DNA from: a bacterium
Lineage (GTDB): Bacteria; Zhuqueibacterota; Zhuqueibacteria; Residuimicrobiales; Krinioviventaceae
NCBI GenBank assembly: GCA_963675755.2
Contig: CAXXMD010000003.1
Location: 1,088,001-1,152,000, forward strand
DNA: 64,000 nt
Direction of reading: 5' to 3'
Part shown: positions 1 through 64,000 of the stretch, piece by piece
How the letters are laid out: the number at the start of each line of letters is the position of its first letter
Position numbering within the stretch: the first letter of the stretch is position 1
Translations under genes and position numbers: made by a program
The notes under the pieces: generated by a model
Seen by the model: the letters and a program-made list of their open reading frames with translations, nothing else
The model's database searches: none
Told to the model about the DNA's origin: nothing

Positions 1-184
1 GTTCATCATTCTGGTGCCACTTTTCCTCATAAGGACTTCCCATGACAAAGCTACCTGCTGGTAAAAGTACCAGGTCTACTCCAATAGAATTGGTAATTTT
101 TTCAGGTGTTTCCAATTGCGCGTAAATATTTACATCAAGAGTACATAAAAATATAAATAATGCAAAAATTTTTTTTACTTTCAT
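1..184 (-). CDS. Formylglycine-generating enzyme (SUMF1/FGE-sulfatase) domain protein, 5' part only (runs off the window)
   Basis: Not in the ORF track. Manual translation from ATG at 184 gives MKVKKIFALFIFLCTLDVNIYAQLETPEKITNSIGVDLVLLPAGSFVMGSPYEEKWHQNDE: a signal peptide plus the typical FGE-domain start TNSIG...LPAGSFVMGS. Confidence 0.75.
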   Translation of the reverse strand, partial: MKVKKIFALFIFLCTLDVNIYAQLETPEKITNSIGVDLVLLPAGSFVMGSPYEEKWHQNDE

Positions 185-200
185 CGAGATTACCTTGTTC

Positions 201-1403
201 CTACAATCCGGCAAGATCGGGTAAAAGTTCTTCATTTGCAGCCATCATTTCCTGCCATGAAACCTGTTTTTTCTGATAAGCGGCTGTACGTCCTAAAATA
301 GTAGTCAGATTACTGCGTACACTTGCAGGTACAGTTGTATTTGCGGTTTGTCCGTTCATAACAAACTTGTGAAAATCTGCGATATTATTGACAGCGCCGT
401 CTTTGTACAAATGACCCAACTCACCGCCTTTGTAAGGCTTGTCACCCTGAATACTCACAGAACCAAAATAATGCGTATCTATAGTACCGCGAGTGCCATA
501 CATTCTGCACAGAATGTCATCATAGCCTTTACCATATTGCTTGGAGTTAAAAGTAACAATTACATCGTTGGGGAATGTAAATATCACAGAGAAATGATCA
601 TTGCAATCGCCATACTTGCGGTTCCTACCGCAGGTTCCGACTGCCGTTTCAGGGTGTGCATCCAATATCCAACTTGCTACATCAAGCGCATGTATATTCT
701 GCTCAGTGATCACATCCCCGGAAAGGGCCTTGTCAAGTCCCCAGCCTCGGAGCCTGTTCACACTGCTAAGCGGTGTTTGTTTGTATAAATCATAAGCCTT
801 GCCCCAGGTAATATCAGCAAAATAGCTGGCTTCACCTGAAACAATAGGACCAATATCACCATACTGCACCCGCTTTACTGCTTCCTGGTAATACTCGTGT
901 GCGCGTGTCTGAAAATCAACCAGAAACACAAGTCCTTTTTCTGTTGCCTTTTCACCACTTTTCTCTACGGAGACTGTTCCCGGAACATCTACTGCTACCG
1001 GTTTCGCCAGATACACATGAACACCTGCATCTACTCCGGCAGCCGCCTGTATGGGATGAAAATAAGGCGGGCTTTCAACAACTATCGCATCCACTTTGTT
1101 GTCTAGGAGCCTTTTATATCCATCCAGACCAGTAAAACACCGTGATTTATCTATATTGAATTGTTCTTGAAAACCATCTATCTTTTCTTGAAAATAATCT
1201 GCGCCTGCGGTAAATCGGTAACCTCCATGTTCACGGAACAAGTTAGCGAGCCACTTGCCACGTCCACCACAACCAATCAGTCCCAACTCTAGTTTTGAAT
1301 TGGCTGTCGATCCCCTGACGTGTTCGGGTTTGACAATAGAAAATGTTAATGCCGCTACTCCTGCCCCGGCAATAAATTTTCTGCGATCCATGGATTCCGC
1401 CAT
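201..1403 (-). CDS. Gfo/Idh/MocA family oxidoreductase with Tat signal
   Basis: DRRKFI Tat motif, GCGGRG Rossmann motif, AKPVA; start moved to ATG 1403 behind a GGAGG RBS. Confidence 0.9.
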   Translation of the reverse strand: MAESMDRRKFIAGAGVAALTFSIVKPEHVRGSTANSKLELGLIGCGGRGKWLANLFREHGGYRFTAGADYFQEKIDGFQEQFNIDKSRCFTGLDGYKRLLDNKVDAIVVESPPYFHPIQAAAGVDAGVHVYLAKPVAVDVPGTVSVEKSGEKATEKGLVFLVDFQTRAHEYYQEAVKRVQYGDIGPIVSGEASYFADITWGKAYDLYKQTPLSSVNRLRGWGLDKALSGDVITEQNIHALDVASWILDAHPETAVGTCGRNRKYGDCNDHFSVIFTFPNDVIVTFNSKQYGKGYDDILCRMYGTRGTIDTHYFGSVSIQGDKPYKGGELGHLYKDGAVNNIADFHKFVMNGQTANTTVPASVRSNLTTILGRTAAYQKKQVSWQEMMAANEELLPDLAGL

Positions 1404-1669
1404 TGTTTTGACCTCCGATAACACAAATAAACCCTAAAAATAGATTTATCTTAAAATTCTTTTCCCATATATACCCATTAATAAATTAATACTTTTTTTA
1501 TAATATGCCACTAAAATTTCCGGGCACATGCCCAAACTGGTTAAAATTAAAATATTTCAGCCATGAATATTTGAGAATAAACTCACAATTTCAGACTTTT
1601 TTTATTGCTTCATTGCCATTCAGATAATATATTCAACTATAGGATATTCATAGATATGGGACCATTGAA

Positions 1670-2197
1670 ATGATTAATATATTACGAAACAGGAAAAGCG
1701 TAAGGCATTTTGAGAACAAACCCGTCAGCCCTGAACATATAGAAATCATTAAAGAAGCCATCTTGCGCTCTCCATCTTCAAAAAACAGAACACCCTGGGA
1801 ATTTATTATTATAGACGATCGGGATCTGTTAACAAAGCTGGCTACTGCCAAACCGCATGGAGCCGCGTTCCTGGCAGATGCGCCTTTAGGTATTCTGGTA
1901 TGCGGTGACGAAAACCAAAGCGATGTTTGGATAGAAGACTGCTCAATAGCGTCTATCATTGCTCAATTGACAGCAGAGTCTCTGGGCCTTGGCAGTTGCT
2001 GGATACAGATTCGCAATCGCATGCATGAAAGCGGTCAAACATCAGAAGCGTACATTCAACAATTACTACATATCCCCAGAAATGTTAAAATCGAATCCAT
2101 AATTGCATTGGGTTATTCCAATGAAGAAAATACCAACACATCAGATAAAGAATTAAAAAGCAATAAAATTTTTATAAATCGTTACAAATCAGTCTAG
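1670..2197 (+). CDS. Nitroreductase family protein
   Basis: RKSVRHF, SPSSKNRTPWEF and LGLGSCW motifs. Confidence 0.9.
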   Translation: MINILRNRKSVRHFENKPVSPEHIEIIKEAILRSPSSKNRTPWEFIIIDDRDLLTKLATAKPHGAAFLADAPLGILVCGDENQSDVWIEDCSIASIIAQLTAESLGLGSCWIQIRNRMHESGQTSEAYIQQLLHIPRNVKIESIIALGYSNEENTNTSDKELKSNKIFINRYKSV

Positions 2198-2260
2198 TCA
2201 ATATTCAGCCAATACCAGTCAAAATAGCATAAATCTATTAAATCATAAAGAGAGGCTTTT

Positions 2261-3844
2261 ATGCATAAAAACCAGGATTCTCGAAGATCGTTTCTAAAAA
2301 AAATGGGCGGAGGTGCAGCAGCGTTGACCCTGTTTTCATCCGGCATTACCGGATGTGGATTATTTAAAAAAAAGCCCAACATTCTTTTTATCTTTTCCGA
2401 TGACCATGCATACCAGGCCATCAGCGCGTATAAAGACCGTCTGGCAGATGTAGCCCCTACACCCAACATTGACAGAATTGCAAACGAGGGTATTCGTTTT
2501 GACAAATGTTATGTAACCAATTCCATCTGTGCACCATCCCGGGCAACCATTCAAACCGGTAAGCACAGCCACCTCAATTCCGTTAAAGACAATAAAGACG
2601 TATTCGACAATACACAGCAAACATTCCCCAAATTAATGCAGGCAGGCGGCTATCAAACAGCTATACTTGGCAAATGGCACCTGAAAGCCGAACCTACCGG
2701 ATTCGATTATTGGGAAGTATTACCCGGTCAGGGTCATTATTATAATCCGGATTTTCGCACTGCCGAAGGAGTACATCGGGAAAACGGATACGTAACCGAC
2801 ATTATTACGGATAAAGCAATCAACTGGCTCAAAGAAGGACGTGATCCCGAAAAGCCCTTTATTCTCATGATGCAGCACAAAGCCCCGCACCGTGAGTGGT
2901 CACCAGCTTTACGACATTTGAATATTTTCGATGACGTTAAATTCCCTGAACCCTCAAACCTGTTTGACGATTACAGCGGACGAGGTACAGCTGCACATAA
3001 GCAAGATATGACAATCGATAAAACCATGCGCATTGTTACCGACCTCAAAGTCAAAACACTGAAAGCCAAAGATAAAGAGCTTGAAAGACGCATTCACGGA
3101 CGCATGACTGAAGAGCAAATCGCAGCCTGGGACAATGCCTACGAACCCAAAAACGAATACTATCGCAAAGCCAATCTTGAAGGTAAAGAACTTGTCCGAT
3201 GGAAATACCAGCGATACTTGCAAGACTATTTGGGTTGCATCCGAGCGGTAGACGAAAGTGTAGGCACTGTTCTTGACTATTTGCAGGAAAGCGGTCTTGC
3301 AGACAATACAGTTGTTATGTATTCATCTGACCAGGGTTTTTATCTGGGTGAACATGGCTGGTTCGACAAACGTTTCATGTATGAAGAATCGTATCGTACA
3401 CCCTTGTTGGCCAAATGGCCAGGAGTCACCCCTGCAGGTACAGTCAATACCGATCTCACATCCAATCTCGACTTTGCTCAAACGTTTCTGGACATTGCCG
3501 GACTTGAACAACCGCAAGACATGCAGGGTGAAAGCCTGGTACCCATTTTAAAAGGGAAAACACCAGCAGACTGGCGGCAATCCCTGTATTATCATTACTA
3601 TGAATATCCGGCAGTTCACAGTGTACGCAGACACGAAGGTGTTGCCACAAAGCGATATAAACTGATCAATTTCTATGATCTTGATGAATGGGAATTCTAT
3701 GATCTGGAAAAAGATCCATACGAAATGAAAAGCCAGTACGACAATCCGGCATATCAGGATAAAATTGCGGAACTAAAACATGAGCTTGTACGTCTCCGGG
3801 AATATTATAAACTTCCACCGTTGGTACCCATACATGAAGAATGA
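2261..3844 (+). CDS. Formylglycine-dependent sulfatase with Tat/lipoprotein signal
   Basis: SRRSFLK signal, [17 protein letters not shown] active-site motif, GKWHL, SSDQG. Confidence 0.93.
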
Positions 3845-3868
3845 TTCATAAACTAAATAAAATACAAT

Positions 3869-3914
3869 GGCTTGAACCGGTTCATATTTTTCTTTGGTTC
3901 AGGCCTTTTTTTTT
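3869..3914 (+). terminator. Probable intrinsic terminator
   Basis: GGCTTGAACC...GGTTCAGGCC stem followed by a T run, downstream of the sulfatase. Confidence 0.65.
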
Positions 3915-4010
3915 GTATATTGGGAAAAAGATAAACGCAATAGCTGGCAGAAAGTTTTCTGTTCGCGGGTAGAGTTGTTGCAAAATCATACTTTTTTAAG
4001 GAGTAAAAAT

Positions 4011-4709
4011 ATGAAGAACCTGACCGTTTTTGTATGTCTTGTAGTTATGACATTGGTCTCTCTGACATTTGCCCAGGCCGACAATCAACTTTGTTCAACA
4101 GAAAAAGCTCAGGGTTGGAAATTGTTGTTCGACGGCAAAACAAGCACAGGTTGGAAAAGTAACCGGGGTGAAGGATTCCCAGAAAAAGGCTGGGAAATTA
4201 AAGATGGTACTCTCTCTGTACTCTCAAAAGAACGCGGTGGAGATATCATTTCAACTGAAGCTTTTGAAAATTTTGAATTAACACTAGATGTTAAATTAAC
4301 CAAAGGTGCCAACAGTGGAATTAAATATTTTATCCAGGAAGGTAATGGCGTTGGTTGCGAATTTCAGGTATTGGATGACGATGTTCACCCGGATGCAAAA
4401 CTTGGTGTAAACAACAATCGTCAGTTTGGTTCATTGTATGACCTTATACCTGCACAAAATCGCGAGCTGAATCCTATTGGGGAATGGAACAGCGTCCGAA
4501 TTCTTGTAGATGGCGGTCACGTAGAACATTGGTTGAATGGCAAACTGGTTGTTAAATATGATCGTTTCTGCCCCTGTTTCCGCCAATTGATTCTGCACAG
4601 CAAATTCAAAGATAAAACAGATTTTGCAACATTCAAAACCGGTCATATTCTGTTACAGGACCATGGCGACACCGTTTCTTATCGCAATATCAAAATACGT
4701 CCTTTTTAA
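4011..4709 (+). CDS. DUF1080 (3-keto-disaccharide hydrolase/lyase-like) secreted protein
   Basis: GWKLLFDGK, NSGIKY, EFQVLDD, GHILLQDHG, YRNIKIR; ATG 4011 behind AGGAG. Confidence 0.9.
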   Translation: MKNLTVFVCLVVMTLVSLTFAQADNQLCSTEKAQGWKLLFDGKTSTGWKSNRGEGFPEKGWEIKDGTLSVLSKERGGDIISTEAFENFELTLDVKLTKGANSGIKYFIQEGNGVGCEFQVLDDDVHPDAKLGVNNNRQFGSLYDLIPAQNRELNPIGEWNSVRILVDGGHVEHWLNGKLVVKYDRFCPCFRQLILHSKFKDKTDFATFKTGHILLQDHGDTVSYRNIKIRPF

Positions 4710-4721
4710 ATAAATACATAC

Positions 4722-4750
4722 AACCCGGCTGAAAAATCAGCCGGGTTTTT
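4722..4750 (+). terminator. Intrinsic terminator
   Basis: AACCCGGCTGA-AAAA-TCAGCCGGGTT stem followed by Ts. Confidence 0.8.
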
Positions 4751-4770
4751 CTGCATATCCGGGAGAACAC

Positions 4771-6390
4771 ATGCGTTTACAAAAAGTACTCATTATATTC
4801 ATTCTAATTCTTCCAGTGACTTTACTGGCACTGGATGCTTCGTTTACTATAGATGCCAAAGAAATATCAGGGCCGAATACAAAATTCTGGCAAGCTTGCG
4901 GTCAGGACTTTTTATTCCGCCTTGTAAACCGCCCAATGGGCCAGGAACTGCTGCAGCGGTTCAACGAACATCAATCTATGCGCTACATGCGCACCCATTA
5001 TACATTCAGCAACAAAGTAAAATTAGACAAGGCTGCTGGCGGTCCTATTGGTGGCAATGTAGCTATCATTGATGACAAGGGTAACATACACTATGATTTT
5101 TCTGTCATAAACCAAACATTTCACGAATATGTAAAAAACGGTATCAAACCCATTGTAGAATTTGACTTTTTCCCGGATGGAATGTCTGCTGATTTTGCAA
5201 TGAATGTAAACGATGAAGGGTTTGGCTTCAAAGTAGGTTCTCCCCGGGACTGGCAGGAATGGGAAACCTTGCTGCAAAAATTTATGCAAAACCTGACTCA
5301 GGAATTTGGAAAACAAGAACTCCGTACCTGGTATTTTGAAGTTTGGAACGAACCCGACAACTGGCCGCATGAACACATTGACGTCTTTTACAGATTGTAC
5401 GATGTATTCAGCCATGTTGTTAAATCCTTTGACTCCGAATACAAAGTTGGGGGGCCCGGCTGTTATCATTTATCTTTTTTAAAAGAATTCTTTGACCATG
5501 TAACCCATGGAACCAACTATGTAACAGGCCAGGTCGGTTCTCCCATCGATTTCTATTCTTATCACATTTATGGCCTTTCAGGTTCCTGGTTGGAACAATC
5601 ACCCCTTTTGTATCCAACAGTGAACCGTTTTAACCAGCAGATTTTATGGATCCAACGGCTGGTTAACGAATATCCTGAATTAAAGGATATTGAATTTCAC
5701 CTGAATGAATGGGGCATGTCTTCACATTTCCAACGGACTGTCAGCAGACATCCCGAGTTGGAATATAGAAACAGCGAAGCGTCTGCTTTGTTTTTAACCA
5801 AAATGGTAGATTGTATGTTTGCTATTCATGACAATCACCATTTCGAAACCCAGTTGCTGTTGTATTGGGGATTTAATTGGGAGGCAGAGTTAAACATACC
5901 CTTTAACGGCAACCGGGAATTAACTACAGCCGGAAACATTCCCAAACCCATTCTTACCGGATATGAAATGCTTGCAAAATTAGGCGACCAGAGATTAAAC
6001 GTTTCCGGACCCAAACCAGGCGGACGATTTGGTGTTCTTGCCACCAAAAACAGCAACAAACAACTACAATTTATCGTATATAATTATAATGAAACGGATA
6101 CGGATCTATCTATTCAGGACAGTATTTCCATTGCTATTGACAAATTGGAAGGGAAATCTGCAACCGTTCGTGCGTATAAAATGGACAGATCTTTTCACAA
6201 TACTTTTCGTGCATGGCAACAATTGGGCAGTCCGGCTACGCTTACTGCTGAACAAATTGCCCAATTAAGTAAAATTGCCGCTTTGACTGCTGATGAAACA
6301 AGTACAGTACAAATTGTAAAAGAAACTTTGCTTTTCAATATTCATATTCCCCGTCACAGCATGATACTCTATGAAATTGAAATAAATTAG
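4771..6390 (+). CDS. Glycoside hydrolase family 39 (beta-xylosidase/iduronidase-like)
   Basis: Signal peptide, YMRTH, FEVWNEPD (acid/base), KVGGP, SYHIY, LNEWG (nucleophile). Confidence 0.85.
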   Translation: MRLQKVLIIFILILPVTLLALDASFTIDAKEISGPNTKFWQACGQDFLFRLVNRPMGQELLQRFNEHQSMRYMRTHYTFSNKVKLDKAAGGPIGGNVAIIDDKGNIHYDFSVINQTFHEYVKNGIKPIVEFDFFPDGMSADFAMNVNDEGFGFKVGSPRDWQEWETLLQKFMQNLTQEFGKQELRTWYFEVWNEPDNWPHEHIDVFYRLYDVFSHVVKSFDSEYKVGGPGCYHLSFLKEFFDHVTHGTNYVTGQVGSPIDFYSYHIYGLSGSWLEQSPLLYPTVNRFNQQILWIQRLVNEYPELKDIEFHLNEWGMSSHFQRTVSRHPELEYRNSEASALFLTKMVDCMFAIHDNHHFETQLLLYWGFNWEAELNIPFNGNRELTTAGNIPKPILTGYEMLAKLGDQRLNVSGPKPGGRFGVLATKNSNKQLQFIVYNYNETDTDLSIQDSISIAIDKLEGKSATVRAYKMDRSFHNTFRAWQQLGSPATLTAEQIAQLSKIAALTADETSTVQIVKETLLFNIHIPRHSMILYEIEIN

Positions 6391-6516
6391 ATATTTACAA
6401 TCTTTGACAATTTGAAATATTCAGGATTTACAAGTTTGTTCTCAATAAAAACAGCATGTTATGCCTGTTATATACAAACCGATTTTCTCAACCGATTCGA
6501 CAAATAATAATGCTTC

Positions 6517-6544
6517 TTGACTTGTGAATCTCTTTTTATATATT
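6517..6544 (+). promoter_or_regulatory. Possible sigma70-type promoter
   Basis: TTGACT-N16-TATATT upstream of the 6576 gene. Confidence 0.4.
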
Positions 6545-6575
6545 AAAATATTCAACTTTTGAAAGTGAGGTATAT

Positions 6576-8036
6576 ATGAGTTCCATTACCAGAAGAGATT
6601 TTATTCAAAAAACAGTAGCAGGAGGAGCATCTTTAGCACTGGCCGGCAACGTTCTCCTCAATGGTTCAAAAGTACTTGGTGCCAATAGTGATATACGTAT
6701 GGGTATGATTGGATTGAATTCCAAAGGCAAACAAGATACAGAAATGTTTAGAAAAATACCGGGGGTTCGTATAGTCGCCCTCTGCGACGTAGATCAGGAA
6801 ATTCTGGATCGTGAAGCACAAATCGCCAAAGACCTGGGAGAAAATGTTAAAACCTATCGCGATGCCCGTGAACTGCTTGACGATAAAGATATAGATGCTG
6901 TAATGATTGCCACCCCTAATCATTGGCATTCTTTACTTGCCATCTGGGCTTGTCAAGCAGGTAAAGATGTTTATGTTGAAAAACCCATTTCTCACAATGT
7001 ATGGGAAGGCCGACAGCTGGTCAAAGCGGCCCGAAAATATGACAAAATTGTGCAAGCCGGAACACAAAACCGTTCAGACATTGGTTTCCGCGATGCCATC
7101 CAGTATATTCAGGAAGGCAACCTGGGCAAAATCAAATGGATACACGGATTATGGTACAAGGAACGCCCCAGCATTGGTAAAGTCACCGAACCTCAACCCA
7201 TTCCAGCATCTGTTGATTATAATTTATGGTGTGGGCCTGCTCCCATGGATCCACTCATGCGTCCCAATCTTCATTATGACTGGCACTGGTTCTGGAACAC
7301 TGGTAACGGAGATATGGGTAACCTGGGTGTACACCAGATTGACGATTGCCGTTTTGCATCCGGAGTTCAGGGTTTTCCCAAACGCATTATGAGCTTTGGC
7401 GGTCGCTTTGTTGTTGACGATAACGCACAAACGCCCAATGCCCAATTTGCACTCTTTGATTACGATGAGGTGCCTATTATCATCGAACTTCGTGGTCTAC
7501 CTATGGCAGCAGGCGTAAGAGCTATGGACCATTTACGAGGTGTGCGTATGGGTAACATCATCCAATGCGAAAATGGATATTTTGCCGGTGGTCGCGGTGG
7601 CGGTTGGGTTTATGATAATGATAACAAGAAACAAAAACAATTCCCCGGTGACGGTGGTGAAAAACATTTTGAAAATTTTATTGAAGCCGTTAGAAACCGT
7701 GACAGAAAAATTTTGCATGCCGAAGTTGAAGAGTGCCATTACTCGAGCTCTTTATGCCACATGGCAAATGCTTCATACCGTACAGGCAAAGATGCATCAC
7801 CCGAAGAGATTCGTGAAATGCTTCCCAATTACAAACATGATTTAGAAACATTGAAAAGCATTACCACGCATCTCGAGAAAAATGAGATAGACCTTTCTAC
7901 CACACCCATTACCAGCGGTCCCTGGTTAACAGTCGATAATAATGATGAGGAATTTAAAGGCAAATATGCACGCAAAGCCAACAAATACCTCACCCGGAAA
8001 TACAGAAAACCTTTTATAGTACCTAAAAAAGTTTGA
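6576..8036 (+). CDS. Gfo/Idh/MocA family oxidoreductase with Tat signal
   Basis: TRRDFI, ATPNHWH, YVEKP, GTQNRS, DYNLWCGPAP. Confidence 0.92.
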   Translation: MSSITRRDFIQKTVAGGASLALAGNVLLNGSKVLGANSDIRMGMIGLNSKGKQDTEMFRKIPGVRIVALCDVDQEILDREAQIAKDLGENVKTYRDARELLDDKDIDAVMIATPNHWHSLLAIWACQAGKDVYVEKPISHNVWEGRQLVKAARKYDKIVQAGTQNRSDIGFRDAIQYIQEGNLGKIKWIHGLWYKERPSIGKVTEPQPIPASVDYNLWCGPAPMDPLMRPNLHYDWHWFWNTGNGDMGNLGVHQIDDCRFASGVQGFPKRIMSFGGRFVVDDNAQTPNAQFALFDYDEVPIIIELRGLPMAAGVRAMDHLRGVRMGNIIQCENGYFAGGRGGGWVYDNDNKKQKQFPGDGGEKHFENFIEAVRNRDRKILHAEVEECHYSSSLCHMANASYRTGKDASPEEIREMLPNYKHDLETLKSITTHLEKNEIDLSTTPITSGPWLTVDNNDEEFKGKYARKANKYLTRKYRKPFIVPKKV

Positions 8037-8055
8037 TAACTCGTATTGTACTTTG

Positions 8056-8096
8056 CCGGGTCCTGAATTAAAATAAGAGGACCCGGTATTTTTTTT
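8056..8096 (+). terminator. Intrinsic terminator
   Basis: CCGGGTCCT...AGGACCCGG stem followed by T8. Confidence 0.75.
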
Positions 8097-8146
8097 GAAA
8101 TTTTGTCATCATTCCATTTCCAGACAACTCTATGCAGGAGACCATC

Positions 8147-9316
8147 ATGCAACTGAAAACGTTATTTTGGGGAATTTTGATTTTTCTGTATACCATTCCG
8201 GGATATTCTTCGGACGTTGGCAAAGTTTGGCCTTCTGAAAAAAAGACATGGACAGATCCCGAATATGGATGCGAAATAACCCAATATACACAACATGATA
8301 CCAGGAGTTGGCACCTTTATTTCAATATAGAGTCGTTTATTGACAACGATCATGCAATTATTTTTTCTGAGCGCAGTGGTTCTCTGCAATTGTATAATCT
8401 TGATCTGCAAAGCGGTGAAATGGTACAAATGACTGATGAGCAAGACCTGAGTACCAATATCTGGCACTGGCCCAGTCTAAACACCGCCTGGATAGTTACC
8501 GGTATTGCCATTAAAGCCCTGAATACAAAAACCTATGCGGTAAAAACAGTCAAAAAATTACCCGGTCCCCCACGATCTATGACTATTACCTGCGACGGCA
8601 AATGGATTGTAACCGCTATCGACAAATCCAAATTAAATCCCAAAGCATCACCCATGCAGCTTGGCCCCTATGCTATTATAAAAATCAGTACCGAGACGGG
8701 TGAGACCATTCAAATCTCCCCGGATTATGGTTTTGTAATCGGGCATTTGCAGGCAAACCCAACTGATCCCAAAATTGTTTCCTACTGTTGGCAGCATCTG
8801 TACAAAGACGGAGATTACCCCGGTACCCGCGGTGCTACACCTCTCCGTATCTGGTGGATCAATATTGATGGTACGGACGGCGGACCTGTTGGTCCCCAGG
8901 AATTTGGCATTCACCGTACACATGAATTCTGGTTCCCGGATGGTTCACGTATGGGGTATTCAGCGCGGTACAAGTTTGGTCCCAATAATGGCAAAGAGTT
9001 TCTTGGATCTTGCGCCCCGGATGGCAGCGATGCTTACCTCATGGAAGCTCCAGTCAAATACGCCCACTCGCAAATGTTTAAAGACGGACATCACTGGGTA
9101 GCAGACGTGAATGATGGTATGGTACTAACCTTGTTCACCATTGATGATCGTAAAATTTCAGAGATCAACCCCCTGTTTCGTCACGATTCAAGCTGGGACG
9201 GCCAGCCATCTCATCCACATCCTCATTTCAGTCCGGATGGCAGACTGGTCCTCTTTAGCACAGATAAATCAGGTTCTCCACAGGTATATTCAGTCAAAAT
9301 TGATTTAAACAAATAA
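8147..9316 (+). CDS. Oligogalacturonate lyase (PL22)-like beta-propeller protein
   Basis: WTDPEYG...HLYF, HEFWFPDG, HPHPHFSPDG...LFSTD; ATG 8147 behind AGGAG. Confidence 0.75.
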   Translation: MQLKTLFWGILIFLYTIPGYSSDVGKVWPSEKKTWTDPEYGCEITQYTQHDTRSWHLYFNIESFIDNDHAIIFSERSGSLQLYNLDLQSGEMVQMTDEQDLSTNIWHWPSLNTAWIVTGIAIKALNTKTYAVKTVKKLPGPPRSMTITCDGKWIVTAIDKSKLNPKASPMQLGPYAIIKISTETGETIQISPDYGFVIGHLQANPTDPKIVSYCWQHLYKDGDYPGTRGATPLRIWWINIDGTDGGPVGPQEFGIHRTHEFWFPDGSRMGYSARYKFGPNNGKEFLGSCAPDGSDAYLMEAPVKYAHSQMFKDGHHWVADVNDGMVLTLFTIDDRKISEINPLFRHDSSWDGQPSHPHPHFSPDGRLVLFSTDKSGSPQVYSVKIDLNK

Positions 9317-9327
9317 GGATATAGGAA

Positions 9328-10857
9328 ATGAAAAGAATCCTTTTTATATCCATAACCCTGCTATGTCATACCCTGCTTTGGGCTGCTAATGGTGTATATG
9401 TCATAACGGATTTTGGCGCCAAAGGTGATGGTACAACCTTGAATACATTGTCCATTCAAAATGCGATTGATGCCTGTGCAAAAACCGGCGGTAAAGTGAT
9501 TGTTCCTCCCGGTAATTATCTTACTGGCGCACTGTTTTTTAAGAGCAATGTCAACCTGGAGATCATGACAGGTGCTGTATTACAAGGCAGCGAAAATTTT
9601 GACCACTATCCCCCGGTTGAAGGTCGTTATGGGGGAATAGAACGGTCAATTCATTCTTCGTTGATTACCGGTCACAATCTGGAAAATATTTCCATAACCG
9701 GCAGGGGTACCCTGAATGGGAACGGAAAAGTGTGGTGGGATGCGCATCAGATCAACAGTGAAATGCGCAAAAAAGCGGGTATTACCGAGCGTGAACCGGA
9801 AAACCCACCGGGTTCGCCATTAAAGTGGGCAAGACCCCGAATGATCAACCTCTATAACTGTAAAAATGTATTAATACGTGATATTACAATGCTCGATTCA
9901 CCATCATGGACGGTGCATCCTGTTTATTGCGAGAATGTTACTATAGAAAATATATCCATCATCCAACCCTACGAATCACCCAATACAGACGGCATCAATC
10001 CGGAATCTTGTAACAATGTTCGTATCTTCAACTGTTTTGTGGACTGTGGAGACGATTGTATCACCATTAAATCCGGTTATAACGAGGATGGTCGACGGGT
10101 CAATATTCCCTGCGAAAACATTGTAATTGCAAATTGCACGTTCAAACATGGCCGCAGTGCCATAGGTATTGGCAGCGAAACCTCCGGTGGTGTACGCAAT
10201 GTAACCATCAGCAATTGCGTATTCAAAGACACCTATCGGGGATTACGGGTAAAATCCGCCAGAGGTCGCGGCAATGTAGTGGAAAACATCCGCGCCAGTA
10301 ATATCATCATGGAAAACGTAGGCACCGGTATTTCATTGGACATGTTTTATGGCAGCAAAGACGAGATTGCACTGCCTGTAGATGAGACGACTCCCCATTT
10401 TCGCAACATTCGTTACAGCCACATTACAGGCACCAATATCAAAAAAGCCGGAGAGATCTGGGGCCTGCCCGAAGCCCCCATGTATGGCGTGGTATTTTCC
10501 GATGTGTATCTGGATGCGGAAACCGGTCTTGAAACCAGCTTTACCGACAACCTGACCTTGCGGGATGTAGAAATCAATGTCAAAAAAGGTCCTGCCTTGA
10601 CGGTAAAAGCATCTACCGACCTTGAACTGGACAATGTTACCAGTCGGAAGCCTTTATTTGCAATACCGGTCATGGTATTGGACAGGACCGACACTGCTCT
10701 GATCAGAGATTGCAGAGCAGCAAAAGACACAGATATTTTTATGGAAATTTCTGACAGCAGTACAAAAAATATAACCTTGCTTAATAATCATTTAAAATAC
10801 AGCAAAATACCTATAAAATTTAGCAACAATGCAAATAAAACAGCGGTAACTCAATAA
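9328..10857 (+). CDS. Glycoside hydrolase family 28 (polygalacturonase-like)
   Basis: DFGAKGDG, NTDG, GDDCITIKSG, IGSE, RVKS motifs. Confidence 0.92.
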   Translation: MKRILFISITLLCHTLLWAANGVYVITDFGAKGDGTTLNTLSIQNAIDACAKTGGKVIVPPGNYLTGALFFKSNVNLEIMTGAVLQGSENFDHYPPVEGRYGGIERSIHSSLITGHNLENISITGRGTLNGNGKVWWDAHQINSEMRKKAGITEREPENPPGSPLKWARPRMINLYNCKNVLIRDITMLDSPSWTVHPVYCENVTIENISIIQPYESPNTDGINPESCNNVRIFNCFVDCGDDCITIKSGYNEDGRRVNIPCENIVIANCTFKHGRSAIGIGSETSGGVRNVTISNCVFKDTYRGLRVKSARGRGNVVENIRASNIIMENVGTGISLDMFYGSKDEIALPVDETTPHFRNIRYSHITGTNIKKAGEIWGLPEAPMYGVVFSDVYLDAETGLETSFTDNLTLRDVEINVKKGPALTVKASTDLELDNVTSRKPLFAIPVMVLDRTDTALIRDCRAAKDTDIFMEISDSSTKNITLLNNHLKYSKIPIKFSNNANKTAVTQ

Positions 10858-10870
10858 CCAAGAGAATTAC

Positions 10871-11524
10871 ATGACAAAACCAATTTTTACCCTGCTTTTT
10901 ACACTGACTTTGTTCTCCTGTGCTTCACAGTTGCCTCAAATTGCACCGGAAGATTTTTATAAACCGGGTGAAAAAGTCTCTCTGTTTAATGGAGAAAAAC
11001 TGGGCTATTGGAAGATCAGTGACTTTTTATATAACGGAGATATTTATGTTCAGGACAGTTCCATCGTCCTTGAAATGGGTGGTTATCTCTCCGGAGTCAC
11101 CTGGTACGGACCTCTCATCCGGCAAAATTATGAAATAGAGCTGGATGCCGTAAGACTTGATGGTAGTGATTTCTTTTTAGGACTCACATTTCCCTATAAT
11201 GAATCCCATTGCAGCCTGATTCTGGGTGGATGGGGTGGATACACATTGGGACTTTCCAGTATTAATGGAGAAGATGCCGCCGAGAACGAAACCACAAATG
11301 CTTTTATGTTTGAAAATAAAAAATGGTATCACATCCGTTTGCGTGTTACTGAAAATAATATTCAAGCCTGGCTGGATGATAAGGAAATTGTAGATACGGA
11401 AACTACAGGCAAAGCAATTGGCATACGGGATGAAGTTAAAGATTCATGTCCTTTGGGGCTTGCTTCATTCTGGACAAAAGCCGCTTTTAAAAATATTACA
11501 CTCAAACCATTACAGGAATTTTAA
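10871..11524 (+). CDS. DUF1080 domain lipoprotein
   Basis: LFSC lipobox, SLFNG, GSDFF, LGGWGG...GLSSING, WYHIRLRV. Confidence 0.8.
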   Translation: MTKPIFTLLFTLTLFSCASQLPQIAPEDFYKPGEKVSLFNGEKLGYWKISDFLYNGDIYVQDSSIVLEMGGYLSGVTWYGPLIRQNYEIELDAVRLDGSDFFLGLTFPYNESHCSLILGGWGGYTLGLSSINGEDAAENETTNAFMFENKKWYHIRLRVTENNIQAWLDDKEIVDTETTGKAIGIRDEVKDSCPLGLASFWTKAAFKNITLKPLQEF

Positions 11525-11525
11525 T

Positions 11526-12557
11526 ATGCAGTTAAGAAAATGTGGAAACACCGATCTTGAACTCTCTGCCCTGGGAATTGGATGCTGGTCATTCGGCGGT
11601 GGAGATTACTGGGGCCAGCAGGACCAGAACGATGTTTACGCTGTTGTACACAACGCAATTGATAACGGCATCAACTATTTTGATACGGCAGAAGGATACA
11701 ACGATGGACGCAGCGAAGTTTCACTGGGCCACGCTCTAAGGGATGTTGCCAGAGACAAATACATTATTGGTACCAAAGTCTGGCCACAAAACAGCCATCC
11801 CGATATGCTTACCGAACATTTTGAAAATTCATTAACTCGTTTAAACATGGATTATGTGGACATTTACATGATCCATTGGCCCCTGAATGAAAAGACTGTA
11901 GGGCATTTAGACAAACAGCCCAATTATGATGACGTGCTGGCTGTTCTGCTCAAACTACAGGAAGAAGGCAAGATCCGCCATATTGGGCTCAGCAATCATG
12001 GCATTCCTTATATGAAAAAGGTTAATGACATGAATATCAAATACGCGGTAAACCAGTTACCCTACAACCTGTTCTCTCGTGCCATTGAATATGATACCGC
12101 ACAATTCTGTCAGGATAATGGAGTGGGCATTATTACTTATAATACGCTCATGCAGGGTCTGCTCTCGGGAAAATTCAAATCCATTCAGGATGTTCCTCCA
12201 ATCCGTACCCGCACCCGTCACTTTGACAGCCGCAAGAATGAACTGAGTCGTCATGGTGAAAATGGTTTTGACGATGAAATAGAGACCGCATTGCAAAACC
12301 TGTTTAAACTGGCAGATGCCAGCAATTCATCTCTGCTTTCATTATCATTACAATGGGCTATTCACAACCCTGCTGTTACAAGCGCACTCATTGGCGCTCG
12401 TAACGCGGAACAAATGCAAAGCAATGTAGATGCTCTAAAACCACCCATATTTGAGGATGTTATAGAAGAGATTGAATCCATCACCGCACCATTAAAAGAA
12501 AAAATGGGTACCGGATTCGACTATTATGAAAATCTGAATTATGACCGCACCATTTAA
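11526..12557 (+). CDS. Aldo/keto reductase
   Basis: LGIGCW, FDTAEGY, DIYMIHWP, GKIRHIGLSN; likely start ATG 11526. Confidence 0.92.
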   Translation: MQLRKCGNTDLELSALGIGCWSFGGGDYWGQQDQNDVYAVVHNAIDNGINYFDTAEGYNDGRSEVSLGHALRDVARDKYIIGTKVWPQNSHPDMLTEHFENSLTRLNMDYVDIYMIHWPLNEKTVGHLDKQPNYDDVLAVLLKLQEEGKIRHIGLSNHGIPYMKKVNDMNIKYAVNQLPYNLFSRAIEYDTAQFCQDNGVGIITYNTLMQGLLSGKFKSIQDVPPIRTRTRHFDSRKNELSRHGENGFDDEIETALQNLFKLADASNSSLLSLSLQWAIHNPAVTSALIGARNAEQMQSNVDALKPPIFEDVIEEIESITAPLKEKMGTGFDYYENLNYDRTI

Positions 12558-12577
12558 AATCTGAAAAAGGAGCCAAA

Positions 12578-13897
12578 ATGCTGACCCTGGTTTTTCTTGT
12601 TCTCATTATGGTCTTTATTGTTTTGTCTACTACAAAATTAAGTCTTCACCCCTTTTTATCATTGCTGATAGCGGCAATTGCGATGGGTTTCCTTTCCGGA
12701 TTGAGCACCACCGAGATTATGGACACACTCACCGCCGGATTCGGAGGCACGCTGAAAAGCATTGGCATTGTTATCGCATTCGGCACCATCATTGGAACGT
12801 TTTTGGAAAAGAGCGGCAGCGCGCAAAAGCTGGCATCCTCCATCCTTTCCATTACCGGTGATAAACGCTCGCCATTGGCAATGAGCATTACCGGATTTGT
12901 AGTCTCTATTCCGGTGTTTTGCGATTCGGGATTTGTCATTCTCTCTACACTCAACCGAGCCATCAGCAAACGAACGGGTATATCGCTGGCAGTACTGGCG
13001 GTTGCGCTGGGCACAGGTCTCTATACCACACATGTATTTGTTCCGCCAACTCCGGGTCCATTGGCGGCTGCGGCAACCCTTGGTGCGGATGTAGGTCTGG
13101 TATTAATTTTGGGATTAATTGTATCCATCCCCACGGCAGCCGCGGGTTTGCTATGGGCGTTATTATACGCAAAACGATTTACCATCGTTCCGCAGGATTC
13201 CGACGCTCCGGTTATGGATGAAAACAAAATGCCGGGGCTTATTCCTTCACTGGCACCGCTACTGGTACCCATCATTTTGATCGCTTTACGATCAGTTGCC
13301 TCTTATCCGGGTTCACCCATAACTGGTGGACTGCAATCCCTGCTCATCTTTACAGGACACCCGGTTATTGCACTGTTGTTGGGTGTGTTTCTGGCATTCA
13401 TCTTAAAAAGAAATAATCCTGATGGCAAGCTCTTCGATTGGGTGGGTGACGGACTCAAAAGCGCAGGAACCATTATTCTCATTACCGGTGCTGGAGGTGC
13501 GTTTGGAGCCATTCTTCGAGCTACCAATATTGGAGACACACTGGGAACGACTTTGACACAATGGAACATTGGCATTCTGCTGCCATTTGTGATTGCGGCA
13601 GTATTGAAAACCGCACAGGGGTCATCAACTGTTGCCATTATTACCACTGCGGCTCTAATCTCTCCCATGCTGGGCGCGTTGGGACTGACTGCCGCCGCGG
13701 GCAAAGCCCTGGCAGTGCTGGCTATAGGTGCCGGTGCAATGACCGTATCTCATGCAAACGACAGCTATTTCTGGGTAGTCTCCCAATTTTCGGATATGGA
13801 CACCTCTACTGCCCTGCGCGCGCATACGCTGGCTACACTGGCGCAGGGGTGTGTTGGCATTGCTGTTATTTCACTTTTGACTCTGTTTCTGGTTTAA
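12578..13897 (+). CDS. GntP family sugar-acid permease
   Basis: Polytopic membrane protein with VPPTPGP, KTAQGSSTVA and SHANDSYFW motifs. Confidence 0.92.
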   Translation: MLTLVFLVLIMVFIVLSTTKLSLHPFLSLLIAAIAMGFLSGLSTTEIMDTLTAGFGGTLKSIGIVIAFGTIIGTFLEKSGSAQKLASSILSITGDKRSPLAMSITGFVVSIPVFCDSGFVILSTLNRAISKRTGISLAVLAVALGTGLYTTHVFVPPTPGPLAAAATLGADVGLVLILGLIVSIPTAAAGLLWALLYAKRFTIVPQDSDAPVMDENKMPGLIPSLAPLLVPIILIALRSVASYPGSPITGGLQSLLIFTGHPVIALLLGVFLAFILKRNNPDGKLFDWVGDGLKSAGTIILITGAGGAFGAILRATNIGDTLGTTLTQWNIGILLPFVIAAVLKTAQGSSTVAIITTAALISPMLGALGLTAAAGKALAVLAIGAGAMTVSHANDSYFWVVSQFSDMDTSTALRAHTLATLAQGCVGIAVISLLTLFLV

Positions 13898-13939
13898 ACT
13901 TTTGGATATTATATTTAATTATTGAATAAAGGAAGTATT

Positions 13940-15349
13940 ATGTTGAAAAAATTGTCACTTCTTATACTACCACTCTTGATCATACTGGCCTGTTCTCCTC
14001 AAAACGCAAAACAGGGCCAGGTTACCGGATGGGACCGGGTGGACTGGATTCTCGATCAGATCCATGAACCTGTGTTCCCTGACCAGTCCTGGAACATTAC
14101 CGACTTTGGCGCCGTTGCAGACGGCAATACCGATTGCAAAGCGGCATTCGACAAGGCCATTGCCACGTGTAATCTTGAAAGCGGCGGTACCATTATTGTT
14201 CCTGCAGGCACCTACCGCATAAACGGCCCGTTACATTTGAAAAGCAATGTTCATCTGTATCTTGAAGAAGGGTCCAAACTCGAATTCAGCGGAGAGCCCA
14301 AAGATTTCCTTCCCGTTGTACTGACCCGTTGGGAAGGTGTAGAAGTGTACAACTATTCTCCCATCATTTATGCCTATCAGGCCAGCAATATAGCTATTAC
14401 CGGCAAGGGCACAATTGACGGTAATGCCAAGGTTGCTTTTGCAGATTGGAAGCGCAAACAAAAAACAGACCAGCTAACCCTGCGTCAATTGGGCAACGAT
14501 CTGGTCCCCGTGAATGAGCGTATATTTGGTGAGGGTCATTTTCTACGCCCCAGCTTAATACAGCCTTTTGGTTGTAATAATGTTCTAATCGATGGTGTGA
14601 CCATTAAAGATTCTCCATTCTGGATCATTCACCCGGTTTATTGCGAGAATGTGATTGTGCGGAATGTAACGGTAGACAGCTGGAACACCAACAATGACGG
14701 CTGTGATCCTGATGGCAGCCGCAATGTGTTGATTGAAAATTGCATATTTAAAACCGGTGATGACGGTGTTGCCATCAAAGCCGGTCGCGATCAGGATGCC
14801 TGGCGTGTTGGGCGCCCAACTGAAAACGTGGTCATTCGCAATTGCACCATCCTGTCCGAATGTAACGGTTTGTGTATTGGCAGTGAAATGTCTGCCAGTG
14901 TACGCCATGTCTATATGGAAAACTGTACTGTAGATACTGCCTTGTCTACTGTTTATTTCAAAGGCAACCTTGACCGCGGCGGCAGGATCGAGGATGTATA
15001 TGTCCGTAATGTCAAGGTCAATCGGGCCATTGGTGCCTGCATCCGTTTTGAACCCAATTACCAGGGACATCGCGGTAACCATTATCCCCCTCTGTTCCGT
15101 AATTTTGTTATAGAAAATATTACCTGCGGAATTGCGGACAATTATGGAATTTTTGCTCAGGGTCATCCCGAATCGCAATTACAGAACATTCTATTCAAAG
15201 ATATAACCATCAACAAGGCCCGCCAGGCCTATTATTTAAAAATGGCCAAAAACATCCGCATGGATAATGTTGTAATCAATGGTGAAACGCTTCCCGGGAT
15301 TCCTGCAGAGTCACCGGATAATCTGCAAAAACTGGATATGGGCTGGTAA
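13940..15349 (+). CDS. Glycoside hydrolase family 28 lipoprotein
   Basis: ILAC lipobox, DFGAVADG, NNDGCDP, GDDGVAIKAG, IGSEMS. Confidence 0.92.
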   Translation: MLKKLSLLILPLLIILACSPQNAKQGQVTGWDRVDWILDQIHEPVFPDQSWNITDFGAVADGNTDCKAAFDKAIATCNLESGGTIIVPAGTYRINGPLHLKSNVHLYLEEGSKLEFSGEPKDFLPVVLTRWEGVEVYNYSPIIYAYQASNIAITGKGTIDGNAKVAFADWKRKQKTDQLTLRQLGNDLVPVNERIFGEGHFLRPSLIQPFGCNNVLIDGVTIKDSPFWIIHPVYCENVIVRNVTVDSWNTNNDGCDPDGSRNVLIENCIFKTGDDGVAIKAGRDQDAWRVGRPTENVVIRNCTILSECNGLCIGSEMSASVRHVYMENCTVDTALSTVYFKGNLDRGGRIEDVYVRNVKVNRAIGACIRFEPNYQGHRGNHYPPLFRNFVIENITCGIADNYGIFAQGHPESQLQNILFKDITINKARQAYYLKMAKNIRMDNVVINGETLPGIPAESPDNLQKLDMGW

Positions 15350-15363
15350 AGAAAAGAGGCAAC

Positions 15364-15768
15364 ATGGAATGGCAATATCAGGATTACACAATTGATGATG
15401 ACAATCTCAAAACCAACATCGATTCTGTTTATCATCTGCTGCTCAATACCTATTGGGCGCATAACCGTACTTTTGATGGCGTAAAGCAGTCTATTCTCAA
15501 TTCGATGTGTTTCAACATTCATCAACATGGCGAACAGGTGGGGTTTGCCCGTGTGGTTACAGATTACACCTATTTTGCCTGGATCGCTGATGTGATCATT
15601 GCCATTCCGCACCGGGGCAAGGGATTGGGAAAATTCCTTATGCATTGCATAACCGAACACCCACAAATCCCCAATCGCATGCAGGTGCTGCGTACCAAAG
15701 ACGCGCACGGCTTGTATGAAAAATATGGATTTTTAAATTCCGAATTCATGTGCAAAGAAAATAAATAG
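15364..15768 (+). CDS. GNAT family N-acetyltransferase
   Basis: GFARVVTD, HRGKGLGK, TKDAHGLYEKYGF. Confidence 0.9.
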   Translation: MEWQYQDYTIDDDNLKTNIDSVYHLLLNTYWAHNRTFDGVKQSILNSMCFNIHQHGEQVGFARVVTDYTYFAWIADVIIAIPHRGKGLGKFLMHCITEHPQIPNRMQVLRTKDAHGLYEKYGFLNSEFMCKENK

Positions 15769-15849
15769 ATGTAGTGTGCACTGATCGTGAAGCATATACC
15801 TGCATCACGGAATAAATTGATATTCAATTATAAAACATATCATAGTATA

Positions 15850-16500
15850 ACCACAGAGACACAATGGACACAGAGGAAAAAATTTCGTTAAATAGGGGCC
15901 ATCTTTTCTCTGTGCTCTCGGTGCCTCTGTGGTTAATTATCAAAACAATCACAATGTAACTGTTAGTATCAAAAAAGATTCCAAGAACAGATATACATTA
16001 CATTTTCAGATCGGCACAGAAATATCTCCTGATCAGTAAAATAACAATTTCAACATGACTGCTTTTTCTTTATCCGTGTCCATCCGTGTGGATCTGTGGG
16101 CAAATTGTTTTTATTCTTTTCCCACGGATCTGCACAGATTTTCACAGATAAAAAATTAATCATAAATTCAATTTAAAAAACTTACCACAGAGACACAAAG
16201 GACACAGAGGAAAAAATTTCGTTAAATAGGGGCCATCTTTTCTCTGTGCTCTCGGTGCCTGAGTGGTTAATTATCATTCCAATCATAATGTAACTGTTAG
16301 TATCAAAAAAGATTCCAAGAACAAATATACAGTAACATTTTCAGATCGGCACAGAAATATCTCCAGATCAGTAAAATAACAAGTTCCACCCGACTGCTTT
16401 TTCTTTATCCGTGTCCATCCGTGTCGATCTGTGGGCAAATTGTTTTTATTCTTTTCCCACGGATCTGCACAGATTTACACGGATGAAAACCTAATCATAA
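15850..16500. repeat. Imperfect tandem duplication (period ~334 bp); each copy holds two hairpins built from triple-CAC arms
   Basis: Copy 1 is 15850-16165 and copy 2 is 16184-16500, near-identical by eye. Arms at +15850, -15933, -16100, +16121, +16184, -16267, -16435, +16456. The ORF track has no ORF here. Confidence 0.92.
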
Positions 16501-16624
16501 TATAGAAACATTCCTCCCGAAATACAACATCAGTTAATATACTTTCCAAACCATAACTCAACCGATAAAACATTCTATCTTTTACAGCAATCCCTCAATC
16601 CATTTCGACAAACACAAAAACATA

Positions 16625-16672
16625 TTGACATTTTTATACAAATATCCTATATTTACTTTGATAGTTATCAAA
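16625..16672 (+). promoter_or_regulatory. Sigma70-type promoter with a 7-2-7 palindromic operator
   Basis: TTGACA (16625)-N17-TATATT (16648), then TTTGATA-GT-TATCAAA (16657-16672) over the predicted start site, upstream of an ArsR-family gene. Confidence 0.75.
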
Positions 16673-16690
16673 ACAAAAACAGGATGCATC

Positions 16691-17707
16691 ATGGAATTAA
16701 AAGAAACCATAAAAATATTAAAGGCCCTGGCAGACGAGTCCCGCCTGCTCATTGCCAATGCGTTGCTTGAAAAGCCCTGCTATGTGGAAGAGTTGTCGCA
16801 GCGGCTCAATCTTTCCATGTCTACGGTCTCTTTTCATCTCAAAAAACTAGAACAGGCCAATCTTGTCTATAAAGAAAAACAGCAGTATTATGTCATGTAT
16901 TATGCTGCCAAACCCATGTTTTTCATTACGCTCGAGAGTCTGATCGGGTTTAAAAATCCGCAAAAACAAAAAGAAGAAGAGCGCATGGACAGCTACATTC
17001 AAAAGGTCATTGCCACCTTTTTTGAAAACGGACGTTTGGTCAAACTTCCCACCCAGCACAAAAAGCGCATCATTGTGCTGGAAGTGATTGCATCCACATT
17101 TGACAAAAGTCACGACTATCAGGAAGCACAGGTCAACGAGCTCATCACATTCATTTATGACGACTATTGCACCATCCGCAGGCTGCTGGTGGATGAAGGA
17201 TTCATGGTCAGAGCAGGTGACCGCTACCGCCTGGTTAAAACCGAGCTCGAAGACGACGAGATCAGGGATGATGCTTTAACCCTGCAAGATATAACTCAAC
17301 ATGTAAAAACAGAAAATGGACATACAATGAAAGACACAAAAAAAGAACTCAAGAGACAATATCTGGACAATCCCCCGCCAATGGGTGTGTTCCAGATCCG
17401 AAACACCAAAAACAACAAGGTGTTTATAGGCTGCAGCGAAAACCTGCCGGGTATGCTGAACCGCTACCGCTTTCAGCTCAAAGTGGGAAGCCATCGCAAC
17501 AAGGACCTGCAAAGCGACTGGAACGAATTCGGGCAGGATTCCTTTGTATTCGAGATATTGGATGTGCTGGAACCCAAAAACGATCCGGACTGGAATTCAG
17601 AAAAAGACCTGCTGGAGTTAAAAGAACTGTGGCTTGAAAAACTGAATCCCTATGACGAATTTGGATACAATAAACACACCAATCTGCAAAACAAAAAGTA
17701 CCTGTAA
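16691..17707 (+). CDS. ArsR/SmtB HTH + DUF2087 + C-terminal GIY-YIG-like domain fusion
   Basis: KALADESRL...STVSFHLKKL (ArsR); LPTQHKKR...DDYCTIRRLLVDEG (DUF2087); MGVFQIRN...KVFIG...LQSDWNEFG (GIY-YIG-like). ATG 16691. Confidence 0.8.
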   Translation: MELKETIKILKALADESRLLIANALLEKPCYVEELSQRLNLSMSTVSFHLKKLEQANLVYKEKQQYYVMYYAAKPMFFITLESLIGFKNPQKQKEEERMDSYIQKVIATFFENGRLVKLPTQHKKRIIVLEVIASTFDKSHDYQEAQVNELITFIYDDYCTIRRLLVDEGFMVRAGDRYRLVKTELEDDEIRDDALTLQDITQHVKTENGHTMKDTKKELKRQYLDNPPPMGVFQIRNTKNNKVFIGCSENLPGMLNRYRFQLKVGSHRNKDLQSDWNEFGQDSFVFEILDVLEPKNDPDWNSEKDLLELKELWLEKLNPYDEFGYNKHTNLQNKKYL

Positions 17708-18261
17708 TGAAACAAACTGTCATCATAGAAACCAAACGGCTGCTTATGCGGCCGTTTCGGTTAAAAGATATAAACGACATTTTAGAATATCGCGGTGATC
17801 CCAAAGTTGCGCGTTATCAGCTATGGGAACCCTTCTCTGCCGACAATACCCGCTTTTTTATCCGTAAATATCAATATGCGCAATTCGGCACACCGGGACG
17901 CTGGACGGGCCTGGGCCTTCAACTCAAATCCACCTCTAAACTGATTGGCGATGTTGCACTCAAAATCTCTCAGGACATTTACCCCCAGGCGGAAATCGGT
18001 TATAATGTGAATCAGCAATTTCAACGTAAAGGATTTGGCAGCGAAGGCGTTACAGCCGTACTGGATTGGGTATTTACAAACACATTGGTCCACCGAATAA
18101 CAGCCGTTTGTGACAGCGACAATACAGCATCTGCCGCACTGCTCGAAAAACTGGGATTCAGACGCGAAGGCCATTTTCATGAAAACGTCTGGTCCAAAGG
18201 CCGCTGGACAGATGAGTATTTGTACGCGTTGTTAAAGACGGAATGGGAAACCTCAAAATAA
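17707..18261 (+). CDS. RimJ/RimL-type GNAT acetyltransferase
   Basis: ETKRLLMRP, AEIGY, NTASAALLEKLGFRREG; TAATG coupling to the upstream gene. Confidence 0.9.
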   Translation: MKQTVIIETKRLLMRPFRLKDINDILEYRGDPKVARYQLWEPFSADNTRFFIRKYQYAQFGTPGRWTGLGLQLKSTSKLIGDVALKISQDIYPQAEIGYNVNQQFQRKGFGSEGVTAVLDWVFTNTLVHRITAVCDSDNTASAALLEKLGFRREGHFHENVWSKGRWTDEYLYALLKTEWETSK

Positions 18262-18330
18262 TTATCAATCCTGGAATGATATTAAACGTGCTTTCTGTTA
18301 TAATTTGATAAACCAACAACCGGAGGCAGC

Positions 18331-18768
18331 ATGAAGTACACCGTAGATATTCTCATCAAACTACCTCGCAATCGAGTCATTGAACTGTTTGACAATCCCG
18401 ATAATCTGTTCAAATGGCAGCCTGAATTAAAGAAATTCGAACCCATAAGCGGAGAACCGGGACAATCCGGTTCAAAATCCAGATTGGTTTATGATATGAA
18501 CGGTCGCAATTTGGAAATGATTGAAACCATCATAAAATACGATTTGCCGGAAGAGTTTTCTGCCACCTATGACGCAAAAAACGTTCACAATCATGTTGTA
18601 AACCGTTTCACGGAAGAAGGAGAATCACTGACCCGCTGGAGCAATGAAAACGTATTTGAATTTAGTGGGTTCATGAAGCTGGTGGGATTTTTTATGAAAG
18701 GCGCCTTTCCCAAACAGACACTAAAAGACATGAACAGTTTTAAAATCTTTGCGGAAGCAGAATCCTGA
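18331..18768 (+). CDS. SRPBCC/START-like domain protein
   Basis: FDNPDNLFKWQP and C-terminal helix DMNSFKIFAE; GGAGG RBS. Confidence 0.8.
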   Translation: MKYTVDILIKLPRNRVIELFDNPDNLFKWQPELKKFEPISGEPGQSGSKSRLVYDMNGRNLEMIETIIKYDLPEEFSATYDAKNVHNHVVNRFTEEGESLTRWSNENVFEFSGFMKLVGFFMKGAFPKQTLKDMNSFKIFAEAES

Positions 18769-18934
18769 AAAATATCAGTTTCGGGTAATTACAGAAAACG
18801 TCTCATCCATAAAAGGCTCGATGGATTTCCAAACCAGGTACCTGTCTTAAAATACATCTCACAGATCTGCGTCTGTTAGCTGATGGTCCATTTCTTCAAA
18901 TATGCCGAGTGACATTGTCTTTCTACAACTAGAA

Positions 18935-19690
18935 TTACAATTTCAACTCTTTATGGACAATATTCTTGAACCGTCCCAAACTTACCGGATGGTCAGCAAC
19001 GACCTTGTTCAGATACAGTATGGCAAATACACCAAATACTCCGGGGTTCCGCTGTGCCTGCTCAGCAGAGGTGATTTTGACGGTATTCACATCCAGTCCC
19101 TTTTCATCACAATAGGTCTGAATATCATTAACAAATTTGGCATTCATGGGACATTGGTCCGAGATCAAAATCGTTAAGCCCTTATACGCATCCAGCTCTG
19201 CTTCCAAAGTAAAAATAGGATCATCTGCCTGATCAAATTTTAGCGCCAACAGCTCAAAACGATCACGGCGATCCACAACCTCAAATCCCTGTGCAGTAAA
19301 CAATGCCCGGCTGGCAATCCATGTGCCTTCACTGGTGACTACGGCAACACCTTTCATACCGCGCGATCTGGCATCTTCAATGCAAGCCTGCACCAGCATG
19401 GCGCCATATCCCTGGTTTTGATAGACCTTGGGGTATACCCAGATACAATGTACAACCATATATCCCTGTGCTTTTACAGCCCGCCAGGCGTGCTCGCCCG
19501 GTACATACTCTATAAAGCCAACGGATTTTCCATCTATAATGATCTGCTTTTGCGTCAATCCACTGGCCGACATTTCTTTGAACCACTCGGTTTTGGGTGC
19601 AAAGCCCACATGCTTGACACTTTTTAAACATCCCAGTCCATATTCCTGCACCGTATCCAGCGTCAACGATTCAATTTTGTATTCTGGCAT
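18935..19690 (-). CDS. YoaP-like GNAT acetyltransferase
   Basis: GFIEYVPGEHAWRAV, CIWV, QNQGYG, SDQCP. Confidence 0.85.
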   Translation of the reverse strand: MPEYKIESLTLDTVQEYGLGCLKSVKHVGFAPKTEWFKEMSASGLTQKQIIIDGKSVGFIEYVPGEHAWRAVKAQGYMVVHCIWVYPKVYQNQGYGAMLVQACIEDARSRGMKGVAVVTSEGTWIASRALFTAQGFEVVDRRDRFELLALKFDQADDPIFTLEAELDAYKGLTILISDQCPMNAKFVNDIQTYCDEKGLDVNTVKITSAEQAQRNPGVFGVFAILYLNKVVADHPVSLGRFKNIVHKELKL

Positions 19691-19768
19691 AATAATTACT
19701 CTCCTTTTAATACTAAAAAATAGGATATTTATAAATGCCAGTCAACGAGTTTGTGGATATATATAAAT

Positions 19769-19801
19769 AAAGGCCTCTTGAAATTCATCAAAAGGCCTTT
19801 T
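19769..19801 (-). terminator. Probable terminator of the 19825-23253 gene
   Basis: AAAGGCCT...AGGCCTTT inverted repeat just past the stop codon. Confidence 0.6.
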
Positions 19802-19824
19802 AGGATTCATCCTTGTTAATTTTC

Positions 19825-22800
19825 TTATCGCATCAAGATCATCTTGTGGGTTGTTGCAAAGTCCTGGTATCGTACACGGCAAAAATACATGCCCGATGCC
19901 GCCTGGTTGCCGTAGGCATCTCTACCATGCCATGTTATTGTATGCTGGCCGGGCTGAACATGTCTATGAATCAGCGTAGTTACTTTGCGACCCTGAATAT
20001 CAAACACCTCAACCACAACCTGGTCCGCTTCCGGTACGTCAAAGGTAATGCGCGTTTCCGGGTTGAAGGGATTGGGATAGTTTGCATAGACAACAAATTC
20101 ATCTATAACCTGTCCCTCTTTTCCGGCATTCCCTTTGGGTAACTTTTCACCTGGGAATTCCGCTTCTTCCCCCATACACGTTTTCATAATATAAATCCAT
20201 TCATCAACGGGGAAATCTTTTTCTAGAGAATCTCTTATAGCCAAGGCTGATTTTTCATCTTTTTCCTGATAATTGTACACAAGCCATGAATCGAACATTG
20301 CCTTTTTTGCCAATTCTGTTTTGGGAAATTGTTTTTCAAGAATGGAATATAATTCAAGGGCTTTATCAAACTGCTTTGTATTGAACATGTGCTTGGCGTA
20401 CAATTCGCACGCCTTACCACCAACCTTTGTTGCTTTACTGTTCATCTCTGATTCATACAGCTGAAATACATTGTTGTCTTTCTCCTTTGATTTGTGATAA
20501 CATTTATTAATCAAACTCAGTGCCAGTGAGGCGCCGTGATCGTTTGGATACTCGAGAACAATGGTTTTAAAAATACCAATAGCGGCATTGAAATCTTTTT
20601 CCATTATCATTTTATACCCATTGTTCAGTAACTTCTTTGCACCGGGATCTATAGTGATCATGTCCTCCACAGCCTGTTGAACCGGATCATTCACCACCGC
20701 CTTACTCAGGTAAGGAACCGTACTTACGTCACCATAAACAAGTGTATGATCGTCCCAAGAATTATACTCGGCATAAATTGTTGCATTCAGTAATGAATAA
20801 ACATGAAAAGTAGTATTGTCATAAAAATTGTTTGCTGAAGGGCACCCATTATTATACCAACCTAATATCGGGCAGGAATTACTGTCAATGTAAACTCCAT
20901 AGCTGCTGTTATCATGTATTTGGTTGTGCCCGTAATTCGTTTCGCTAAACAGATCAAAATGTGACCCATTATAGCAAGATATCCCATACCCAACATTATC
21001 ATAGATATTATTGATATAAATTCGTGGATATGAATCATATAGATAAATACCACGATTTGAAGAATTATAAATATTATTATTTGCAAGGTCAATTTTATCG
21101 TCACAACAATACAAGAAAATATTGCTATTCGTGTTGGAATAAATATCATTATTTTCAATATAAAAAGTTGTGTTGGGATAACCTATGAATAAACCATAAG
21201 AATTTTGTCTAAAAGAATTATTCTCCATTGTCAAAGCAGTTGTTGCCTCAGGGAAAAAACTATGAAACCCATATTCATTATGATGTATATCACAATACTG
21301 GATTGTTGGCCACGCTTTGTTTGTATGAATACCATAAGTTGCGTTTTGTATATCACAATATTCTAGAATACAATCCGCGTCAATACTCGAATCATTAAAA
21401 TTAAGGCCTCCCCATGTACCGGAGATTGAATTAAAAGTAATCATATTGCCGGACTCGCCTTCAGCAATGAGTGTACCGTTGACTGTTATTTTCTTTCCTG
21501 AAGGAATTCGTATTGTTGAACCAGGCTCAATAGTTAAAATCAAACCGGCAGGTACGGTAACATCTCCGGTTAATGTATGTGTACCTGACCAGATTTGGTT
21601 ATAAGGAAGTGAACCGGAAAAGGTTAATGGTTTTGGTGTAGGATCAGCTAAATATGTTTTTTTGCTTTCAAGAAAACGATTATATGCCGGAATTCGCTGG
21701 TCCAAGTTGGTTTCAGGCCCAACAGCCGGCCAGGTATAACTCGCATCTAAAAAGTCAGGCCTAGATGAATAATAATAAGATACATCTGCCAATTCACATA
21801 CATATCCGAACATTGCATTTAAACTATGAGTAACTGGTTGTGTATAGCTATTTTTGTACCCAAACAAATCCAATATTGGGAGGTGGTCAGCATCATAAAT
21901 CAATGCTTTTTCATCTGAAAAGTCATCAGCAATATTACCAAGAAAGGACCAGTTTTCCATTGCTTTTAATGTAATTTCATCCTGATCATAGCAATAGTTT
22001 CTGACAAACGTATTGTAAAAACCATTTGCGCCAAAATGATCATCTGCGCCAATTTCCTCAACGATGTTTTGCTCAAACAAGTGGCCACAGGGCCATTTGG
22101 CGTGTAGATCAAGGTCGCGATAGGTAATATCATTATCAATTCCCCAACACTGACTCCACGTTTGTTCGCGAGAATAATTAAATGTCCAAACATTACAATT
22201 TGACCCGCCACCGGCAACCAGGGAATGACGCAAAATACGAAAAATATTATTCTCAACAAGACAATTCGTAGTACTGGTAGCCAAATTAACACCATACCCC
22301 CAACCGCCGCCACAATAAGCCATTGCCTCGTGTAAATAGCAGCCGGATACCTCACAATGAGTTGATCTGGAAAACGCTATATGGCTACACGACGGCTTGT
22401 AAGAATCCACACCCCTGACCCAGCAATTGACAGCAATATCAAAATTAATTTGATTGGGATGCCCATCATCTGCCATAAGATACGGCGACCTCTCAATTCT
22501 CAAATCTTCGATACCGATGCTTTGAACAGGATTCATTTTTCGAACTTGGAGTGGCATATCTTCAGCATCATTATCATAATAGTACTGGTTAGCTTCATCT
22601 TTGATATCTATCCAGGTGCCAGAACCATCAACCGCATCAATCTTTGATATTTGTCCGACTATGTGAGTTTCAGGATCATCTCCATCATAACGATAATCAT
22701 AATTTTCCACTACAAAATGTACCCAATCATTAACAGTCCAAGTACCGGATACCGGGTATAAACGTTTATCACCTTTATTAAGAGCGCCATTTACATCTAT

Positions 22801-23253
22801 CCAACTATCAGCAGAACCATAAATATTGAAACAGGCCAGATTGTGTATACCTTGAAAGACAAGTGTTGTGCGATCAGACCCTGCTCCCTGGAAGACAATA
22901 TTGCTACATGTGTTGTCCAGAGTAACAGGCGTATCCAGGTAATATGTTCCCTCAAGGAAATGAATAATTGCCAGTCGGCTGGGATTTGTTGGATTTGGAT
23001 CTCCACCAATAAATGCTTTTGCCTGTACTATTTTAGCCTCTACTTCCGCATAATCATCAGCAGAATTGCCATTAACAATATAAACCTGGACCGGACCGAA
23101 AGAACCGGGCTCTTGTAACAATCCGGCATTGTACCAGGGCACCTGGTGGGAAGCCGGTATATGCCCCACCCCATTATATAATGTTTGACTATAGGCTATT
23201 ACGCTAAAAACAAAAATAAAAAGAGTTGACAGATTACATACATGTTTTTTCAT
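19825..23253 (-). CDS. Secreted right-handed beta-helix protein with TPR-like region and FlgD/T9SS-like C-terminal sorting domain
   Basis: Signal peptide; beta-helix-like repeats (NCWVRGV, NCLVENNIF, NNIYNN); helical region; NYPNPFNPET...VFDIQGRKV...ASGMYFCR. Confidence 0.75.
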   Translation of the reverse strand: MKKHVCNLSTLFIFVFSVIAYSQTLYNGVGHIPASHQVPWYNAGLLQEPGSFGPVQVYIVNGNSADDYAEVEAKIVQAKAFIGGDPNPTNPSRLAIIHFLEGTYYLDTPVTLDNTCSNIVFQGAGSDRTTLVFQGIHNLACFNIYGSADSWIDVNGALNKGDKRLYPVSGTWTVNDWVHFVVENYDYRYDGDDPETHIVGQISKIDAVDGSGTWIDIKDEANQYYYDNDAEDMPLQVRKMNPVQSIGIEDLRIERSPYLMADDGHPNQINFDIAVNCWVRGVDSYKPSCSHIAFSRSTHCEVSGCYLHEAMAYCGGGWGYGVNLATSTTNCLVENNIFRILRHSLVAGGGSNCNVWTFNYSREQTWSQCWGIDNDITYRDLDLHAKWPCGHLFEQNIVEEIGADDHFGANGFYNTFVRNYCYDQDEITLKAMENWSFLGNIADDFSDEKALIYDADHLPILDLFGYKNSYTQPVTHSLNAMFGYVCELADVSYYYSSRPDFLDASYTWPAVGPETNLDQRIPAYNRFLESKKTYLADPTPKPLTFSGSLPYNQIWSGTHTLTGDVTVPAGLILTIEPGSTIRIPSGKKITVNGTLIAEGESGNMITFNSISGTWGGLNFNDSSIDADCILEYCDIQNATYGIHTNKAWPTIQYCDIHHNEYGFHSFFPEATTALTMENNSFRQNSYGLFIGYPNTTFYIENNDIYSNTNSNIFLYCCDDKIDLANNNIYNSSNRGIYLYDSYPRIYINNIYDNVGYGISCYNGSHFDLFSETNYGHNQIHDNSSYGVYIDSNSCPILGWYNNGCPSANNFYDNTTFHVYSLLNATIYAEYNSWDDHTLVYGDVSTVPYLSKAVVNDPVQQAVEDMITIDPGAKKLLNNGYKMIMEKDFNAAIGIFKTIVLEYPNDHGASLALSLINKCYHKSKEKDNNVFQLYESEMNSKATKVGGKACELYAKHMFNTKQFDKALELYSILEKQFPKTELAKKAMFDSWLVYNYQEKDEKSALAIRDSLEKDFPVDEWIYIMKTCMGEEAEFPGEKLPKGNAGKEGQVIDEFVVYANYPNPFNPETRITFDVPEADQVVVEVFDIQGRKVTTLIHRHVQPGQHTITWHGRDAYGNQAASGMYFCRVRYQDFATTHKMILMR

Positions 23254-23281
23254 AATAAAATCCCCAATTTTTTGTATTCAG

Positions 23282-23950
23282 TTAGAAATTATAGCCAATA
23301 TTGAATAAATAGCCCTCAATTTCATCATATATTCTAATAGTATCAGAGCTTTGACGTGCATCTATTGCTTTTTCAATGCTCAAAGAAAAGAAATAACTTT
23401 TATAGACTATCTTTCCTCCAAAAAATAGATTTTCGAATCCCTCAACCCTTCCATCAACGCGTTCATAATCATAATCATATTCACCCTGATCATTTGGTTC
23501 AAGTTTTATCACTCTTGATTTATTTATTTTATTATTATTTGATAATGGGATCATCAGATTATACCCACAATGAAATTCGAGACTAGTTTGATTGCTTATT
23601 TTTTTTGTAATACCTATCTGTAGAGGAATTTCAACAAAAAGCAAATTGATATTAATATCTCCTTTTTTAAAGTAGTTGTCCATTTGATTTAAATTTGCTT
23701 CCCAAATTCGATCTTTTAAAGATATTCTAATATTTTGCAACTTGAGACCGCTTCCCACAAATCCGCCAAACTTTGAAAATGGGTAGTAATCTAATCCCAA
23801 TCCCCCGGAAATACCATAACCTGGCGTACAGCTTTCGTGGCGGAAGGTTGACCGGTTGACACCCACTTCCACATATTTTACGGTTTTAGCCGTAACATTT
23901 TGTGCAACAAACAGAACAAGCGCCCAACAAAAAATTTTTAGAGTATTCAT
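23282..23950 (-). CDS. Probable outer-membrane beta-barrel protein
   Basis: Signal peptide, EIPLQIG, C-terminal FNIGYNF with terminal Phe. Confidence 0.65.
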   Translation of the reverse strand: MNTLKIFCWALVLFVAQNVTAKTVKYVEVGVNRSTFRHESCTPGYGISGGLGLDYYPFSKFGGFVGSGLKLQNIRISLKDRIWEANLNQMDNYFKKGDININLLFVEIPLQIGITKKISNQTSLEFHCGYNLMIPLSNNNKINKSRVIKLEPNDQGEYDYDYERVDGRVEGFENLFFGGKIVYKSYFFSLSIEKAIDARQSSDTIRIYDEIEGYLFNIGYNF

Positions 23951-24170
23951 AATTCACTCCTTTTTAAATAAATGTCTTTAGTGTAAAAAATGGCTATGGC
24001 GGTATCAAGATTTTTCCCCTTGCTTTCATATTGTACCCCACAGTACATAAGCATCTCTTTGCGAATTAGATTACAGTATTCACGTGTAGTACGACCCTGT
24101 GTAGCGCTGAATTACAAGTGAGTTCCCTCGTCACTCGTTAAAATTTACGCATCCAGCACTCTTCTTTTTT

Positions 24171-24199
24171 AGAATAAATAAAAATTTTAACTTTGTCAA
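24171..24199 (-). promoter_or_regulatory. Sigma70-type promoter for the 23950/23253 genes
   Basis: Minus strand TTGACA (24199-24194)-N17-TATTCT (24176-24171). Confidence 0.6.
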
Positions 24200-24477
24200 G
24201 AGAAATTGTAATAAATAGAAAAATTTTTTACTTTTTTCCAAAATATTGAGGTATTTAATGGCCCGGCACATCGAAAGTTCCGGGTGGAATATAAATCAGG
24301 ACATTACTCCAGGTGGTAAACAAAGCGATAACGGGACGAATGTCCCGAATGAACATTCCACGATGCAGAAATCTGCATCGCGATCATAGAGTTTGTGGAT
24401 ATACATTAAAAAAAGGCCCCCGTTAAAATACAGGAACCTTTTTCATTGGTTGTGCTGCTATACCTTTACCGGAGGTA

Positions 24478-27400
24478 TTATTTAATATAGACCATCTTTT
24501 TGGATTCTAAAAAATCCCGGGTCTGTATTCTGTAAAAATAAACCCCTGTACTGACTCTGGTTCCAACGGTATTGGTTCCGTCCCATTGCGCGGTATAATA
24601 TCCTGCCTGCATTTGCGAGACATCCGCAAGGGATTTAACCAGCCGTCCCTGTATATCATAAACATCCAGTTTCACATATGACGCTTTGGGCAATGCAAAG
24701 CGAATGGTGGTTATGGGATTAAAAGGATTGGGATAATTCTGCTCCAGCTCAAAAGTTTGCGGCAGCATGGCATCTCCCGGATTTGTATCTTCAATTCCGG
24801 TCAATACATCCACACCGTTTTCCCAAACCACATTGGCAATTTCAGCATCATTATGAAGGTCCGAGAGATCCATCAACTCGTTTCCATTGCCTTCATTCAT
24901 GTGCCAGTAACCGATTAATCCCGGTGCGTCTTTTTCTACAAAATCATACATCCATGTGCTGATCTCCTGATCAGTACGTACAACATTCCAGACTCGCACT
25001 TCATCTATCAGCCCGTTAAAAGCAAGATTATGATCAATACTGTTACCAATAGTTAAATCAAAATTGCCATTAAACATGACCTCTCCATCAGGCACACCAT
25101 ATAAATAATCCGCTTCTTGCAGTACACCATTAATGTACATTTTTGCCGTACTGGTGGCCGCTTCATAGGTCACAGCAAAATGCTGCCACTCGTTTAGCTG
25201 TACCGCATTCTCTTTAGAGTCCGTATAGCTGATGGTATTGTTGCTGTTGATCAAATAAAAAGATACGCTGTTTTTGTTCATTCCGGGTATATCACCTATC
25301 AAATGCAGCGAAAAATTTTCTTTATCAACAATCCTCCCAAACTCGTATGAACCATAATTATAGGGTTTTACCCATGCTTCAAGGGTCAGGTTTTGCGTCA
25401 AATTCAGCTCATCTGTTGGTTGGCATTTGGCATAACTGCTGTCTGTGTTGAATAAAAGCGAACTTTCTCCGTTAAACACACGTACTTGGTTTTCAAACTG
25501 GTAATTTTTTGTAATTCCACCCCCTTGTAGTGTCAAACTAACACTGTACTCACCGGGAGTTTCAAACACAAATACCGGACTTTTTTCATGTGAATCAATA
25601 GTACCATCACTATCAAAATCCCATTCATAGGATTCAATATAGCCATAAGAGTGGTCCTCAAATTCCACCTCAAGGGGAGCATGACCGGTACCCGGCAAAA
25701 CATCCATTCCCTGAACAATGTTGGACACCTTGAGCAAGAGTATATCATGTTTTCCGGCTCCCATTGAGCGGGTATGGCCCAGAACAACAAAGCCATCCTG
25801 TACCGAACAAACCGCGTTTGCCCATTCGGTGTTGTCTCCACCAAGGGATTTGGTCCACAGTTCATTTGCATTCTCATCAAAATACCGCAGATAGAGTTGA
25901 TTATACAATGTTCCCGGAACCTTGGTTGCTCCCGCAACCAGAAACGAACCATCATCATTTACACAAACACTGTTGCCATAATCATAAAAGGTATCACCAT
26001 AATTGAGCTGCCATTCCTGATTTCCGGCTGAATCTGTTTTGACCACATAGGCCTGCATAGGAGATACAATGTTGCTGTTTCCGGCTATAATCCATTCTCC
26101 GGTATTCATCTGGCTTGCTGATTTGCCCCAGTCAAAAGGGAACGAATCAGAGGTATTGCCAAAAGTCTTGTTCCAGTTCATATCGCCATTCTCGGCAAGA
26201 TTCAGCATCCAAACATCCTGATTACCGGTGTTAAATGCTGACCCGGTAGCGCCAATGACCATATAACTGCCATCCGAGGCCTGCTTGATAGACTGGCCAA
26301 TCTCTGACCGTTCTTCACCATAGGTTTGGGACCAAATCAAATCACCCTGATCATCAGTTTTGATTACATACAGATCTTCTTCACCATTGGTATCAGCATC
26401 CGTAAATCCACAAATCAAAATATCATCATCCGTTGTTACGCAAACCGAATAACCAACCTCAAGTCCGTCAGATCCGAATGTTTTTTCCCAAACGAGGTTG
26501 CCTGTATTATCTGTTTTAACAAGGTACACATCCTTGTTCATATTTTCAGATGTGGTATACCCGGTAACCACATACCCGCCATCCGCGGTTTCCGCAATAC
26601 CGTAACCATATTCCCAGCCGGTACCGCCAAAGGTACTGCTCCACTCGGTATTGCCCTCAGCATCGGTTTTCAGCACCAGCAAATCCGTATAGCCATTACT
26701 GTTCGAGTTGGTATACCCTGCTATTGCAAATCCGCCATCCTGAGTTTGGATAATTGCCTTGCCGCCTTCTGAGCCGGAACCGCCAATGGTTTTGGCCCAA
26801 ATTAAATCTTCATCCTCAATATCTGCCAGGGTGTTTACCAAATCTCCGGATACTGCCGAACCGTTCTGGTTCCGTGCATTTTGTTCAAGCACTGTGGCAA
26901 TGGCGTCTATATTATGCAGATAATAATACTGGTCGCGTACACAGGAAATAATGTTACCATCAATAACCGGATGATGGTCCTCCCCCAAATAGTTTGCGCC
27001 AGCGGCCGCATATTCGTCTTGGTACTTGGCAGTACCGATAATATCAACTCCGTTTAAAAGGTCTGCGGCCGCCAGCACTCGGACCCCGGCGCATGAGGTC
27101 CAAAAGACAAGACCTGAATCTACTGCTGTTTTAATTAATGTCATGGTGGTTGAATCTTCTAATACTTCTTTATAGGGTGTTCCGGAGCGCCATCTTACCG
27201 GCATAAGGGCCAGAACATCGTACGCCATAATATCTTTAATATCTGAAATCAAGCTGTCAACTGTAATGGGAAACACGTTGTCAAAAAATGGACACGGTTT
27301 AACTTCTTCAGTGAGTCCCGTCAAGGTAATATCCCAACCGTATTCATCCATAGCATCCCGATTTAAAAAATAGTTAGGTCCATAGCGTTCTGACAATAGC

Positions 27401-27486
27401 ACCAACACTTTGACCGAGTTTCCGTTAGAGGCAAACAAATTAAAAGACATGAATACCATCAAACAAAAAAGCAAAACCTTTTTCAT
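24478..27486 (-). CDS. Secreted multidomain protein: DJ-1/PfpI + beta-propeller-like repeats + PKD + LamG + FlgD/T9SS-like CTD
   Basis: TSCAGVRVLAAADLL...VIDGNIIS (PfpI); repeated W.KT.GG...E.G...T.DG; APLEVEF...YEWDFD (PKD); TLEAWV...WQHFAVTY...GLIDEVRVWN (LamG); QNYPNPFNP. Start moved to ATG 27486. Confidence 0.8.
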   Translation of the reverse strand: MKKVLLFCLMVFMSFNLFASNGNSVKVLVLLSERYGPNYFLNRDAMDEYGWDITLTGLTEEVKPCPFFDNVFPITVDSLISDIKDIMAYDVLALMPVRWRSGTPYKEVLEDSTTMTLIKTAVDSGLVFWTSCAGVRVLAAADLLNGVDIIGTAKYQDEYAAAGANYLGEDHHPVIDGNIISCVRDQYYYLHNIDAIATVLEQNARNQNGSAVSGDLVNTLADIEDEDLIWAKTIGGSGSEGGKAIIQTQDGGFAIAGYTNSNSNGYTDLLVLKTDAEGNTEWSSTFGGTGWEYGYGIAETADGGYVVTGYTTSENMNKDVYLVKTDNTGNLVWEKTFGSDGLEVGYSVCVTTDDDILICGFTDADTNGEEDLYVIKTDDQGDLIWSQTYGEERSEIGQSIKQASDGSYMVIGATGSAFNTGNQDVWMLNLAENGDMNWNKTFGNTSDSFPFDWGKSASQMNTGEWIIAGNSNIVSPMQAYVVKTDSAGNQEWQLNYGDTFYDYGNSVCVNDDGSFLVAGATKVPGTLYNQLYLRYFDENANELWTKSLGGDNTEWANAVCSVQDGFVVLGHTRSMGAGKHDILLLKVSNIVQGMDVLPGTGHAPLEVEFEDHSYGYIESYEWDFDSDGTIDSHEKSPVFVFETPGEYSVSLTLQGGGITKNYQFENQVRVFNGESSLLFNTDSSYAKCQPTDELNLTQNLTLEAWVKPYNYGSYEFGRIVDKENFSLHLIGDIPGMNKNSVSFYLINSNNTISYTDSKENAVQLNEWQHFAVTYEAATSTAKMYINGVLQEADYLYGVPDGEVMFNGNFDLTIGNSIDHNLAFNGLIDEVRVWNVVRTDQEISTWMYDFVEKDAPGLIGYWHMNEGNGNELMDLSDLHNDAEIANVVWENGVDVLTGIEDTNPGDAMLPQTFELEQNYPNPFNPITTIRFALPKASYVKLDVYDIQGRLVKSLADVSQMQAGYYTAQWDGTNTVGTRVSTGVYFYRIQTRDFLESKKMVYIK

Positions 27487-27564
27487 TACCATCTCCCTAA
27501 TATTTTCAATTTCCTGGTTAATAATAATAAAGAAAAAAGGAATCACAAAATATTGCTGGGTGAA

Positions 27565-28281
27565 TTACAATATATCGGGGTTAACTTCAAAATGTTTTTG
27601 CAAATCTTTATATTTAGACCTGCTCAGTGGTAGAATTTCCCCGGAATCCAAAGTAAGAGTATATTTCCCCTGCCCCGCATGACCAAAAGATTTAACATGT
27701 TCAATATCTGCAATGCATGAACGATGAATTTGTACAAACCGATGCGGAAGAATCTGAATTAAACGATATATGGGCTTGTCCAGCAGCTCCATATGCCCAT
27801 CCATCATGTATCCCTCTACATAATTATCCGCACCCATGAAATATTTAAAGCGATTTACATCCAGTACCCGTATCCCGTTCTGATCTTTTACTGTTAAATA
27901 GCGTATTGCCAGATCATGGCGGTAAGATAAATTAAAATACCGGTCAAAGGCTTTTTGGAGACGTTCTGCGTCAAAAGGTTTTGGCACAAAATCCAGAACA
28001 CCATATTCAAACGCATGCACCGCCTGGTCTGTATATGCCGAAATAATGATTGTATGAAAAGATCCCGCTACTGAATGCTGCAGCAGATCATAACCGTCTT
28101 TACCGTTCAGATTCAGGTCCAAAAGGCAAACATCAATAGAATGCTCAGATAAAAATAAAAGCGCTCGCTCGACCGTATGCACCTTGGATATAGAGGTCAG
28201 CTCACTCCCCAGTACCTGCTGTGCTGTCTCTTCAATAAAATCCGCAATGGGGGGTTCATCTTCTATGATCAAAACCTTCAT
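27565..28281 (-). CDS. LytTR family response regulator
   Basis: IIEDEP receiver domain, LLD phosphosite, KP, FVQIHRS, LPLSRS. Confidence 0.92.
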   Translation of the reverse strand: MKVLIIEDEPPIADFIEETAQQVLGSELTSISKVHTVERALLFLSEHSIDVCLLDLNLNGKDGYDLLQHSVAGSFHTIIISAYTDQAVHAFEYGVLDFVPKPFDAERLQKAFDRYFNLSYRHDLAIRYLTVKDQNGIRVLDVNRFKYFMGADNYVEGYMMDGHMELLDKPIYRLIQILPHRFVQIHRSCIADIEHVKSFGHAGQGKYTLTLDSGEILPLSRSKYKDLQKHFEVNPDIL

Positions 28282-28286
28282 ACAGA

Positions 28287-30005
28287 TTACTCTCCCCTCA
28301 ACTCTATATTTACATACCAGTTACCATTCTCTCTGCCGTAATCCAGGCCCCACTTGCCAGAAAAACTCTCTTCCAATCGCGCACGTACATATTTAAGCCC
28401 CATACCTTCTTCAAGACCCTTGTCATCATCAGCGGTATGCTCATTACCCACCGTATTCTTTAATGTATAACGGGTATAACCATTTTCCTTTTTACCGGAC
28501 AAGTAAAAAGTACCGCTTTCATAAGCTTCATACGCATGGGTTATGCCATTTTCAATCAAGGTATGAAACAGCATAGGCGGCACCATTGCCGCATTATCCA
28601 GATCATCTACAATCAATTCATAATGAGCGCTTTTACGCAGTCCCATGATCTGCAAATGCCTCTGGCAAAGCTCAACTTCTTTATCGATACGAATGGTACG
28701 TTCAGAAGAGATTTTATTAATAATCCTGAATTCATCGGCAAGGGCACGGATCAACTCTATGGCCTTTTCAGGGTGCGTCTTGATTAAGGATATGATGGTT
28801 AGCAGTGTATTCATTAAAAAATGCGGCTGAATATTCTTTTTTAACAGGTCCGCTTCCAACCTGGCATTGTGCAATTGTACATGCTGCAACTCTTTTTCCT
28901 GACGACTCACCTGCCGGCTGATAGACAATAACGCCAGAAATACAAAAATAAAATCCGGATAAAAGCCGGTGCTGAATCCCAGTTGCATTACAAAACCAAT
29001 ATTAAAATCCAGCGTTACCAGTAACAACCCGATAAAAACCAGTATACTGCTGGGACGTTTGTTAATCACAGCCCAAAGACTCAAAGCAAGGGTATAAAAC
29101 ATGACAATGGGTGTATATCGGATCGCTACAAAAACATAAATAAAAATAAATACTGCCAATTGCAGTAAAAGATGCAGCTTTTTCCGGGGTATATCGAAAA
29201 AGTATAATACAAACAATCCTAAAAATACATACGAAAGCGGATCAAATACCTGAACAAACCCCATCATCAGATCATTATATTTCATGGAAATGGGATAGCT
29301 GTAAAGGAGATAAATATACAAGGTAAAAATACCATATCCTATACGGTGCATACCAAAGAAAAAATAAGAAGTATGCCGCGTACCAATAAACAAGGCCAGG
29401 CTAAGCATAATCGCCAGCAGTTCAAATCCGTTTTTAAAATGATAAACCGGTATGGTTTTGCCCCGAATGTTCTTCATATTATTTTCAAAAGTAAAATAAA
29501 TACGATACCGTTTATAAATCTTTTGAAAATCGTTATTCACCCGCACAGCAAGTAAATGTTCGCCCGGTTCCAGCAGATTCTGAGGAATTATACAACTTTT
29601 TATCATATCGCCATATTGAGGAGGAGTCGTATCTGGGTCCCCATTGGTACCAATCAATTGGCCATCCCAGTAAATCTGAAATGCTTTGGCAAGTTGAATC
29701 GCTGTAATGATGGGCATATCCGTTTGATCCACGGAACCAGTGATGTTAAATTTCTTCCGGAACCAGACAACGGGCAGCTCTGTATTTTTCTTTTTAATAT
29801 CTTTTGATTGCTGCCATAAAGAATCGTTGTACGCAGGGTCCGCCCACTCCTGTTCGTCACCCGCTTTGAACTTCCAGCCTGCCAGGGGATAAATAATTTT
29901 GTTCTCAAGAGAAATTTCATAGGGAGGTAGAACCGTATCCTGACCGATTAATTCAGAAAACAGGACCAGAACAACAAAGAAATATATAAAAACATGTTTT
30001 TTCAT
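28287..30005 (-). CDS. LytS-type histidine kinase with N-terminal galactose-binding-like sensor and multiple TM helices
   Basis: WKFKAGD...WFRKKF...GEHLLAVRV sensor; IQPHFLMNTL, LIENGITH, GMGL; start ATG 30005. Confidence 0.85.
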   Translation of the reverse strand: MKKHVFIYFFVVLVLFSELIGQDTVLPPYEISLENKIIYPLAGWKFKAGDEQEWADPAYNDSLWQQSKDIKKKNTELPVVWFRKKFNITGSVDQTDMPIITAIQLAKAFQIYWDGQLIGTNGDPDTTPPQYGDMIKSCIIPQNLLEPGEHLLAVRVNNDFQKIYKRYRIYFTFENNMKNIRGKTIPVYHFKNGFELLAIMLSLALFIGTRHTSYFFFGMHRIGYGIFTLYIYLLYSYPISMKYNDLMMGFVQVFDPLSYVFLGLFVLYFFDIPRKKLHLLLQLAVFIFIYVFVAIRYTPIVMFYTLALSLWAVINKRPSSILVFIGLLLVTLDFNIGFVMQLGFSTGFYPDFIFVFLALLSISRQVSRQEKELQHVQLHNARLEADLLKKNIQPHFLMNTLLTIISLIKTHPEKAIELIRALADEFRIINKISSERTIRIDKEVELCQRHLQIMGLRKSAHYELIVDDLDNAAMVPPMLFHTLIENGITHAYEAYESGTFYLSGKKENGYTRYTLKNTVGNEHTADDDKGLEEGMGLKYVRARLEESFSGKWGLDYGRENGNWYVNIELRGE

Positions 30006-30258
30006 TATCAACCAAACCGTAAATGTGTATAAATATAAACAGCTTGTTTCAATATACAAGCTGAAAATTAAAAATCACTAAAAAATATGTTTAAAAGAAA
30101 CAAAAAAAATACATTTTTATATGTTTTGCAAGAAAATCCTTGATAAATTTGAATATTCTCAATACATATTAATATATCGAATTCAGATTTCTATATTGTT
30201 CCCACACTCTCTCGATGATATTCCGACAGGCATTAAACAACCTAACAGGAGGCAAACC

Positions 30259-30594
30259 ATGTCTTATACGTTTGATGAACTCAAACATAAAACAGTAGCC
30301 GACCTCCGGGAAATTGCCAAAGGTATTGAAAATGAGGCAGTTCAAGGCTACACACAAATGAACAAAGAGCATTTACTCGAAGGAATTTGTAAAGCCCTTG
30401 ATATCGATATGCATGTGCATAAACATATCGAGGGAGTTGATAAATCCGGTATCAAGAAAAAGATCAAAAGCATGAAAGTACAGCGCGACAAGCTGCTTGC
30501 AACTCCGGGCTATGATAAACATGAATTAAAATCGTTAAGACGAAAAATCCATCATTTGAAAAACGACCTACGTAAAGCAATGGTAAAAGATTGA
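30259..30594 (+). CDS. Small basic hypothetical protein with a Rho-N-like helical motif
   Basis: AGGAGG RBS; ELKHKTVADLREIAK...YTQMNKEHLL followed by a Lys-rich coiled coil. Confidence 0.7.
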   Translation: MSYTFDELKHKTVADLREIAKGIENEAVQGYTQMNKEHLLEGICKALDIDMHVHKHIEGVDKSGIKKKIKSMKVQRDKLLATPGYDKHELKSLRRKIHHLKNDLRKAMVKD

Positions 30595-30600
30595 GAATAC

Positions 30601-30633
30601 AGGCCGGTTTCGTCTCTGATGCCGGCCTTTTTT
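30601..30633 (+). terminator. Intrinsic terminator
   Basis: AGGCCGG...CCGGCCT stem followed by a T run. Confidence 0.65.
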
Positions 30634-30676
30634 ATAAGGATAATTCGTACAGTTCGCTTCAATTGAGAGGTAGTTT

Positions 30677-31753
30677 ATGCAAAATCTGTCCCTGGTACCA
30701 ACACCGGATACGATTCCGGCTCCGTCCTGGATATTCCTGAGTCTGGATGTCATCACATTTATTATTCACCTGTTATTCATCAACATTGTTGTTGGCGGAA
30801 CACTCATCATGCTCTTTTCCCGCTTGAAAGATGATTCTCAGCCACTGCAAAACCGTCTTCACCAAACCATTGCAGGCAAGGTTCCCACAACCTTTGCTCT
30901 GGGCATCAATTTTGGAGTTGCTCCTCTGCTTTTCATCCAGGTGATTTATGGTCATCTGTTTTACTCCAGCTCTGTATTGATGGCTGTATTCTGGATTTTG
31001 ATCATCCCGTTATTGATCATTGCATATTATGGCGCATATATCCATATCCGTCGTTACGATTCTGCTCTGTTATCAAAAACCGCACTCGCATTTACGGCGA
31101 TAATACTACTCTATGTCGCTTTTATTTTTGTAAACAATATGACGCTTATGGTCCAACCCGAAAACTGGAGCGCCTATTTCTCACATCGGGCGGGCAATTA
31201 CCTCAATCTTTCCGAACCCACCCTGGCACCCAGATACCTGCACTTTCTAACGGCATCGGTTGCGGTTGCGGGAATGTTTATGGCCCTGTTGTGGTACCTG
31301 AAACAGCGCAAAGGCGAAAAGGGTGCTGATGTAAAAATGAAAAAATCATTACAAATTTTTGCTATCGCCACATCTGTTCAGGTCATTGTAGGATTCTGGT
31401 TCCTGCTGGCCATCCCCAAAGCATTCATGTTACAGTTCATGGGACAAAATATACTCTATACCATTATCCTGATGATCGGTATATTGCTGGCAATTGGCGC
31501 CATCATAACCGGATTTCTGGGAAAATTCATTCCGGCTTTTGCGCATCTGCTTGTTACAATCATCATTATGGTCATAACCCGCATGAATCTGCGCAGCATG
31601 TATCTGGACAGATTCTTTAATACTGACAGCCTGGTCCTAAAACCACAGTACAGCATACTGGCATTATTTTTACTGGTCTTTGTAACCGGACTCGTTATCG
31701 TAGCATATATGATCAAACTTGCTGTAACAGCTAATCAGAGGAGGGCCGACTGA
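30677..31753 (+). CDS. Polytopic membrane protein, probable partner (divergent CydA-like) of the downstream cytochrome
   Basis: HLLFINIVVGG, NFGVAPLLFIQVIYG, PRYLHF; TGATG coupling to the next gene. Confidence 0.65.
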   Translation: MQNLSLVPTPDTIPAPSWIFLSLDVITFIIHLLFINIVVGGTLIMLFSRLKDDSQPLQNRLHQTIAGKVPTTFALGINFGVAPLLFIQVIYGHLFYSSSVLMAVFWILIIPLLIIAYYGAYIHIRRYDSALLSKTALAFTAIILLYVAFIFVNNMTLMVQPENWSAYFSHRAGNYLNLSEPTLAPRYLHFLTASVAVAGMFMALLWYLKQRKGEKGADVKMKKSLQIFAIATSVQVIVGFWFLLAIPKAFMLQFMGQNILYTIILMIGILLAIGAIITGFLGKFIPAFAHLLVTIIIMVITRMNLRSMYLDRFFNTDSLVLKPQYSILALFLLVFVTGLVIVAYMIKLAVTANQRRAD

Positions 31754-34416
31754 TGAATTATCCGATATGGGAACTGACAAACATTGGCGGCGGCACAATG
31801 ATCGCCCTTATCTCTGTTATTCACGCCTATGTAGCACATCTCGCAGTAGGTGGAGGTATTTTTATCTGGTTGACTGACCTTAAAGGGTTTCGGGAAAACA
31901 GTAAAGACGTTCACAAATATGTCTATAAACACACCAATTTCTTTTTATTATTAACAATGGTGTTTGGCGGTATTACGGGTGTGGGCATCTGGTTCATTAT
32001 TGCCCTGGTACATCCTGCCGGTACCTCTTCACTCATCCACAATTTTGTATTCGGATGGGCTATTGAATGGGTATTTTTCCTGGGCGAGATCACCGCGTTA
32101 CTGATCTATTATTACCAGTTTCACAAACTGGAAAGAAAACCCCGACTCATTCTGGCATTCTTTTATGCCTTGTTTGCCTGGCTGAGCCTGTTTATCATTA
32201 ACGGCATTTTATCATTCATGCTTACTCCCGGCAAATGGATCGACACCATGTCTTTCTGGCATGGATTTCTGAACCCAACGTTTTTTCCGTCACTTTTTTT
32301 CCGTTCATTTTATGCTGCAATGATTGCAGGATTGTTTGGATATGTTACCGCTGTGTTTATCAAAGACAAATCCTTTCGCAATAAAATGATAGACTATTGC
32401 AGCAAATGGCTCTGGATTCCCCTGCCCGGCCTGGTTCTTTCCGGGTTATGGTACTATTTTGCGGTTCCTGAAAATATCAGACAGGTAACTTTTGGACTCA
32501 ATCCGCAATCAGGACCTTTCATAATTGTATTTGCTCTAAGCACCATTCTGATCTATATTTTAGCTCAAATCTATTCCTTTAAATCATACAATTGGGTACA
32601 AAAAACATTGGCATTTGTGCTGGTAATCATTGGATTAACCTGGTATGGCGGATTTGAATATTTGCGCGAAATCTCACGCAAGCCCTGGGTGATCGGGAAA
32701 TACATGTACTCGACCTCGATTAAAGCATCTGACACTGCCAAGCTCAACAAGGAAGGATTACTGACCCACGCAAAATGGACGACTGTTAAAGAAATCAATG
32801 ACAGTAATCGTATGCAGGCAGGTAAAGAGCTGTTCAACATCCAGTGTTTACCCTGTCATACGGTAAACGGTCTTCGGAATCCGCTTGCACCTAAAACCGA
32901 ATCTTTTTCTCGTTTGGGTGTCATGTCTGCACTCACCGGACAAGGAAAAATCCAAACCTATATGCCGCAATTTGTTGGCACCAAACAGGAAATGGCTGCA
33001 TTGGCGGATTATATTTACAGCGGCATCAATGGAAATCCACTTCAAGATACATCAAAACCGATGAACATAAAGAAAACAAGCACAGACGTACCCTCCTTTG
33101 ATCGCAAAAAAGATGAATATGTGCTTCTCGTATGGAACGATCTGGGTATGCATTGCATTTCCGATAACGATCCCTGGTTTGTAATATTACCGCCCGCCAA
33201 CACACTTGAAGCTCAGCTCATAAAAAGAGGCGAGCTGCCCCAGCTTATCACGGATGGTGTTGAGCTGCGCTACAAAGTGGAACCCGGTTTTGAAGATCCT
33301 GCTTCCCAGGTTAAATTCTGGGATTATGCGGAAAAGAATTTTGGAGCAAAGCCGGAAAAAAATATTGGATTACACGGCAATGGTCTAACGGGTGTGTTTA
33401 AATATAACGAGGAACGTTCCGGTTATATTGTAGAAACCATACCGGTAGTCCCCTACAAGGCAGATGGGTCCTTTAATCCGTATCCCACATTTACAGTACA
33501 GGCCGTTGACACAGAAACCGATAAAGTATTGATCGAAACCAAGGTTGTGGCGCCCACATCCACAGAAATGGGCTGCCGGAACTGCCACGGCGGAGACTGG
33601 CGAACTGAAAACGGTGCCGGCATTGCAGATGAAACCTCGATCAACATTCTCAAAGCACATGACCGGCTCAATGGAACAACGCTTTTCAAAGACGCACAAA
33701 ACGGGAATCCCAAACTTTGTCAGAGCTGTCATGCGGATCCCGCGCTTGGCGCAAAAGGCAAGCCGGAACACATGAACCTCTCAGCCGCAATGCATGGCTG
33801 GCATGCCAATTATATGCCGTCTGAAGGTGCAGAAGCTTGTGCGCTGTGTCATCCGGCAAATCCAAAAGGATTTACCCGCTGCAGCAGAGGCTTTCATGCA
33901 GAGTTTGGACTGGATTGTGTGAATTGCCATGGCACACTGAGCGACCATGCTACCGGCCTGTTACAGGCACAAGCAGACAAACCCAGCCAGAAACGTGTTA
34001 TTGCGTCAATTGTGCCTAACCAGGCAAAATCTGTTGCAGATGTAAAGCCCAGAATGCCCTGGCTGCAGGAGCCCGACTGTCTGACCTGCCACGTGGATTT
34101 TGAACAACCGGATATAGATGCACTGGCCTTTAATCACTGGAACGATGATTTCAGCGAGCTGTATCGTATCCGTACTGACAATGCAGGGGTGCGCTGTGAA
34201 GCGTGTCACGGATCTACGCATGCGGTTTATCCCGCGGTAAATCCCTATCAACCGGAACGGGATGTATTGCAGCCCATGCAATACAGTGGTAATCCTTTCC
34301 CCATTGGTTCCAATATGGATTGTGCCGTATGCCACACCACCAAAATGCAGGATCCCATTCACCATGAAAATATGCTGCGCATGTTTAGAAACAGCGACCT
34401 CGTGTCAATAAAATAA
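31753..34416 (+). CDS. Cytochrome bd subunit-I-like membrane domain fused to a multiheme cytochrome c (8 CxxCH)
   Basis: HAYVAHLAVGGG, TGVGIWF, WAIEWVFF, EYLREISRKPW; CLPCH, CRNCH, CQSCH, CALCH, CVNCH, CLTCH, CEACH, CAVCH. Confidence 0.85.
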   Translation: MNYPIWELTNIGGGTMIALISVIHAYVAHLAVGGGIFIWLTDLKGFRENSKDVHKYVYKHTNFFLLLTMVFGGITGVGIWFIIALVHPAGTSSLIHNFVFGWAIEWVFFLGEITALLIYYYQFHKLERKPRLILAFFYALFAWLSLFIINGILSFMLTPGKWIDTMSFWHGFLNPTFFPSLFFRSFYAAMIAGLFGYVTAVFIKDKSFRNKMIDYCSKWLWIPLPGLVLSGLWYYFAVPENIRQVTFGLNPQSGPFIIVFALSTILIYILAQIYSFKSYNWVQKTLAFVLVIIGLTWYGGFEYLREISRKPWVIGKYMYSTSIKASDTAKLNKEGLLTHAKWTTVKEINDSNRMQAGKELFNIQCLPCHTVNGLRNPLAPKTESFSRLGVMSALTGQGKIQTYMPQFVGTKQEMAALADYIYSGINGNPLQDTSKPMNIKKTSTDVPSFDRKKDEYVLLVWNDLGMHCISDNDPWFVILPPANTLEAQLIKRGELPQLITDGVELRYKVEPGFEDPASQVKFWDYAEKNFGAKPEKNIGLHGNGLTGVFKYNEERSGYIVETIPVVPYKADGSFNPYPTFTVQAVDTETDKVLIETKVVAPTSTEMGCRNCHGGDWRTENGAGIADETSINILKAHDRLNGTTLFKDAQNGNPKLCQSCHADPALGAKGKPEHMNLSAAMHGWHANYMPSEGAEACALCHPANPKGFTRCSRGFHAEFGLDCVNCHGTLSDHATGLLQAQADKPSQKRVIASIVPNQAKSVADVKPRMPWLQEPDCLTCHVDFEQPDIDALAFNHWNDDFSELYRIRTDNAGVRCEACHGSTHAVYPAVNPYQPERDVLQPMQYSGNPFPIGSNMDCAVCHTTKMQDPIHHENMLRMFRNSDLVSIK

Positions 34417-34424
34417 TGCATTAA

Positions 34425-34452
34425 AGCTCCCCGGAAATCATTTCGGGGAGCT
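34425..34452 (+). terminator. Hairpin/probable terminator after the cytochrome gene
   Basis: AGCTCCCCG...CGGGGAGCT stem. Confidence 0.65.
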
Positions 34453-34549
34453 CTCTCCGAAAAAATTCTTTATTAAAACCAAGTAATCATCATATAGACC
34501 AGAATTGAGGTCCTTTAGTTAATTGGCGGGTGTGCCTCAGCTTTTAACA

Positions 34550-34615
34550 GCCCGGTTCCTGAGTTCGAGCGAGTCCGCCTTTTAGCGGACGAGCAAGAGT
34601 ATCGAAGGACCGGGC
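34550..34615. repeat. GC-rich nested hairpin (REP-like)
   Basis: Outer stem GCCCGG(T)TCCT/AGGACCGGGC encloses inner stem GTCCGC-CTTTTA-GCGGAC. Confidence 0.55.
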
Positions 34616-34627
34616 GGTAATAAACAA

Positions 34628-34647
34628 ACCACAGAACACGCGGAATG
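34628..34647 (+). repeat. Direct repeat copy 1 (CAC-arm variant)
   Basis: ACCACAGAACACGCGGAATG; 18/20 identical to 36695-36714. Confidence 0.65.
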
Positions 34648-34910
34648 AATAGAAAGAACTTTATTTCGTTTGTTCGTCGCAGACGCACATATTGTAATCT
34701 ATTAATAATGTTCCATTGAAACATCACTACCCACTTCTGGATTGATTATCTCGACTAATTTTTTTATATAATCGTTTTGGTATATACTTTTCTTGACTTT
34801 TTAAAAACTATTTGATTTATTATAAAAGAAACTTTAGGGAAGGGGCTCTCTTGTTTAAAAATAATTACTATTATTTTTGCTAATAGAAATAACATCAAAA
34901 GAGGAATTCT

Positions 34911-36641
34911 ATGATGGTAAAGTCTATCAAGATTTTTATGGGTGTAGTTTGTTGTTATGTTATTGCATTTGGCCAATGGTCAAAAGATATTTCCGAGAAT
35001 ACAGTTGTTTCATATTTCACACAGAATCCCATAGTTGTATCTGATATGGAAAATGGAGCTATCATTATTTCTCAAACTGAAATGTACGCTCCACTTATGC
35101 TCGGAAATCGAATTAATCTTGAGGGGGAAAAAGTGTGGGAAGATGATATATTAAATATGGGGGTAGTAATTACGAGAAAGTCTGGTGAACAATGGTTAGT
35201 GGATCGATGGTCACCGGAAAAACAATTTGTGATGTCAGATGGAAAAGGTGGTTGTTACATTGTATATCAAATTGGTATCTATGCCGGTACAACCGGAGGC
35301 GTTGAGCCCTGGCCTATATATGATGAGCATCTACATTTACAACATTTAGATGCAGATGGAAACAGATTGTTTGGAGATGATGGTTTTGAGTTAATGCCCG
35401 AGACTGTGGATAGTTCAGAAATACAGCATAAAATGCGATTCTGGTGCGCAGACGGTGAAGGCGGACTCTATGTAATTTGGTATAGATGGAACAAATGGGA
35501 TGGTGGTAACGGAATATATCTGGCAAGGATTTCACCACAAGGGAGTTATATTTGGGGACCGAAACGAATTGAACCTGATGGAAGCCATAGTTATATACTT
35601 AATGTGGATCAAAATTTAAATTTGAAACTTTTACGTGATGGAGATAGAGATAAAGCGTTTCGGGATACTCTCTACACAATTGACAAGTTGACTGGTAATA
35701 CCCTTGATAAAAAAGTTGTTGAATTGGGCGTTGGAGAACACGGGTTTTCACAAGCATTTATGAAAAGTGAACCATCTGATAATAATTCTACTATAGCAGT
35801 GTATCGAGATTTTAGAACAGATACATTGCGAGCTTTGAAAATGGATGACTCAGGTAATAACTTATGGGGAGAGGGACCAATTTTTATTACAACTAACATG
35901 TTTGGTTATGTTGGATTTGAAATAGAGAGTGATAAATTGGGAGGCATGTATATATTATATCAAACAGAGGATAAAGATTCATTAAAGCTTGTTCATATAA
36001 ACAATATAGGCGAAATAAATTGGGAATATAATCGTCTAAAAAGTAATGAATCAATAGCTACATATAATACAAATTTATCCGCAGGTGAAGATGGTTCTAT
36101 ATTTTTATTATCTGAACGTGTCAAGTATTTAACAAAAATTGATAAAGATGGCGAGTTTCAGTGGAAAACACAAGTAACAAGCAGAGATAGTGTTGTAAAT
36201 AGATTTACTTATTACACTTTATTAGCTGATGATATTGGTGGATGTATTGTTGTCTGGTATGAATCGGGTGATTTCTATGGTCTAAGAGCACAACGAATCA
36301 ATAAAAATGGAAAGTTGGGTACGCTTACTTCTATCCCGATACAAAGACAGAATAATGATAGAGAATTAGTAAAATTTAATGGGACCTATCCGAATCCATC
36401 AAATTCTACTGTTAAAGTATCATTCGAATTATTAAAACCTCAATATGTTGAATTAAAAGTGTACAATATCTTGGGAATGGAGGTAAAAACATTAATTGCA
36501 GAAAATCTGAGTTCGGGACAACATGTAAAAAGCTGGCATGGTCTGGATAATAATAATTTACCAGTATCATCCGGGATTTATTTTGCAATACTTGAATCCG
36601 GAGAATATAAAAAAGTACAAAAAATACTAATAACAAAGTAA
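34911..36641 (+). CDS. AT-rich secreted protein with beta-propeller-like repeats and FlgD/T9SS-like CTD
   Basis: Repeated SDGKGG.YIVY / DGEGGLYVIW / DDIGGCIVVW; TYPNPSN...VYNILG...SSGIYF. Confidence 0.75.
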   Translation: MMVKSIKIFMGVVCCYVIAFGQWSKDISENTVVSYFTQNPIVVSDMENGAIIISQTEMYAPLMLGNRINLEGEKVWEDDILNMGVVITRKSGEQWLVDRWSPEKQFVMSDGKGGCYIVYQIGIYAGTTGGVEPWPIYDEHLHLQHLDADGNRLFGDDGFELMPETVDSSEIQHKMRFWCADGEGGLYVIWYRWNKWDGGNGIYLARISPQGSYIWGPKRIEPDGSHSYILNVDQNLNLKLLRDGDRDKAFRDTLYTIDKLTGNTLDKKVVELGVGEHGFSQAFMKSEPSDNNSTIAVYRDFRTDTLRALKMDDSGNNLWGEGPIFITTNMFGYVGFEIESDKLGGMYILYQTEDKDSLKLVHINNIGEINWEYNRLKSNESIATYNTNLSAGEDGSIFLLSERVKYLTKIDKDGEFQWKTQVTSRDSVVNRFTYYTLLADDIGGCIVVWYESGDFYGLRAQRINKNGKLGTLTSIPIQRQNNDRELVKFNGTYPNPSNSTVKVSFELLKPQYVELKVYNILGMEVKTLIAENLSSGQHVKSWHGLDNNNLPVSSGIYFAILESGEYKKVQKILITK

Positions 36642-36694
36642 AATAATCCATCATTAGAGTGGTCTATAGCTCTCATGTGAGATGTAAATAACAG

Positions 36695-36714
36695 ACCACA
36701 GAACTCGCAGAATG
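36695..36714 (+). repeat. Direct repeat copy 2 (CAC-arm variant)
   Basis: ACCACAGAACTCGCAGAATG, continuing GCACAAAG. Confidence 0.65.
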
Positions 36715-36921
36715 GCACAAAGTTTCAGATTTAAAAAGCCTAAACAATCTCTCCTATTTATGAAAACAAATATCGTTTGATTCTTTCATGATTTTTCTAT
36801 TTTATTCGTTTGAATATTATTACTCCTTCAAAACAACAGCGCAAAAAAAACTAACACTTTATTAAAAAAAATTATATATTTACAAACACACCTGACAAGA
36901 ATCAACCCGGAGATTTGACGG

Positions 36922-39660
36922 ATGAAAACCCGATTTACGATTACCCTATTATTTCTGATGCTGGTCAACTGTTTGTATGCAGGCTTGTCCATATCAGACT
37001 TGACCTGCGAATACAAGACCAATCCCCTTGGCATGGACGAAACCAACCCCAGACTTGGCTGGATTTTAAATGCCACAGAAATAAATACCATGCAGACCGC
37101 ATACCAGGTTCAGGTTTCTCTTGATCCGAAAACGTTCAAGACAGAACCGGTATGGGATTCCGGCAAAACCGACTCTGATCAATCTTTCCAGATTGTATAT
37201 AATGGAACAGACCTGCAAAGCGCTACCCGATACTATTGGCGCGTCAAGGTGTGGGACAATCACAACAACGAATCAGAATGGAGCGCACCGGCTTTTTGGG
37301 AAATGGGACTCTTGTCCCCCAAAGACTGGAAAGCCACCTGGATCCGTCCCGATCTTGAAGAAAATCTTGCAGAGCTTAATCCTGCGCCCATGCTGCGCAA
37401 AGAATTCCACCTTGAAGCCAAAGTCAAATCCGCCCGGGCTTATATCACCTCATTGGGATTATACGAGTTCCAGTTAAACGGGAAACGGGTTGGCGAACAG
37501 GTGCTGACACCGGGATGGACCACTTTTCTACATCGCATTCAATACCAGACCTATGATGTGACCAACTTGCTCAAAACTGGTGATAATGCAGTGGGCGTTA
37601 CACTGGGAGACGGCTGGTATCGCGGTACCCTGGCATGGGGAGACAAGAGCTTGCCACGTGACCGCACCCTGAAACTGCTAATGCAAATAGAAATCACCTA
37701 TACCAATGGTAAAACCGAAACCATTGTAACAGACAATACATGGAAAAGTAATACGGGTCCCATTCTCATGTCTGATCTGTTTATGGGAGAAACCTATGAC
37801 GCACGCCTTGAATATGTTAACTGGACAAAATCCGGTTTTGACGACAGTGAATGGCACCGGGTCATTGTATCCGCGGATCCCGGCATCGAGATCAAAGCAC
37901 CCGATGGCCCACCCGTTCTGAAAATTCAGGAATTAAAACCCGTTGGCAAATCTGTTACACCAGAAGGAGACATTGTTTTCGACATGGGTCAGAATATGGT
38001 TGGCTGGCTCCGATTCAAAGTCAAAGGTCCCAAAGGCACAACCATTGAAATACGTCACGCCGAAGTGCTGGACAAAGACGGCAATTTCTATACAGAGAAT
38101 TTGCGTCGTGCAAAACAGACCATCACCTATACTCTCAAAGGAGATGGTGTTGAAGTGTTTGAGCCCCATTTTACCTGGCAGGGATTTCAATATTTTGCTG
38201 TCAAGGGCTGGCCCGGAGAACCTTCTCTGGAAGATTTTACAGGAGTGGTTGTTCATTCCGATATCACTCCAACCATGGAATTCAGTTGTTCGAATCCCAT
38301 GCTGAACCAGTTGCAGCACAATATCCAATGGGGACAAAAAGGCAACTTTGTAGATGTACCTACCGACTGCCCTCAGCGTGATGAACGCATGGGCTGGACC
38401 GGCGACGCACAGGTTTTTGCAACAACTGCATGTTTCAATGCCGATGTTGCAGGCTTTTATACCAAATGGCTCAAAGATATGATCTATGATCAAAAAGAAA
38501 GCGGAGCCATTCCCGACGTGGTTCCCAATATCCGCTGGAGTCTTGATCCTGTTCAGCGCTGCGGTGCAAGCGGCTGGTCAGACGCGGTTGTAGTGATACC
38601 CTGGACGGTTTACCAGTATTACAACGACACCCGTATCCTCAGTGTCATGTATGACAGCATGGTCAAATGGATAAAATTTATGCAAACCAATGCGGGTGAT
38701 GATTATATCTGGTCCGAAAGTAACCAACTGGGTGACTGGCTGTCATTCAACTCGCAAAGCTCATCGTATCCCGGAGCTTATACAGACAAAGAATTTATTG
38801 CAACGGCCTATTTTGCCTATTCAACCGGTTTGGTTGCTAAAACAGCTGCAATACTGGGTAAAGATGAAGATGCAAAAGCATTTACAGATTTGAGAGAGAA
38901 AATAAAAAGCGCATTCATTCAGGAATTTATGACACCAGACGGCAGACTTTCTCCCAATACCCAAACCGCTTATTCTCTTGCGCTTTCATTTGATCTGATA
39001 CCAGAGTCATTAAAAGCCAAAACTGCTTCAAGACTTGCCGCAAATGTAAACGAGTTTGGACATATCACAACCGGATTTCTCGGTACACCACTCATCAGCC
39101 TTTGCCTGAGTAATAATGGTTACCTGGACGAAGCGTATATGCTGCTAAATCGCCAAAGGTATCCCTCCTGGCTCTATCCCATAACCCGTGGGGCCACTAC
39201 AATCTGGGAACGCTGGGACGGAATTAAACCAGACAGTACGTTTCAGACACCGTCTATGAATTCATATAACCATTATGCCTATGGCGCAATTGGCAACTGG
39301 ATGTACCGGACCATAACCGGTATCAACAACGATCCTGCGCAGCCGGGATTTAAACACATTAATATCGAACCTCAACCCGGTGGTGATCTGAACTGGGCAA
39401 AAGCAGAATACAACTCGCTTTATGGGCCAATACGTTCATCATGGAAAATCACTGATGGTACTTATACACTGACGCTGGATATTCCGGTGAATACATCTGC
39501 AACAATTCAGTTACCCAATGCAGAGATTGCCAATATCAAAGTAAACGATAAATCGCTGACCGAAACCGCTGTTTTGTCAAATATTCATCAGCAGGGAAAC
39601 AATGTTTTGCTCCAATCCGGATCAGGGCATTATAGCTTTGAATATAAATTGAAAGAATAG
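36922..39660 (+). CDS. Alpha-L-rhamnosidase (GH78)
   Basis: PTDCPQRDERMGWTGD, GATTIWERWD, SYNHYAYG. Confidence 0.95.
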   Translation: MKTRFTITLLFLMLVNCLYAGLSISDLTCEYKTNPLGMDETNPRLGWILNATEINTMQTAYQVQVSLDPKTFKTEPVWDSGKTDSDQSFQIVYNGTDLQSATRYYWRVKVWDNHNNESEWSAPAFWEMGLLSPKDWKATWIRPDLEENLAELNPAPMLRKEFHLEAKVKSARAYITSLGLYEFQLNGKRVGEQVLTPGWTTFLHRIQYQTYDVTNLLKTGDNAVGVTLGDGWYRGTLAWGDKSLPRDRTLKLLMQIEITYTNGKTETIVTDNTWKSNTGPILMSDLFMGETYDARLEYVNWTKSGFDDSEWHRVIVSADPGIEIKAPDGPPVLKIQELKPVGKSVTPEGDIVFDMGQNMVGWLRFKVKGPKGTTIEIRHAEVLDKDGNFYTENLRRAKQTITYTLKGDGVEVFEPHFTWQGFQYFAVKGWPGEPSLEDFTGVVVHSDITPTMEFSCSNPMLNQLQHNIQWGQKGNFVDVPTDCPQRDERMGWTGDAQVFATTACFNADVAGFYTKWLKDMIYDQKESGAIPDVVPNIRWSLDPVQRCGASGWSDAVVVIPWTVYQYYNDTRILSVMYDSMVKWIKFMQTNAGDDYIWSESNQLGDWLSFNSQSSSYPGAYTDKEFIATAYFAYSTGLVAKTAAILGKDEDAKAFTDLREKIKSAFIQEFMTPDGRLSPNTQTAYSLALSFDLIPESLKAKTASRLAANVNEFGHITTGFLGTPLISLCLSNNGYLDEAYMLLNRQRYPSWLYPITRGATTIWERWDGIKPDSTFQTPSMNSYNHYAYGAIGNWMYRTITGINNDPAQPGFKHINIEPQPGGDLNWAKAEYNSLYGPIRSSWKITDGTYTLTLDIPVNTSATIQLPNAEIANIKVNDKSLTETAVLSNIHQQGNNVLLQSGSGHYSFEYKLKE

Positions 39661-39701
39661 TAATTCTATATCATAATCAATCAAATCAGGAGGTAGGAAA
39701 C

Positions 39702-42443
39702 ATGAAAAGACCTTTATGGGTTGCAGTACTGTTGTTGAGTGTTTTTGTATTAATGAATCCGATATATGCAAAGACCTCTCTCACAAACCTGACATGCGAG
39801 TACAAAACCAATCCCGTTGGGATTGATGCAGAAAATCCACGCATGGGCTGGATCATTGAATCCTCTGACCGCGGATACATGCAATCTGCGTATCAGGTAC
39901 AGGTAGCGAAAGATAAAAAATCCTTTAAAAATCCTGTATGGGATTCAGGTAAAATCAAAAGCGACGAATCCATTCATGTCGTTTATGATGGCCCTGCTCT
40001 TGAAAGCGGCACCCGCTATTACTGGCGCGCTAAAGTATGGGACGCCAAAGACAAATCCACCTCCTGGAGCGATGAAGCATACTGGGAAATGGGATTATTA
40101 AACACAGCAGATTGGAAAGCAGAGTGGATACATCCCACTGTTAAAGAAGACTTGAAAAAAACCAGTCCTTCTCCTGTTTTACGTAAAGACTTTGTACTGA
40201 AAAACAAAGTGGCTTCAGCCCGCGCATATGTTACCAGCAAGGGATTGTATGAGCTTTACATCAATGGCAATAAAGTTGGTGACCAGGTGCTCACCCCGGG
40301 TTGGACCAGCTACAACACCCAAACCCAGTACCAAACATACGATGTTACTGACCTGCTTGAAAAAGGTGATAATGCTATCGGCGCACAACTGGGCGATGGC
40401 TGGTATCGCGGCTTTTTAGCATGGCAGGACCAGCGAAATGTTTACGGTGAAAAGCTGGGACTGATTGCTCAGATTAAAGTCGTATACAAAGACGGCTCAA
40501 CAGAAACCATTATCACGGATGGCTCCTGGAAATCTACTACCGGACCCATCCTTGCGTCTGATCTTTATATGGGCGAAACCTATGACGCACGAAAAGAAAT
40601 GCCGGGCTGGTGCAAAGCAGGTTATAACGACGCAAGTTGGGGTGGCGTAACTGTAGGTAATCACACAAAATCCATTCTGGTTGCCCCTGCTGGTCCAGCT
40701 ATCCGCAAAGTTGAAGAGCTCAAACCCATTGAAAAGATCATCACCCCCGAAGGCGATGTCGTTTTTGATATGGGTCAGAATATGGTAGGCTGGATACGAT
40801 TCAAAGTCCAGGGTCCTGCCGGCACCACAATCAAAATCCGTCATGCAGAAGTTTTAGATAAAGAAGGCAACTTTTACACAGAGAACCTTCGCCGTGCTAC
40901 CCAGTTGATCCAATACACCCTCAAAGGTGACGGCGTTGAAGTGTTTGAACCGCACTTTACCTTTCAGGGATTCCGTTACATTGATGTAGACGGTTGGCCG
41001 GGTGAACCTACACTCGAAGATTTTACCGGTGTTGTAGTTCACTCTGACTATGAAATGACTGGTGGATTTGAATGTTCTAATCCCTTGTTAAACCAGTTAC
41101 AGCACAATATCATTTGGGGTCAGCATGGTAACTTTGTTGACGTTCCTACTGATTGTCCGCAACGTGATGAACGTTTGGGATGGACTGGTGACGCTCAGGT
41201 TTTTGCTCCTACTGCTTGTTACAATTCAAATGTAGCCGGTTTCTATACCAAATGGATGGATGATTTCAATGCAGATCAAAAATCAGGCGGCTCCATTCCT
41301 CATGTTATTCCCAACGTTTTGAATCGTACAGATCCCATTCGTGACGCAGGTGCTTGCGGCTGGGCTGATGCGGCAGTTATCGTACCCTGGACCGTTTACC
41401 AGTATTACGATGACACCCGTATCCTTGAACAGCAATATGAAAGCATGAAAAAATGGATCGGTTATATGGAAGACAAGGCCGGAGATACATTTCTCTATAA
41501 CACAGGTCAGCATTTTGGTGACTGGTTGTCATACAACACCACCAGTTCCGACTATCCCGGCGCCTATACCGATAAAGACTTTTTGGCTACCGCGTATTTT
41601 GCCCATTCAACTGAATTAATGTCTAAAATTGCAAAAATTCTGGGTAAAGATCAGGATGCTCAAAAATATCAAGCACTGCTGCAAAACATTAAAAAAGCTT
41701 TTGTTAAAGAATTCATCACTCCCGAAGCACGTTTGTCTCCAAACACACAAACTGCCTACGCTGTTGCGTTTGATTTTGGTCTCATCCCCGATGATATGAA
41801 AGAACAAGCAGCTGAACGTCTGGCAGATGATATTAAAAAATTCGGCCACATTACCACCGGCTTTTTGGGCGCTTCTCCCATCACCCATGTTTTGAGTGAT
41901 AATGGTGACATTGATCTGGCATACATGCTGCTGAATCGTAAAAAATATCCGTCATGGCTCTATCCGGTAACCAAAGGCGCAACCACCATTTGGGAACGCT
42001 GGGATGGCATCAAACCGGATGGCTCGTTCCAAAATAAAGGTATGAATTCCTTTAATCACTATGCCTATGGCGCTATTGGTAACTGGATGTACCGGGTTAT
42101 TACCGGTGTAAATATTGACCCCCAAAATCCCGGTTACAAACACATCATCATCAAACCCAGACCGGGTGGAGAATTGACCTCTGCAAAAACATGGCATAAA
42201 TCTCTGTATGGTATGATCAAATCCGGTTGGGAAATTTCCGGAAACGCCATTACGGTTAACATTGAAATTCCAGCCAATACAACCGCAGACGTTTGCCTGC
42301 CAGGCGCAGAGCTTGCTGGTGTAATGGAAAGCGGTAAACCACTGGAAAAAGCCAAAGGCATTTTGGAAACAAAACAAATGGATGGTAACGGAAAACTGGT
42401 ACTGGGTTCAGGCAGTTATTCCTTTACATACACAATGAAATAA
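39702..42443 (+). CDS. Alpha-L-rhamnosidase (GH78), tandem paralog
   Basis: PTDCPQRDERLGWTGD, GATTIWERWD, SFNHYAYG. The track end is used; the TAA reads at about 42441-42443. Confidence 0.95.
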   Translation: MKRPLWVAVLLLSVFVLMNPIYAKTSLTNLTCEYKTNPVGIDAENPRMGWIIESSDRGYMQSAYQVQVAKDKKSFKNPVWDSGKIKSDESIHVVYDGPALESGTRYYWRAKVWDAKDKSTSWSDEAYWEMGLLNTADWKAEWIHPTVKEDLKKTSPSPVLRKDFVLKNKVASARAYVTSKGLYELYINGNKVGDQVLTPGWTSYNTQTQYQTYDVTDLLEKGDNAIGAQLGDGWYRGFLAWQDQRNVYGEKLGLIAQIKVVYKDGSTETIITDGSWKSTTGPILASDLYMGETYDARKEMPGWCKAGYNDASWGGVTVGNHTKSILVAPAGPAIRKVEELKPIEKIITPEGDVVFDMGQNMVGWIRFKVQGPAGTTIKIRHAEVLDKEGNFYTENLRRATQLIQYTLKGDGVEVFEPHFTFQGFRYIDVDGWPGEPTLEDFTGVVVHSDYEMTGGFECSNPLLNQLQHNIIWGQHGNFVDVPTDCPQRDERLGWTGDAQVFAPTACYNSNVAGFYTKWMDDFNADQKSGGSIPHVIPNVLNRTDPIRDAGACGWADAAVIVPWTVYQYYDDTRILEQQYESMKKWIGYMEDKAGDTFLYNTGQHFGDWLSYNTTSSDYPGAYTDKDFLATAYFAHSTELMSKIAKILGKDQDAQKYQALLQNIKKAFVKEFITPEARLSPNTQTAYAVAFDFGLIPDDMKEQAAERLADDIKKFGHITTGFLGASPITHVLSDNGDIDLAYMLLNRKKYPSWLYPVTKGATTIWERWDGIKPDGSFQNKGMNSFNHYAYGAIGNWMYRVITGVNIDPQNPGYKHIIIKPRPGGELTSAKTWHKSLYGMIKSGWEISGNAITVNIEIPANTTADVCLPGAELAGVMESGKPLEKAKGILETKQMDGNGKLVLGSGSYSFTYTMK

Positions 42444-42458
42444 ACAACAGGTAGTATT

Positions 42459-43808
42459 ATGGACAGACGATCTTTTATAAAATCGGCTGTCGCTGTATCG
42501 TCATTCATGATTGTACCCCGGCACGTATTGGGCGGGCCGGGGCACACTTCTCCCAGCGACAAGCTCAACATTGCAGCAATTGGAGCAGGCGGCAGAGGTA
42601 ATGCAGTTTTAAAAACCATGGAAACCGAAAACATTGTAGCGCTTTGTGATGTGGACTGGAAACAGGCCGCAGAAAGGTTTGAAAAGCACCCCAAGGCAAA
42701 ACGCTACAAAGATTTTCGAGTCATGCTTGACAAGCAAAAAGATATCGATGCCGTTCTTATCGCCACTCCTGACCATACCCATGCCGTAGCCACAATGGCT
42801 GCTATCAAAGCCGGCAAACATGTTTATACAGAAAAACCTCTCACATATACAATTTATGAAGCTCGTGAACTTGCCAAAGCCGCTCGTGAAGCCGGTGTAG
42901 CCACTCAAATGGGCACCCAGGGCCATGCCATGGAAGAAGCCCGGTTACTCTGCGAATGGGTACAGGACGGATCTATTGGTGAAATTCGCGAAATACATGC
43001 ATGGACTCCGCATCCGGTATGGCCGCAGGGTCAAAAACGTCCTGTCGACACGCCACTGGTTCCTGATTATCTGGATTGGGATTTGTGGATCGGGCCTGCA
43101 CCTTTTCGCCCCTATCACCCCGCTTATCATCCCATGATGTGGCGTGGTTGGTGGGATTTTGGTACCGGCGGTTTGGGAGATATGGGCTGCCATATCTTTG
43201 ATCCTATCAAATGGGCACTGAAAATTGATCAACCCACAAGCGTTGAAGCCAGCCACTCTTACGAGATTGATTTGGGTAACTCGCTAAACTGGGACAAAGA
43301 GAAAAATACCGAAAGCTATCCACATGGCAGCATTGTAAGATTCAATTTCCCGGCACGGGGAGATATGCCTCCGGTAAAACTGACCTGGTATGATGGCGGT
43401 TTGATGCCGGAAACCCCGGAAGAATTGGAACCCGGAAGAAAAATGGGTGACCAGTTTGGCGGCGTGCTATATGTTGGCAGTAAAGGCAAAATCCTTACCG
43501 GCTCTCACGGTGCACGAGGCATTCGTATCATTCCTGAAACCAAAATGCAGGAATATGAACGACCGGAAAAATCCATACCCCGCTCGCCTGGCCATAGTGA
43601 GGAATGGATTAATGCCTGCAAGGGCGGTCCTCCCGCATTGGTTAATTTCGACTATGCCGCACCTCTAACCCAGATGGTTCTTTTGGGTAACATTGCGCTT
43701 CGTACCGGCAAAAAGATATATTGGGATTATGATGCCATGCGAATCACCAACGATGAAGACGCAAACCAGTTCCTGCACAGAGAATATCGCAAAGGTTGGT
43801 CACTGTAA
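42459..43808 (+). CDS. Gfo/Idh/MocA family oxidoreductase with Tat signal
   Basis: DRRSFIK, GAGGRG, ATPDHTH, EKPL, GDMGCH. Confidence 0.92.
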   Translation: MDRRSFIKSAVAVSSFMIVPRHVLGGPGHTSPSDKLNIAAIGAGGRGNAVLKTMETENIVALCDVDWKQAAERFEKHPKAKRYKDFRVMLDKQKDIDAVLIATPDHTHAVATMAAIKAGKHVYTEKPLTYTIYEARELAKAAREAGVATQMGTQGHAMEEARLLCEWVQDGSIGEIREIHAWTPHPVWPQGQKRPVDTPLVPDYLDWDLWIGPAPFRPYHPAYHPMMWRGWWDFGTGGLGDMGCHIFDPIKWALKIDQPTSVEASHSYEIDLGNSLNWDKEKNTESYPHGSIVRFNFPARGDMPPVKLTWYDGGLMPETPEELEPGRKMGDQFGGVLYVGSKGKILTGSHGARGIRIIPETKMQEYERPEKSIPRSPGHSEEWINACKGGPPALVNFDYAAPLTQMVLLGNIALRTGKKIYWDYDAMRITNDEDANQFLHREYRKGWSL

Positions 43809-43810
43809 AT

Positions 43811-43842
43811 AAAAAGGCCGCTTAATCAAGCGGCTTTTTTTT
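43811..43842 (+). terminator. Intrinsic terminator
   Basis: GCCGCTT-AATC-AAGCGGC stem followed by a T run. Confidence 0.8.
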
Positions 43843-43939
43843 ATCTGTCGTAATTTCCACACCCATCTTCCCTTTTTTTAAAATCAGGTTTGCGCATCCC
43901 GGGAATTATCCTAAATTTGGAAAACAAAAAAGGATAAAT

Positions 43940-45163
43940 ATGCATACACGAATTTTAATCATTTTGAACATATTATTTTCAATTTCCGTTTCTTCAGCCG
44001 AAATCCTTTCACAATGGCGGGGTCCTGATCGAGACGGGAAATATACGGACACAGGTCTTTTAAAATCATGGCCGGATAACGGGCCTGAAATGTTGTGGAG
44101 TTTTGAAGGCCTGGGCGCGGGGCATGGCTCGGTCGCAATTGCACATGAACGCATTTATGTTACGGGAATGCAGGATTCCAGCGGATATCTGTATTGCTTT
44201 GACATGAATGGAAAGCTGTTATGGGAAAAATTGTACGGCCCTGAATGGACTAAAAGTTATCCCGGTGCCCGCACTTCACCTACCATAGTTGATGATTTAT
44301 TGTATCTTGAAAGCGGACAAGGTGTGGTTTTCTGCTTTAACGCAATAACCGGCAATCTGGTATGGTCTGTAGATTTGTTGAAAACCTTTAACGCTGAAAA
44401 TATACGCTGGGGCATGACCGAATCCCTGCTTATTGACGGTGACCGGGTTATATGTACTCCCGGCGGCCCAAAACACAATGTGGCCGCTCTTGACCGGTTC
44501 ACAGGCAAAACCATCTGGACGAGTCCGGGGAATGGAGACCCCGCAGCTTATTGCTCACCCATTCTTGTGGAATACCAGGGCACACGTCTTATCGTTACCA
44601 TGACATCCGAATCAATTATTGGTTTAGATGCAGAAACTGGTAAATTTTACTGGGCAGTACCTCAACACCAGACCAATAAAATACACGCAAACACTCCGGT
44701 TTATGATAACGGAAAAATCGTATGTGCCAGTGCAACTTCCAAAGATGATCTGGATGGTATCGTTCAACTTGAACTGTTAAACAAGGGAGAAACTGTAAAA
44801 GTAGTATGGCGAAACACAGACTTTCCCAATCTTATGGGTGGTGTAATCCTTCATGATGGATACCTGTATGGCGCTGAATATAGAAAATCGAAATGGTATT
44901 GTTTCAACGGGGATACGGGTAATATTCAATATATTGATGAATCTTTTGGTGGAGGTGTGATCACCTGGGCTGACGGACTGTTTTATTGCTATGCTGAAAA
45001 AGGAAATATAGGGCTTGTTAAAGCATCACCTGAATCCTTCACAGTGATTAGCCAATTTCCTGTCACCCTGGGAACAGATCAGCATTGGGCGCACCCTGTC
45101 ATTCATAATGGCAGGTTATATATCAGACACGGCAATGCCCTTTTAGTATACAGGATTAAATAA
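43940..45163 (+). CDS. PQQ-binding-like beta-propeller repeat protein
   Basis: QWRGPDRDG, repeated ALD..TG...W, WAHPVI..GRLYIR. Confidence 0.85.
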   Translation: MHTRILIILNILFSISVSSAEILSQWRGPDRDGKYTDTGLLKSWPDNGPEMLWSFEGLGAGHGSVAIAHERIYVTGMQDSSGYLYCFDMNGKLLWEKLYGPEWTKSYPGARTSPTIVDDLLYLESGQGVVFCFNAITGNLVWSVDLLKTFNAENIRWGMTESLLIDGDRVICTPGGPKHNVAALDRFTGKTIWTSPGNGDPAAYCSPILVEYQGTRLIVTMTSESIIGLDAETGKFYWAVPQHQTNKIHANTPVYDNGKIVCASATSKDDLDGIVQLELLNKGETVKVVWRNTDFPNLMGGVILHDGYLYGAEYRKSKWYCFNGDTGNIQYIDESFGGGVITWADGLFYCYAEKGNIGLVKASPESFTVISQFPVTLGTDQHWAHPVIHNGRLYIRHGNALLVYRIK

Positions 45164-48100
45164 CTATTTATTGTCAAATTGAGGTGAAAATTCAACAAGA
45201 AATTCTGCACCCGCATTATGATTTATAGTCAAAGTTCCATCAAGTTGCCGGGTAAGCGCATTAACAAGTTCATGCCCCAAAGATCCTTTAAATTTTGATT
45301 TAAAATTATCCGGCAATCCTTTACCGTCATCTGCTACCCTTAACAACATGTTTCCATTCTTTTTCAACTTGACCTCTACCCAAACATTTCCATTTTCCTT
45401 ATCGGTAAAAGCATGTTTAAATACATTGGTAAGCAATTCATTTACAATCAATCCACAGGGAATTGCCAATTCTATATTCAACAGGGATTCATGAATGGAA
45501 ATATGATATTGTATTTTTTTATTCGTTTCAAAAGAAGAAATTAACTGATCAAGCAGAAAATCAATATACTCTTTAAAATCAATCTGCGAAAAATCATCCG
45601 ATTGATATAATTTTTCATGAACAAGAGCCATAGAATAAATACGTTGTCTGCTTTCCATGAATGCTTTTTGCACATTGGGATCATGCTGCAGCTTTTTAGC
45701 CTGCATATTCAGCAAACTGATTATAATCTGCATATTGTTTTTGACACGATGATGGATCTCTTTGAGCAATATTTCTTTTTCATCAAGAGATCTCTTTAAC
45801 AACTCTTCGTTCAACTTGCGAGTGGTTATATCTTCAATCATTGCCAGATATAAAAAGGGCTCATTATTTTCACCACGAATACGGCTGAAATACAAATTTC
45901 CCCATTTTAATTCACCATTTTTATGGATGTACCGTTTTTCAAATTGATACGACTCTATATCTCCATTCAATACCTGGGTAAATAATTCTATATCTTTTTC
46001 GTAATCATCAGGATGTGAGCAGGATTTAAAGATATCTGAATCCATTTTATCTGATTCAAGCCCGACAAAATCCTGAAAAGCTTTGTTTGTTGTAACTTCC
46101 TGAGTAATTGTTTCCGGATCAGAGACTACAATCCCGATAGGAGCATGATCAAAAATTGCCCGAAATCTTGTTTCACTTTGTCGAATGGCAGATTCTGCTC
46201 GTTTTTGTTCTGTAATATCATACAACACACCAAAAACAGCATTTTTCTGCTTATCATATTGAGCTACTGATCGGATATCAATAATCTCATTATCCGTAGG
46301 CCTCACAATTTGAAATTCCACATCATAGGGTTTATTATATTTAATTAAATCAGACATTGCTTTATCAAGCATTTCCCGATATTCCGGCAAAGGAAATTTT
46401 TGAACCGCGGAAATAGTCATCGTATCTTTTATAGCATCCAATCCATAAACAATATAAGCACCATTTGAAGCAATGACTTGATTACTATCAAGATGAAACT
46501 CCCAATGCCCAATCCTTGCGATTTCTTCTGCACGCTCTAATCTTTTTTGGTTTTTTTCAATCTTTAATTCATACTCTCGTTGTTTTGTTAAATCCCTGCA
46601 GGTGGTTAACCGGACCTTTTTACCCTTGTATTGAAATTCCCTGCCATGTACCAATATTGGAAACCGGGTACCATCTTTTCTTAAAGCAATCGTTTCATAT
46701 GGTTCTTCCACATTGCTGATCATAAATCCTTCAACTTTATCCCGAAATTCAGGCGCAACAACATTGGGAGAATATAATCCAATAAATTCATCATAAGAAT
46801 ATCCAAACATACGGGTTGCCGCTTCATTTGCATCCGTACAGATTCCATTTTCAGAAAGAAAAATAGCTTCATGCGTAGCATTAGCCAACACCTGGTAACG
46901 CTCTTCACTCTCTTTTAAAATTTCTTCCGCTTTTTGCTGTTGAGTAATATCTCTCGCAATTGCAAGTGTATAATAGTCACCATCATATTCAATAAAGCCA
47001 ACATTTATTTCAACCGGTATTTCAGTGCCATCTTTTTTAATTTGAAAACTATTAAAAATAGAGGATTCTCCAAAAGGCACTCCTTTCCAAAGCTTTTCAA
47101 GGATTTCAGAATCTGGTATATTTTTATCAATATCCATAACTGTTTTATTCAAAAGCTCTTCACGTGTATACCCCAGGCTTTTGCAAGCCTGTTTGTTTAC
47201 ATCTATCATTCGCCCCTGAGAATTAGTTACAAAAATAGCGTCTGATGCGTGCTCAAAAAGAGTGCGAAATCGCTTGTTACTTTCTATCAAAGCGATTTCA
47301 GCCAACTTTAACTTGGTTATATCATAAGATAAAATTTGAATTTCTGGTAAATGTCCCTCTTGTATAATGGGTTGATAAATGGATAAAAACCACATGTCTC
47401 CTGTTGGTGTTTCAATTTTCTTTTCAAATGATTTGCTTTTACCACTTTTCAAAACAATATCAATTCGTTCTTTAACAGTTTCCGAATGCTCCTCATCCAC
47501 AAACTCGTAATAATATCTTCCAGTTATCTGTTCCGGAGAATCCCCCAAATGAAAAGCCAACGCTTTATTTAGAAAAAGGATCTTTCCTTGTGTATCAAGT
47601 ACTATGATTGGGGTATTATTGTTTTCAACAAGTTTTCTATATTTTTCTTCACTTGTTCTTAAAGCTTGTTCTGCCTGCTTTTGCGCACTCAGATCCCTGA
47701 TAATTCCAACAAAATTTTGAGGTGTTCCGTTTTCATCTTTGATCAAACTTGTTGATATTGCCGCAGGTATAGCAGTACCGTCTTTTTTTACAAGGGTAAA
47801 CTCTACATTTCTTATACTTCCATCGATTATTGTTTTTACAGCCGAACGCAAACCCCGAATATAGCATTGACGTTCAACCATTTCTCTTATATTTCTACCA
47901 ACAATCTCGGTTTTGTCTTCATAGCCATAAAGCGATGCAGTAACTGGGTTGCAATCCAGAATGTCCCCCTTAAGATCCGTAAAAATTATTGAATTGGGAG
48001 AAGATTCAAAGATGCGCTCTATTTGTTTTTCATTATTAGATAAAATTCGTTTAATTGTTTTTACTTCGGTTATATCCTGAAATACACCATCAAATCCGCA

Positions 48101-48523
48101 AAAGTCCCCTCTATCATCAAGGATAACTTCTGCCTGTGTTAATCCCCATCTTTCACGTTTGTCTACAGTAACAAATCGAAATTCTACTTTAAAATCACTT
48201 TTTTCTTTAATAGCAGTGTCTTTTACATTTTTAACCAGGTCTTTATCTTTAGGATGGATATGTGACAAAAACAATTCATGCGAAGGTGTTACCTCATTTC
48301 TTTTATAACCCAACAATTCAAAGTGATTATCTGACCAAAACAAATGCTCCTGAGCCAGGTACCAATAACCTACGTTTGCTAGTTTTTGGACTTTTTTAAA
48401 ACCCCTGACATAGTTCTGGTTTAATTGTTGAATCTGCTTTTCTTTTGTCTCTAGCAGTTTTTCAAGCTCTTCCACCCTTTCCAATAATTCAATACTATCA
48501 ATCCCCGATACGTCTTTGTTCAT
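45164..48523 (-). CDS. Multi-PAS histidine kinase (HisKA_2 type)
   Basis: Several PAS/PAC repeats ending in DIT/DLS; LLKEIHHRVKNNMQ, NELLTNVFKHAF, DDGKG. Confidence 0.92.
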   Translation of the reverse strand: MNKDVSGIDSIELLERVEELEKLLETKEKQIQQLNQNYVRGFKKVQKLANVGYWYLAQEHLFWSDNHFELLGYKRNEVTPSHELFLSHIHPKDKDLVKNVKDTAIKEKSDFKVEFRFVTVDKRERWGLTQAEVILDDRGDFCGFDGVFQDITEVKTIKRILSNNEKQIERIFESSPNSIIFTDLKGDILDCNPVTASLYGYEDKTEIVGRNIREMVERQCYIRGLRSAVKTIIDGSIRNVEFTLVKKDGTAIPAAISTSLIKDENGTPQNFVGIIRDLSAQKQAEQALRTSEEKYRKLVENNNTPIIVLDTQGKILFLNKALAFHLGDSPEQITGRYYYEFVDEEHSETVKERIDIVLKSGKSKSFEKKIETPTGDMWFLSIYQPIIQEGHLPEIQILSYDITKLKLAEIALIESNKRFRTLFEHASDAIFVTNSQGRMIDVNKQACKSLGYTREELLNKTVMDIDKNIPDSEILEKLWKGVPFGESSIFNSFQIKKDGTEIPVEINVGFIEYDGDYYTLAIARDITQQQKAEEILKESEERYQVLANATHEAIFLSENGICTDANEAATRMFGYSYDEFIGLYSPNVVAPEFRDKVEGFMISNVEEPYETIALRKDGTRFPILVHGREFQYKGKKVRLTTCRDLTKQREYELKIEKNQKRLERAEEIARIGHWEFHLDSNQVIASNGAYIVYGLDAIKDTMTISAVQKFPLPEYREMLDKAMSDLIKYNKPYDVEFQIVRPTDNEIIDIRSVAQYDKQKNAVFGVLYDITEQKRAESAIRQSETRFRAIFDHAPIGIVVSDPETITQEVTTNKAFQDFVGLESDKMDSDIFKSCSHPDDYEKDIELFTQVLNGDIESYQFEKRYIHKNGELKWGNLYFSRIRGENNEPFLYLAMIEDITTRKLNEELLKRSLDEKEILLKEIHHRVKNNMQIIISLLNMQAKKLQHDPNVQKAFMESRQRIYSMALVHEKLYQSDDFSQIDFKEYIDFLLDQLISSFETNKKIQYHISIHESLLNIELAIPCGLIVNELLTNVFKHAFTDKENGNVWVEVKLKKNGNMLLRVADDGKGLPDNFKSKFKGSLGHELVNALTRQLDGTLTINHNAGAEFLVEFSPQFDNK

Positions 48524-48620
48524 ATTCTACCCTGACACTACAATTTTACATAAAACATAGTTCTACACAATTATAATTTAGCAATAATCAGGCCTTTATG
48601 ATTTATTTTTTGTCTCTGTA

Positions 48621-48680
48621 TTGACAATGCCGCAATTTCTTCTTATAATGGAATAGCAACAGATGTATTAAATTACATCT
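48621..48680 (+). promoter_or_regulatory. Consensus sigma70 promoter with downstream palindrome
   Basis: TTGACA (48621)-N17-TATAAT (48644); AGATGTA-N6-TACATCT at 48661-48680. Confidence 0.8.
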
Positions 48681-48720
48681 CCCAATCTATATAAATCCCT
48701 AAAACAAACAGGTAAGAATC

Positions 48721-50172
48721 ATGAATGTTTATCAGGGTCTGCAATCTCCGTTAGCAATGATAATATTTTCTCTTACTCTGCTTTTGCCCATATTGATCGG
48801 ATTTTTCACTCTCAAAAAAACAAAAAACCAGTCCGATTATCTGTTGGGTGGCAGGTCTATGAATAAATTTGTAGTTGCGCTTTCTGCCGTTTCTTCGGGA
48901 AGGTCTTCATGGCTGGTTCTCGGACTTAGCGGAATGGCCTATTCTATGGGCACTGGGGCGTTATGGGCCGCTGTCGGGTACATTGTTGTTGAACTATTTC
49001 AGTTTATATATATTGGCAAGAAATTACGCGAGGACACGCAAACATTCCAATCCATTACTTTACTGGATTACCTCGAATCCCGCCATAACGACAGCAAACA
49101 CATTATCCGTATCACCGGAGCAATTATCATCGGCGTGTTTATCACGGCCTATGTTGCCGCACAACTCAATGCCGGGGCAAAAGCTTTGAGCACAGCTCTG
49201 GATTTGCAATTTATACCTGCACTTTTGGTATCGGTATTGTTAATTCTGGTCTACATGATTATGGGCGGATTTATAGCAGTTGCTTATAATGATGTGGTTC
49301 GTGCGGTAATTATGATCTTTGGACTGGTCTTTTTTCCCCTGGTTGTTTTAATAAAAACCGGAGGCTTGAATCACCTGTTTACAATGCTTGCGTCTATTGA
49401 TATTAAAACCATCGATCCCTTTTCTATCGGTGTAGGAGCGATGATCGGATTTATAGGTATTGGTTTGGGTTCTCCCGGGCAACCGCACATATTGGTCAGA
49501 TACATGTCAGTCAAAGACCCTGCCCAGTTGCGATATTCTGCCATTGTGGGCACCATCTGGAACATCCTCATGGCTTGGGGAGCGCTCTTTATCGGATTAC
49601 TGGGGCGCATGTTGTTCCCGCTTGCGCAACAACTCCCGGACTCGAATCCGGAAATGATATATCTGGTATTGTCTTCCCAATACTTTGGCCCTGTTATCTA
49701 TGGCTTGCTGATCGGAGGAATTTTTGCAGCCATTTTATCCACTGCTGACTCTCAGCTCTTAGTCGTTGCATCGACAATTGTAAGAGACATTTATGAAAAA
49801 ATATGGTTCAAGCATGTGAAACTGGATGAATCTTTCAAACTTAAAATCAGTCGAATTGTAGTGCTATTATCCGGTTTGCTCGCGGTTGTTTTGGCCTACC
49901 TGGCACAGGATCTTATCTTCTGGCTGGTTCTGTTTGCCTGGAGCGGACTGGGTGCATCTATAGGACCAGCAATCATTTTATCATTATACTGGAAGCGAAC
50001 AACCATTGCCGGTGTTACTGCCGGTATGATCACCGGCTCTGTTGTAACCATCATTTGGAAACTCTTTCTGAAAACCAGTACAGGATTATACGAACTGATT
50101 CCTGCCTTTTTTCTGGCATTTTTCATGATATGGGCTGTCAGTCTTTTAACTGCTAAAAATATTAATGAATAA
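48721..50172 (+). CDS. putP: Sodium/proline symporter (SSS family)
   Basis: DYLLGGR, SSGRSSWLVLG, GQPHILVRYM, STADSQLL, LYELIPAF. Confidence 0.8.
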   Translation: MNVYQGLQSPLAMIIFSLTLLLPILIGFFTLKKTKNQSDYLLGGRSMNKFVVALSAVSSGRSSWLVLGLSGMAYSMGTGALWAAVGYIVVELFQFIYIGKKLREDTQTFQSITLLDYLESRHNDSKHIIRITGAIIIGVFITAYVAAQLNAGAKALSTALDLQFIPALLVSVLLILVYMIMGGFIAVAYNDVVRAVIMIFGLVFFPLVVLIKTGGLNHLFTMLASIDIKTIDPFSIGVGAMIGFIGIGLGSPGQPHILVRYMSVKDPAQLRYSAIVGTIWNILMAWGALFIGLLGRMLFPLAQQLPDSNPEMIYLVLSSQYFGPVIYGLLIGGIFAAILSTADSQLLVVASTIVRDIYEKIWFKHVKLDESFKLKISRIVVLLSGLLAVVLAYLAQDLIFWLVLFAWSGLGASIGPAIILSLYWKRTTIAGVTAGMITGSVVTIIWKLFLKTSTGLYELIPAFFLAFFMIWAVSLLTAKNINE

Positions 50173-50196
50173 TATAAACGAAAAGGATAAACGGAT

Positions 50197-51105
50197 ATGA
50201 AAAAATTTATACTCTTATTGGGATTGTCAGTAATCCTGATATTTTCATGTACATCACAAAACAAAGAAATCAACAATGTTAATGATTTGATTGCTGACAA
50301 TGCCAAACTGGCAAAGCTGGCAGACGGATTTATCTTTACCGAAGGTCCTGCACCTGATAGTCAAGGTAATGTCTATTTCACTGATCAGCCCAATGACAGA
50401 ATCCTCAAATGGTCTGTTGAGGGTGAGTTGTCTGTTTTTCATGATAATCCTGAGCGCTCTAACGGTTTGTTTTTTGACAGTAACGGGGATCTGTTGGCCT
50501 GCGCTGATATGTACAACAAACTGGTGTCTATCAATATGCAGGACAAAAGCCTACACCTGCTGGTTGACAACTATGAGGGGTATCCACTTAACGGTCCCAA
50601 TGACCTCTGGCCGGACCCCAAAGGCGGTATCTATTTTACAGATCCTTATTACAAACGCGATTACTGGGAACGCACTGAAAAAGATATGGATGTTCACGGT
50701 GTTTATTACCTGAAACCGGACCGCAAAACACTCATTCGTGTTGATGAGGAATTTGGCAATCCCAATGGCATCATTGGTACTCCGGATGGCAGCACGCTCT
50801 ATGTCTCTGATCGCACTAAAAAGGTGACCTGGGCTTATGATATTAATGAGGATGGAACGCTCTCGAACAAGACTAAATTCAACGATGAAGGTTCAGACGG
50901 CATGACAGTTGACAATATGGGAAATGTTTATTTAACAACCTCCGGTGTATCAGTATACAAAGCGGACGGTACCCATCTTGGTATTTTAGAAATACCGGAG
51001 CAACCTTCAAACGTCTGCTTTGGCGGCACGGATATGAAAACCCTGTTCGTCACTGCTCGCACGTCTTTATATGCTATCAAAATGAAAGTAAATGGATTTC
51101 ACTAG
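50197..51105 (+). CDS. SMP-30/gluconolactonase family lipoprotein
   Basis: FTEGP, PNDL, YFTDP, PNGI, DGMTVD, SNVCFGG. Confidence 0.92.
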   Translation: MKKFILLLGLSVILIFSCTSQNKEINNVNDLIADNAKLAKLADGFIFTEGPAPDSQGNVYFTDQPNDRILKWSVEGELSVFHDNPERSNGLFFDSNGDLLACADMYNKLVSINMQDKSLHLLVDNYEGYPLNGPNDLWPDPKGGIYFTDPYYKRDYWERTEKDMDVHGVYYLKPDRKTLIRVDEEFGNPNGIIGTPDGSTLYVSDRTKKVTWAYDINEDGTLSNKTKFNDEGSDGMTVDNMGNVYLTTSGVSVYKADGTHLGILEIPEQPSNVCFGGTDMKTLFVTARTSLYAIKMKVNGFH

Positions 51106-51107
51106 AC

Positions 51108-51139
51108 AAAAAAAAAGGGAGCAAATGCTCCCTTTTTTT
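51108..51139. terminator. Bidirectional intrinsic terminator
   Basis: A run-GGGAGCA-AA-TGCTCCC-T run between convergent genes. Confidence 0.85.
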
Positions 51140-51142
51140 ATT

Positions 51143-53293
51143 CTATTGTATCACTTTATAATATCTCGCCATCCAGTATGGCAGCAGGTATTCATCCCCT
51201 GCCAGTCTGCTGTGCTGACCACCTCCCATATCCAACGCAAAAGGATTAGCATTATGGCGGTGCATTTCCCGCTCTCCCGGGTATAACAGGATTTTTGTGG
51301 TCTGTCCTCTAAAATTCTCCGGCAAAAACTCGAGATCCTTACGATGAGAATTACGGGTGGTATATCGATCCAGGTCCACATTAAACTCATGTAAATGCCA
51401 CAATGTCGATTCCAGATCAATATCACCACTGGTACCATAGGCAACCATGTTCCACAATGCGTTGCGTTCCGGCAACTCGATCTGCCAGTGATCACGGATA
51501 ACCTCTACATACTTTTGCTTTAAATCGTTATTAAACGGATATTGATACAATACCCAGTAGGTCAAAAATGACATTTCATCATCCGAGTGGTTCCATACAT
51601 TACCCATGACATCACCCATGTGCACAAATTCCAGCGTCTTTTTCATGGTGCTCATGGGTATCATGATATTGTCCAGGTAGCCGTATTCATCCATCATTTT
51701 ATATGCTTCTGATTTATAGATCTCTTTGCCGGTCAACGCATACGCCAACTGTAAACCAGCAATCAGATGCACACTGTTCAATTTGCGGTCCGAGACATAA
51801 GGTGCATACCAGTTTACATATTCCGGGTTCCAGCGGCCCCAGCGAGTGGGTTTGCCATCATAGTCCACAAAATAATAATCATTTTCAATGATATGGGTCA
51901 TAATTGCATCTATAAAATTTGCCACACGCTGCTTTTCTTCCGGATTCTGAACGATAAACTTGTCCATAACAGAAGCAACAAACAGATAAGCAATATATTC
52001 ATCCGTACTGGTTGTACCTTTCCAGTCCCAGTCTTTTTCCTGCGAGTGTCTCCAGGCATGGTGCCATTGAATGATTCCCCTGCGCTCGAATGTTCGTGAT
52101 GGAAAACCCTTGAGCGGATTCACCGTCAACAGACGTTCAAAAGCCTCAAAGGATTCCCAGACATAACGTCTGGCATCAGCGTCACCGGTTGCTGCATATC
52201 GAAACGCCTGACTGCCTAAATAGATCGAAGTCCACAAGCCGTCATTATCATTATCTGTGGTAATAGCAGTTCTCATATCTCCCGGAACACCATAAACGAC
52301 CTCGCATACAAATCCAAAACGCAAATGATACCTGCGGATATCATCCTGTATCTTTTGAGTCTTGTCCGCCAGTGTCTGAACAAGATATTCCACCTTGTTC
52401 AAGCCTGTAGGCGTCAGGAAAAACATATTGCCCTGTTGGTCACAGGCCATATCAATGATCGCATTGTTGTCAAGCCATCGGCGTCCCGCAAAATAACGGT
52501 ATCGGTCTGGTTCCTGTAAATACGCTCCATCCGCAGATGCGAACCATAATTCAGATCCAACCAGCAGCACATCAGTAATTGCCGGAACAGGCAGCTTTGC
52601 GTCAATCTCTGAAATCTGGTTTCCATTATAACGATCAAGACGATAATACCCGGTATCCGTACCGACAACCATTTCGTTGGGTGAAAAGGTAACAGCGGTC
52701 AGTGACTCACCCTTGTGCAGAGCCGTCCACTTTTTACCATCCAGGCGATAGATGGTATTTTCTGTCAAATAATAAAAGGATTCATCATAAACATAGGCAT
52801 TGATGCATTTGCCTTGCGGCAGATCAACATCCTGCATTTTTTTAGTCTTTTCATACAACGTACCGGATTTTTCTCCAATCAAGAATATCACATCATCAGC
52901 ATTCACCAGAATACGCTGATAGGGTTTATTGATATCAGCAAGAATGGTCCCTGCATGCGCGTTGCTGAGAAATTGGTCTTGATAGAGATAAAACAAAAAA
53001 TCGGTTTTTTCCTGTATGGTAATATCTACAGGGTTCTTGTCTGATAATGGACGGTAAAACAAATCCCGGGAGATTTCATTTTCTCCATAATCCCTGTACA
53101 GTCCCTTATCGGTCAATACATAAACAATATTGTTATAATCCACAACGGTTTTGATCATTTGGGCATCTTGTAGTTCCTGAGGTATATCATATTTAACAGA
53201 TACTGCCTGTTTAAAGGGCACATCCAAAACCTGTGCACCTGAATAGCCAATACATAACATTAACAACACAAAAACATATCTCAAGTGATTCAT
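51143..53293 (-). CDS. Secreted hypothetical protein (beta-propeller-like N-terminus, helical C-terminal domain)
   Basis: Signal peptide; DNDNDGLWTSIY, WKGTTSTDE, TRWGRW, NHSDDE, YLLPYWMARY. Confidence 0.65.
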   Translation of the reverse strand: MNHLRYVFVLLMLCIGYSGAQVLDVPFKQAVSVKYDIPQELQDAQMIKTVVDYNNIVYVLTDKGLYRDYGENEISRDLFYRPLSDKNPVDITIQEKTDFLFYLYQDQFLSNAHAGTILADINKPYQRILVNADDVIFLIGEKSGTLYEKTKKMQDVDLPQGKCINAYVYDESFYYLTENTIYRLDGKKWTALHKGESLTAVTFSPNEMVVGTDTGYYRLDRYNGNQISEIDAKLPVPAITDVLLVGSELWFASADGAYLQEPDRYRYFAGRRWLDNNAIIDMACDQQGNMFFLTPTGLNKVEYLVQTLADKTQKIQDDIRRYHLRFGFVCEVVYGVPGDMRTAITTDNDNDGLWTSIYLGSQAFRYAATGDADARRYVWESFEAFERLLTVNPLKGFPSRTFERRGIIQWHHAWRHSQEKDWDWKGTTSTDEYIAYLFVASVMDKFIVQNPEEKQRVANFIDAIMTHIIENDYYFVDYDGKPTRWGRWNPEYVNWYAPYVSDRKLNSVHLIAGLQLAYALTGKEIYKSEAYKMMDEYGYLDNIMIPMSTMKKTLEFVHMGDVMGNVWNHSDDEMSFLTYWVLYQYPFNNDLKQKYVEVIRDHWQIELPERNALWNMVAYGTSGDIDLESTLWHLHEFNVDLDRYTTRNSHRKDLEFLPENFRGQTTKILLYPGEREMHRHNANPFALDMGGGQHSRLAGDEYLLPYWMARYYKVIQ

Positions 53294-53325
53294 CAAAACT
53301 CCTTTTATTATGATATTATATTTTA

Positions 53326-54723
53326 TTATTCAGTCAACAGTGCAGATTCCGGAAGTTTAATCCCCAATTCATCCGTCAACTCGAGCACCTTGGAAAGTAT
53401 TCTGGATTCTATATCAGCAGTCCAGGTAGATGGCAGGTCATACACAATCTGTGACTGGGCACCTTCATACCCGCCTTCACGTAAAATCTGAACAGTTGGA
53501 ATGTACGCCATCACATCGTTACAATATCCCATCACAATCGTATTCTCACCAAACATTCGTTTTAACTGGATGGCATAATCCACAACCACCTCACCGCCTA
53601 GCGCGATAAGGGTCTGCTCTCCCATTTGCCAGATCTGAACGGGATAAGGATAGGATTGGGGAATGGGTTGACCTGCATCCAGCTTTTGCACCATTGATTG
53701 TGCCCATCGGCGTTCAAATCCTTTTGTGGAATCCGCGGCCAATTTTTCAAGCAGTTTGCGGTCCGGAAGAGTCGCAAAATCCAGATCAACATATCCAAAG
53801 GTACATTGCAGTTTGGGAGAAATCTCTGCTGCTGGATTTTCGATTACATCCTTGACTGTTGACGCCAATGCTTTACCATACTTTTCGGCAAGCGATACCT
53901 TGCGTCTTGGAAGCGGATTCTGGTCCGCACCACAGCCCTGAAAAAACATGGCAGTGGTTCCGGGAAACATATTCTCCACTTCGATCTGGGCAAACCCCGG
54001 ATAATCTCCGCACCAGTCATATCCGTTCAAAACCGTTGCATGACAGGCATAGCCAAAAACGGTAGCCCGCATATTATCGGGATTATGTATCTGTATAACC
54101 GGTACGGTGTAATCATAGGGGCCTTTCTGATCTTTCTTTTTTGGCAGTTTTTTACCGGACCTGTTGTTCCGGCGGTTAACCGCAAAATCTACAGTGCCCT
54201 GGGAAGAGTGTATGGTAACCGGATTCATATCTTTTAAAGCCCGGCCAATCAATTGTACAATTTGGTCTTCCAGGTGGCGGGAATATTCATCAATTTGCTG
54301 AACATGTTCAAGAGTTGTAGGGTATACTTTATCCAGACTGCTACGGAGTGCCGGTCCGGAATGGGTATGTGAACTGCTCAGTATAATTCGTGATCGGTCC
54401 AACCCATAAAAGATTTCACATTCCTCAAATATCTTGTCCGACATGTTTTTGGGCAAGCCCAGTATATCAATAGTAACAATTACACCCAGATTTCCGGCCT
54501 CATCCTGAACTGCCAGCGCTTTTGCCCACAAGGGATGCAAAGCACCAGTAGCTTCATGCACTCTTGACGAGTATCCTGCCATCCACATTGGGTGCTCGGG
54601 TGTAATATCAATTTTTGCTACTCCAGCCTGCCAACCCAAACTGTCATTAGTTTCTGAAGCCTGAATGCTGAAAGCTAAAAGTGTTAAACAAATTATTGAA
54701 ATTTTGAACATTTGTATTTTCAT
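53326..54723 (-). CDS. Neutral/alkaline ceramidase N-terminal-domain family amidohydrolase
   Basis: AGVAKIDITP, SHTHSGP, YACHAT, QGCGADQNP, GEVVVDY, EGGYE. Confidence 0.85.
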   Translation of the reverse strand: MKIQMFKISIICLTLLAFSIQASETNDSLGWQAGVAKIDITPEHPMWMAGYSSRVHEATGALHPLWAKALAVQDEAGNLGVIVTIDILGLPKNMSDKIFEECEIFYGLDRSRIILSSSHTHSGPALRSSLDKVYPTTLEHVQQIDEYSRHLEDQIVQLIGRALKDMNPVTIHSSQGTVDFAVNRRNNRSGKKLPKKKDQKGPYDYTVPVIQIHNPDNMRATVFGYACHATVLNGYDWCGDYPGFAQIEVENMFPGTTAMFFQGCGADQNPLPRRKVSLAEKYGKALASTVKDVIENPAAEISPKLQCTFGYVDLDFATLPDRKLLEKLAADSTKGFERRWAQSMVQKLDAGQPIPQSYPYPVQIWQMGEQTLIALGGEVVVDYAIQLKRMFGENTIVMGYCNDVMAYIPTVQILREGGYEGAQSQIVYDLPSTWTADIESRILSKVLELTDELGIKLPESALLTE

Positions 54724-54771
54724 TTATATACCTGGTGTATAATGATTCTTTTGTTGGTGGCTTTAAAAACA

Positions 54772-54808
54772 ATTGGTGTAAATTTGTGTCATTCGTTTTT
54801 TTCGTGTT
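54772..54808 (-). repeat. Degenerate solo CAC-arm
   Basis: Minus strand reads AACACGAAAAAAACGAATGACACAAATTTACACCAAT (9-10 nt period). Confidence 0.4.
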
Positions 54809-54869
54809 CTATCACTTAGTATCTTAAAACTAACATTTACCCAAACTTTTCAACCAGGATCTCTTCTAT

Positions 54870-55856
54870 TTACTGTATTGGTACATGCTTTTCAAAAAAC
54901 TTTTGCATATAATACAGACAATAATCATTGACCGGTTTGGCAAGATCCATGGTATGCGGCCACCATTTTAAACGATGGTACTCATTTTCTACACCGGCTT
55001 CTTCCAGTTTTTCCTGCAACATATCTGCCTGGCGTATAGGTACCAGTTCATCTTTGGTACCGTGGAACGTCAAGGTTGGTGGATCATCCGGGGTGATATA
55101 GCTAATGGGAGATGCTTTTTTGTATGCATCGGGATTTTCCTCCCATGTCTGTCCAATGAAATTCACTGTTAATTTATGAGTATGCGCGTATTCGGTGGTC
55201 AGGTCTACAGGACCATAAAGGTTAACAATGGCCTGAGGTTTACTGCTGATAGAATCCATATCACAATCAATATCAAAATCAGGAACATCAGATGAATACC
55301 CTACCATCATGGACAAATGCCCACCGGCAGAGCCGCCAATTACCGCAATCTTGTTCGGATCGATCGAGTATTCTGCAGCATGGGCTCGAATCCAGCGGAC
55401 TGCGCATTTTACATCCTCAACCGCAGCAGGAAATGGTGTTTTTAATCGATAAGATATTGTTGCGGTAATATAACCCTGTTGCGCAAAATGGAGTAAATAG
55501 TACAGATAATCTTCTTTTTTACCTTTTCGCCAACCGCCACCATGAATAAAAATCAAAACCGGCTTTGGGCTTTCCAATTTTGCGGGTTGATAAATATCGA
55601 GCCCGAGTGTATCGTCATTAATGGTTTTATAAACAATATCTTTAATCTCGGTAATCTCGTCAGGTACCTGGGGTTCAGTGTTAACCAGTTTCAGCATACC
55701 GGTTGCATACGCGGCTTTTAACATCCACATTGCAGGGTAGCCCTTGGGCTGTTTGGGAGCATCATTGTCATCATCAGAAAAGGCAATTCCAAACATCAAA
55801 AAAATGATCAAAATGGTAACAGTAAAAACTTTTCCCCAAAGATTATTTTGTCTCAA
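54870..55856 (-). CDS. Alpha/beta hydrolase (HSL-like/BD-FAE-like esterase)
   Basis: HGGGW, GGSAGGHL, HGTKDELVP, C-terminal His; TTG start behind GGAGG. Confidence 0.9.
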   Translation of the reverse strand: MRQNNLWGKVFTVTILIIFLMFGIAFSDDDNDAPKQPKGYPAMWMLKAAYATGMLKLVNTEPQVPDEITEIKDIVYKTINDDTLGLDIYQPAKLESPKPVLIFIHGGGWRKGKKEDYLYYLLHFAQQGYITATISYRLKTPFPAAVEDVKCAVRWIRAHAAEYSIDPNKIAVIGGSAGGHLSMMVGYSSDVPDFDIDCDMDSISSKPQAIVNLYGPVDLTTEYAHTHKLTVNFIGQTWEENPDAYKKASPISYITPDDPPTLTFHGTKDELVPIRQADMLQEKLEEAGVENEYHRLKWWPHTMDLAKPVNDYCLYYMQKFFEKHVPIQ

Positions 55857-56011
55857 TTTTCCTCCATATCAGCGATTGGAATATAATGTTGTCAGGTTAA
55901 TAATCTAACCAGAATATCTCTATTTCACAATACAAAAGGGAGACCTGGATCAATAATAGAGAAAATTTGCTTTTTGTAAAAAGAGAGGAATATGAGAATA
56001 TAAAACACAAA

Positions 56012-56048
56012 GGACTATTATATGCAGTAATTATACATATAATAGTCC
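56012..56048 (-). terminator. Probable terminator (13 bp perfect stem)
   Basis: GGACTATTATATG-N11-CATATAATAGTCC, followed on the minus strand by TTTGTGTTTT. Confidence 0.65.
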
Positions 56049-56073
56049 CAATAGGTATAAAGATTATTAAATA

Positions 56074-57993
56074 TTAATAAATTGCTTTTCTTTTATGGGT
56101 ATATACCAGCTTATCATTGTGATCAAAACACTTGTTCAATGACCTATCAATATATTTTGCACGCATACGATAACCGGGTATTACATTAAATAAATAATCC
56201 GATTCACTAAAATAAATATCTTGTAGCTGCTGATAAGTATCTATCTGAAAATAATCCGTAATTTCAGCAAGCTGTAGTTCAAAGTCACTTACATTAACAT
56301 TTACCAGGTATTCAGAAACCTTTGAAGAAAAAGTCGGAAGTTGATATGTATTCAAATCCGATGGTCCATATACATCCCAATAAATATATGCATCCATTCC
56401 AATATCATATTCTAACCATGTTGAAAAAATTTCATCAAATGAACCACTGGTTTGAATACTGAAATTCTCTGGTGTTGTATTGATATAAGCAAAATCTGCA
56501 TTAATTTGCTCGAAAAATTCAGGAATATCACCAAATGTAGTTTGCCGCCAATAATTATAATTATCCGATATATCATATTCATAAATACTGGTGCAAAAAT
56601 CAGTAAACCTGTCCGACGGATAAACAAGATCAATCTCTTGCGCGGAGATACCAATCAATGACTGACGATCCACACAATACGAGCCCTGATACCGGTCGCC
56701 GGCAATAGGATAACCATACAACCAGCCACGAATACCATTTGTTTCAGAAGGATAAGTAATAGTCGCTGTTTGTGGGTCTTGCAGATTGTTCATGTCTACA
56801 GAATATTCTCCTGGTGATGCGTTATTTAACCATAAATATTTTGGATTGGAATTGTTGATGTCGATTTTAACATACACATCTACCGGACTTTTATATATTT
56901 CATAAATGTATGGATTATATATCTCTCTTGACGTTGACGTCTGATAATTCCACAAAGAAGATACAACAAAGCCTGTATGTTCAGGTACATTACTAAAATT
57001 CATTGTAACATCGCCCTGATAACTTGATTGTTGATCTTCAGGATACACTTTGTATGTCCATGTACTCCCAATGGGATTCTTTAGATTGGTTTCAATATGA
57101 ATATTATCACCTTTAACAACAGTTGTTACAGAAATATACTCAGGATATAACATAAACTCTGATGGAATATCAAAAGTGACTGTTTGCGTACTGGATGTTA
57201 TTTCGGATTCTCCCCATACATTGCCGTTTAAATCGGAAATATAAATAAAGGCCTTTTCCCAGGAATCTATCCATCCGTTTTGAAAATTGGCTTTAAATAA
57301 ATACGTAGGGGTTGTAACCGTTTGTACACTACTGCCATAACCAAGGCCCTCGGTATCCACTACCCATAATACATAATAATACGTATTACCGGGGGTAACA
57401 TTTTCATCAGTAAAGGTTACAGTTGACTGTGAAGAAATGTCCGTATAACTATGGTCATTGATATCATGACTAATATTGGAAGTTGTACGGGTGATGCGAT
57501 AAAAACCAAAATCCGTTGCGGTACTGGCGCTCCAACTCAAGGTCACAGAAGAACCACTATATCCGGAAATTTGGAGTGCTACCGGATCGGGATAAATACC
57601 GGACAACTGAATGTTGACTTGCTCTTCAGCCTGGCTTATATCTTGTGTTGTAGAACCGGAATACTGAACAATATCCGCTGCATCTAAGGCTTCTATTTGA
57701 AATTTACGGGAATTGCCCATGGGCACACTGAGTGTGCCGGTAAAAGTATCTTCTGAACGAGTCATTTCTTTTGTCAATGTGGTCATATCTGATGCGGATA
57801 CCGTAACCACAACCGATGTAATCTCCATGGATTTTGACAGGGAGCGAATTCCGGATAATGACTGCATATTGTCATGAAACAGTATCTGAAAAGAGACTGT
57901 ACTGCTGCCATCATTGACAGACAAGGGTGTCTTTCGGCTGCATGATAATAACGCTAAAGAGATGAATACAATTATAATAAAAATTCTTTTCAT
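56074..57993 (-). CDS. Lipoprotein with a fibronectin type III domain
   Basis: LLSC lipobox; VTLSWSAS...YRITR...FTDENVTPGNTYYYVL. Confidence 0.7.
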   Translation of the reverse strand: MKRIFIIIVFISLALLSCSRKTPLSVNDGSSTVSFQILFHDNMQSLSGIRSLSKSMEITSVVVTVSASDMTTLTKEMTRSEDTFTGTLSVPMGNSRKFQIEALDAADIVQYSGSTTQDISQAEEQVNIQLSGIYPDPVALQISGYSGSSVTLSWSASTATDFGFYRITRTTSNISHDINDHSYTDISSQSTVTFTDENVTPGNTYYYVLWVVDTEGLGYGSSVQTVTTPTYLFKANFQNGWIDSWEKAFIYISDLNGNVWGESEITSSTQTVTFDIPSEFMLYPEYISVTTVVKGDNIHIETNLKNPIGSTWTYKVYPEDQQSSYQGDVTMNFSNVPEHTGFVVSSLWNYQTSTSREIYNPYIYEIYKSPVDVYVKIDINNSNPKYLWLNNASPGEYSVDMNNLQDPQTATITYPSETNGIRGWLYGYPIAGDRYQGSYCVDRQSLIGISAQEIDLVYPSDRFTDFCTSIYEYDISDNYNYWRQTTFGDIPEFFEQINADFAYINTTPENFSIQTSGSFDEIFSTWLEYDIGMDAYIYWDVYGPSDLNTYQLPTFSSKVSEYLVNVNVSDFELQLAEITDYFQIDTYQQLQDIYFSESDYLFNVIPGYRMRAKYIDRSLNKCFDHNDKLVYTHKRKAIY

Positions 57994-58011
57994 AATTTCC
58001 CCGCTAAATCC

Positions 58012-58905
58012 TCAAGGCAGTGTGGTTATTATGGTTACATTAGAGTTTGTTGTATTATTTTCCGGATCCTCGTCTTTGTTCGAATTCAACAAAAATACGG
58101 TGCCCGCGGCAACAGCAGCCCCGCCAATAACCCAAAGCAGCATTTTACTGCCCTTTTTACTTTCCTCTTTTGCCTGTTTTTCAACCGATGTACCTTTTTC
58201 AAGATATACATCAATATGGTTTTCGCCAGAAACAATCTCTACCTGCTGCTGCCAGTCAGCATACCCATCCATACTGGCGGTAATTGAATGACTTCCTCTT
58301 GACATATTGATGGTTAGCGGCGTAACTCCTGTTTCGTTACCATCAATTGAAATGGATGCACCATACGGATCGGAGTAAATGTTTACAGTTTCTTCAAATT
58401 GCTGTTGAAACCGCTCATTTATCCTTTGTGCAAGATCTTTAACCATAGCTCGCAATTCGGTCTCGTCCTTACAACTTGCATTCTCTGCCATCAATGCTTC
58501 ACCGCTTTCCGCATCCACCAGGCGAATATCCGTTTCAATGAGAAAACTGAATTTTGCCACCGTTCCAAAAACCAAAATGTCTACACCCAGTATTTCGCCT
58601 ATACGCTTTGCGGTCTGTGAGTTTACAGCGCCTGAATACTGGAAAGCCATTTCCTGCATCATGCGGTCAATTTCATTTCGTTCAACAACCTGAAATATAT
58701 TATTGTTGATCAGTTCTGTCATCAACATGCCCGAAACCACCTCACCATATCCCTGCTCTCTTGCAGAGGTATTTGTATTGGTAAAAGGAACAATGGCAAT
58801 GCGCACGTGATCATCCTCCTGCGCAAAAACAATGGCATATTCTCCCAGAACAAATGTAAAAACAAATGATATCAGAATGGTCAGCGACAAGAGTCGTCTG
58901 TTCAT
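58012..58905 (-). CDS. CsgG/HfaB(FlgO)-like domain + PEGA domain protein
   Basis: RIAIVPF...FQVVER..ID...AKRIGEILGVD; SDPYGASISIDG...GVTPL. Confidence 0.8.
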   Translation of the reverse strand: MNRRLLSLTILISFVFTFVLGEYAIVFAQEDDHVRIAIVPFTNTNTSAREQGYGEVVSGMLMTELINNNIFQVVERNEIDRMMQEMAFQYSGAVNSQTAKRIGEILGVDILVFGTVAKFSFLIETDIRLVDAESGEALMAENASCKDETELRAMVKDLAQRINERFQQQFEETVNIYSDPYGASISIDGNETGVTPLTINMSRGSHSITASMDGYADWQQQVEIVSGENHIDVYLEKGTSVEKQAKEESKKGSKMLLWVIGGAAVAAGTVFLLNSNKDEDPENNTTNSNVTIITTLP

Positions 58906-59027
58906 TATAAACCCCTTAATTATTCAAGAAAAGACATATCGTAACCCGGTGATTGTCTTAACATGTTATCAAATTTTTCAGAGCAAGTCAAGAGGAAATT
59001 GAATTTTTCTATCCTAATCGGATTCTG

Positions 59028-60671
59028 CTATTTTTCAGAACGCAGAATATCTTCCAGTGGAATACGCTGAAAAACAAGATCCGCGTGACTACTTTCATAC
59101 AAAATCCCAATGGTCTTTTCATCAACAGAGGTTATGCAGGAATAGCCCCTGCCCCGCCCTTCATCCAGCAGCAGCCAGTGTTCTTTGGGCCAGGTTTCAC
59201 AATCATCAAAACTGACTTTGAGGGTAATATGGTGCCTGCTGTTTCGGTCACTGGGATTCGAAAATAATAACAACTGCTTCTTTTCACCGTTTTCCATATA
59301 GATATGTTTGTGCAGACTTGCCATACATGCCGGTTCAATTAACGCGTTCCGTGATGTTGGGTGCTCAGTCCAGGTTTCACCCAAGTCCTTACTTACAGAT
59401 ACCACACGTCCATTATCTTTACCCATATTACCGCGGTTTCCAGGATATCGCATATTCGACATGATGGAGCCATCGGCCAATTGTACTACCATATTCTCAT
59501 TGGTTTGCGTTCCGGCGAAATTGCTGCTTTTCCAGGTCTTTCCACCATCTTTACTATATGCAATATTTGAAAACGCAGCCCCGCTCTCATCCCGCCCTTC
59601 TCCCGGGAAAACCAAAGTTCCATCATCCAGGGTAATACCGTGACCGGGAGCAACAGTCCATAGCCACCAATCTTTATCTTTGACCATGCGTGTCAGATTG
59701 CGTGACTTGCTCCAGCTCTGTCCGTCATCCGTACTTGTCGTCATTAACAACTGTGCGGTTTGCTTTATATTCCATCCCGGTTGACTGCCTTTACGCCTCC
59801 ACTGGTGCTCCCATGCTGTACTGCTTTCATCCAGACCCTTGATCCATTTCCCGGTTGTATCCAGCACTCCATACATCCATAAGCCGGCTACAAAAATTTT
59901 ATCCGAATTTTTATCCACCAAAATACAGGCATCACTGACGCCGTTATATTTTTGCGGCAGACCACCCCATTCACCCATATCCAAAACTACACGCATGGGC
60001 TCCCAAGTCTGGCCATTATCCGTACTGCGGCTGAGACCGATATCAATATCTCCCTGCAAATCCCGACTGCTCCCACGACGCGCATCATAAATTGCCAGCA
60101 ATGTGCCGCTATTGGTGGTCTCTAATCCGGGAATGCGATAGGTATGCACATTATCATCCATATGGTCACGTACGGAAACACCCAGTCGATGTTTAATTGC
60201 AACCGGATTTGAGTTCTTCCATATGGAACCATCAGCGAATTCAATCTTTTCACAAATGACATAAAAGGTTTGATGCAGATCTGTTTCAGGGTCTAGATCC
60301 ACACAAAGCAGCAGCGTATTGCTGCCGGATTGCAAGGCCAGTTCTCCGTTCATACTCACAGATCCATCAGGATTTGAAATCTCTGCAAACACTCGTGGAT
60401 TTTCAACATCTTCTAACAAGGTATCCGTGCCCAGATACCAGAGCCGGGCGGCTTGGATTTCTTTTCCCTGAATCGAAAATCGCACCGATTTTACTTTCGC
60501 TTCGGTATTAGTCTCAGGCTTAATCAATTGTATCCGGTACACCGGATTATCAGATTTATTGATCAGCACAGGCACCTGCAAAGACCTGGCGAAAACTGTA
60601 ATATCTGTATTAATAGACTGGCAGGATAATGTCAACAGCAGGATTAATAAAAGGGGGAAATACTTTTTCAT
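59028..60671 (-). CDS. Sialidase (GH33), lipoprotein
   Basis: YRIP, Asp boxes (STDNGQTW, STDDGQSW, SKDGGKTW, SKDLGETW, SFDDCETW), GYS; start ATG 60671. Confidence 0.92.
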   Translation of the reverse strand: MKKYFPLLLILLLTLSCQSINTDITVFARSLQVPVLINKSDNPVYRIQLIKPETNTEAKVKSVRFSIQGKEIQAARLWYLGTDTLLEDVENPRVFAEISNPDGSVSMNGELALQSGSNTLLLCVDLDPETDLHQTFYVICEKIEFADGSIWKNSNPVAIKHRLGVSVRDHMDDNVHTYRIPGLETTNSGTLLAIYDARRGSSRDLQGDIDIGLSRSTDNGQTWEPMRVVLDMGEWGGLPQKYNGVSDACILVDKNSDKIFVAGLWMYGVLDTTGKWIKGLDESSTAWEHQWRRKGSQPGWNIKQTAQLLMTTSTDDGQSWSKSRNLTRMVKDKDWWLWTVAPGHGITLDDGTLVFPGEGRDESGAAFSNIAYSKDGGKTWKSSNFAGTQTNENMVVQLADGSIMSNMRYPGNRGNMGKDNGRVVSVSKDLGETWTEHPTSRNALIEPACMASLHKHIYMENGEKKQLLLFSNPSDRNSRHHITLKVSFDDCETWPKEHWLLLDEGRGRGYSCITSVDEKTIGILYESSHADLVFQRIPLEDILRSEK

Positions 60672-60841
60672 AGAATCCTCAATATTTAAACATATAACAA
60701 GCACAAAGAAAAACAAAATCTTTTTATTTATAAATCAGTTTAATCAACTTTTGTTTAAATACGTTTTTCACATGATTTGAAAAAATGACAACCATGAAAT
60801 CATTATTAGAAATCAAACACCCAACCTGACTTTTTCTTTCT

Positions 60842-60917
60842 CTTCGTATCCTTCGTGACCTCTAGTTGTTTTTTTCTCAACCAAATCCAAACCACAAAGA
60901 ACACGAAAGACACGAAG
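60842..60917. repeat. Pair of inverted triple-CAC arms with a 22 nt spacer
   Basis: CTTCGTATCCTTCGTGACCTCTAGTTG (60842-60868) and ACCACAAAGAACACGAAAGACACGAAG (60891-60917). Confidence 0.85.
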
Positions 60918-60924
60918 AAAAAAA

Positions 60925-61296
60925 TTATAGAACATATCTCTTAATTCCATCTTTGAGCAGTTCTACATTAAAATTTATCAACAAACCCGTAGAAATCTTG
61001 GCAAGCTTCATATACGTTAAAAGTTGAGCTTGATGAATAGGCTTTATAAAATCAACCGATTTCAATTCTATAATTAACTTATTTTTTACCAATAAATCAA
61101 TTCTAAATCCACAATCCAATTTTACACCTTTATAAATAATTGGTATGGATTTCTGAACCTCAAATGGAATTTCCGCCAGGGCAAATTCTCTGGCTAAACA
61201 TTGTTCATAGGCAGATTCAAGCAATCCCGGACCCAATGTTTTATGTACATTTATAGCACAACCAATAACCTTGTTTGACAATGAATCAAAATTCAT
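60925..61296 (-). CDS. GxxExxY protein (PD-(D/E)XK nuclease-like fold)
   Basis: VHKTLGPGLLESAYE, RIDLLV...IIELKSV, HQAQLLTY, GLLINFN. Confidence 0.95.
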   Translation of the reverse strand: MNFDSLSNKVIGCAINVHKTLGPGLLESAYEQCLAREFALAEIPFEVQKSIPIIYKGVKLDCGFRIDLLVKNKLIIELKSVDFIKPIHQAQLLTYMKLAKISTGLLINFNVELLKDGIKRYVL

Positions 61297-61358
61297 AAAC
61301 TCCCCCTCTGAGTAATTATATTATACGATAGAAATCAAGTCTGATTGTTTTGCTTTTC

Positions 61359-61433
61359 CTTCGTGTTCTTCGTGAACTTTGTGGTTCTATAAACATTTAA
61401 TAATTGACCACGAAGGACACGAAAGTCACGAAG
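61359..61433. repeat. Pair of inverted triple-CAC arms with a 21 nt spacer
   Basis: CTTCGTGTTCTTCGTGAACTTTGTGGT (61359-61385) and ACCACGAAGGACACGAAAGTCACGAAG (61407-61433). Confidence 0.9.
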
Positions 61434-61440
61434 AATTCTT

Positions 61441-62121
61441 TTAAATAATTATATCAGATATGTCATAATTATAATCTTTAATCTTTATAAGATTTAAATT
61501 CCAAATAATAAATAAAACATCAAACTCAACTTTATTCCTTTTTAGTAATGTAAATAATTGTTCCATTCCTATCCTTATATCAATTGGAACGACAGGAACA
61601 TTACTATATATCAACAACCAATTGTATGTAAACAAATTATAATTCTTAAATTTTTCAGTCTTATTTATTATAGTTTCATGAATACACTTTGCCCAATCAA
61701 TTTCCGGTTGTATACCACATGAAGGCAAACCTATTAATCTTTTTTGGCTTGAATCCAAAGATTTGATTATCTCATCATTCTTTTTCGAATTATTTTTGTT
61801 ATTTAATGTAGGTTCCAAAATTCCTTGTGGATGCCTTTTCTTCAATATAGACAAAGCTCTTTTATATTGCTCTGTACTTGCTTCAGTAAATTCAATTCCA
61901 ATTGAATATCCATTAAACCTTATTTCAAAATCTGATTTGTCGTGATGAACAATTTCAAAAGGATAATTTATTATTGGACACTTTATTATATTTGCTAATA
62001 GACGTACTAATGCCCATTTTTCTACATCTTTCTTTTTGTTACCATTCTCATGGTTATGAATAAGTTTATATTTTTGAATAAATATATTCAAATCTTTATT
62101 ATTTATTAAATTGTATTCCAT
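61441..62121 (-). CDS. Very AT-rich hypothetical protein, possible restriction-endonuclease-like fold
   Basis: 226 aa ORF; DKSDFEI...IGIEFTE resembles a (P)D...E nuclease core. Confidence 0.55.
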   Translation of the reverse strand: MEYNLINNKDLNIFIQKYKLIHNHENGNKKKDVEKWALVRLLANIIKCPIINYPFEIVHHDKSDFEIRFNGYSIGIEFTEASTEQYKRALSILKKRHPQGILEPTLNNKNNSKKNDEIIKSLDSSQKRLIGLPSCGIQPEIDWAKCIHETIINKTEKFKNYNLFTYNWLLIYSNVPVVPIDIRIGMEQLFTLLKRNKVEFDVLFIIWNLNLIKIKDYNYDISDIII

Positions 62122-62166
62122 TTTTAAATATATAATTTTTTATCCATAAACATTGAAAAATATTTC

Positions 62167-62193
62167 CTTCGTGGTCTTCGTGACCTCTGTGGT
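62167..62193 (-). repeat. Triple-CAC arm
   Basis: Minus strand reads ACCACAGAGGTCACGAAGACCACGAAG. Confidence 0.85.
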
Positions 62194-62234
62194 TATCTTT
62201 GTTTTTTATAAAATCAAAATTTAAGCTGGAATTC

Positions 62235-62831
62235 CTATATCGAAAACACCAAACCTGTTTTGATTTTCAGAGTTGACTTTTTTTCATAATCATCTATATC
62301 ACGAACACCATATTCGGTATGAATACGAAATCCAATCGAATATTTGGAGACTTGCTTTTGAATGAGCATTGATCCCGAAATAAACCAAAAGGCTTCACCC
62401 CAATAACCATGTTCATCACTCCCGCATTTCTCTTGTGAATAGCCTAGTCCAACCTGTGGTAATCCGGTAATATCACCACTGACCGAAAATTGTTTCCCAA
62501 CCAATAATTCGTTTACATTATATGTATACAAGTAATCAACATCCCTGGTATAGTATAACTTTCCTTTCGCGTAATAATTCATAGTCGAAGCATCATGATA
62601 TGCTTTTTCTACACGGAAATGTACATCCAAGTGAGGAATATATACAGGGACTGAAAATCCGAACAAGAATGCACTGGAACCTACATCAAGCTCACAACCA
62701 GGATAAACGGTTATTGTAGGATTGGGTAAATAGCTCATTCCCATTTCAATATTTACAATTTCTGCCTTTAACGGTGAGATTAGAAATAACACAACAAAAC
62801 AACATACAACCAAAACTTTTTTTGAATACAT
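62235..62831 (-). CDS. Hypothetical secreted protein, probable small outer-membrane beta-barrel
   Basis: Signal peptide (LKA-EIVN), amphipathic strands, C-terminal KTGLVFSI; GGAGG RBS. Confidence 0.6.
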   Translation of the reverse strand: MYSKKVLVVCCFVVLFLISPLKAEIVNIEMGMSYLPNPTITVYPGCELDVGSSAFLFGFSVPVYIPHLDVHFRVEKAYHDASTMNYYAKGKLYYTRDVDYLYTYNVNELLVGKQFSVSGDITGLPQVGLGYSQEKCGSDEHGYWGEAFWFISGSMLIQKQVSKYSIGFRIHTEYGVRDIDDYEKKSTLKIKTGLVFSI

Positions 62832-62975
62832 AACTCCCTCCTGTTTGTACTGCTTTACAATAAAGACTTAAAATTTGGTATAACAATCCCCAAGTTTTAC
62901 TATTTACTAAATATATTATATAAACGGAATGAAACCAATAAATTTTTCAAAATATCTTAAAAAGTAAATTACTTT

Positions 62976-63106
62976 TACAAAGGATACGAAAGGCATACAG
63001 AAAAACAAACTCCATTTCTTGTCTGTCAGTTTAATCAACTACTAATTAACTTTTAAGCATCCAACCAGATTTTCTTTCTCTTCATGGTCTTTGTGTCCTC
63101 TATGGT
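62976..63106. repeat. Degenerate gene-less unit bounded by inverted triple-CAC arms
   Basis: TACAAAGGATACGAAAGGCATACAG (62976-63000) and CTTCATGGTCTTTGTGTCCTCTATGGT (63080-63106); the interior resembles 60701-60868. Confidence 0.65.
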
Positions 63107-63113
63107 TAGAAAT

Positions 63114-63156
63114 AAAAAAAGCCACAGCACTCAATTTTTAGAATACTGTGGCTTTT
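63114..63156 (-). terminator. Intrinsic terminator of the 63176-63772 gene
   Basis: AAAAGCCACAG...CTGTGGCTTTT stem with a T run on the minus strand. Confidence 0.75.
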
Positions 63157-63175
63157 AACGACGCTTAAAACCATA

Positions 63176-63772
63176 CTAAAACCCAAACACCAGTCCTGTT
63201 TGAACTTTGAATGTATATTCCCAATCCACATAATCCACATCTATCGCGCCCACTTGCAAATGTACTCGCAATCCTGCTGAAACAGCGCCTATTGGGACTT
63301 TATACAATAACGATCCGGAAACAAACCAATAATTCTCCTTAAAATATCCATCAGCTTCATTACCGCACTGCTCCATACTGTAACCGATACCCAACTGCGG
63401 CAGTGTTTTGATCTTTTCAAACAACATAAAAGGTCTTCCCATCAAAAGCTCTATTGCGTCATATTTAGAATTATAATCCACATCCATTTCTTTATATACG
63501 CTACCCCGGGACAGATAATCTTTTTGATAGGATTTATGAATACCCCGCTGCATCCGAATATGCGTATTAAAATAAGGAACGGGTAAAGGCACACTCAAAC
63601 CTAAAAGTATTCCACTGGACTCAATATGTACACCTCGCGTCTCTTTGAACAAACCATTGGTATTGGGCATGGTGCTCAAACCTGCTTCAAAATTGACAAT
63701 CTCTGCCTGTATGTGGGTTACGAGTGAAAAGAATATAACCGAACAGATAACGGCCGCTTTCCGTAATGTCAT
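63176..63772 (-). CDS. Paralog of 62235-62831, probable small outer-membrane beta-barrel
   Basis: Start ATG 63772 behind GGAGG; shares AEIVN, LPQ.G.GYS.E.CG, WF.SGS and TGLVF; terminal Phe. Confidence 0.65.
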   Translation of the reverse strand: MTLRKAAVICSVIFFSLVTHIQAEIVNFEAGLSTMPNTNGLFKETRGVHIESSGILLGLSVPLPVPYFNTHIRMQRGIHKSYQKDYLSRGSVYKEMDVDYNSKYDAIELLMGRPFMLFEKIKTLPQLGIGYSMEQCGNEADGYFKENYWFVSGSLLYKVPIGAVSAGLRVHLQVGAIDVDYVDWEYTFKVQTGLVFGF

Positions 63773-63905
63773 GTTTCCTCCTGCCTTGTCTGTAATCAAA
63801 TCCGATTGGGAGCACAAAAAATGGCTCCCAATCACTCTCTCATAAATGATATATAAAATTTAGACAAGGCAAAGCGGCTATTGCTTCCCCCGGTATTAGA
63901 AAAGA

Positions 63906-64000
63906 TTAACCATTTACAACCTGATCTGCGGCTTTTACGATCCGATCCCATGCTGCTTGAACGTGTTTTTCTTCGGTATTTGACTGCCCTATGCTCATAC
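63906..64000 (-). CDS. 3' end of a probable pyridoxal-dependent (aromatic amino acid) decarboxylase
   Basis: Manual translation ...MSIGQSNTEEKHVQAAWDRIVKAADQVVNG* resembles the C-terminus of group II decarboxylases; truncated by the window edge. Confidence 0.55.
   Translation of the reverse strand, partial: MSIGQSNTEEKHVQAAWDRIVKAADQVVNG

Follow-up and report, generated by a model that had tools for sequence, protein, structure and literature searches.

Inverted arms of tandem CAC words as the paired ends of small gene cassettes with predicted GxxExxY nucleases

Main finding

In the analysed window, that is, the whole stretch of 64,000 nucleotides, we found that the dispersed CAC repeats are arms forming the paired ends of small gene cassettes, a role that an earlier note on this DNA had overlooked. 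Our preferred reading, to which we assign a probability of about 0.55, is that the cassettes are selfish nuclease units and that their arms serve as binding arrays for the cognate enzyme, with most arms being gene-less or decayed copies. Two inverted arms, with their CCAC ends outward, enclose a cargo, the defining one being the gene for a small GxxExxY nuclease with a predicted PD-(D/E)xK fold. Each nuclease lineage may read the words in its own arms as arrayed binding sites, cutting the DNA there or close by, whereupon the repair and recombination of the cell would move, delete or exchange the DNA between two arms. The remaining arms, whether paired without a gene, single or placed around other genes, would be non-autonomous, captured or decayed copies on which a resident cognate nuclease could act in trans; head-to-head pairs are the junctions of two adjacent cassettes. 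No description of such arm-bounded GxxExxY cassettes was found in the literature searched.

Anatomy and abundance of the arms

The arms are built from a 7-nt word, C-R-C-R-R-A-D (C-R-C followed by four class-specific bases), with ~3 copies per arm (usually three; range, 2–6) placed 8–10 nt apart. The window contains 17 arms, of which 14 are clear (Table 1), and no rRNA. Every arm site named in the earlier note was found, and all arms of the window lie between listed ORFs, in agreement with the intergenic placement described there. Two points are to be corrected: the arms at 34.6 and 36.7 kb each stand alone, in direct orientation to one another, and do not form a pair, and the spacing, which had been put near one helical turn, is a class-specific period of 8–10 nt (8–9 nt for AG words and 10 nt for AT words), with no clean helical turn.

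Table 1 Arms and genes of the window. G000 is the genome under study and G001 a genome of the same genus.
Feature	Position	Strand	Remarks	G001
Tail-to-tail pair, gene-less, word CACAGAG	15850-15876 / 15908-15934	+ / -	31-nt loop; DNA fold z -5.2	hairpin present, loop different
Head-to-head junction, word CACRGAT	16071-16101 / 16121-16149	- / +	fold z -4.8	absent
Second CACAGAG tail-to-tail pair	16184-16210 / 16242-16268	+ / -	included in a tandem duplication of ~334 nt	absent
Second CACRGAT head-to-head junction	16406-16436 / 16456-16484	- / +		absent
Single arm ACCACAGAACACGCGGAATG.., AA class	34628-34656	+	third unit decayed; inside 34466-36842	absent
Single arm GACCACAGAACTCGCAGAATGGCACAAAG	36694-36722	+	direct orientation to the 34.6-kb arm; inside G000-only segment 34466-36842	absent
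Degenerate arm, GTG units, CACGAAW-like words	54775-54809	-		site differs
Degenerate arm, word CACGAAG	60840-60868	-		present
Arm AACCACAAAGAACACGAAAGACACGAAG, low-coordinate side of GxxExxY cassette	60890-60917	+	immediately beyond GxxExxY stop codon	present
GxxExxY gene, 123 aa, predicted PD-(D/E)xK fold	60925-61296	-	TIGR04256, PF13366	absent
Arm CCTTCGTGTTCTTCGTGAACTTTGTGGTT	61358-61386	-	62 nt upstream of GxxExxY start codon; 33-nt arms, 85% complementary	
Forward arm of next cassette	61407-61434	+	head-to-head junction with 61358-61386, fold z -4.8	
Cargo ORF, 226 aa, no family	61441-62121	-		absent
Arm closing the 226-aa cassette	62166-62194	-		present
Degenerate arm CTCTTCATGGTCTTTGTGTCCTCTATGGTT	63078-63107	-	E 0.012	small indel directly behind the arm

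Genome-wide, ~151 arms were counted, against ~0 in intergenic Markov controls. The regular expression CCAC.{5,7}CAC.{6,7}CAC, with which the earlier note had proposed to scan the genome, matched 117 times in the whole 6.48-Mb genome and 97 times on contig C3, as compared with 12, 8, and 10 times in three Markov-3 simulations of that contig. Outside ORFs (556 kb beyond ORFs of at least 110 aa) there were 74 matches against a mean of 0.2 and a maximum of 1 in 20 Markov-2 simulations, far above the control. The sub-types can moreover be captured by one shared model, as the note had supposed: a grammar of three CRCRRAD words at a spacing of 8–12, with at most one mismatch, gave 163 matches in the genome versus 29 in the reversed sequence, and 135 of the 163 fell in the ~9% of the genome left free by the ORF mask. 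Close arm pairs comprise 21 head-to-head and 6 tail-to-tail pairs.

Conservation of words and base pairing of arms

Of the 27 close pairs, 25 could be parsed; in these, identity between facing arms was 435/525 (0.83) in the words and 20/99 (0.20) in linkers of the same length, bearing out the earlier description of arms that match at the words and mismatch in the linkers. A and G at word position 4 were unmatched between facing words (14/11/14/16; Fisher p=0.59), that is, no compensatory change was seen at this variable purine. Because the words are kept, the linkers are not, and the purine does not covary, selection acts on the words and not on base pairing. The words are thereby indirectly supported as putative, iterated protein-binding sites.

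The arm hairpins fold well beyond shuffles (z -4.8 to -9.0), and stable stems of this kind would suit an RNA-level device resembling the intervening sequence (IVS) of 23S rRNA, in which pairing of the arms in the transcript would put the ORF inside a long stem, either subject to processing (e.g. by RNase III) or masking the ribosome-binding site. The arms do occupy the untranslated regions on the 5' and 3' sides of the gene. Together with their linkers, the AG-class words resemble Shine-Dalgarno sequences (GAAGGA, AGAGGA), and in many relatives they directly adjoin the ATG. An IVS with an ORF inside the stem is also known, such as the intervening sequence with S23p in the 23S rRNA of Coxiella burnetii (PMC4990558). 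The two cases share a small ORF of unknown role inside stem-forming inverted repeats and the behaviour of a selfish insert; in the window, however, the elements lie between protein genes and carry another ORF family, and their arms are arrays of words that show no compensatory changes. An RNA device is very unlikely in our judgement, since the variable word position lacks compensatory change and the linkers are unpaired, specific words are conserved across phyla beyond complementarity, single arms and heterotypic junctions are unable to pair, and the AT-class genes have a ribosome-binding site separate from the arms, which lie 30–80 nt upstream.

Predicted fold of the GxxExxY protein

The GxxExxY protein of the window scored 153.4 bits against TIGR04256 (cut-off, 35), and eight genes of the genome matched above this cut-off; E-values for PF13366 (PDDEXK_3) ranged from 3e-28 to 1e-43. 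By these profile matches, the window gene is assigned to the GxxExxY family (TIGR04256; PF13366). The AF2 model (pLDDT 92.2) has a confident PD-(D/E)xK fold, for which VIA gave Z 8.1 to 3ijm_B (rmsd 3.1, 98 aligned), 6.3 to Hjc, and 5–7.6 to many nucleases; Hjc, at E 2.7e-3, was also the top Foldseek match, and no match had an E-value of 1e-3 or less. E30, D70, and K82 are invariant across the eight paralogs, and the Glu of the ExK motif is kept in seven of them; the one without it, G000_6, counts against the nuclease-cassette reading. Collectively, profiles and model place the protein in the PD-(D/E)xK nuclease superfamily as a predicted nuclease.

Linkage of genes, arms, and word classes

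Inverted arms bracket all eight GxxExxY genes of the genome, and the gene always lies between the arm tails, with the CCAC ends outward. At least three periodic units of the same word on both sides were found at 26 of 88 loci in this and 40 related genomes and at 49 of 80 cross-phylum loci, versus none of 150 random ORFs drawn from this genome; for at least two units on both sides, the counts were 52/88 and 68/80 versus 13/150. The 80 best relatives of the window protein (60–73% identity) carry record titles from Planctomycetota, Verrucomicrobiota, delta- and gamma-proteobacteria, Binatia, Chloroflexota, Bacillota, and others, and at least four AG-class words occur at 78 of these 80. Identity at their third codon positions is only 0.376, so that synonymous sites are near saturation, and the arms abut start and stop codons in many of them (gap from third word to start codon, -3 to +1 nt in 16 of 26 parsed loci). 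The corresponding word identity of 0.97 is a circular figure, as words had served to select these loci.

In a tree of 87 proteins from 41 related genomes, a clade of 43 (SH-aLRT 99) holds all 41 hand-labelled AG loci and the other clade, of 44 proteins, all 24 AT, 7 AA, and 7 CAGGAT loci. The word label changes 13 times on this tree as compared with 40.8 times after shuffling, a number as low being reached in 0 of 200 shuffles. A label-free recount gave AG>AT for 43/43 members of the first clade, and AT>AG for 26, ties for 15, and AG>AT for 3 members of the second. At a coarse level, these results support a match between the deepest split of the protein tree and the AG versus AT/AA/CAGGAT word classes. 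The proposal of the earlier note that the sub-types correspond to different GxxExxY paralogs is thus borne out in part: each of the eight genes has its own word and the major classes follow the deepest split, whereas the distinction between GAAG and RGAG shows no clear relation to the tree, being barely clustered (19 changes versus 22.4 shuffled; as low in 4/200) on a poorly resolved topology. Since the AG/non-AG split is a single event, it indicates long retention and not repeated co-switching, and a gene inherited with its arms as one unit would give the same association.

These data also bear on whether the arms are instead host-serving, REP-like elements, either bound by a host protein or acting as terminators or mRNA-end hairpins, which recombine passively as repeats and for which GxxExxY is a frequent passenger. 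The majority of arms are indeed gene-less or surround other genes, the hairpins are stable as described above, and some pairs look like terminators, e.g. that at C3:2387742-2387813, which comes after a stop codon and precedes a T run. Consistent with the same idea, GxxExxY gene number and arm number are weakly correlated over 41 genomes, which as kin are not independent (Spearman 0.28, p 0.07), and exact arms number 42 in G015 (90% complete) and 20 in G037 (94% complete), with no GxxExxY match detected in either; both points weigh against the nuclease-cassette reading. We nevertheless regard a host role as unlikely. All eight genes and those of most relatives are bracketed, against 0/150 random ORFs, and the word classes agree with the protein clades. 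Moreover, the words accompany the gene over many phyla with synonymous sites near saturation, so a host factor would need to be common to all hosts, and unpaired linkers with a non-covarying purine make a poor plain terminator stem. The major word classes of the gene-less arms (CACAGAG, CACGAAG, CACRGAT, CACGAAT, CRCAGATAAA, and CGCAGAG) are all matched by a resident gene.

Cargo and comparison within the genus

A pairwise comparison of G000 with G001, whose flanks are 87–93% identical to those of G000, revealed that the cargo between arms was present, missing, or swapped. Thus, the two cassettes at 60923-62162 correspond to ~145 nt in G001; one arm pair encloses a GxxExxY gene in G000 but a lipoprotein-like ORF of 143 codons in G001; and 3.5 kb with two cassettes is missing in G001, where a single junction remains. 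At the G000_8 site, the gene-bearing cassette of G000 stands against an empty CGCAGAG hairpin in G001, which has two words only and a decayed partner. Segment 34466-36842, with both single arms, is missing in G001, which has, in place of 54628-54876, a stretch of 3081 nt containing two genes but no arm. Four of the five differences exceeding 200 nt at 14.5–57 and 58.5–64 kb of the window fall at arm sites, the exception being a large one at 19832-23780, with no arm. No target-site duplication was recognised at the compared sites, and no clean empty site was defined. That the DNA between arms differs between such close genomes points to a kind of mobile DNA.

Alternatively, the cassettes might be homing-type elements, whose nuclease cuts an intact gene-less tail-to-tail palindrome and whose gene is put between the half-sites by repair from a gene-bearing copy, with loss of the target. 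At the G000_8 site, the empty hairpin has the same word as the occupied site, and the constant placement of the gene between outward-facing arms and the abutment of arms on start and stop codons in many relatives fit this scheme. PD-(D/E)xK homing endonucleases exist, and one of the weak fold matches is I-Bth0305I (E 0.15). Homing leaves both the multiplication of empty palindromes and the arms around unrelated genes unexplained, however, and the two-word hairpin with its decayed partner fits deletion equally; we therefore consider it distinctly unlikely.

As to the cargo, most CACRGAT arms here enclose a GH-like gene, an Rhs tip with an immunity-like ORF, or unknown ORFs, and CACGAAG arms enclose an S9 peptidase, which weighs against the nuclease-cassette reading. 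The 226-aa ORF of the window had no Pfam or NCBIfam match, and Atlas returned hypothetical-protein clusters only. Heterotypic junctions, with a reverse arm of one class and a forward arm of another (C3:2261800, 2253001, 638120, and C2:1173984), show that head-to-head pairs are the junctions of neighbouring cassettes.

Relation to known systems

We tentatively propose, as a possibility held with less than even confidence, that GxxExxY cassettes are a separate class of mobile element, in which a PD-(D/E)xK nuclease of ~120 residues without transposase or integrase recognises tandem words, the word class shifts with the lineage, and the arms capture and exchange unrelated host genes. If true, this would represent a simple, evolvable protein-DNA recognition code and an integron-like cassette system in many bacterial phyla.

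The REP/REPIN elements with RAYT (REPtrons) likewise have a low- or single-copy nuclease-type gene flanked by inverted short repeats, many gene-less intergenic copies that are often inverted doublets (the counterpart here being the ~151 arms), and distinct gene lineages with distinct repeat classes. RAYT is an HUH Y1 enzyme, whereas the enzyme here is of the predicted PD-(D/E)xK type. According to PMC3733652, a REP is a palindrome of 20-40 nt, one end of which carries a conserved GTAG or CGTC tetranucleotide; the arms here are three tandem words starting with CCAC, have no such tag, and enclose varied cargo genes. A REPtron was rejected, as no Y1 gene is flanked by arms and the GTAG/CGTC tag is lacking. 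None of the four Y1_Tnp (PF01797) genes of the genome has a CAC arm within 3 kb, and two of them visibly have palindromes of their own.

Integron arrays (attC, IntI) share promoter-poor cassettes of one or two genes, imperfect palindromic junctions, and a cassette content differing between close relatives. The junctions here, in contrast, are two word arrays (as judged by eye), sometimes of different classes, and the arrays are dispersed, with no single attI platform. An integron was rejected, since the best match to IntI integrase (TIGR02249) in the genome scores 81.4 bits, whereas the cut-off is 265.

MITEs with their parent insertion sequences resemble the present elements in having autonomous gene-bearing copies beside many short, non-autonomous inverted-repeat copies, and free-standing homing endonuclease genes in having a nuclease gene within its presumed recognition sequence. 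The unit here differs from the former in that GxxExxY is its sole enzyme, with no DDE or other transposase, and in that its inverted arms were seen with no target-site duplication at the sites compared with G001; it differs from the latter in having no intron or intein context, and from both in that its arms capture unrelated genes.

Arm grammar and abundance

All 17 arms of the window (14 clear and three decayed) lie between ORFs and include every site named in the earlier note, which had described dispersed CAC repeats with variable heptamers. Each arm follows the pattern [A/G/C]CCAC and then two further CAC (sometimes CGC) units or, in a more exact form, consists of the 7-nt word C-R-C-R-R-A-D in triplicate. 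AG-terminated words start 8–9 nt apart and AT-terminated words 10 nt apart (word classes are hereafter designated AG, AT, and AA by these endings). The regular expression proposed in that note gave 117 matches in the source genome (6.48 Mb in three contigs, 39–40% G+C); on contig C3 there were 97 matches, where three Markov-3 simulations gave 12, 8, and 10, and in the 556 kb not covered by ORFs of ≥110 aa there were 74, versus a mean of 0.2 and a maximum of 1 in 20 Markov-2 simulations. With at most one mismatch allowed, the shared grammar matched 163 times in the genome versus 29 times in the reversed sequence, and the proposed intergenic placement was borne out by 135 of the 163 matches, which fell in the ~9% of the genome left unmasked by ORFs; the other 28, scored as "coding", look for the most part like chance matches. 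The exact grammar pattern gave 34 + 47 matches, versus 0 + 1 for the pattern read backwards. These results show that a single grammar underlies the repeats, as had been claimed, since one shared model captured all of the sub-types and the counts exceeded those of the controls.

A catalogue compiled over the whole genome with four nhmmer profiles and the grammar search comprises about 151 arms (AT, 75; AG, 56; AA, 19; other, 1). Their distribution among the contigs is very uneven, C3 being the richest (128 arms in 3.64 Mb, with 18 in 2.45 Mb on C2 and 5 in 0.39 Mb on C1). A scan for any 7-mer occurring three times at 8–12 nt proved too noisy, yielding 1053 loci mostly of AT-rich or coding periodicity, and the window gave no match in either the Rfam gathering scan or the tRNA scan.

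Linkage of the arms to GxxExxY genes

GxxExxY (PDDEXK_3) is a very large family of small, putative PD-(D/E)xK nucleases that spans phyla. We found eight TIGR04256 matches in the source genome (G000_1 to G000_8), all above the cut-off and all also matching PF13366, and all eight genes are bracketed by word arrays; at G000_3, reverse-type arms stand on either side within the 260 nt examined. From the words of the eight paralogs (Table), each major class of gene-less arms has a resident gene that shares its word; the few CACAGAA/CGCGGAA arms have none. Among 41 related genomes, GxxExxY genes occur in 38, and the exact grammar stands well above the backwards control in 40. One genome (G029) has no GxxExxY gene and 1 + 1 grammar matches, equal to the control level, and two others (G015 and G037) have 42 and 20 grammar matches, although a GxxExxY gene was not detected in them. 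Gene number and arm number per genome are weakly correlated (rho = 0.28).

Word class was compared with protein phylogeny, using 80 further GxxExxY loci taken from relatives, from which the flanking words were extracted; labels were assigned by hand before the tree of 87 proteins was built (one row shorter than 100 aa was excluded). The tree consists of two clades (SH-aLRT 99 each), the first (n = 43) containing all 41 AG loci and two unlabelled ones, and the second (n = 44) all 24 AT, 7 AA, and 7 CAGGAT loci and six unlabelled ones. Labels change 13 times on the tree, versus 40.8 times when shuffled, and none of 200 shuffles was as low. In a regular-expression recount made without labels, AG words outnumbered AT words at all 43 loci of the first clade; in the second, AT words were in excess at 26 loci, tied at 15, and outnumbered at 3. 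Thus, the suggestion in the earlier note that the sub-types follow the paralogs is supported for the split between AG and AT/AA/CAGGAT, a contrast that is one event on the protein tree, and much less clearly at a finer scale, where GAAG and RGAG loci were barely clustered within the AG clade and the tree is unresolved.

Relatives of the window protein were also sought in one genome per species, and the best 80 of the 446 found (60–73% identity, with record titles from many phyla) were taken as a cross-phylum set. At least four AG-class words were present in 78 of these best 80 and at least four AT-class words in 6, and at least three periodic units of one word occurred on both sides in 49, compared with 26 of the 88 loci of the first set and none of 150 random ORFs of the source genome. 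For the 26 of 53 GAAG loci parsed on both sides, amino-acid identity was 0.70 and third-codon identity 0.376, close to saturation, and the third word ends –3 to +1 nt from the start codon in 16 of the 26. The word identity of 0.97 among the parsed loci is a circular figure; the count of 78/80 is not circular because those loci were picked by protein alone. The words have stayed constant in hosts of many phyla while the silent positions of the adjacent gene have turned over, which indicates selection tied to the element itself.

We interpret these elements as nuclease cassettes, in which the arms would serve as cognate arrays of putative binding sites, most of the 151 arms would be gene-less, captured, or decayed cassette copies, and the arms would act as hot spots for the loss, gain, or exchange of cargo. 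To this reading as a whole, in which we infer binding, cleavage, and the route of movement from sequence, we assign a probability slightly above even (about 0.55).

Arrangement and pairing of the arms

The arms occur in three settings: tail-to-tail, head-to-head, and alone or with a decayed partner. In tail-to-tail close pairs (n = 6), a forward arm is followed by a short loop or a gene and then by a reverse arm, the CCAC ends facing outward; head-to-head pairs (n = 21) run from a reverse arm through a gap of ~7–29 nt (commonly ~11) to a forward arm. Since four head-to-head pairs combine two word classes, the head-to-head arrangement represents the junction of two neighbouring units and not a unit; the cassette unit is forward arm, cargo, and reverse arm.

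Of the 27 close pairs, 25 were parsed; in these, identity between facing words was 435/525 (0.83) and that between same-length linkers 20/99 (0.20), in agreement with the pattern first read in the window, where paired arms matched in the words and differed in the linkers. The linkers of left and right arms differ from each other, and each is constant within its family. As a substitute for an R-scape covariation test, the purine at word position 4 (A or G), the sole freely varying position, was compared between facing words and found to be unmatched (14/11/14/16; Fisher p = 0.59), so that no pairing covariation was found at this position between facing arms. Predicted single-strand folding of the pairs was good (z from –4.8 to –9.0; 0/200 shuffles as good), as would suit an IVS-like RNA stem; we nevertheless regard such a stem as highly improbable, the conserved feature being the word and not the pairing.

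Cargo turnover between congeneric genomes

The source genome was compared with the complete genome of a congener (G001, whose flanks are 87–93% identical), the differences being pairwise states in which "absent" or "replaced" implies no direction of change. Within window positions 14.5–57 and 58.5–64 kb, five differences exceed 200 nt, and arm sites are involved in four of them, the fifth being arm-free (Table). The ORF pair between the two CACRGAT junctions near C3:640 kb, judged from its profile matches, resembles an orphan toxin-tip/immunity cassette. A homing-type element that targets an empty palindrome would be compatible with the hairpin found at the G000_8 site in G001, and less readily with arms that enclose unrelated genes; we consider it decidedly unlikely.

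Table. Coordinates, words, and compared states of arm-associated loci and neighbouring features
Feature	Location	Word or content in source genome	State in G001
G000_1		CACAGAG / CACAAAG	
G000_2 (window gene)	Window 60925-61296	CACGAAG	
G000_3 and G000_4		CRCAGATAAA	
G000_5		CACGAAT	Stop leaves 77 codons
G000_6	C3:1577646-1578020	CACGAAT / CACGGAT	
G000_7		CACRGAT; GxxExxY gene	Left and right arms same; 143-codon lipoprotein-like frame
G000_8		CGCAGAG	Empty two-word hairpin, same word
Decayed arms	Window 54.8, 60.85, and 63.09 kb		
Arms with no resident gene of same word	Window 34.6 and 36.7 kb	CACAGAA/CGCGGAA	
Heterotypic head-to-head pairs	C3:2261800, C3:2253001, C3:638120, C2:1173984	Two word classes	
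CACAGAG/CACRGAT site	Window 15943-16596	CACRGAT junctions; second CACAGAG pair	Both absent; first CACAGAG pair retained, loop different
Arm-free difference	Window 19832-23780	Minus-strand ORFs, 1142 and 222 aa	Syntenic interval contains 3.3 kb of different sequence; ORFs not matched there (E ≤ 1e-20)
54.8-kb site	Window 54.8 kb	Arm	Two extra genes; arm absent
Double cassette	Window 60923-62162	GxxExxY cassette and 226-aa cassette	~145 nt, outer arms same
CACGAAG-bounded cassettes	C3:39.2-42.8 kb	223-aa ORF; S9 peptidase	Both absent; single junction remains
GH-like gene	C3:113-115.8 kb	Between CACRGAT junctions	Absent
Rhs-tip and immunity-like cassettes	C3:637-642 kb	Between junctions	No synteny
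RHS-end ORF	C3:640523-641685	Between two CACRGAT junctions; 253 aa; RHS repeat-associated core end, 31 bits (cut-off 32.5)	
Neighbour ORF	C3:640523-641685	129 aa; Bfi1-family immunity match, weak at 24 bits (cut-off 100)	
RAYT-like Y1_Tnp gene	C3:340349-341500	Own REP-like palindromes, GATCGTGACGGAG...CTCCGTCACGG	
~150-nt repeat	C3:115505-115664, 112985-113134, 115858-116007	Several small hairpins, TCCGTCCCAAATTCGATTTGGGACGGA, GCAAAGCTCTGCTTTGC, CTGCCCAAATACAATTTGGGCAG	
~270-nt insert	G001:C1:4679560-4679830		Inverted ends, CAGACAGTG...CACAGTCTG
G+C-rich structured stretch	Window 34500-34620	..CCTGAGTTCGAGCGAGTCCGCCTTTTAGCGGACGAGC..	
Similar stretch	C3:1072300-1072330	CCTGAGTTCGAGTGAGTTCGC..; close to single arm at C3:1072143	
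CACGAAG junction, metagenome depth	Window 61212-61445		

GxxExxY protein and related systems

The confident model of the window GxxExxY protein (pLDDT 92.2, pTM 0.85) predicts a generic PD-(D/E)xK core. Its best VIA structural match was 3ijm_B (Z 8.1), with Cas4-like proteins, restriction enzymes, and Hjc at Z 6–7.6; Foldseek on the PDB ranked Hjc best (E 2.7e-3), with none at or below 1e-3, and a sequence search of the PDB found no solved relative (best E 0.66). The modelled resemblance to Hjc is weak and would name the fold, not the function. E30 (of GxxExxY), D70, and K82 are invariant across the eight paralogs, and G000_6 carries V-I-K, with V for Glu, where the E-x-K catalytic motif is expected. 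Many GxxExxY matches in the relatives are partial or contain stop codons, as would be expected of decaying selfish genes.

Among described systems, REP/RAYT, integron cassettes, ORF-bearing IVS, and MITE or homing elements come closest. Defining features of REP/RAYT and integrons were checked and are lacking in the CAC-arm cassettes: no CAC arm lies within 3 kb of the four Y1 transposase (Y1_Tnp) genes of the source genome, and no integron integrase was found in it. The arms might instead be REP-like hairpins serving the host, with GxxExxY as a passenger; the many gene-less arms and the good predicted folding are in keeping with this, their correspondence in word class to the protein clades less so, and we hold it to be unlikely. 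In the main texts of the literature searched, nothing was found on CAC-word repeats or on the function of the GxxExxY family, and a search with four 16-nt arm strings returned unrelated animal papers only. GxxExxY appears as a gene label in the part of an RT survey consulted, and the only functional statement found, a table row of a 2012 PD-(D/E)xK survey (PMC3424549), gives the function of GxxExxY/PDDEXK_3 as "Unknown".

The genome-wide arm catalogue with controls, the test of word class against protein clade, the absence of pairing covariation, the heterotypic junctions, and the cargo swaps seen within conserved arm pairs of two congeneric genomes are what the present analysis adds. The family thereby gains a defined and countable DNA partner and hence a testable function, namely, whether paralog X binds or cuts word X. 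If the nuclease-cassette reading is correct, it would explain a common intergenic repeat class, and arm sites would be hot spots at which close relatives gain, lose, and exchange genes. From the correspondence of word class to protein clade, a small natural collection of sequence-specific DNA binders and cutters could also be drawn, with specificity readable from the genome.

Other repeats and metagenome signals

Two of the four Y1 transposase genes visibly carry palindromes of their own, and those around the RAYT-like gene form a family distinct from the CAC arms. Directly upstream of the 34.6-kb arm is a G+C-rich structured stretch, which was neither a tRNA nor an Rfam match in the window scans. 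In several metagenome joints, forward and reverse arms are connected via 6–27 other letters; their sides measure just 25–27 nt, so they probably stem from other copies or other organisms and were excluded as evidence. Contig depth, summed in three metagenome runs, was ~9 times as high across the CACGAAG junction as in its flanks (89–102 versus ~10 in X1 and X2); that community therefore contains the arm family in many more copies or organisms. One metagenome contig covers the entire window stretch and may be its source.

The ~150-nt multi-hairpin repeat, which stands next to some CACRGAT arms and reads as a false ORF (LRPKFDLGRN..), is a separate family, with only 3 of its 13 blastn HSPs in the genome lying beside an arm. 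In G001, the first small hairpin loop of this repeat holds a ~270-nt insert with inverted ends that looks like another MITE-like element.

Follow-up and report, generated by a model that had tools for sequence, protein, structure and literature searches.

In the REP/RAYT system, the gene of a Y1 HUH transposase is flanked by inverted REPs, and arrays of the BIME type show alternating orientation. The hallmarks of integrons are IntI, a platform comprising attI and Pc, and attC sites with R''/L''-L'/R' cores (GTTRRRY), and those of TIR transposons are terminal inverted repeats, subterminal repeats, and MITE and internal-deletion derivatives. GxxExxY proteins, one of which is encoded by the locus analyzed here, are among the commonest uncharacterized small proteins in bacterial annotation. 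Judging from the accessible part of the published account, the closest published relative of the cassettes described below is the ORF-bearing intervening sequence (IVS) of 23S rRNA, which in Coxiella burnetii and Leptospira is located inside helix 45 and carries an S23p four-helix-bundle ORF (PMC4990558). According to the same part of that account, the terminal stem of the C. burnetii IVS is 28 bp long and is cleaved by RNase III, its ORF is preceded by three GACAGAT heptamers, IVSs are regarded as selfish and of unknown origin, and RNase III excision from RNA is their sole demonstrated activity (PMC4990558). A literature search found no publication describing a module composed of a gene and its arms, in line with the preliminary description of this locus, which was aware of no formal account; the package looks like an undescribed selfish element able to carry other genes.

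The window (the whole stretch of 64,000 nucleotides that was analyzed) includes a series of units designated U0 to U3. The gene-less U0 (60692–60868) starts with a degenerate remnant of a forward-type arm (60692–60720, plus strand), detected by repeat search, which adjoins the start of a sialidase gene and, in the genome alignment, corresponds to the intact forward arm plus AAAAACAAAAT of a gene-less unit in G001, a genome of a sister species from the same genus. Its interior (60721–60841), which contains no gene, is ~83% identical to the interior of a gene-less unit in G001; the repeat search also found it to be similar to the interior 63003–63069. The reverse arm that follows (60842–60868, minus strand) was identified by direct reading, as well as by pattern and repeat searches, and its outer unit is degenerate. 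A 22-nt spacer (60869–60890), assigned by direct reading and folding as the loop of junction hairpin 1, leads to U1 (60891–61385, 495 bp). The forward arm of U1 (60891–60917, plus strand) reads ACCACAAAG-AA-CACGAAA-GA-CACGAAG, forming three heptamers at a 9-nt period with CAC at 60893, 60902, and 60911. It is followed by the gene of a 123-aa GxxExxY PD-(D/E)XK nuclease (60925–61296, minus strand) with residues D67, E77, and K79 intact, by the reverse arm (61359–61385, minus strand), and by a 21-nt spacer (61386–61406), the loop of junction hairpin 2 according to reading and folding. U2 (61407–62193, 787 bp) consists of a forward arm (61407–61433, plus strand), a 226-aa cargo gene with 24.7% G+C (61441–62121, minus strand), delineated from homologue clusters and alignment, and a reverse arm (62167–62193, minus strand), which reading and genome alignment identify as orthologous to the reverse arm of a gene-less unit in G001. 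Both arms of U1 and the forward arm of U2 were recognized by reading and by the pattern and repeat searches, and the arms at 61359–61385, 61407–61433, and 62167–62193 are built like that at 60891–60917. Both ORFs lie on the minus strand, and in both units a gap of 7 nt separates the stop codon from the arm (60918–60924 and 61434–61440). U3 (62974–63108), detected by repeat search, is a degenerate gene-less unit with an intact counterpart in G001; it comprises a forward-type remnant (62974–63002), an interior, and a reverse arm (63070–63108), and is located 3' of a paralogous 219-aa gene. On direct reading, the dimensions of the arms (27 nt), units, spacers, and gaps given in the preliminary description are exact to the base, and the further reverse arm ending at 60868 is also present. 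The two junctions, claimed there to be capable of forming hairpins, do fold as single-stranded DNA (z of −2.5 and −4.3 for the plus strand, −3.6 and −3.4 for the minus strand), and a solo arm (62160–62240) was partnerless in the folding test. A similarity between the 3' ends of the two ORFs was taken as chance in AT-rich DNA, since it is out of register with the arms.

A search of the window with the pattern CACGAAGNNCACGAAG, allowing up to 3 mismatches, gave 14 matches, 10 of them inside 60842–63095, compared with a mean of 2.65 and a maximum of 9 in shuffled windows; none of 100 shuffles gave 14. A repeat search found every arm pair of the array, as well as degenerate copies at 62974–63002 and 63070–63102. 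In the complete home genome (G000), the strict heptamer-triple pattern has 87 matches versus none in the shuffled genome, a control consisting of one mononucleotide shuffle, and the array of arms is not due to chance. When up to 2 mismatches were allowed, 715 matches were obtained versus 336 in the shuffle, too many of them false, and with a general period-9 detector the arms were drowned by coding and low-complexity repeats.

All eight GxxExxY genes of G000 are bracketed by inverted heptamer arms within 200 nt, each copy with its own arm variant (CACGAAG, CACAGAG, CACGAAT, CACGGAT/CACAGAT, CGCAGAT, CGCAGAG). The arms outnumber the nuclease genes about tenfold: a GxxExxY gene lies no more than 250 nt away from 11 of the 87 strict arms, and farther away from the other 76. 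Close hairpins are of the reverse-spacer-forward kind in 17 cases and of the opposite kind in six. Among 25 adjacent forward–reverse arm pairs in G000, five enclose GxxExxY, ten are gene-less with a gap of up to 200 nt, and six enclose one other gene occupying 60% or more of the interval, which bears out the claim that genes other than that of the nuclease lie between the same arms. Periodic inverted arms also surround a gene of the four-helix-bundle family (TIGR02436) in G000, a further resemblance to the IVS of 23S rRNA.

The 123-aa protein is the sole product of U1, which encodes no transposase of a known family. Its assignment to GxxExxY, proposed from the sequence alone, is upheld by scores of 146.6 bits for PF13366 (cut-off 22) and 153.4 bits for TIGR04256 (cut-off 35), and a match to the Cas4 core is weak (E 0.005). 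The protein includes both the GxxExxY motif and the D...ExK catalytic signature, and residues G24, E27, Y30, D67, E77, K79, and Q91 are invariant in an alignment of seven copies from two genomes. In turn, the 226-aa cargo protein has no match in Pfam, NCBIfam, PADLOC, or PHROG, and its family profile has no meaningful match among PDB sequences. A word search of 5.8 billion proteins returned only the protein itself; its family, which is uncharacterized, comprises 384 representative clusters at E ≤ 1e-3. Residues P54, D64, E77, and K154 are invariant in the alignment and may represent a putative PD..E..K nuclease-like signature, and profile comparison found no relation of the family to GxxExxY (probability 0.35%). 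The family is present in three of the 167 genomes of the phylum, and the full-length homologue in G161 has no arms, which counts against a cassette reading. The cargo genes have 24.7–31% G+C versus a genome mean of 39.5%, a composition that looks foreign.

Comparison of G000 with G001 reveals that an interior flanked by two arms behaves as a block, being present, missing, or swapped as a whole. At the window locus, G001 lacks the two gene units and has gene-less units instead, and homology resumes at the arms 60891–60917 and 62167–62193. Two arm-bounded single-gene units at C3:39268–42826 and arm-bounded units at C3:112929–115852 are also missing from G001, with one hairpin retained at each locus. 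At site #7, the outer arms are identical; G000 has GxxExxY between them, G001 a small lipoprotein-like ORF. One unit at locus #8 retains the GxxExxY leader and first codons, after which a 349-aa foreign gene follows. The differences at the window locus, the two C3 loci, site #7, and locus #8 break at or beside the arms, an outcome that the preliminary description had posed as a check. By homology alone, the differences between the two genomes fit an insertion in G000 or a deletion in G001 alike, and recombinational deletion between directly repeated hairpins accounts for the two one-hairpin loci. Sites #3 and #4 are complex, with breakpoints away from the arms, and one GxxExxY site exists only in G001, its position in G000 being taken by an unrelated ORF without arms; both observations count against the cassette reading, as does the presence in both species of a unit with a 338-aa cargo gene (C3:2104901–2106061). 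Joints in three metagenome-contig runs from one study (e.g., 61433 to 62167), considered as signs of excision or circles, comprise only 20–27 letters of arm and were rejected as uninformative, since they derive from other arm copies.

The same arrangement was found in a cross-phylum set of 80 loci, which encode proteins 60–73% identical and whose records are labelled with no fewer than 10 phyla. With 150-nt flanks, both arms are present in the correct orientation at 52 of 77 loci and at least one arm at 67, compared with both arms in none of 145 control placements, so that the enrichment of arms near GxxExxY genes, which the preliminary description had posed as a check, is strong and extends from all eight copies of the home genome to other phyla. 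The arms abut the ORF, at a median of 9 nt before and 10 nt after the match. For 33 loci, within-unit identity amounts to 0.991 for the heptamers and 0.530 for the 2-nt spacers, and the respective values for shuffled arm partners are 0.920 and 0.444. Mapping of the arm label onto a tree of 85 proteins, which is short (123 columns) and mostly unresolved, required 15 changes versus 21.2 when labels were shuffled, with none of 500 shuffles as low, and a deep split, starred in the tree, divides arms ending in AT from those ending in AG. Arm type follows the protein tree, and the gene with its arms is a discrete package spread over many phyla. Internal-deletion derivatives that retain both ends were seen in another genome. 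Units with genes other than GxxExxY are rare among the 80 loci, so the carriage of cargo may be peculiar to the genus described here. One clean empty site was identified, where an insert of 491 nt in one Methylobacter genome is absent from four congeners. This insert is flanked by a duplicated 8-bp ATGAATAA, the only case in which a target duplication was seen, and the inserted DNA reaches 16 and 29 nt past the arms. In two further comparisons, within a Magnetospirillum-like genus and the genus of G203, no duplication is visible or readable, since the whole intergenic spacer was replaced; the relatives of Bowmanella were too divergent to provide a usable empty site, and syntenic flanks were absent in a Schlesneria-labelled genus.

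We favor, with moderate confidence, an explanation in which the region in the window is a short tandem cluster of selfish cassettes with an arm-recognizing PD-(D/E)XK nuclease, the cargo and gene-less units being non-autonomous. In each unit, an interior lies between a forward and a reverse arm, and every arm comprises three CACGAAG heptamers, or near variants, spaced 9 nt. U1, carrying only the nuclease gene with its catalytic residues intact, would represent the autonomous form; U2 has like arms around an unrelated gene of low G+C content, and U0 and the decayed U3 are gene-less. The nuclease probably recognizes the heptamers, and would do so as a sequence, beyond the mere presence of a stem, because the heptamers of a unit are 99% identical and its 2-nt spacers are no more alike than those of shuffled pairs. 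It would break DNA at or near the arms, after which repair or recombination, with the arms as common sequence, would copy or exchange the interior; gene-less, internal-deletion, and cargo units may thus be non-autonomous passengers, and new units landing beside older ones would create the head-to-tail arrays. Action of the nuclease on the arms is suggested by association and co-inheritance, which are expected of any tightly linked package. By analogy with the IVS of 23S rRNA, the two arms may close a long stem around the unit in the sense transcript, and cleavage of this stem by RNase III could make insertion into strings of transcribed genes tolerable. We can speculate further that the arms and GxxExxY form an integrase-free system of gene capture or exchange, in which any DNA between two arms becomes a cassette and the nuclease has arm-flanked DNA copied, swapped, or stacked; this extension is possible, although we consider it doubtful.

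The transcript might instead be the only level at which the arms act, closing a stem that encloses the ORF, in the manner of rRNA intervening sequences, for RNase III processing, stability, or translational control, with GxxExxY acting elsewhere and the gene-less copies being decayed remnants. When whole units are folded, the arms form a terminal stem (z of −5.1 and −4.5). The arms also adjoin the start and stop codons, and their purine-rich heptamers could act as a ribosome-binding site. Furthermore, of 61 loci, 33 have a unit co-directional with both neighbors and 44 have one co-directional with the upstream neighbor, promoter-like sites are not in excess in the array (18 found versus 15.5 expected), and no terminator was found within it. 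RNase III excision of a heptamer-containing, ORF-bearing IVS is described in the accessible part of the published account (PMC4990558). However, the spacers between the heptamers are non-complementary (0.53 versus 0.44 for shuffled partners), and the six differences between heptamers have no G–U bias (two wobble-compatible, three mismatches, and one transversion). A stem alone does not need the same heptamer to be kept across phyla, with 0.92 identity even between loci. Most of the strict arms have no GxxExxY gene nearby, many reverse-spacer-forward hairpins enclose nothing, and block replacement at the arms is left without an explanation, making it unlikely that the role of the arms is confined to RNA.

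Another explanation would reduce the arms to ordinary REP-like intergenic repeats, spread by another enzyme (e.g., a Y1/IS200-type transposase) or by none, in which case the differences between species would result from homologous recombination between repeats, and the GxxExxY genes would be passengers lodged by chance. The genome has four Y1_Tnp genes, most arms are gene-less, their alternating orientation recalls BIME arrays, and retention of exactly one hairpin at two loci of the sister genome is expected from recombination between direct repeats. Yet none of the four Y1_Tnp genes has arms within 400 nt, compared with all eight GxxExxY genes within 200 nt, the arm type matches the protein tree, and the G+C content of the cargo looks foreign. 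Moreover, 23 of 67 cross-phylum loci are solitary units of a gene and its arms, with no further arm in the locus; therefore, the arms arrive together with the gene, and we regard an origin as ordinary repeats as quite improbable. That the junction hairpins are attC-like sites of a tyrosine recombinase and the units promoterless cassettes, as same-orientation single-gene units with imperfect palindromic junctions and a content varying between congeners might suggest, is very improbable, since no integron integrase above the cut-off is found in the genome (best TIGR02249 score 81.4 bits versus 265, none in the window), no triple-unit arm lies within 1.5 kb of four recombinase-like loci (one single weak two-unit match), direct reading found no GTTRRRY cores in the junctions 60842–60917 and 61359–61433, the units are single in many genomes, and the arms are arrays of direct heptamers.

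For the favored explanation, with selfish cassettes and a nuclease that recognizes their arms, the arm layout singles out the heptamer arms as a concrete substrate on which GxxExxY proteins can be tested. Should the nuclease act on them, a mobile element of ~0.5 kb would be based on a PD-(D/E)XK nuclease and not on a known transposase or recombinase, such a minimal element would be present across many phyla, and the long-unexplained ORF-bearing intervening sequences of rRNA would be tied to a wider class of cassettes. In the arrays of the genus, the same arms can also enclose genes other than that of the nuclease, and these are not the same in the two sister species; arm-bounded cargo would amount to a new path for gene flux on a small scale and might also yield compact DNA tools with sequence specificity. 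If the gene-capture proposal is true, the 0.5-kb selfish element would double as a vehicle for single accessory genes within and between genomes, the cargo in G000 being mostly low-G+C genes of secreted proteins or lipoproteins and a putative second nuclease-like gene.

Among the known systems, integron arrays share with the cassettes head-to-tail single-gene units in one orientation, palindromic junctions, content that differs between close relatives, and cargo of foreign-looking composition. The analogy with integrons made in the preliminary description holds for these variable same-orientation units and fails for IntI and the attC cores; the cassettes lack an integrase, an attI/Pc platform, and attC cores, and are also found as solitary units in any intergenic site. 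TIR transposons and MITEs are similar in having terminal inverted repeats with several subterminal repeats and derivatives reduced to their two ends by loss of the middle, as well as, in one case, in the 8-bp flanking duplication. Unlike TIR transposons, the cassettes encode no member of the known transposase families, only one case of duplication was seen, and the inserted DNA in Methylobacter extends 16 and 29 nt outside the arms. As in REP/RAYT, the gene of an enzyme is flanked by inverted copies of a repeat dispersed in the genome, gene-less hairpin doublets far outnumber the gene (87 strict arms and 17 close doublets in G000), and several variant families, each with its own gene copy, coexist in one genome, with arm orientation alternating along the arrays as in BIMEs. 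The earlier analogy with REP/RAYT thus stands for the layout and the dispersed gene-less doublets and does not extend to the enzyme fold, which is that of a PD-(D/E)XK nuclease and not of a Y1 HUH transposase; the arms are three direct heptamers, whereas REPs are short palindromes, and the cassettes are transferred between phyla as a package. As far as the accessible part of the IVS account allows a comparison (PMC4990558), the cassettes share with the IVS a unit of ~430–500 nt with one small ORF, terminal inverted repeats of ~27–28 bp closing a stem, and three heptamers in the arm before the ORF (GACAGAT in the IVS, CACAGAT or CACGAAG-type in the cassettes). On the same basis, they differ from it in lying between protein-coding genes, in holding a PD-(D/E)XK nuclease or other cargo, and in forming tandem arrays with many gene-less copies.

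The arms of the array in the window, each built of three CAC-headed heptamers with a 9-nt period, were found by reading the sequence exactly as placed in the preliminary description, together with its units, spacers and gaps. Four of the arms are clean and 27 nt long, two of them forward (60891–60917 and 61407–61433, plus strand) and two reverse (61359–61385 and 62167–62193, minus strand); a fifth, reverse arm (60842–60868, minus strand) is partly decayed. The clean arms bound units of 495 and 787 bp, separated by spacers of 22 and 21 nt, with ORFs of 123 and 226 aa, respectively, both on the minus strand and both with a gap of exactly 7 nt between stop codon and arm. The hairpins postulated at both junctions do fold (z −2.5 to −4.3). 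Since a repeat search adds a decayed forward arm (60692–60720, plus strand) and two decayed arms around 62974–63108, the array comprises four units with one ordinary gene between them. A two-unit pattern allowing up to three mismatches matched 14 times in the window, with 10 of the matches within the array locus, compared with a mean of 2.65 in shuffled sequence, and 14 was reached in none of 100 shuffles.

Several other features of the window involve arms or adjoin them. The genes at 62235–62831 and 63176–63835 are tandem paralogues (198 and 219 aa) with signal peptides and without a family match; downstream of each there is an arm-bearing unit, and a clear terminator (63156–63117, minus strand) is present only after the latter. 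At 15852–16494, a composite intergenic module of 335 nt is duplicated in tandem. It contains a CACAGAG unit without a gene, whose forward and reverse arms are 32 nt apart, and then a CACGGAT hairpin with 24 nt between its reverse and forward arms, so that two arm families adjoin with no gene. A weak arm remnant of the CACAAAT/CACGAAT type lies at 54772–54806. In metagenome runs containing the window, the summed contig depth rises from ~10 to 156 across the junction arms (61324–61450), and therefore many further copies of these arms are present in that community.

Profile searches clearly assign the 123-aa ORF to GxxExxY (PF13366), and its catalytic residues are intact. The 226-aa ORF matched no family in Pfam, NCBIfam, PADLOC or PHROG, and its protein belongs to a genuine gene family, with 384 representative clusters (E ≤ 1e-3) and a typical length of ~240 aa, and few genomes of the phylum have it (3 of 167). 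Pro54, Asp64, Glu77 and Lys154 are invariant in 70 members, a set compatible with a candidate nuclease-like PD...E...K site; no relation of this family to GxxExxY was detectable.

The predicted enrichment of arms at GxxExxY genes holds throughout the genome containing the window, G000 (6.48 Mb, three contigs), where each of the eight copies is preceded by a forward-type arm and followed, shortly after the stop codon, by a reverse-type arm, the heptamer varying by copy (CACGAAG, CACAGAG, CACGAAT, CACGGAT/CACAGAT, CGCAGAT and CGCAGAG). Under a strict motif of three C[AG]C[ACG][AG]A[AGT] units spaced 1–3 nt apart, G000 contains 87 arms and one mononucleotide-shuffled copy contains none; just 11 of these arms have a GxxExxY gene within 250 nt. 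Close arm pairs form reverse-spacer-forward hairpins in 17 cases versus 6 in the forward-spacer-reverse arrangement. Adjacent forward...reverse pairs number 25 in the whole genome; five enclose GxxExxY, six have another gene filling at least 60% of the interval, and ten are gene-less. None of the four Y1-transposase genes of G000 has arms, and a genome search found no integron integrase. Outside the window, a four-helix-bundle gene of TIGR02436 (rRNA-IVS ORF family) lies between inverted arms of a different periodic word, AGCTATN, with a period of ~8 (C3:33515–33838, contig coordinates); a second TIGR02436 gene (C3:1660490) is without such arms.

The same arrangement recurs far beyond this genome. 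We scanned one genome per species and obtained 80 loci encoding proteins 60–73% identical to the GxxExxY protein of the window, with records labeled as Verrucomicrobiota, Planctomycetota, Lentisphaerota, Omnitrophota, Desulfobacterota, Gamma- and Alphaproteobacteria, Bacteroidota, KSB1, Binatia, Chloroflexota, Bacillota and Ignavibacteriales. An arm was scored as present where two or more exact heptamers occurred in the proper orientation (forward before the gene, reverse after it). On this basis, 52 of the 77 loci with 150-nt flanks have both arms, 67 at least one and 10 neither, and the arms mostly touch the ORF. Matches in the wrong orientation numbered 9 and 14, and 145 control placements on the same loci gave 4, 3 and, with both arms, 0. 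In this protein clade one heptamer, CACGAAG, strongly predominates, accounting for 81 of the 110 units counted. Long flanks were available for 67 loci; in 23 of these the unit is solitary, with no arm besides its own, and in 39 there are additional arms, frequently in the form of gene-less tandem units. These arm counts, together with the solitary units, indicate that the arms travel with the gene.

Conservation within the arms bears on what maintains them. Where triples of period 9 flank the gene on each side (33 loci), the arms within one unit have an identity of 99.1% at heptamer positions and 53.0% at the 2-nt spacers, compared with 92.0% and 44.4% for shuffled partners (the top spacer value of any shuffle being 56.7%), and the few heptamer differences have no G-U-compatible bias. 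Such a pattern would be expected of repeated recognition sites and not of a helix maintained solely through pairing. In a tree built from 85 proteins, which is short and largely unresolved and in which labels are common to kin, the arm label requires 15 changes versus 21.2 in shuffles (none of 500 as low); copies whose heptamers end in AT and those whose heptamers end in AG fall on opposite sides of a deep, well-supported split.

Comparison with G001, the complete genome of a sister species in the same genus, with flanks 87–93% identical to those of G000, reveals turnover of the unit interiors. The window site in G001 has neither GxxExxY nor the 226-aa gene. The interval there from the sialidase gene to the 198-aa gene is occupied by a partial gene-less unit and, beyond a spacer, by a complete one, in which a forward and a reverse arm enclose an interior of 138 nt. 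As the preliminary description had anticipated, the breakpoints fall at the arms, with homology extending through the forward arm 60891–60917 and resuming at the reverse arm 62167–62193. At C3:39225–42810, genes of 223 and 626 aa are separated by three CACGAAG-family hairpins, and C3:39268–42826 is absent from G001, with one shortened hairpin left; one hairpin likewise remains in place of the arm-bounded units of C3:112929–115852. Around GxxExxY copy #7, outer CACGGAT arms enclose the gene and a gene-less unit in G000, and the same arms, in the same place, enclose a small lipoprotein-like ORF in G001. At copy #8, the second unit of G000 consists of the GxxExxY leader and first codons followed by a 349-aa secreted-protein gene; the locus is gene-less in G001, which has a copy of the 349-aa gene elsewhere (83% nucleotide identity), without arms. 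Seven single-gene units with cargo other than GxxExxY were examined, of which five are absent at the orthologous G001 site, one is present in both genomes and one is ambiguous. Less tidy cases also occur. At another locus (L022 1213–1840, C3:2625713–2626340), a 627-nt stretch of G000 has ~5 nt in its place in G001. On homology alone, deletion in G001 would also be compatible with the differences between the two genomes. Acquisition of the cargo is favored by its low G+C content (24.7–31% versus a genome mean of 39.5%, with only 0.9–8% of genome windows as low).

Insertion sites in other genera were also compared. In one Methylobacter genome a 491-nt unit lies between two overlapping genes, at a site uninterrupted in four congeners; ATGAATAA is found on both sides, and the inserted DNA extends 16 and 29 nt past the arms. 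In a Magnetospirillum-like genus (L086, L133–L142), the same carA–carB spacer assumes three states by species: empty with a terminator (six genomes read), occupied by a GxxExxY-bearing CACGAAG unit (the query and three relatives), or occupied by gene-less CACGAAT units of two sizes. This site has been occupied repeatedly; no target duplication is visible there, and the entire spacer differs between states. In a large planctomycete genome (MAG G200, L155–L158), several copies are ~90% identical over exactly the unit, some GxxExxY copies have internal deletions with both arms and both ORF ends retained, and a conserved stretch of ~85 nt links units that lie in tandem.

The data fit a compact selfish element. 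In such an element, the nuclease would recognize the heptamer arrays, the breaks it makes would lead to copying or exchange of DNA between two arms, and gene-less, deleted and cargo-bearing units would depend on it. In a 2012 superfamily survey the function of PF13366 is given as 'Unknown'; we found no treatment of the gene-plus-arms module in the main texts considered from a full-text search on GxxExxY, and nothing relevant in searches on the arm motifs and on REP or heptamers. What the window contributes is, first, a head-to-tail array whose second gene unit has the arms of the first but another gene, and second, the sister-species comparison, which gives direct evidence for exchange of interiors at the arms.

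A precedent for homing-type maintenance by a transposon-borne nuclease has been published for TnpB (PMC10690162). It is plausible that the arms have a second role, in RNA, since they fold as a closing stem in both units and the units are mostly co-directional with their neighbors. A further reason is the published Coxiella IVS (PMC4990558), which shares the design of the gene-plus-arms units: its terminal stem of 28 bp is cleaved by RNase III, and its small ORF is preceded by three GACAGAT heptamers.
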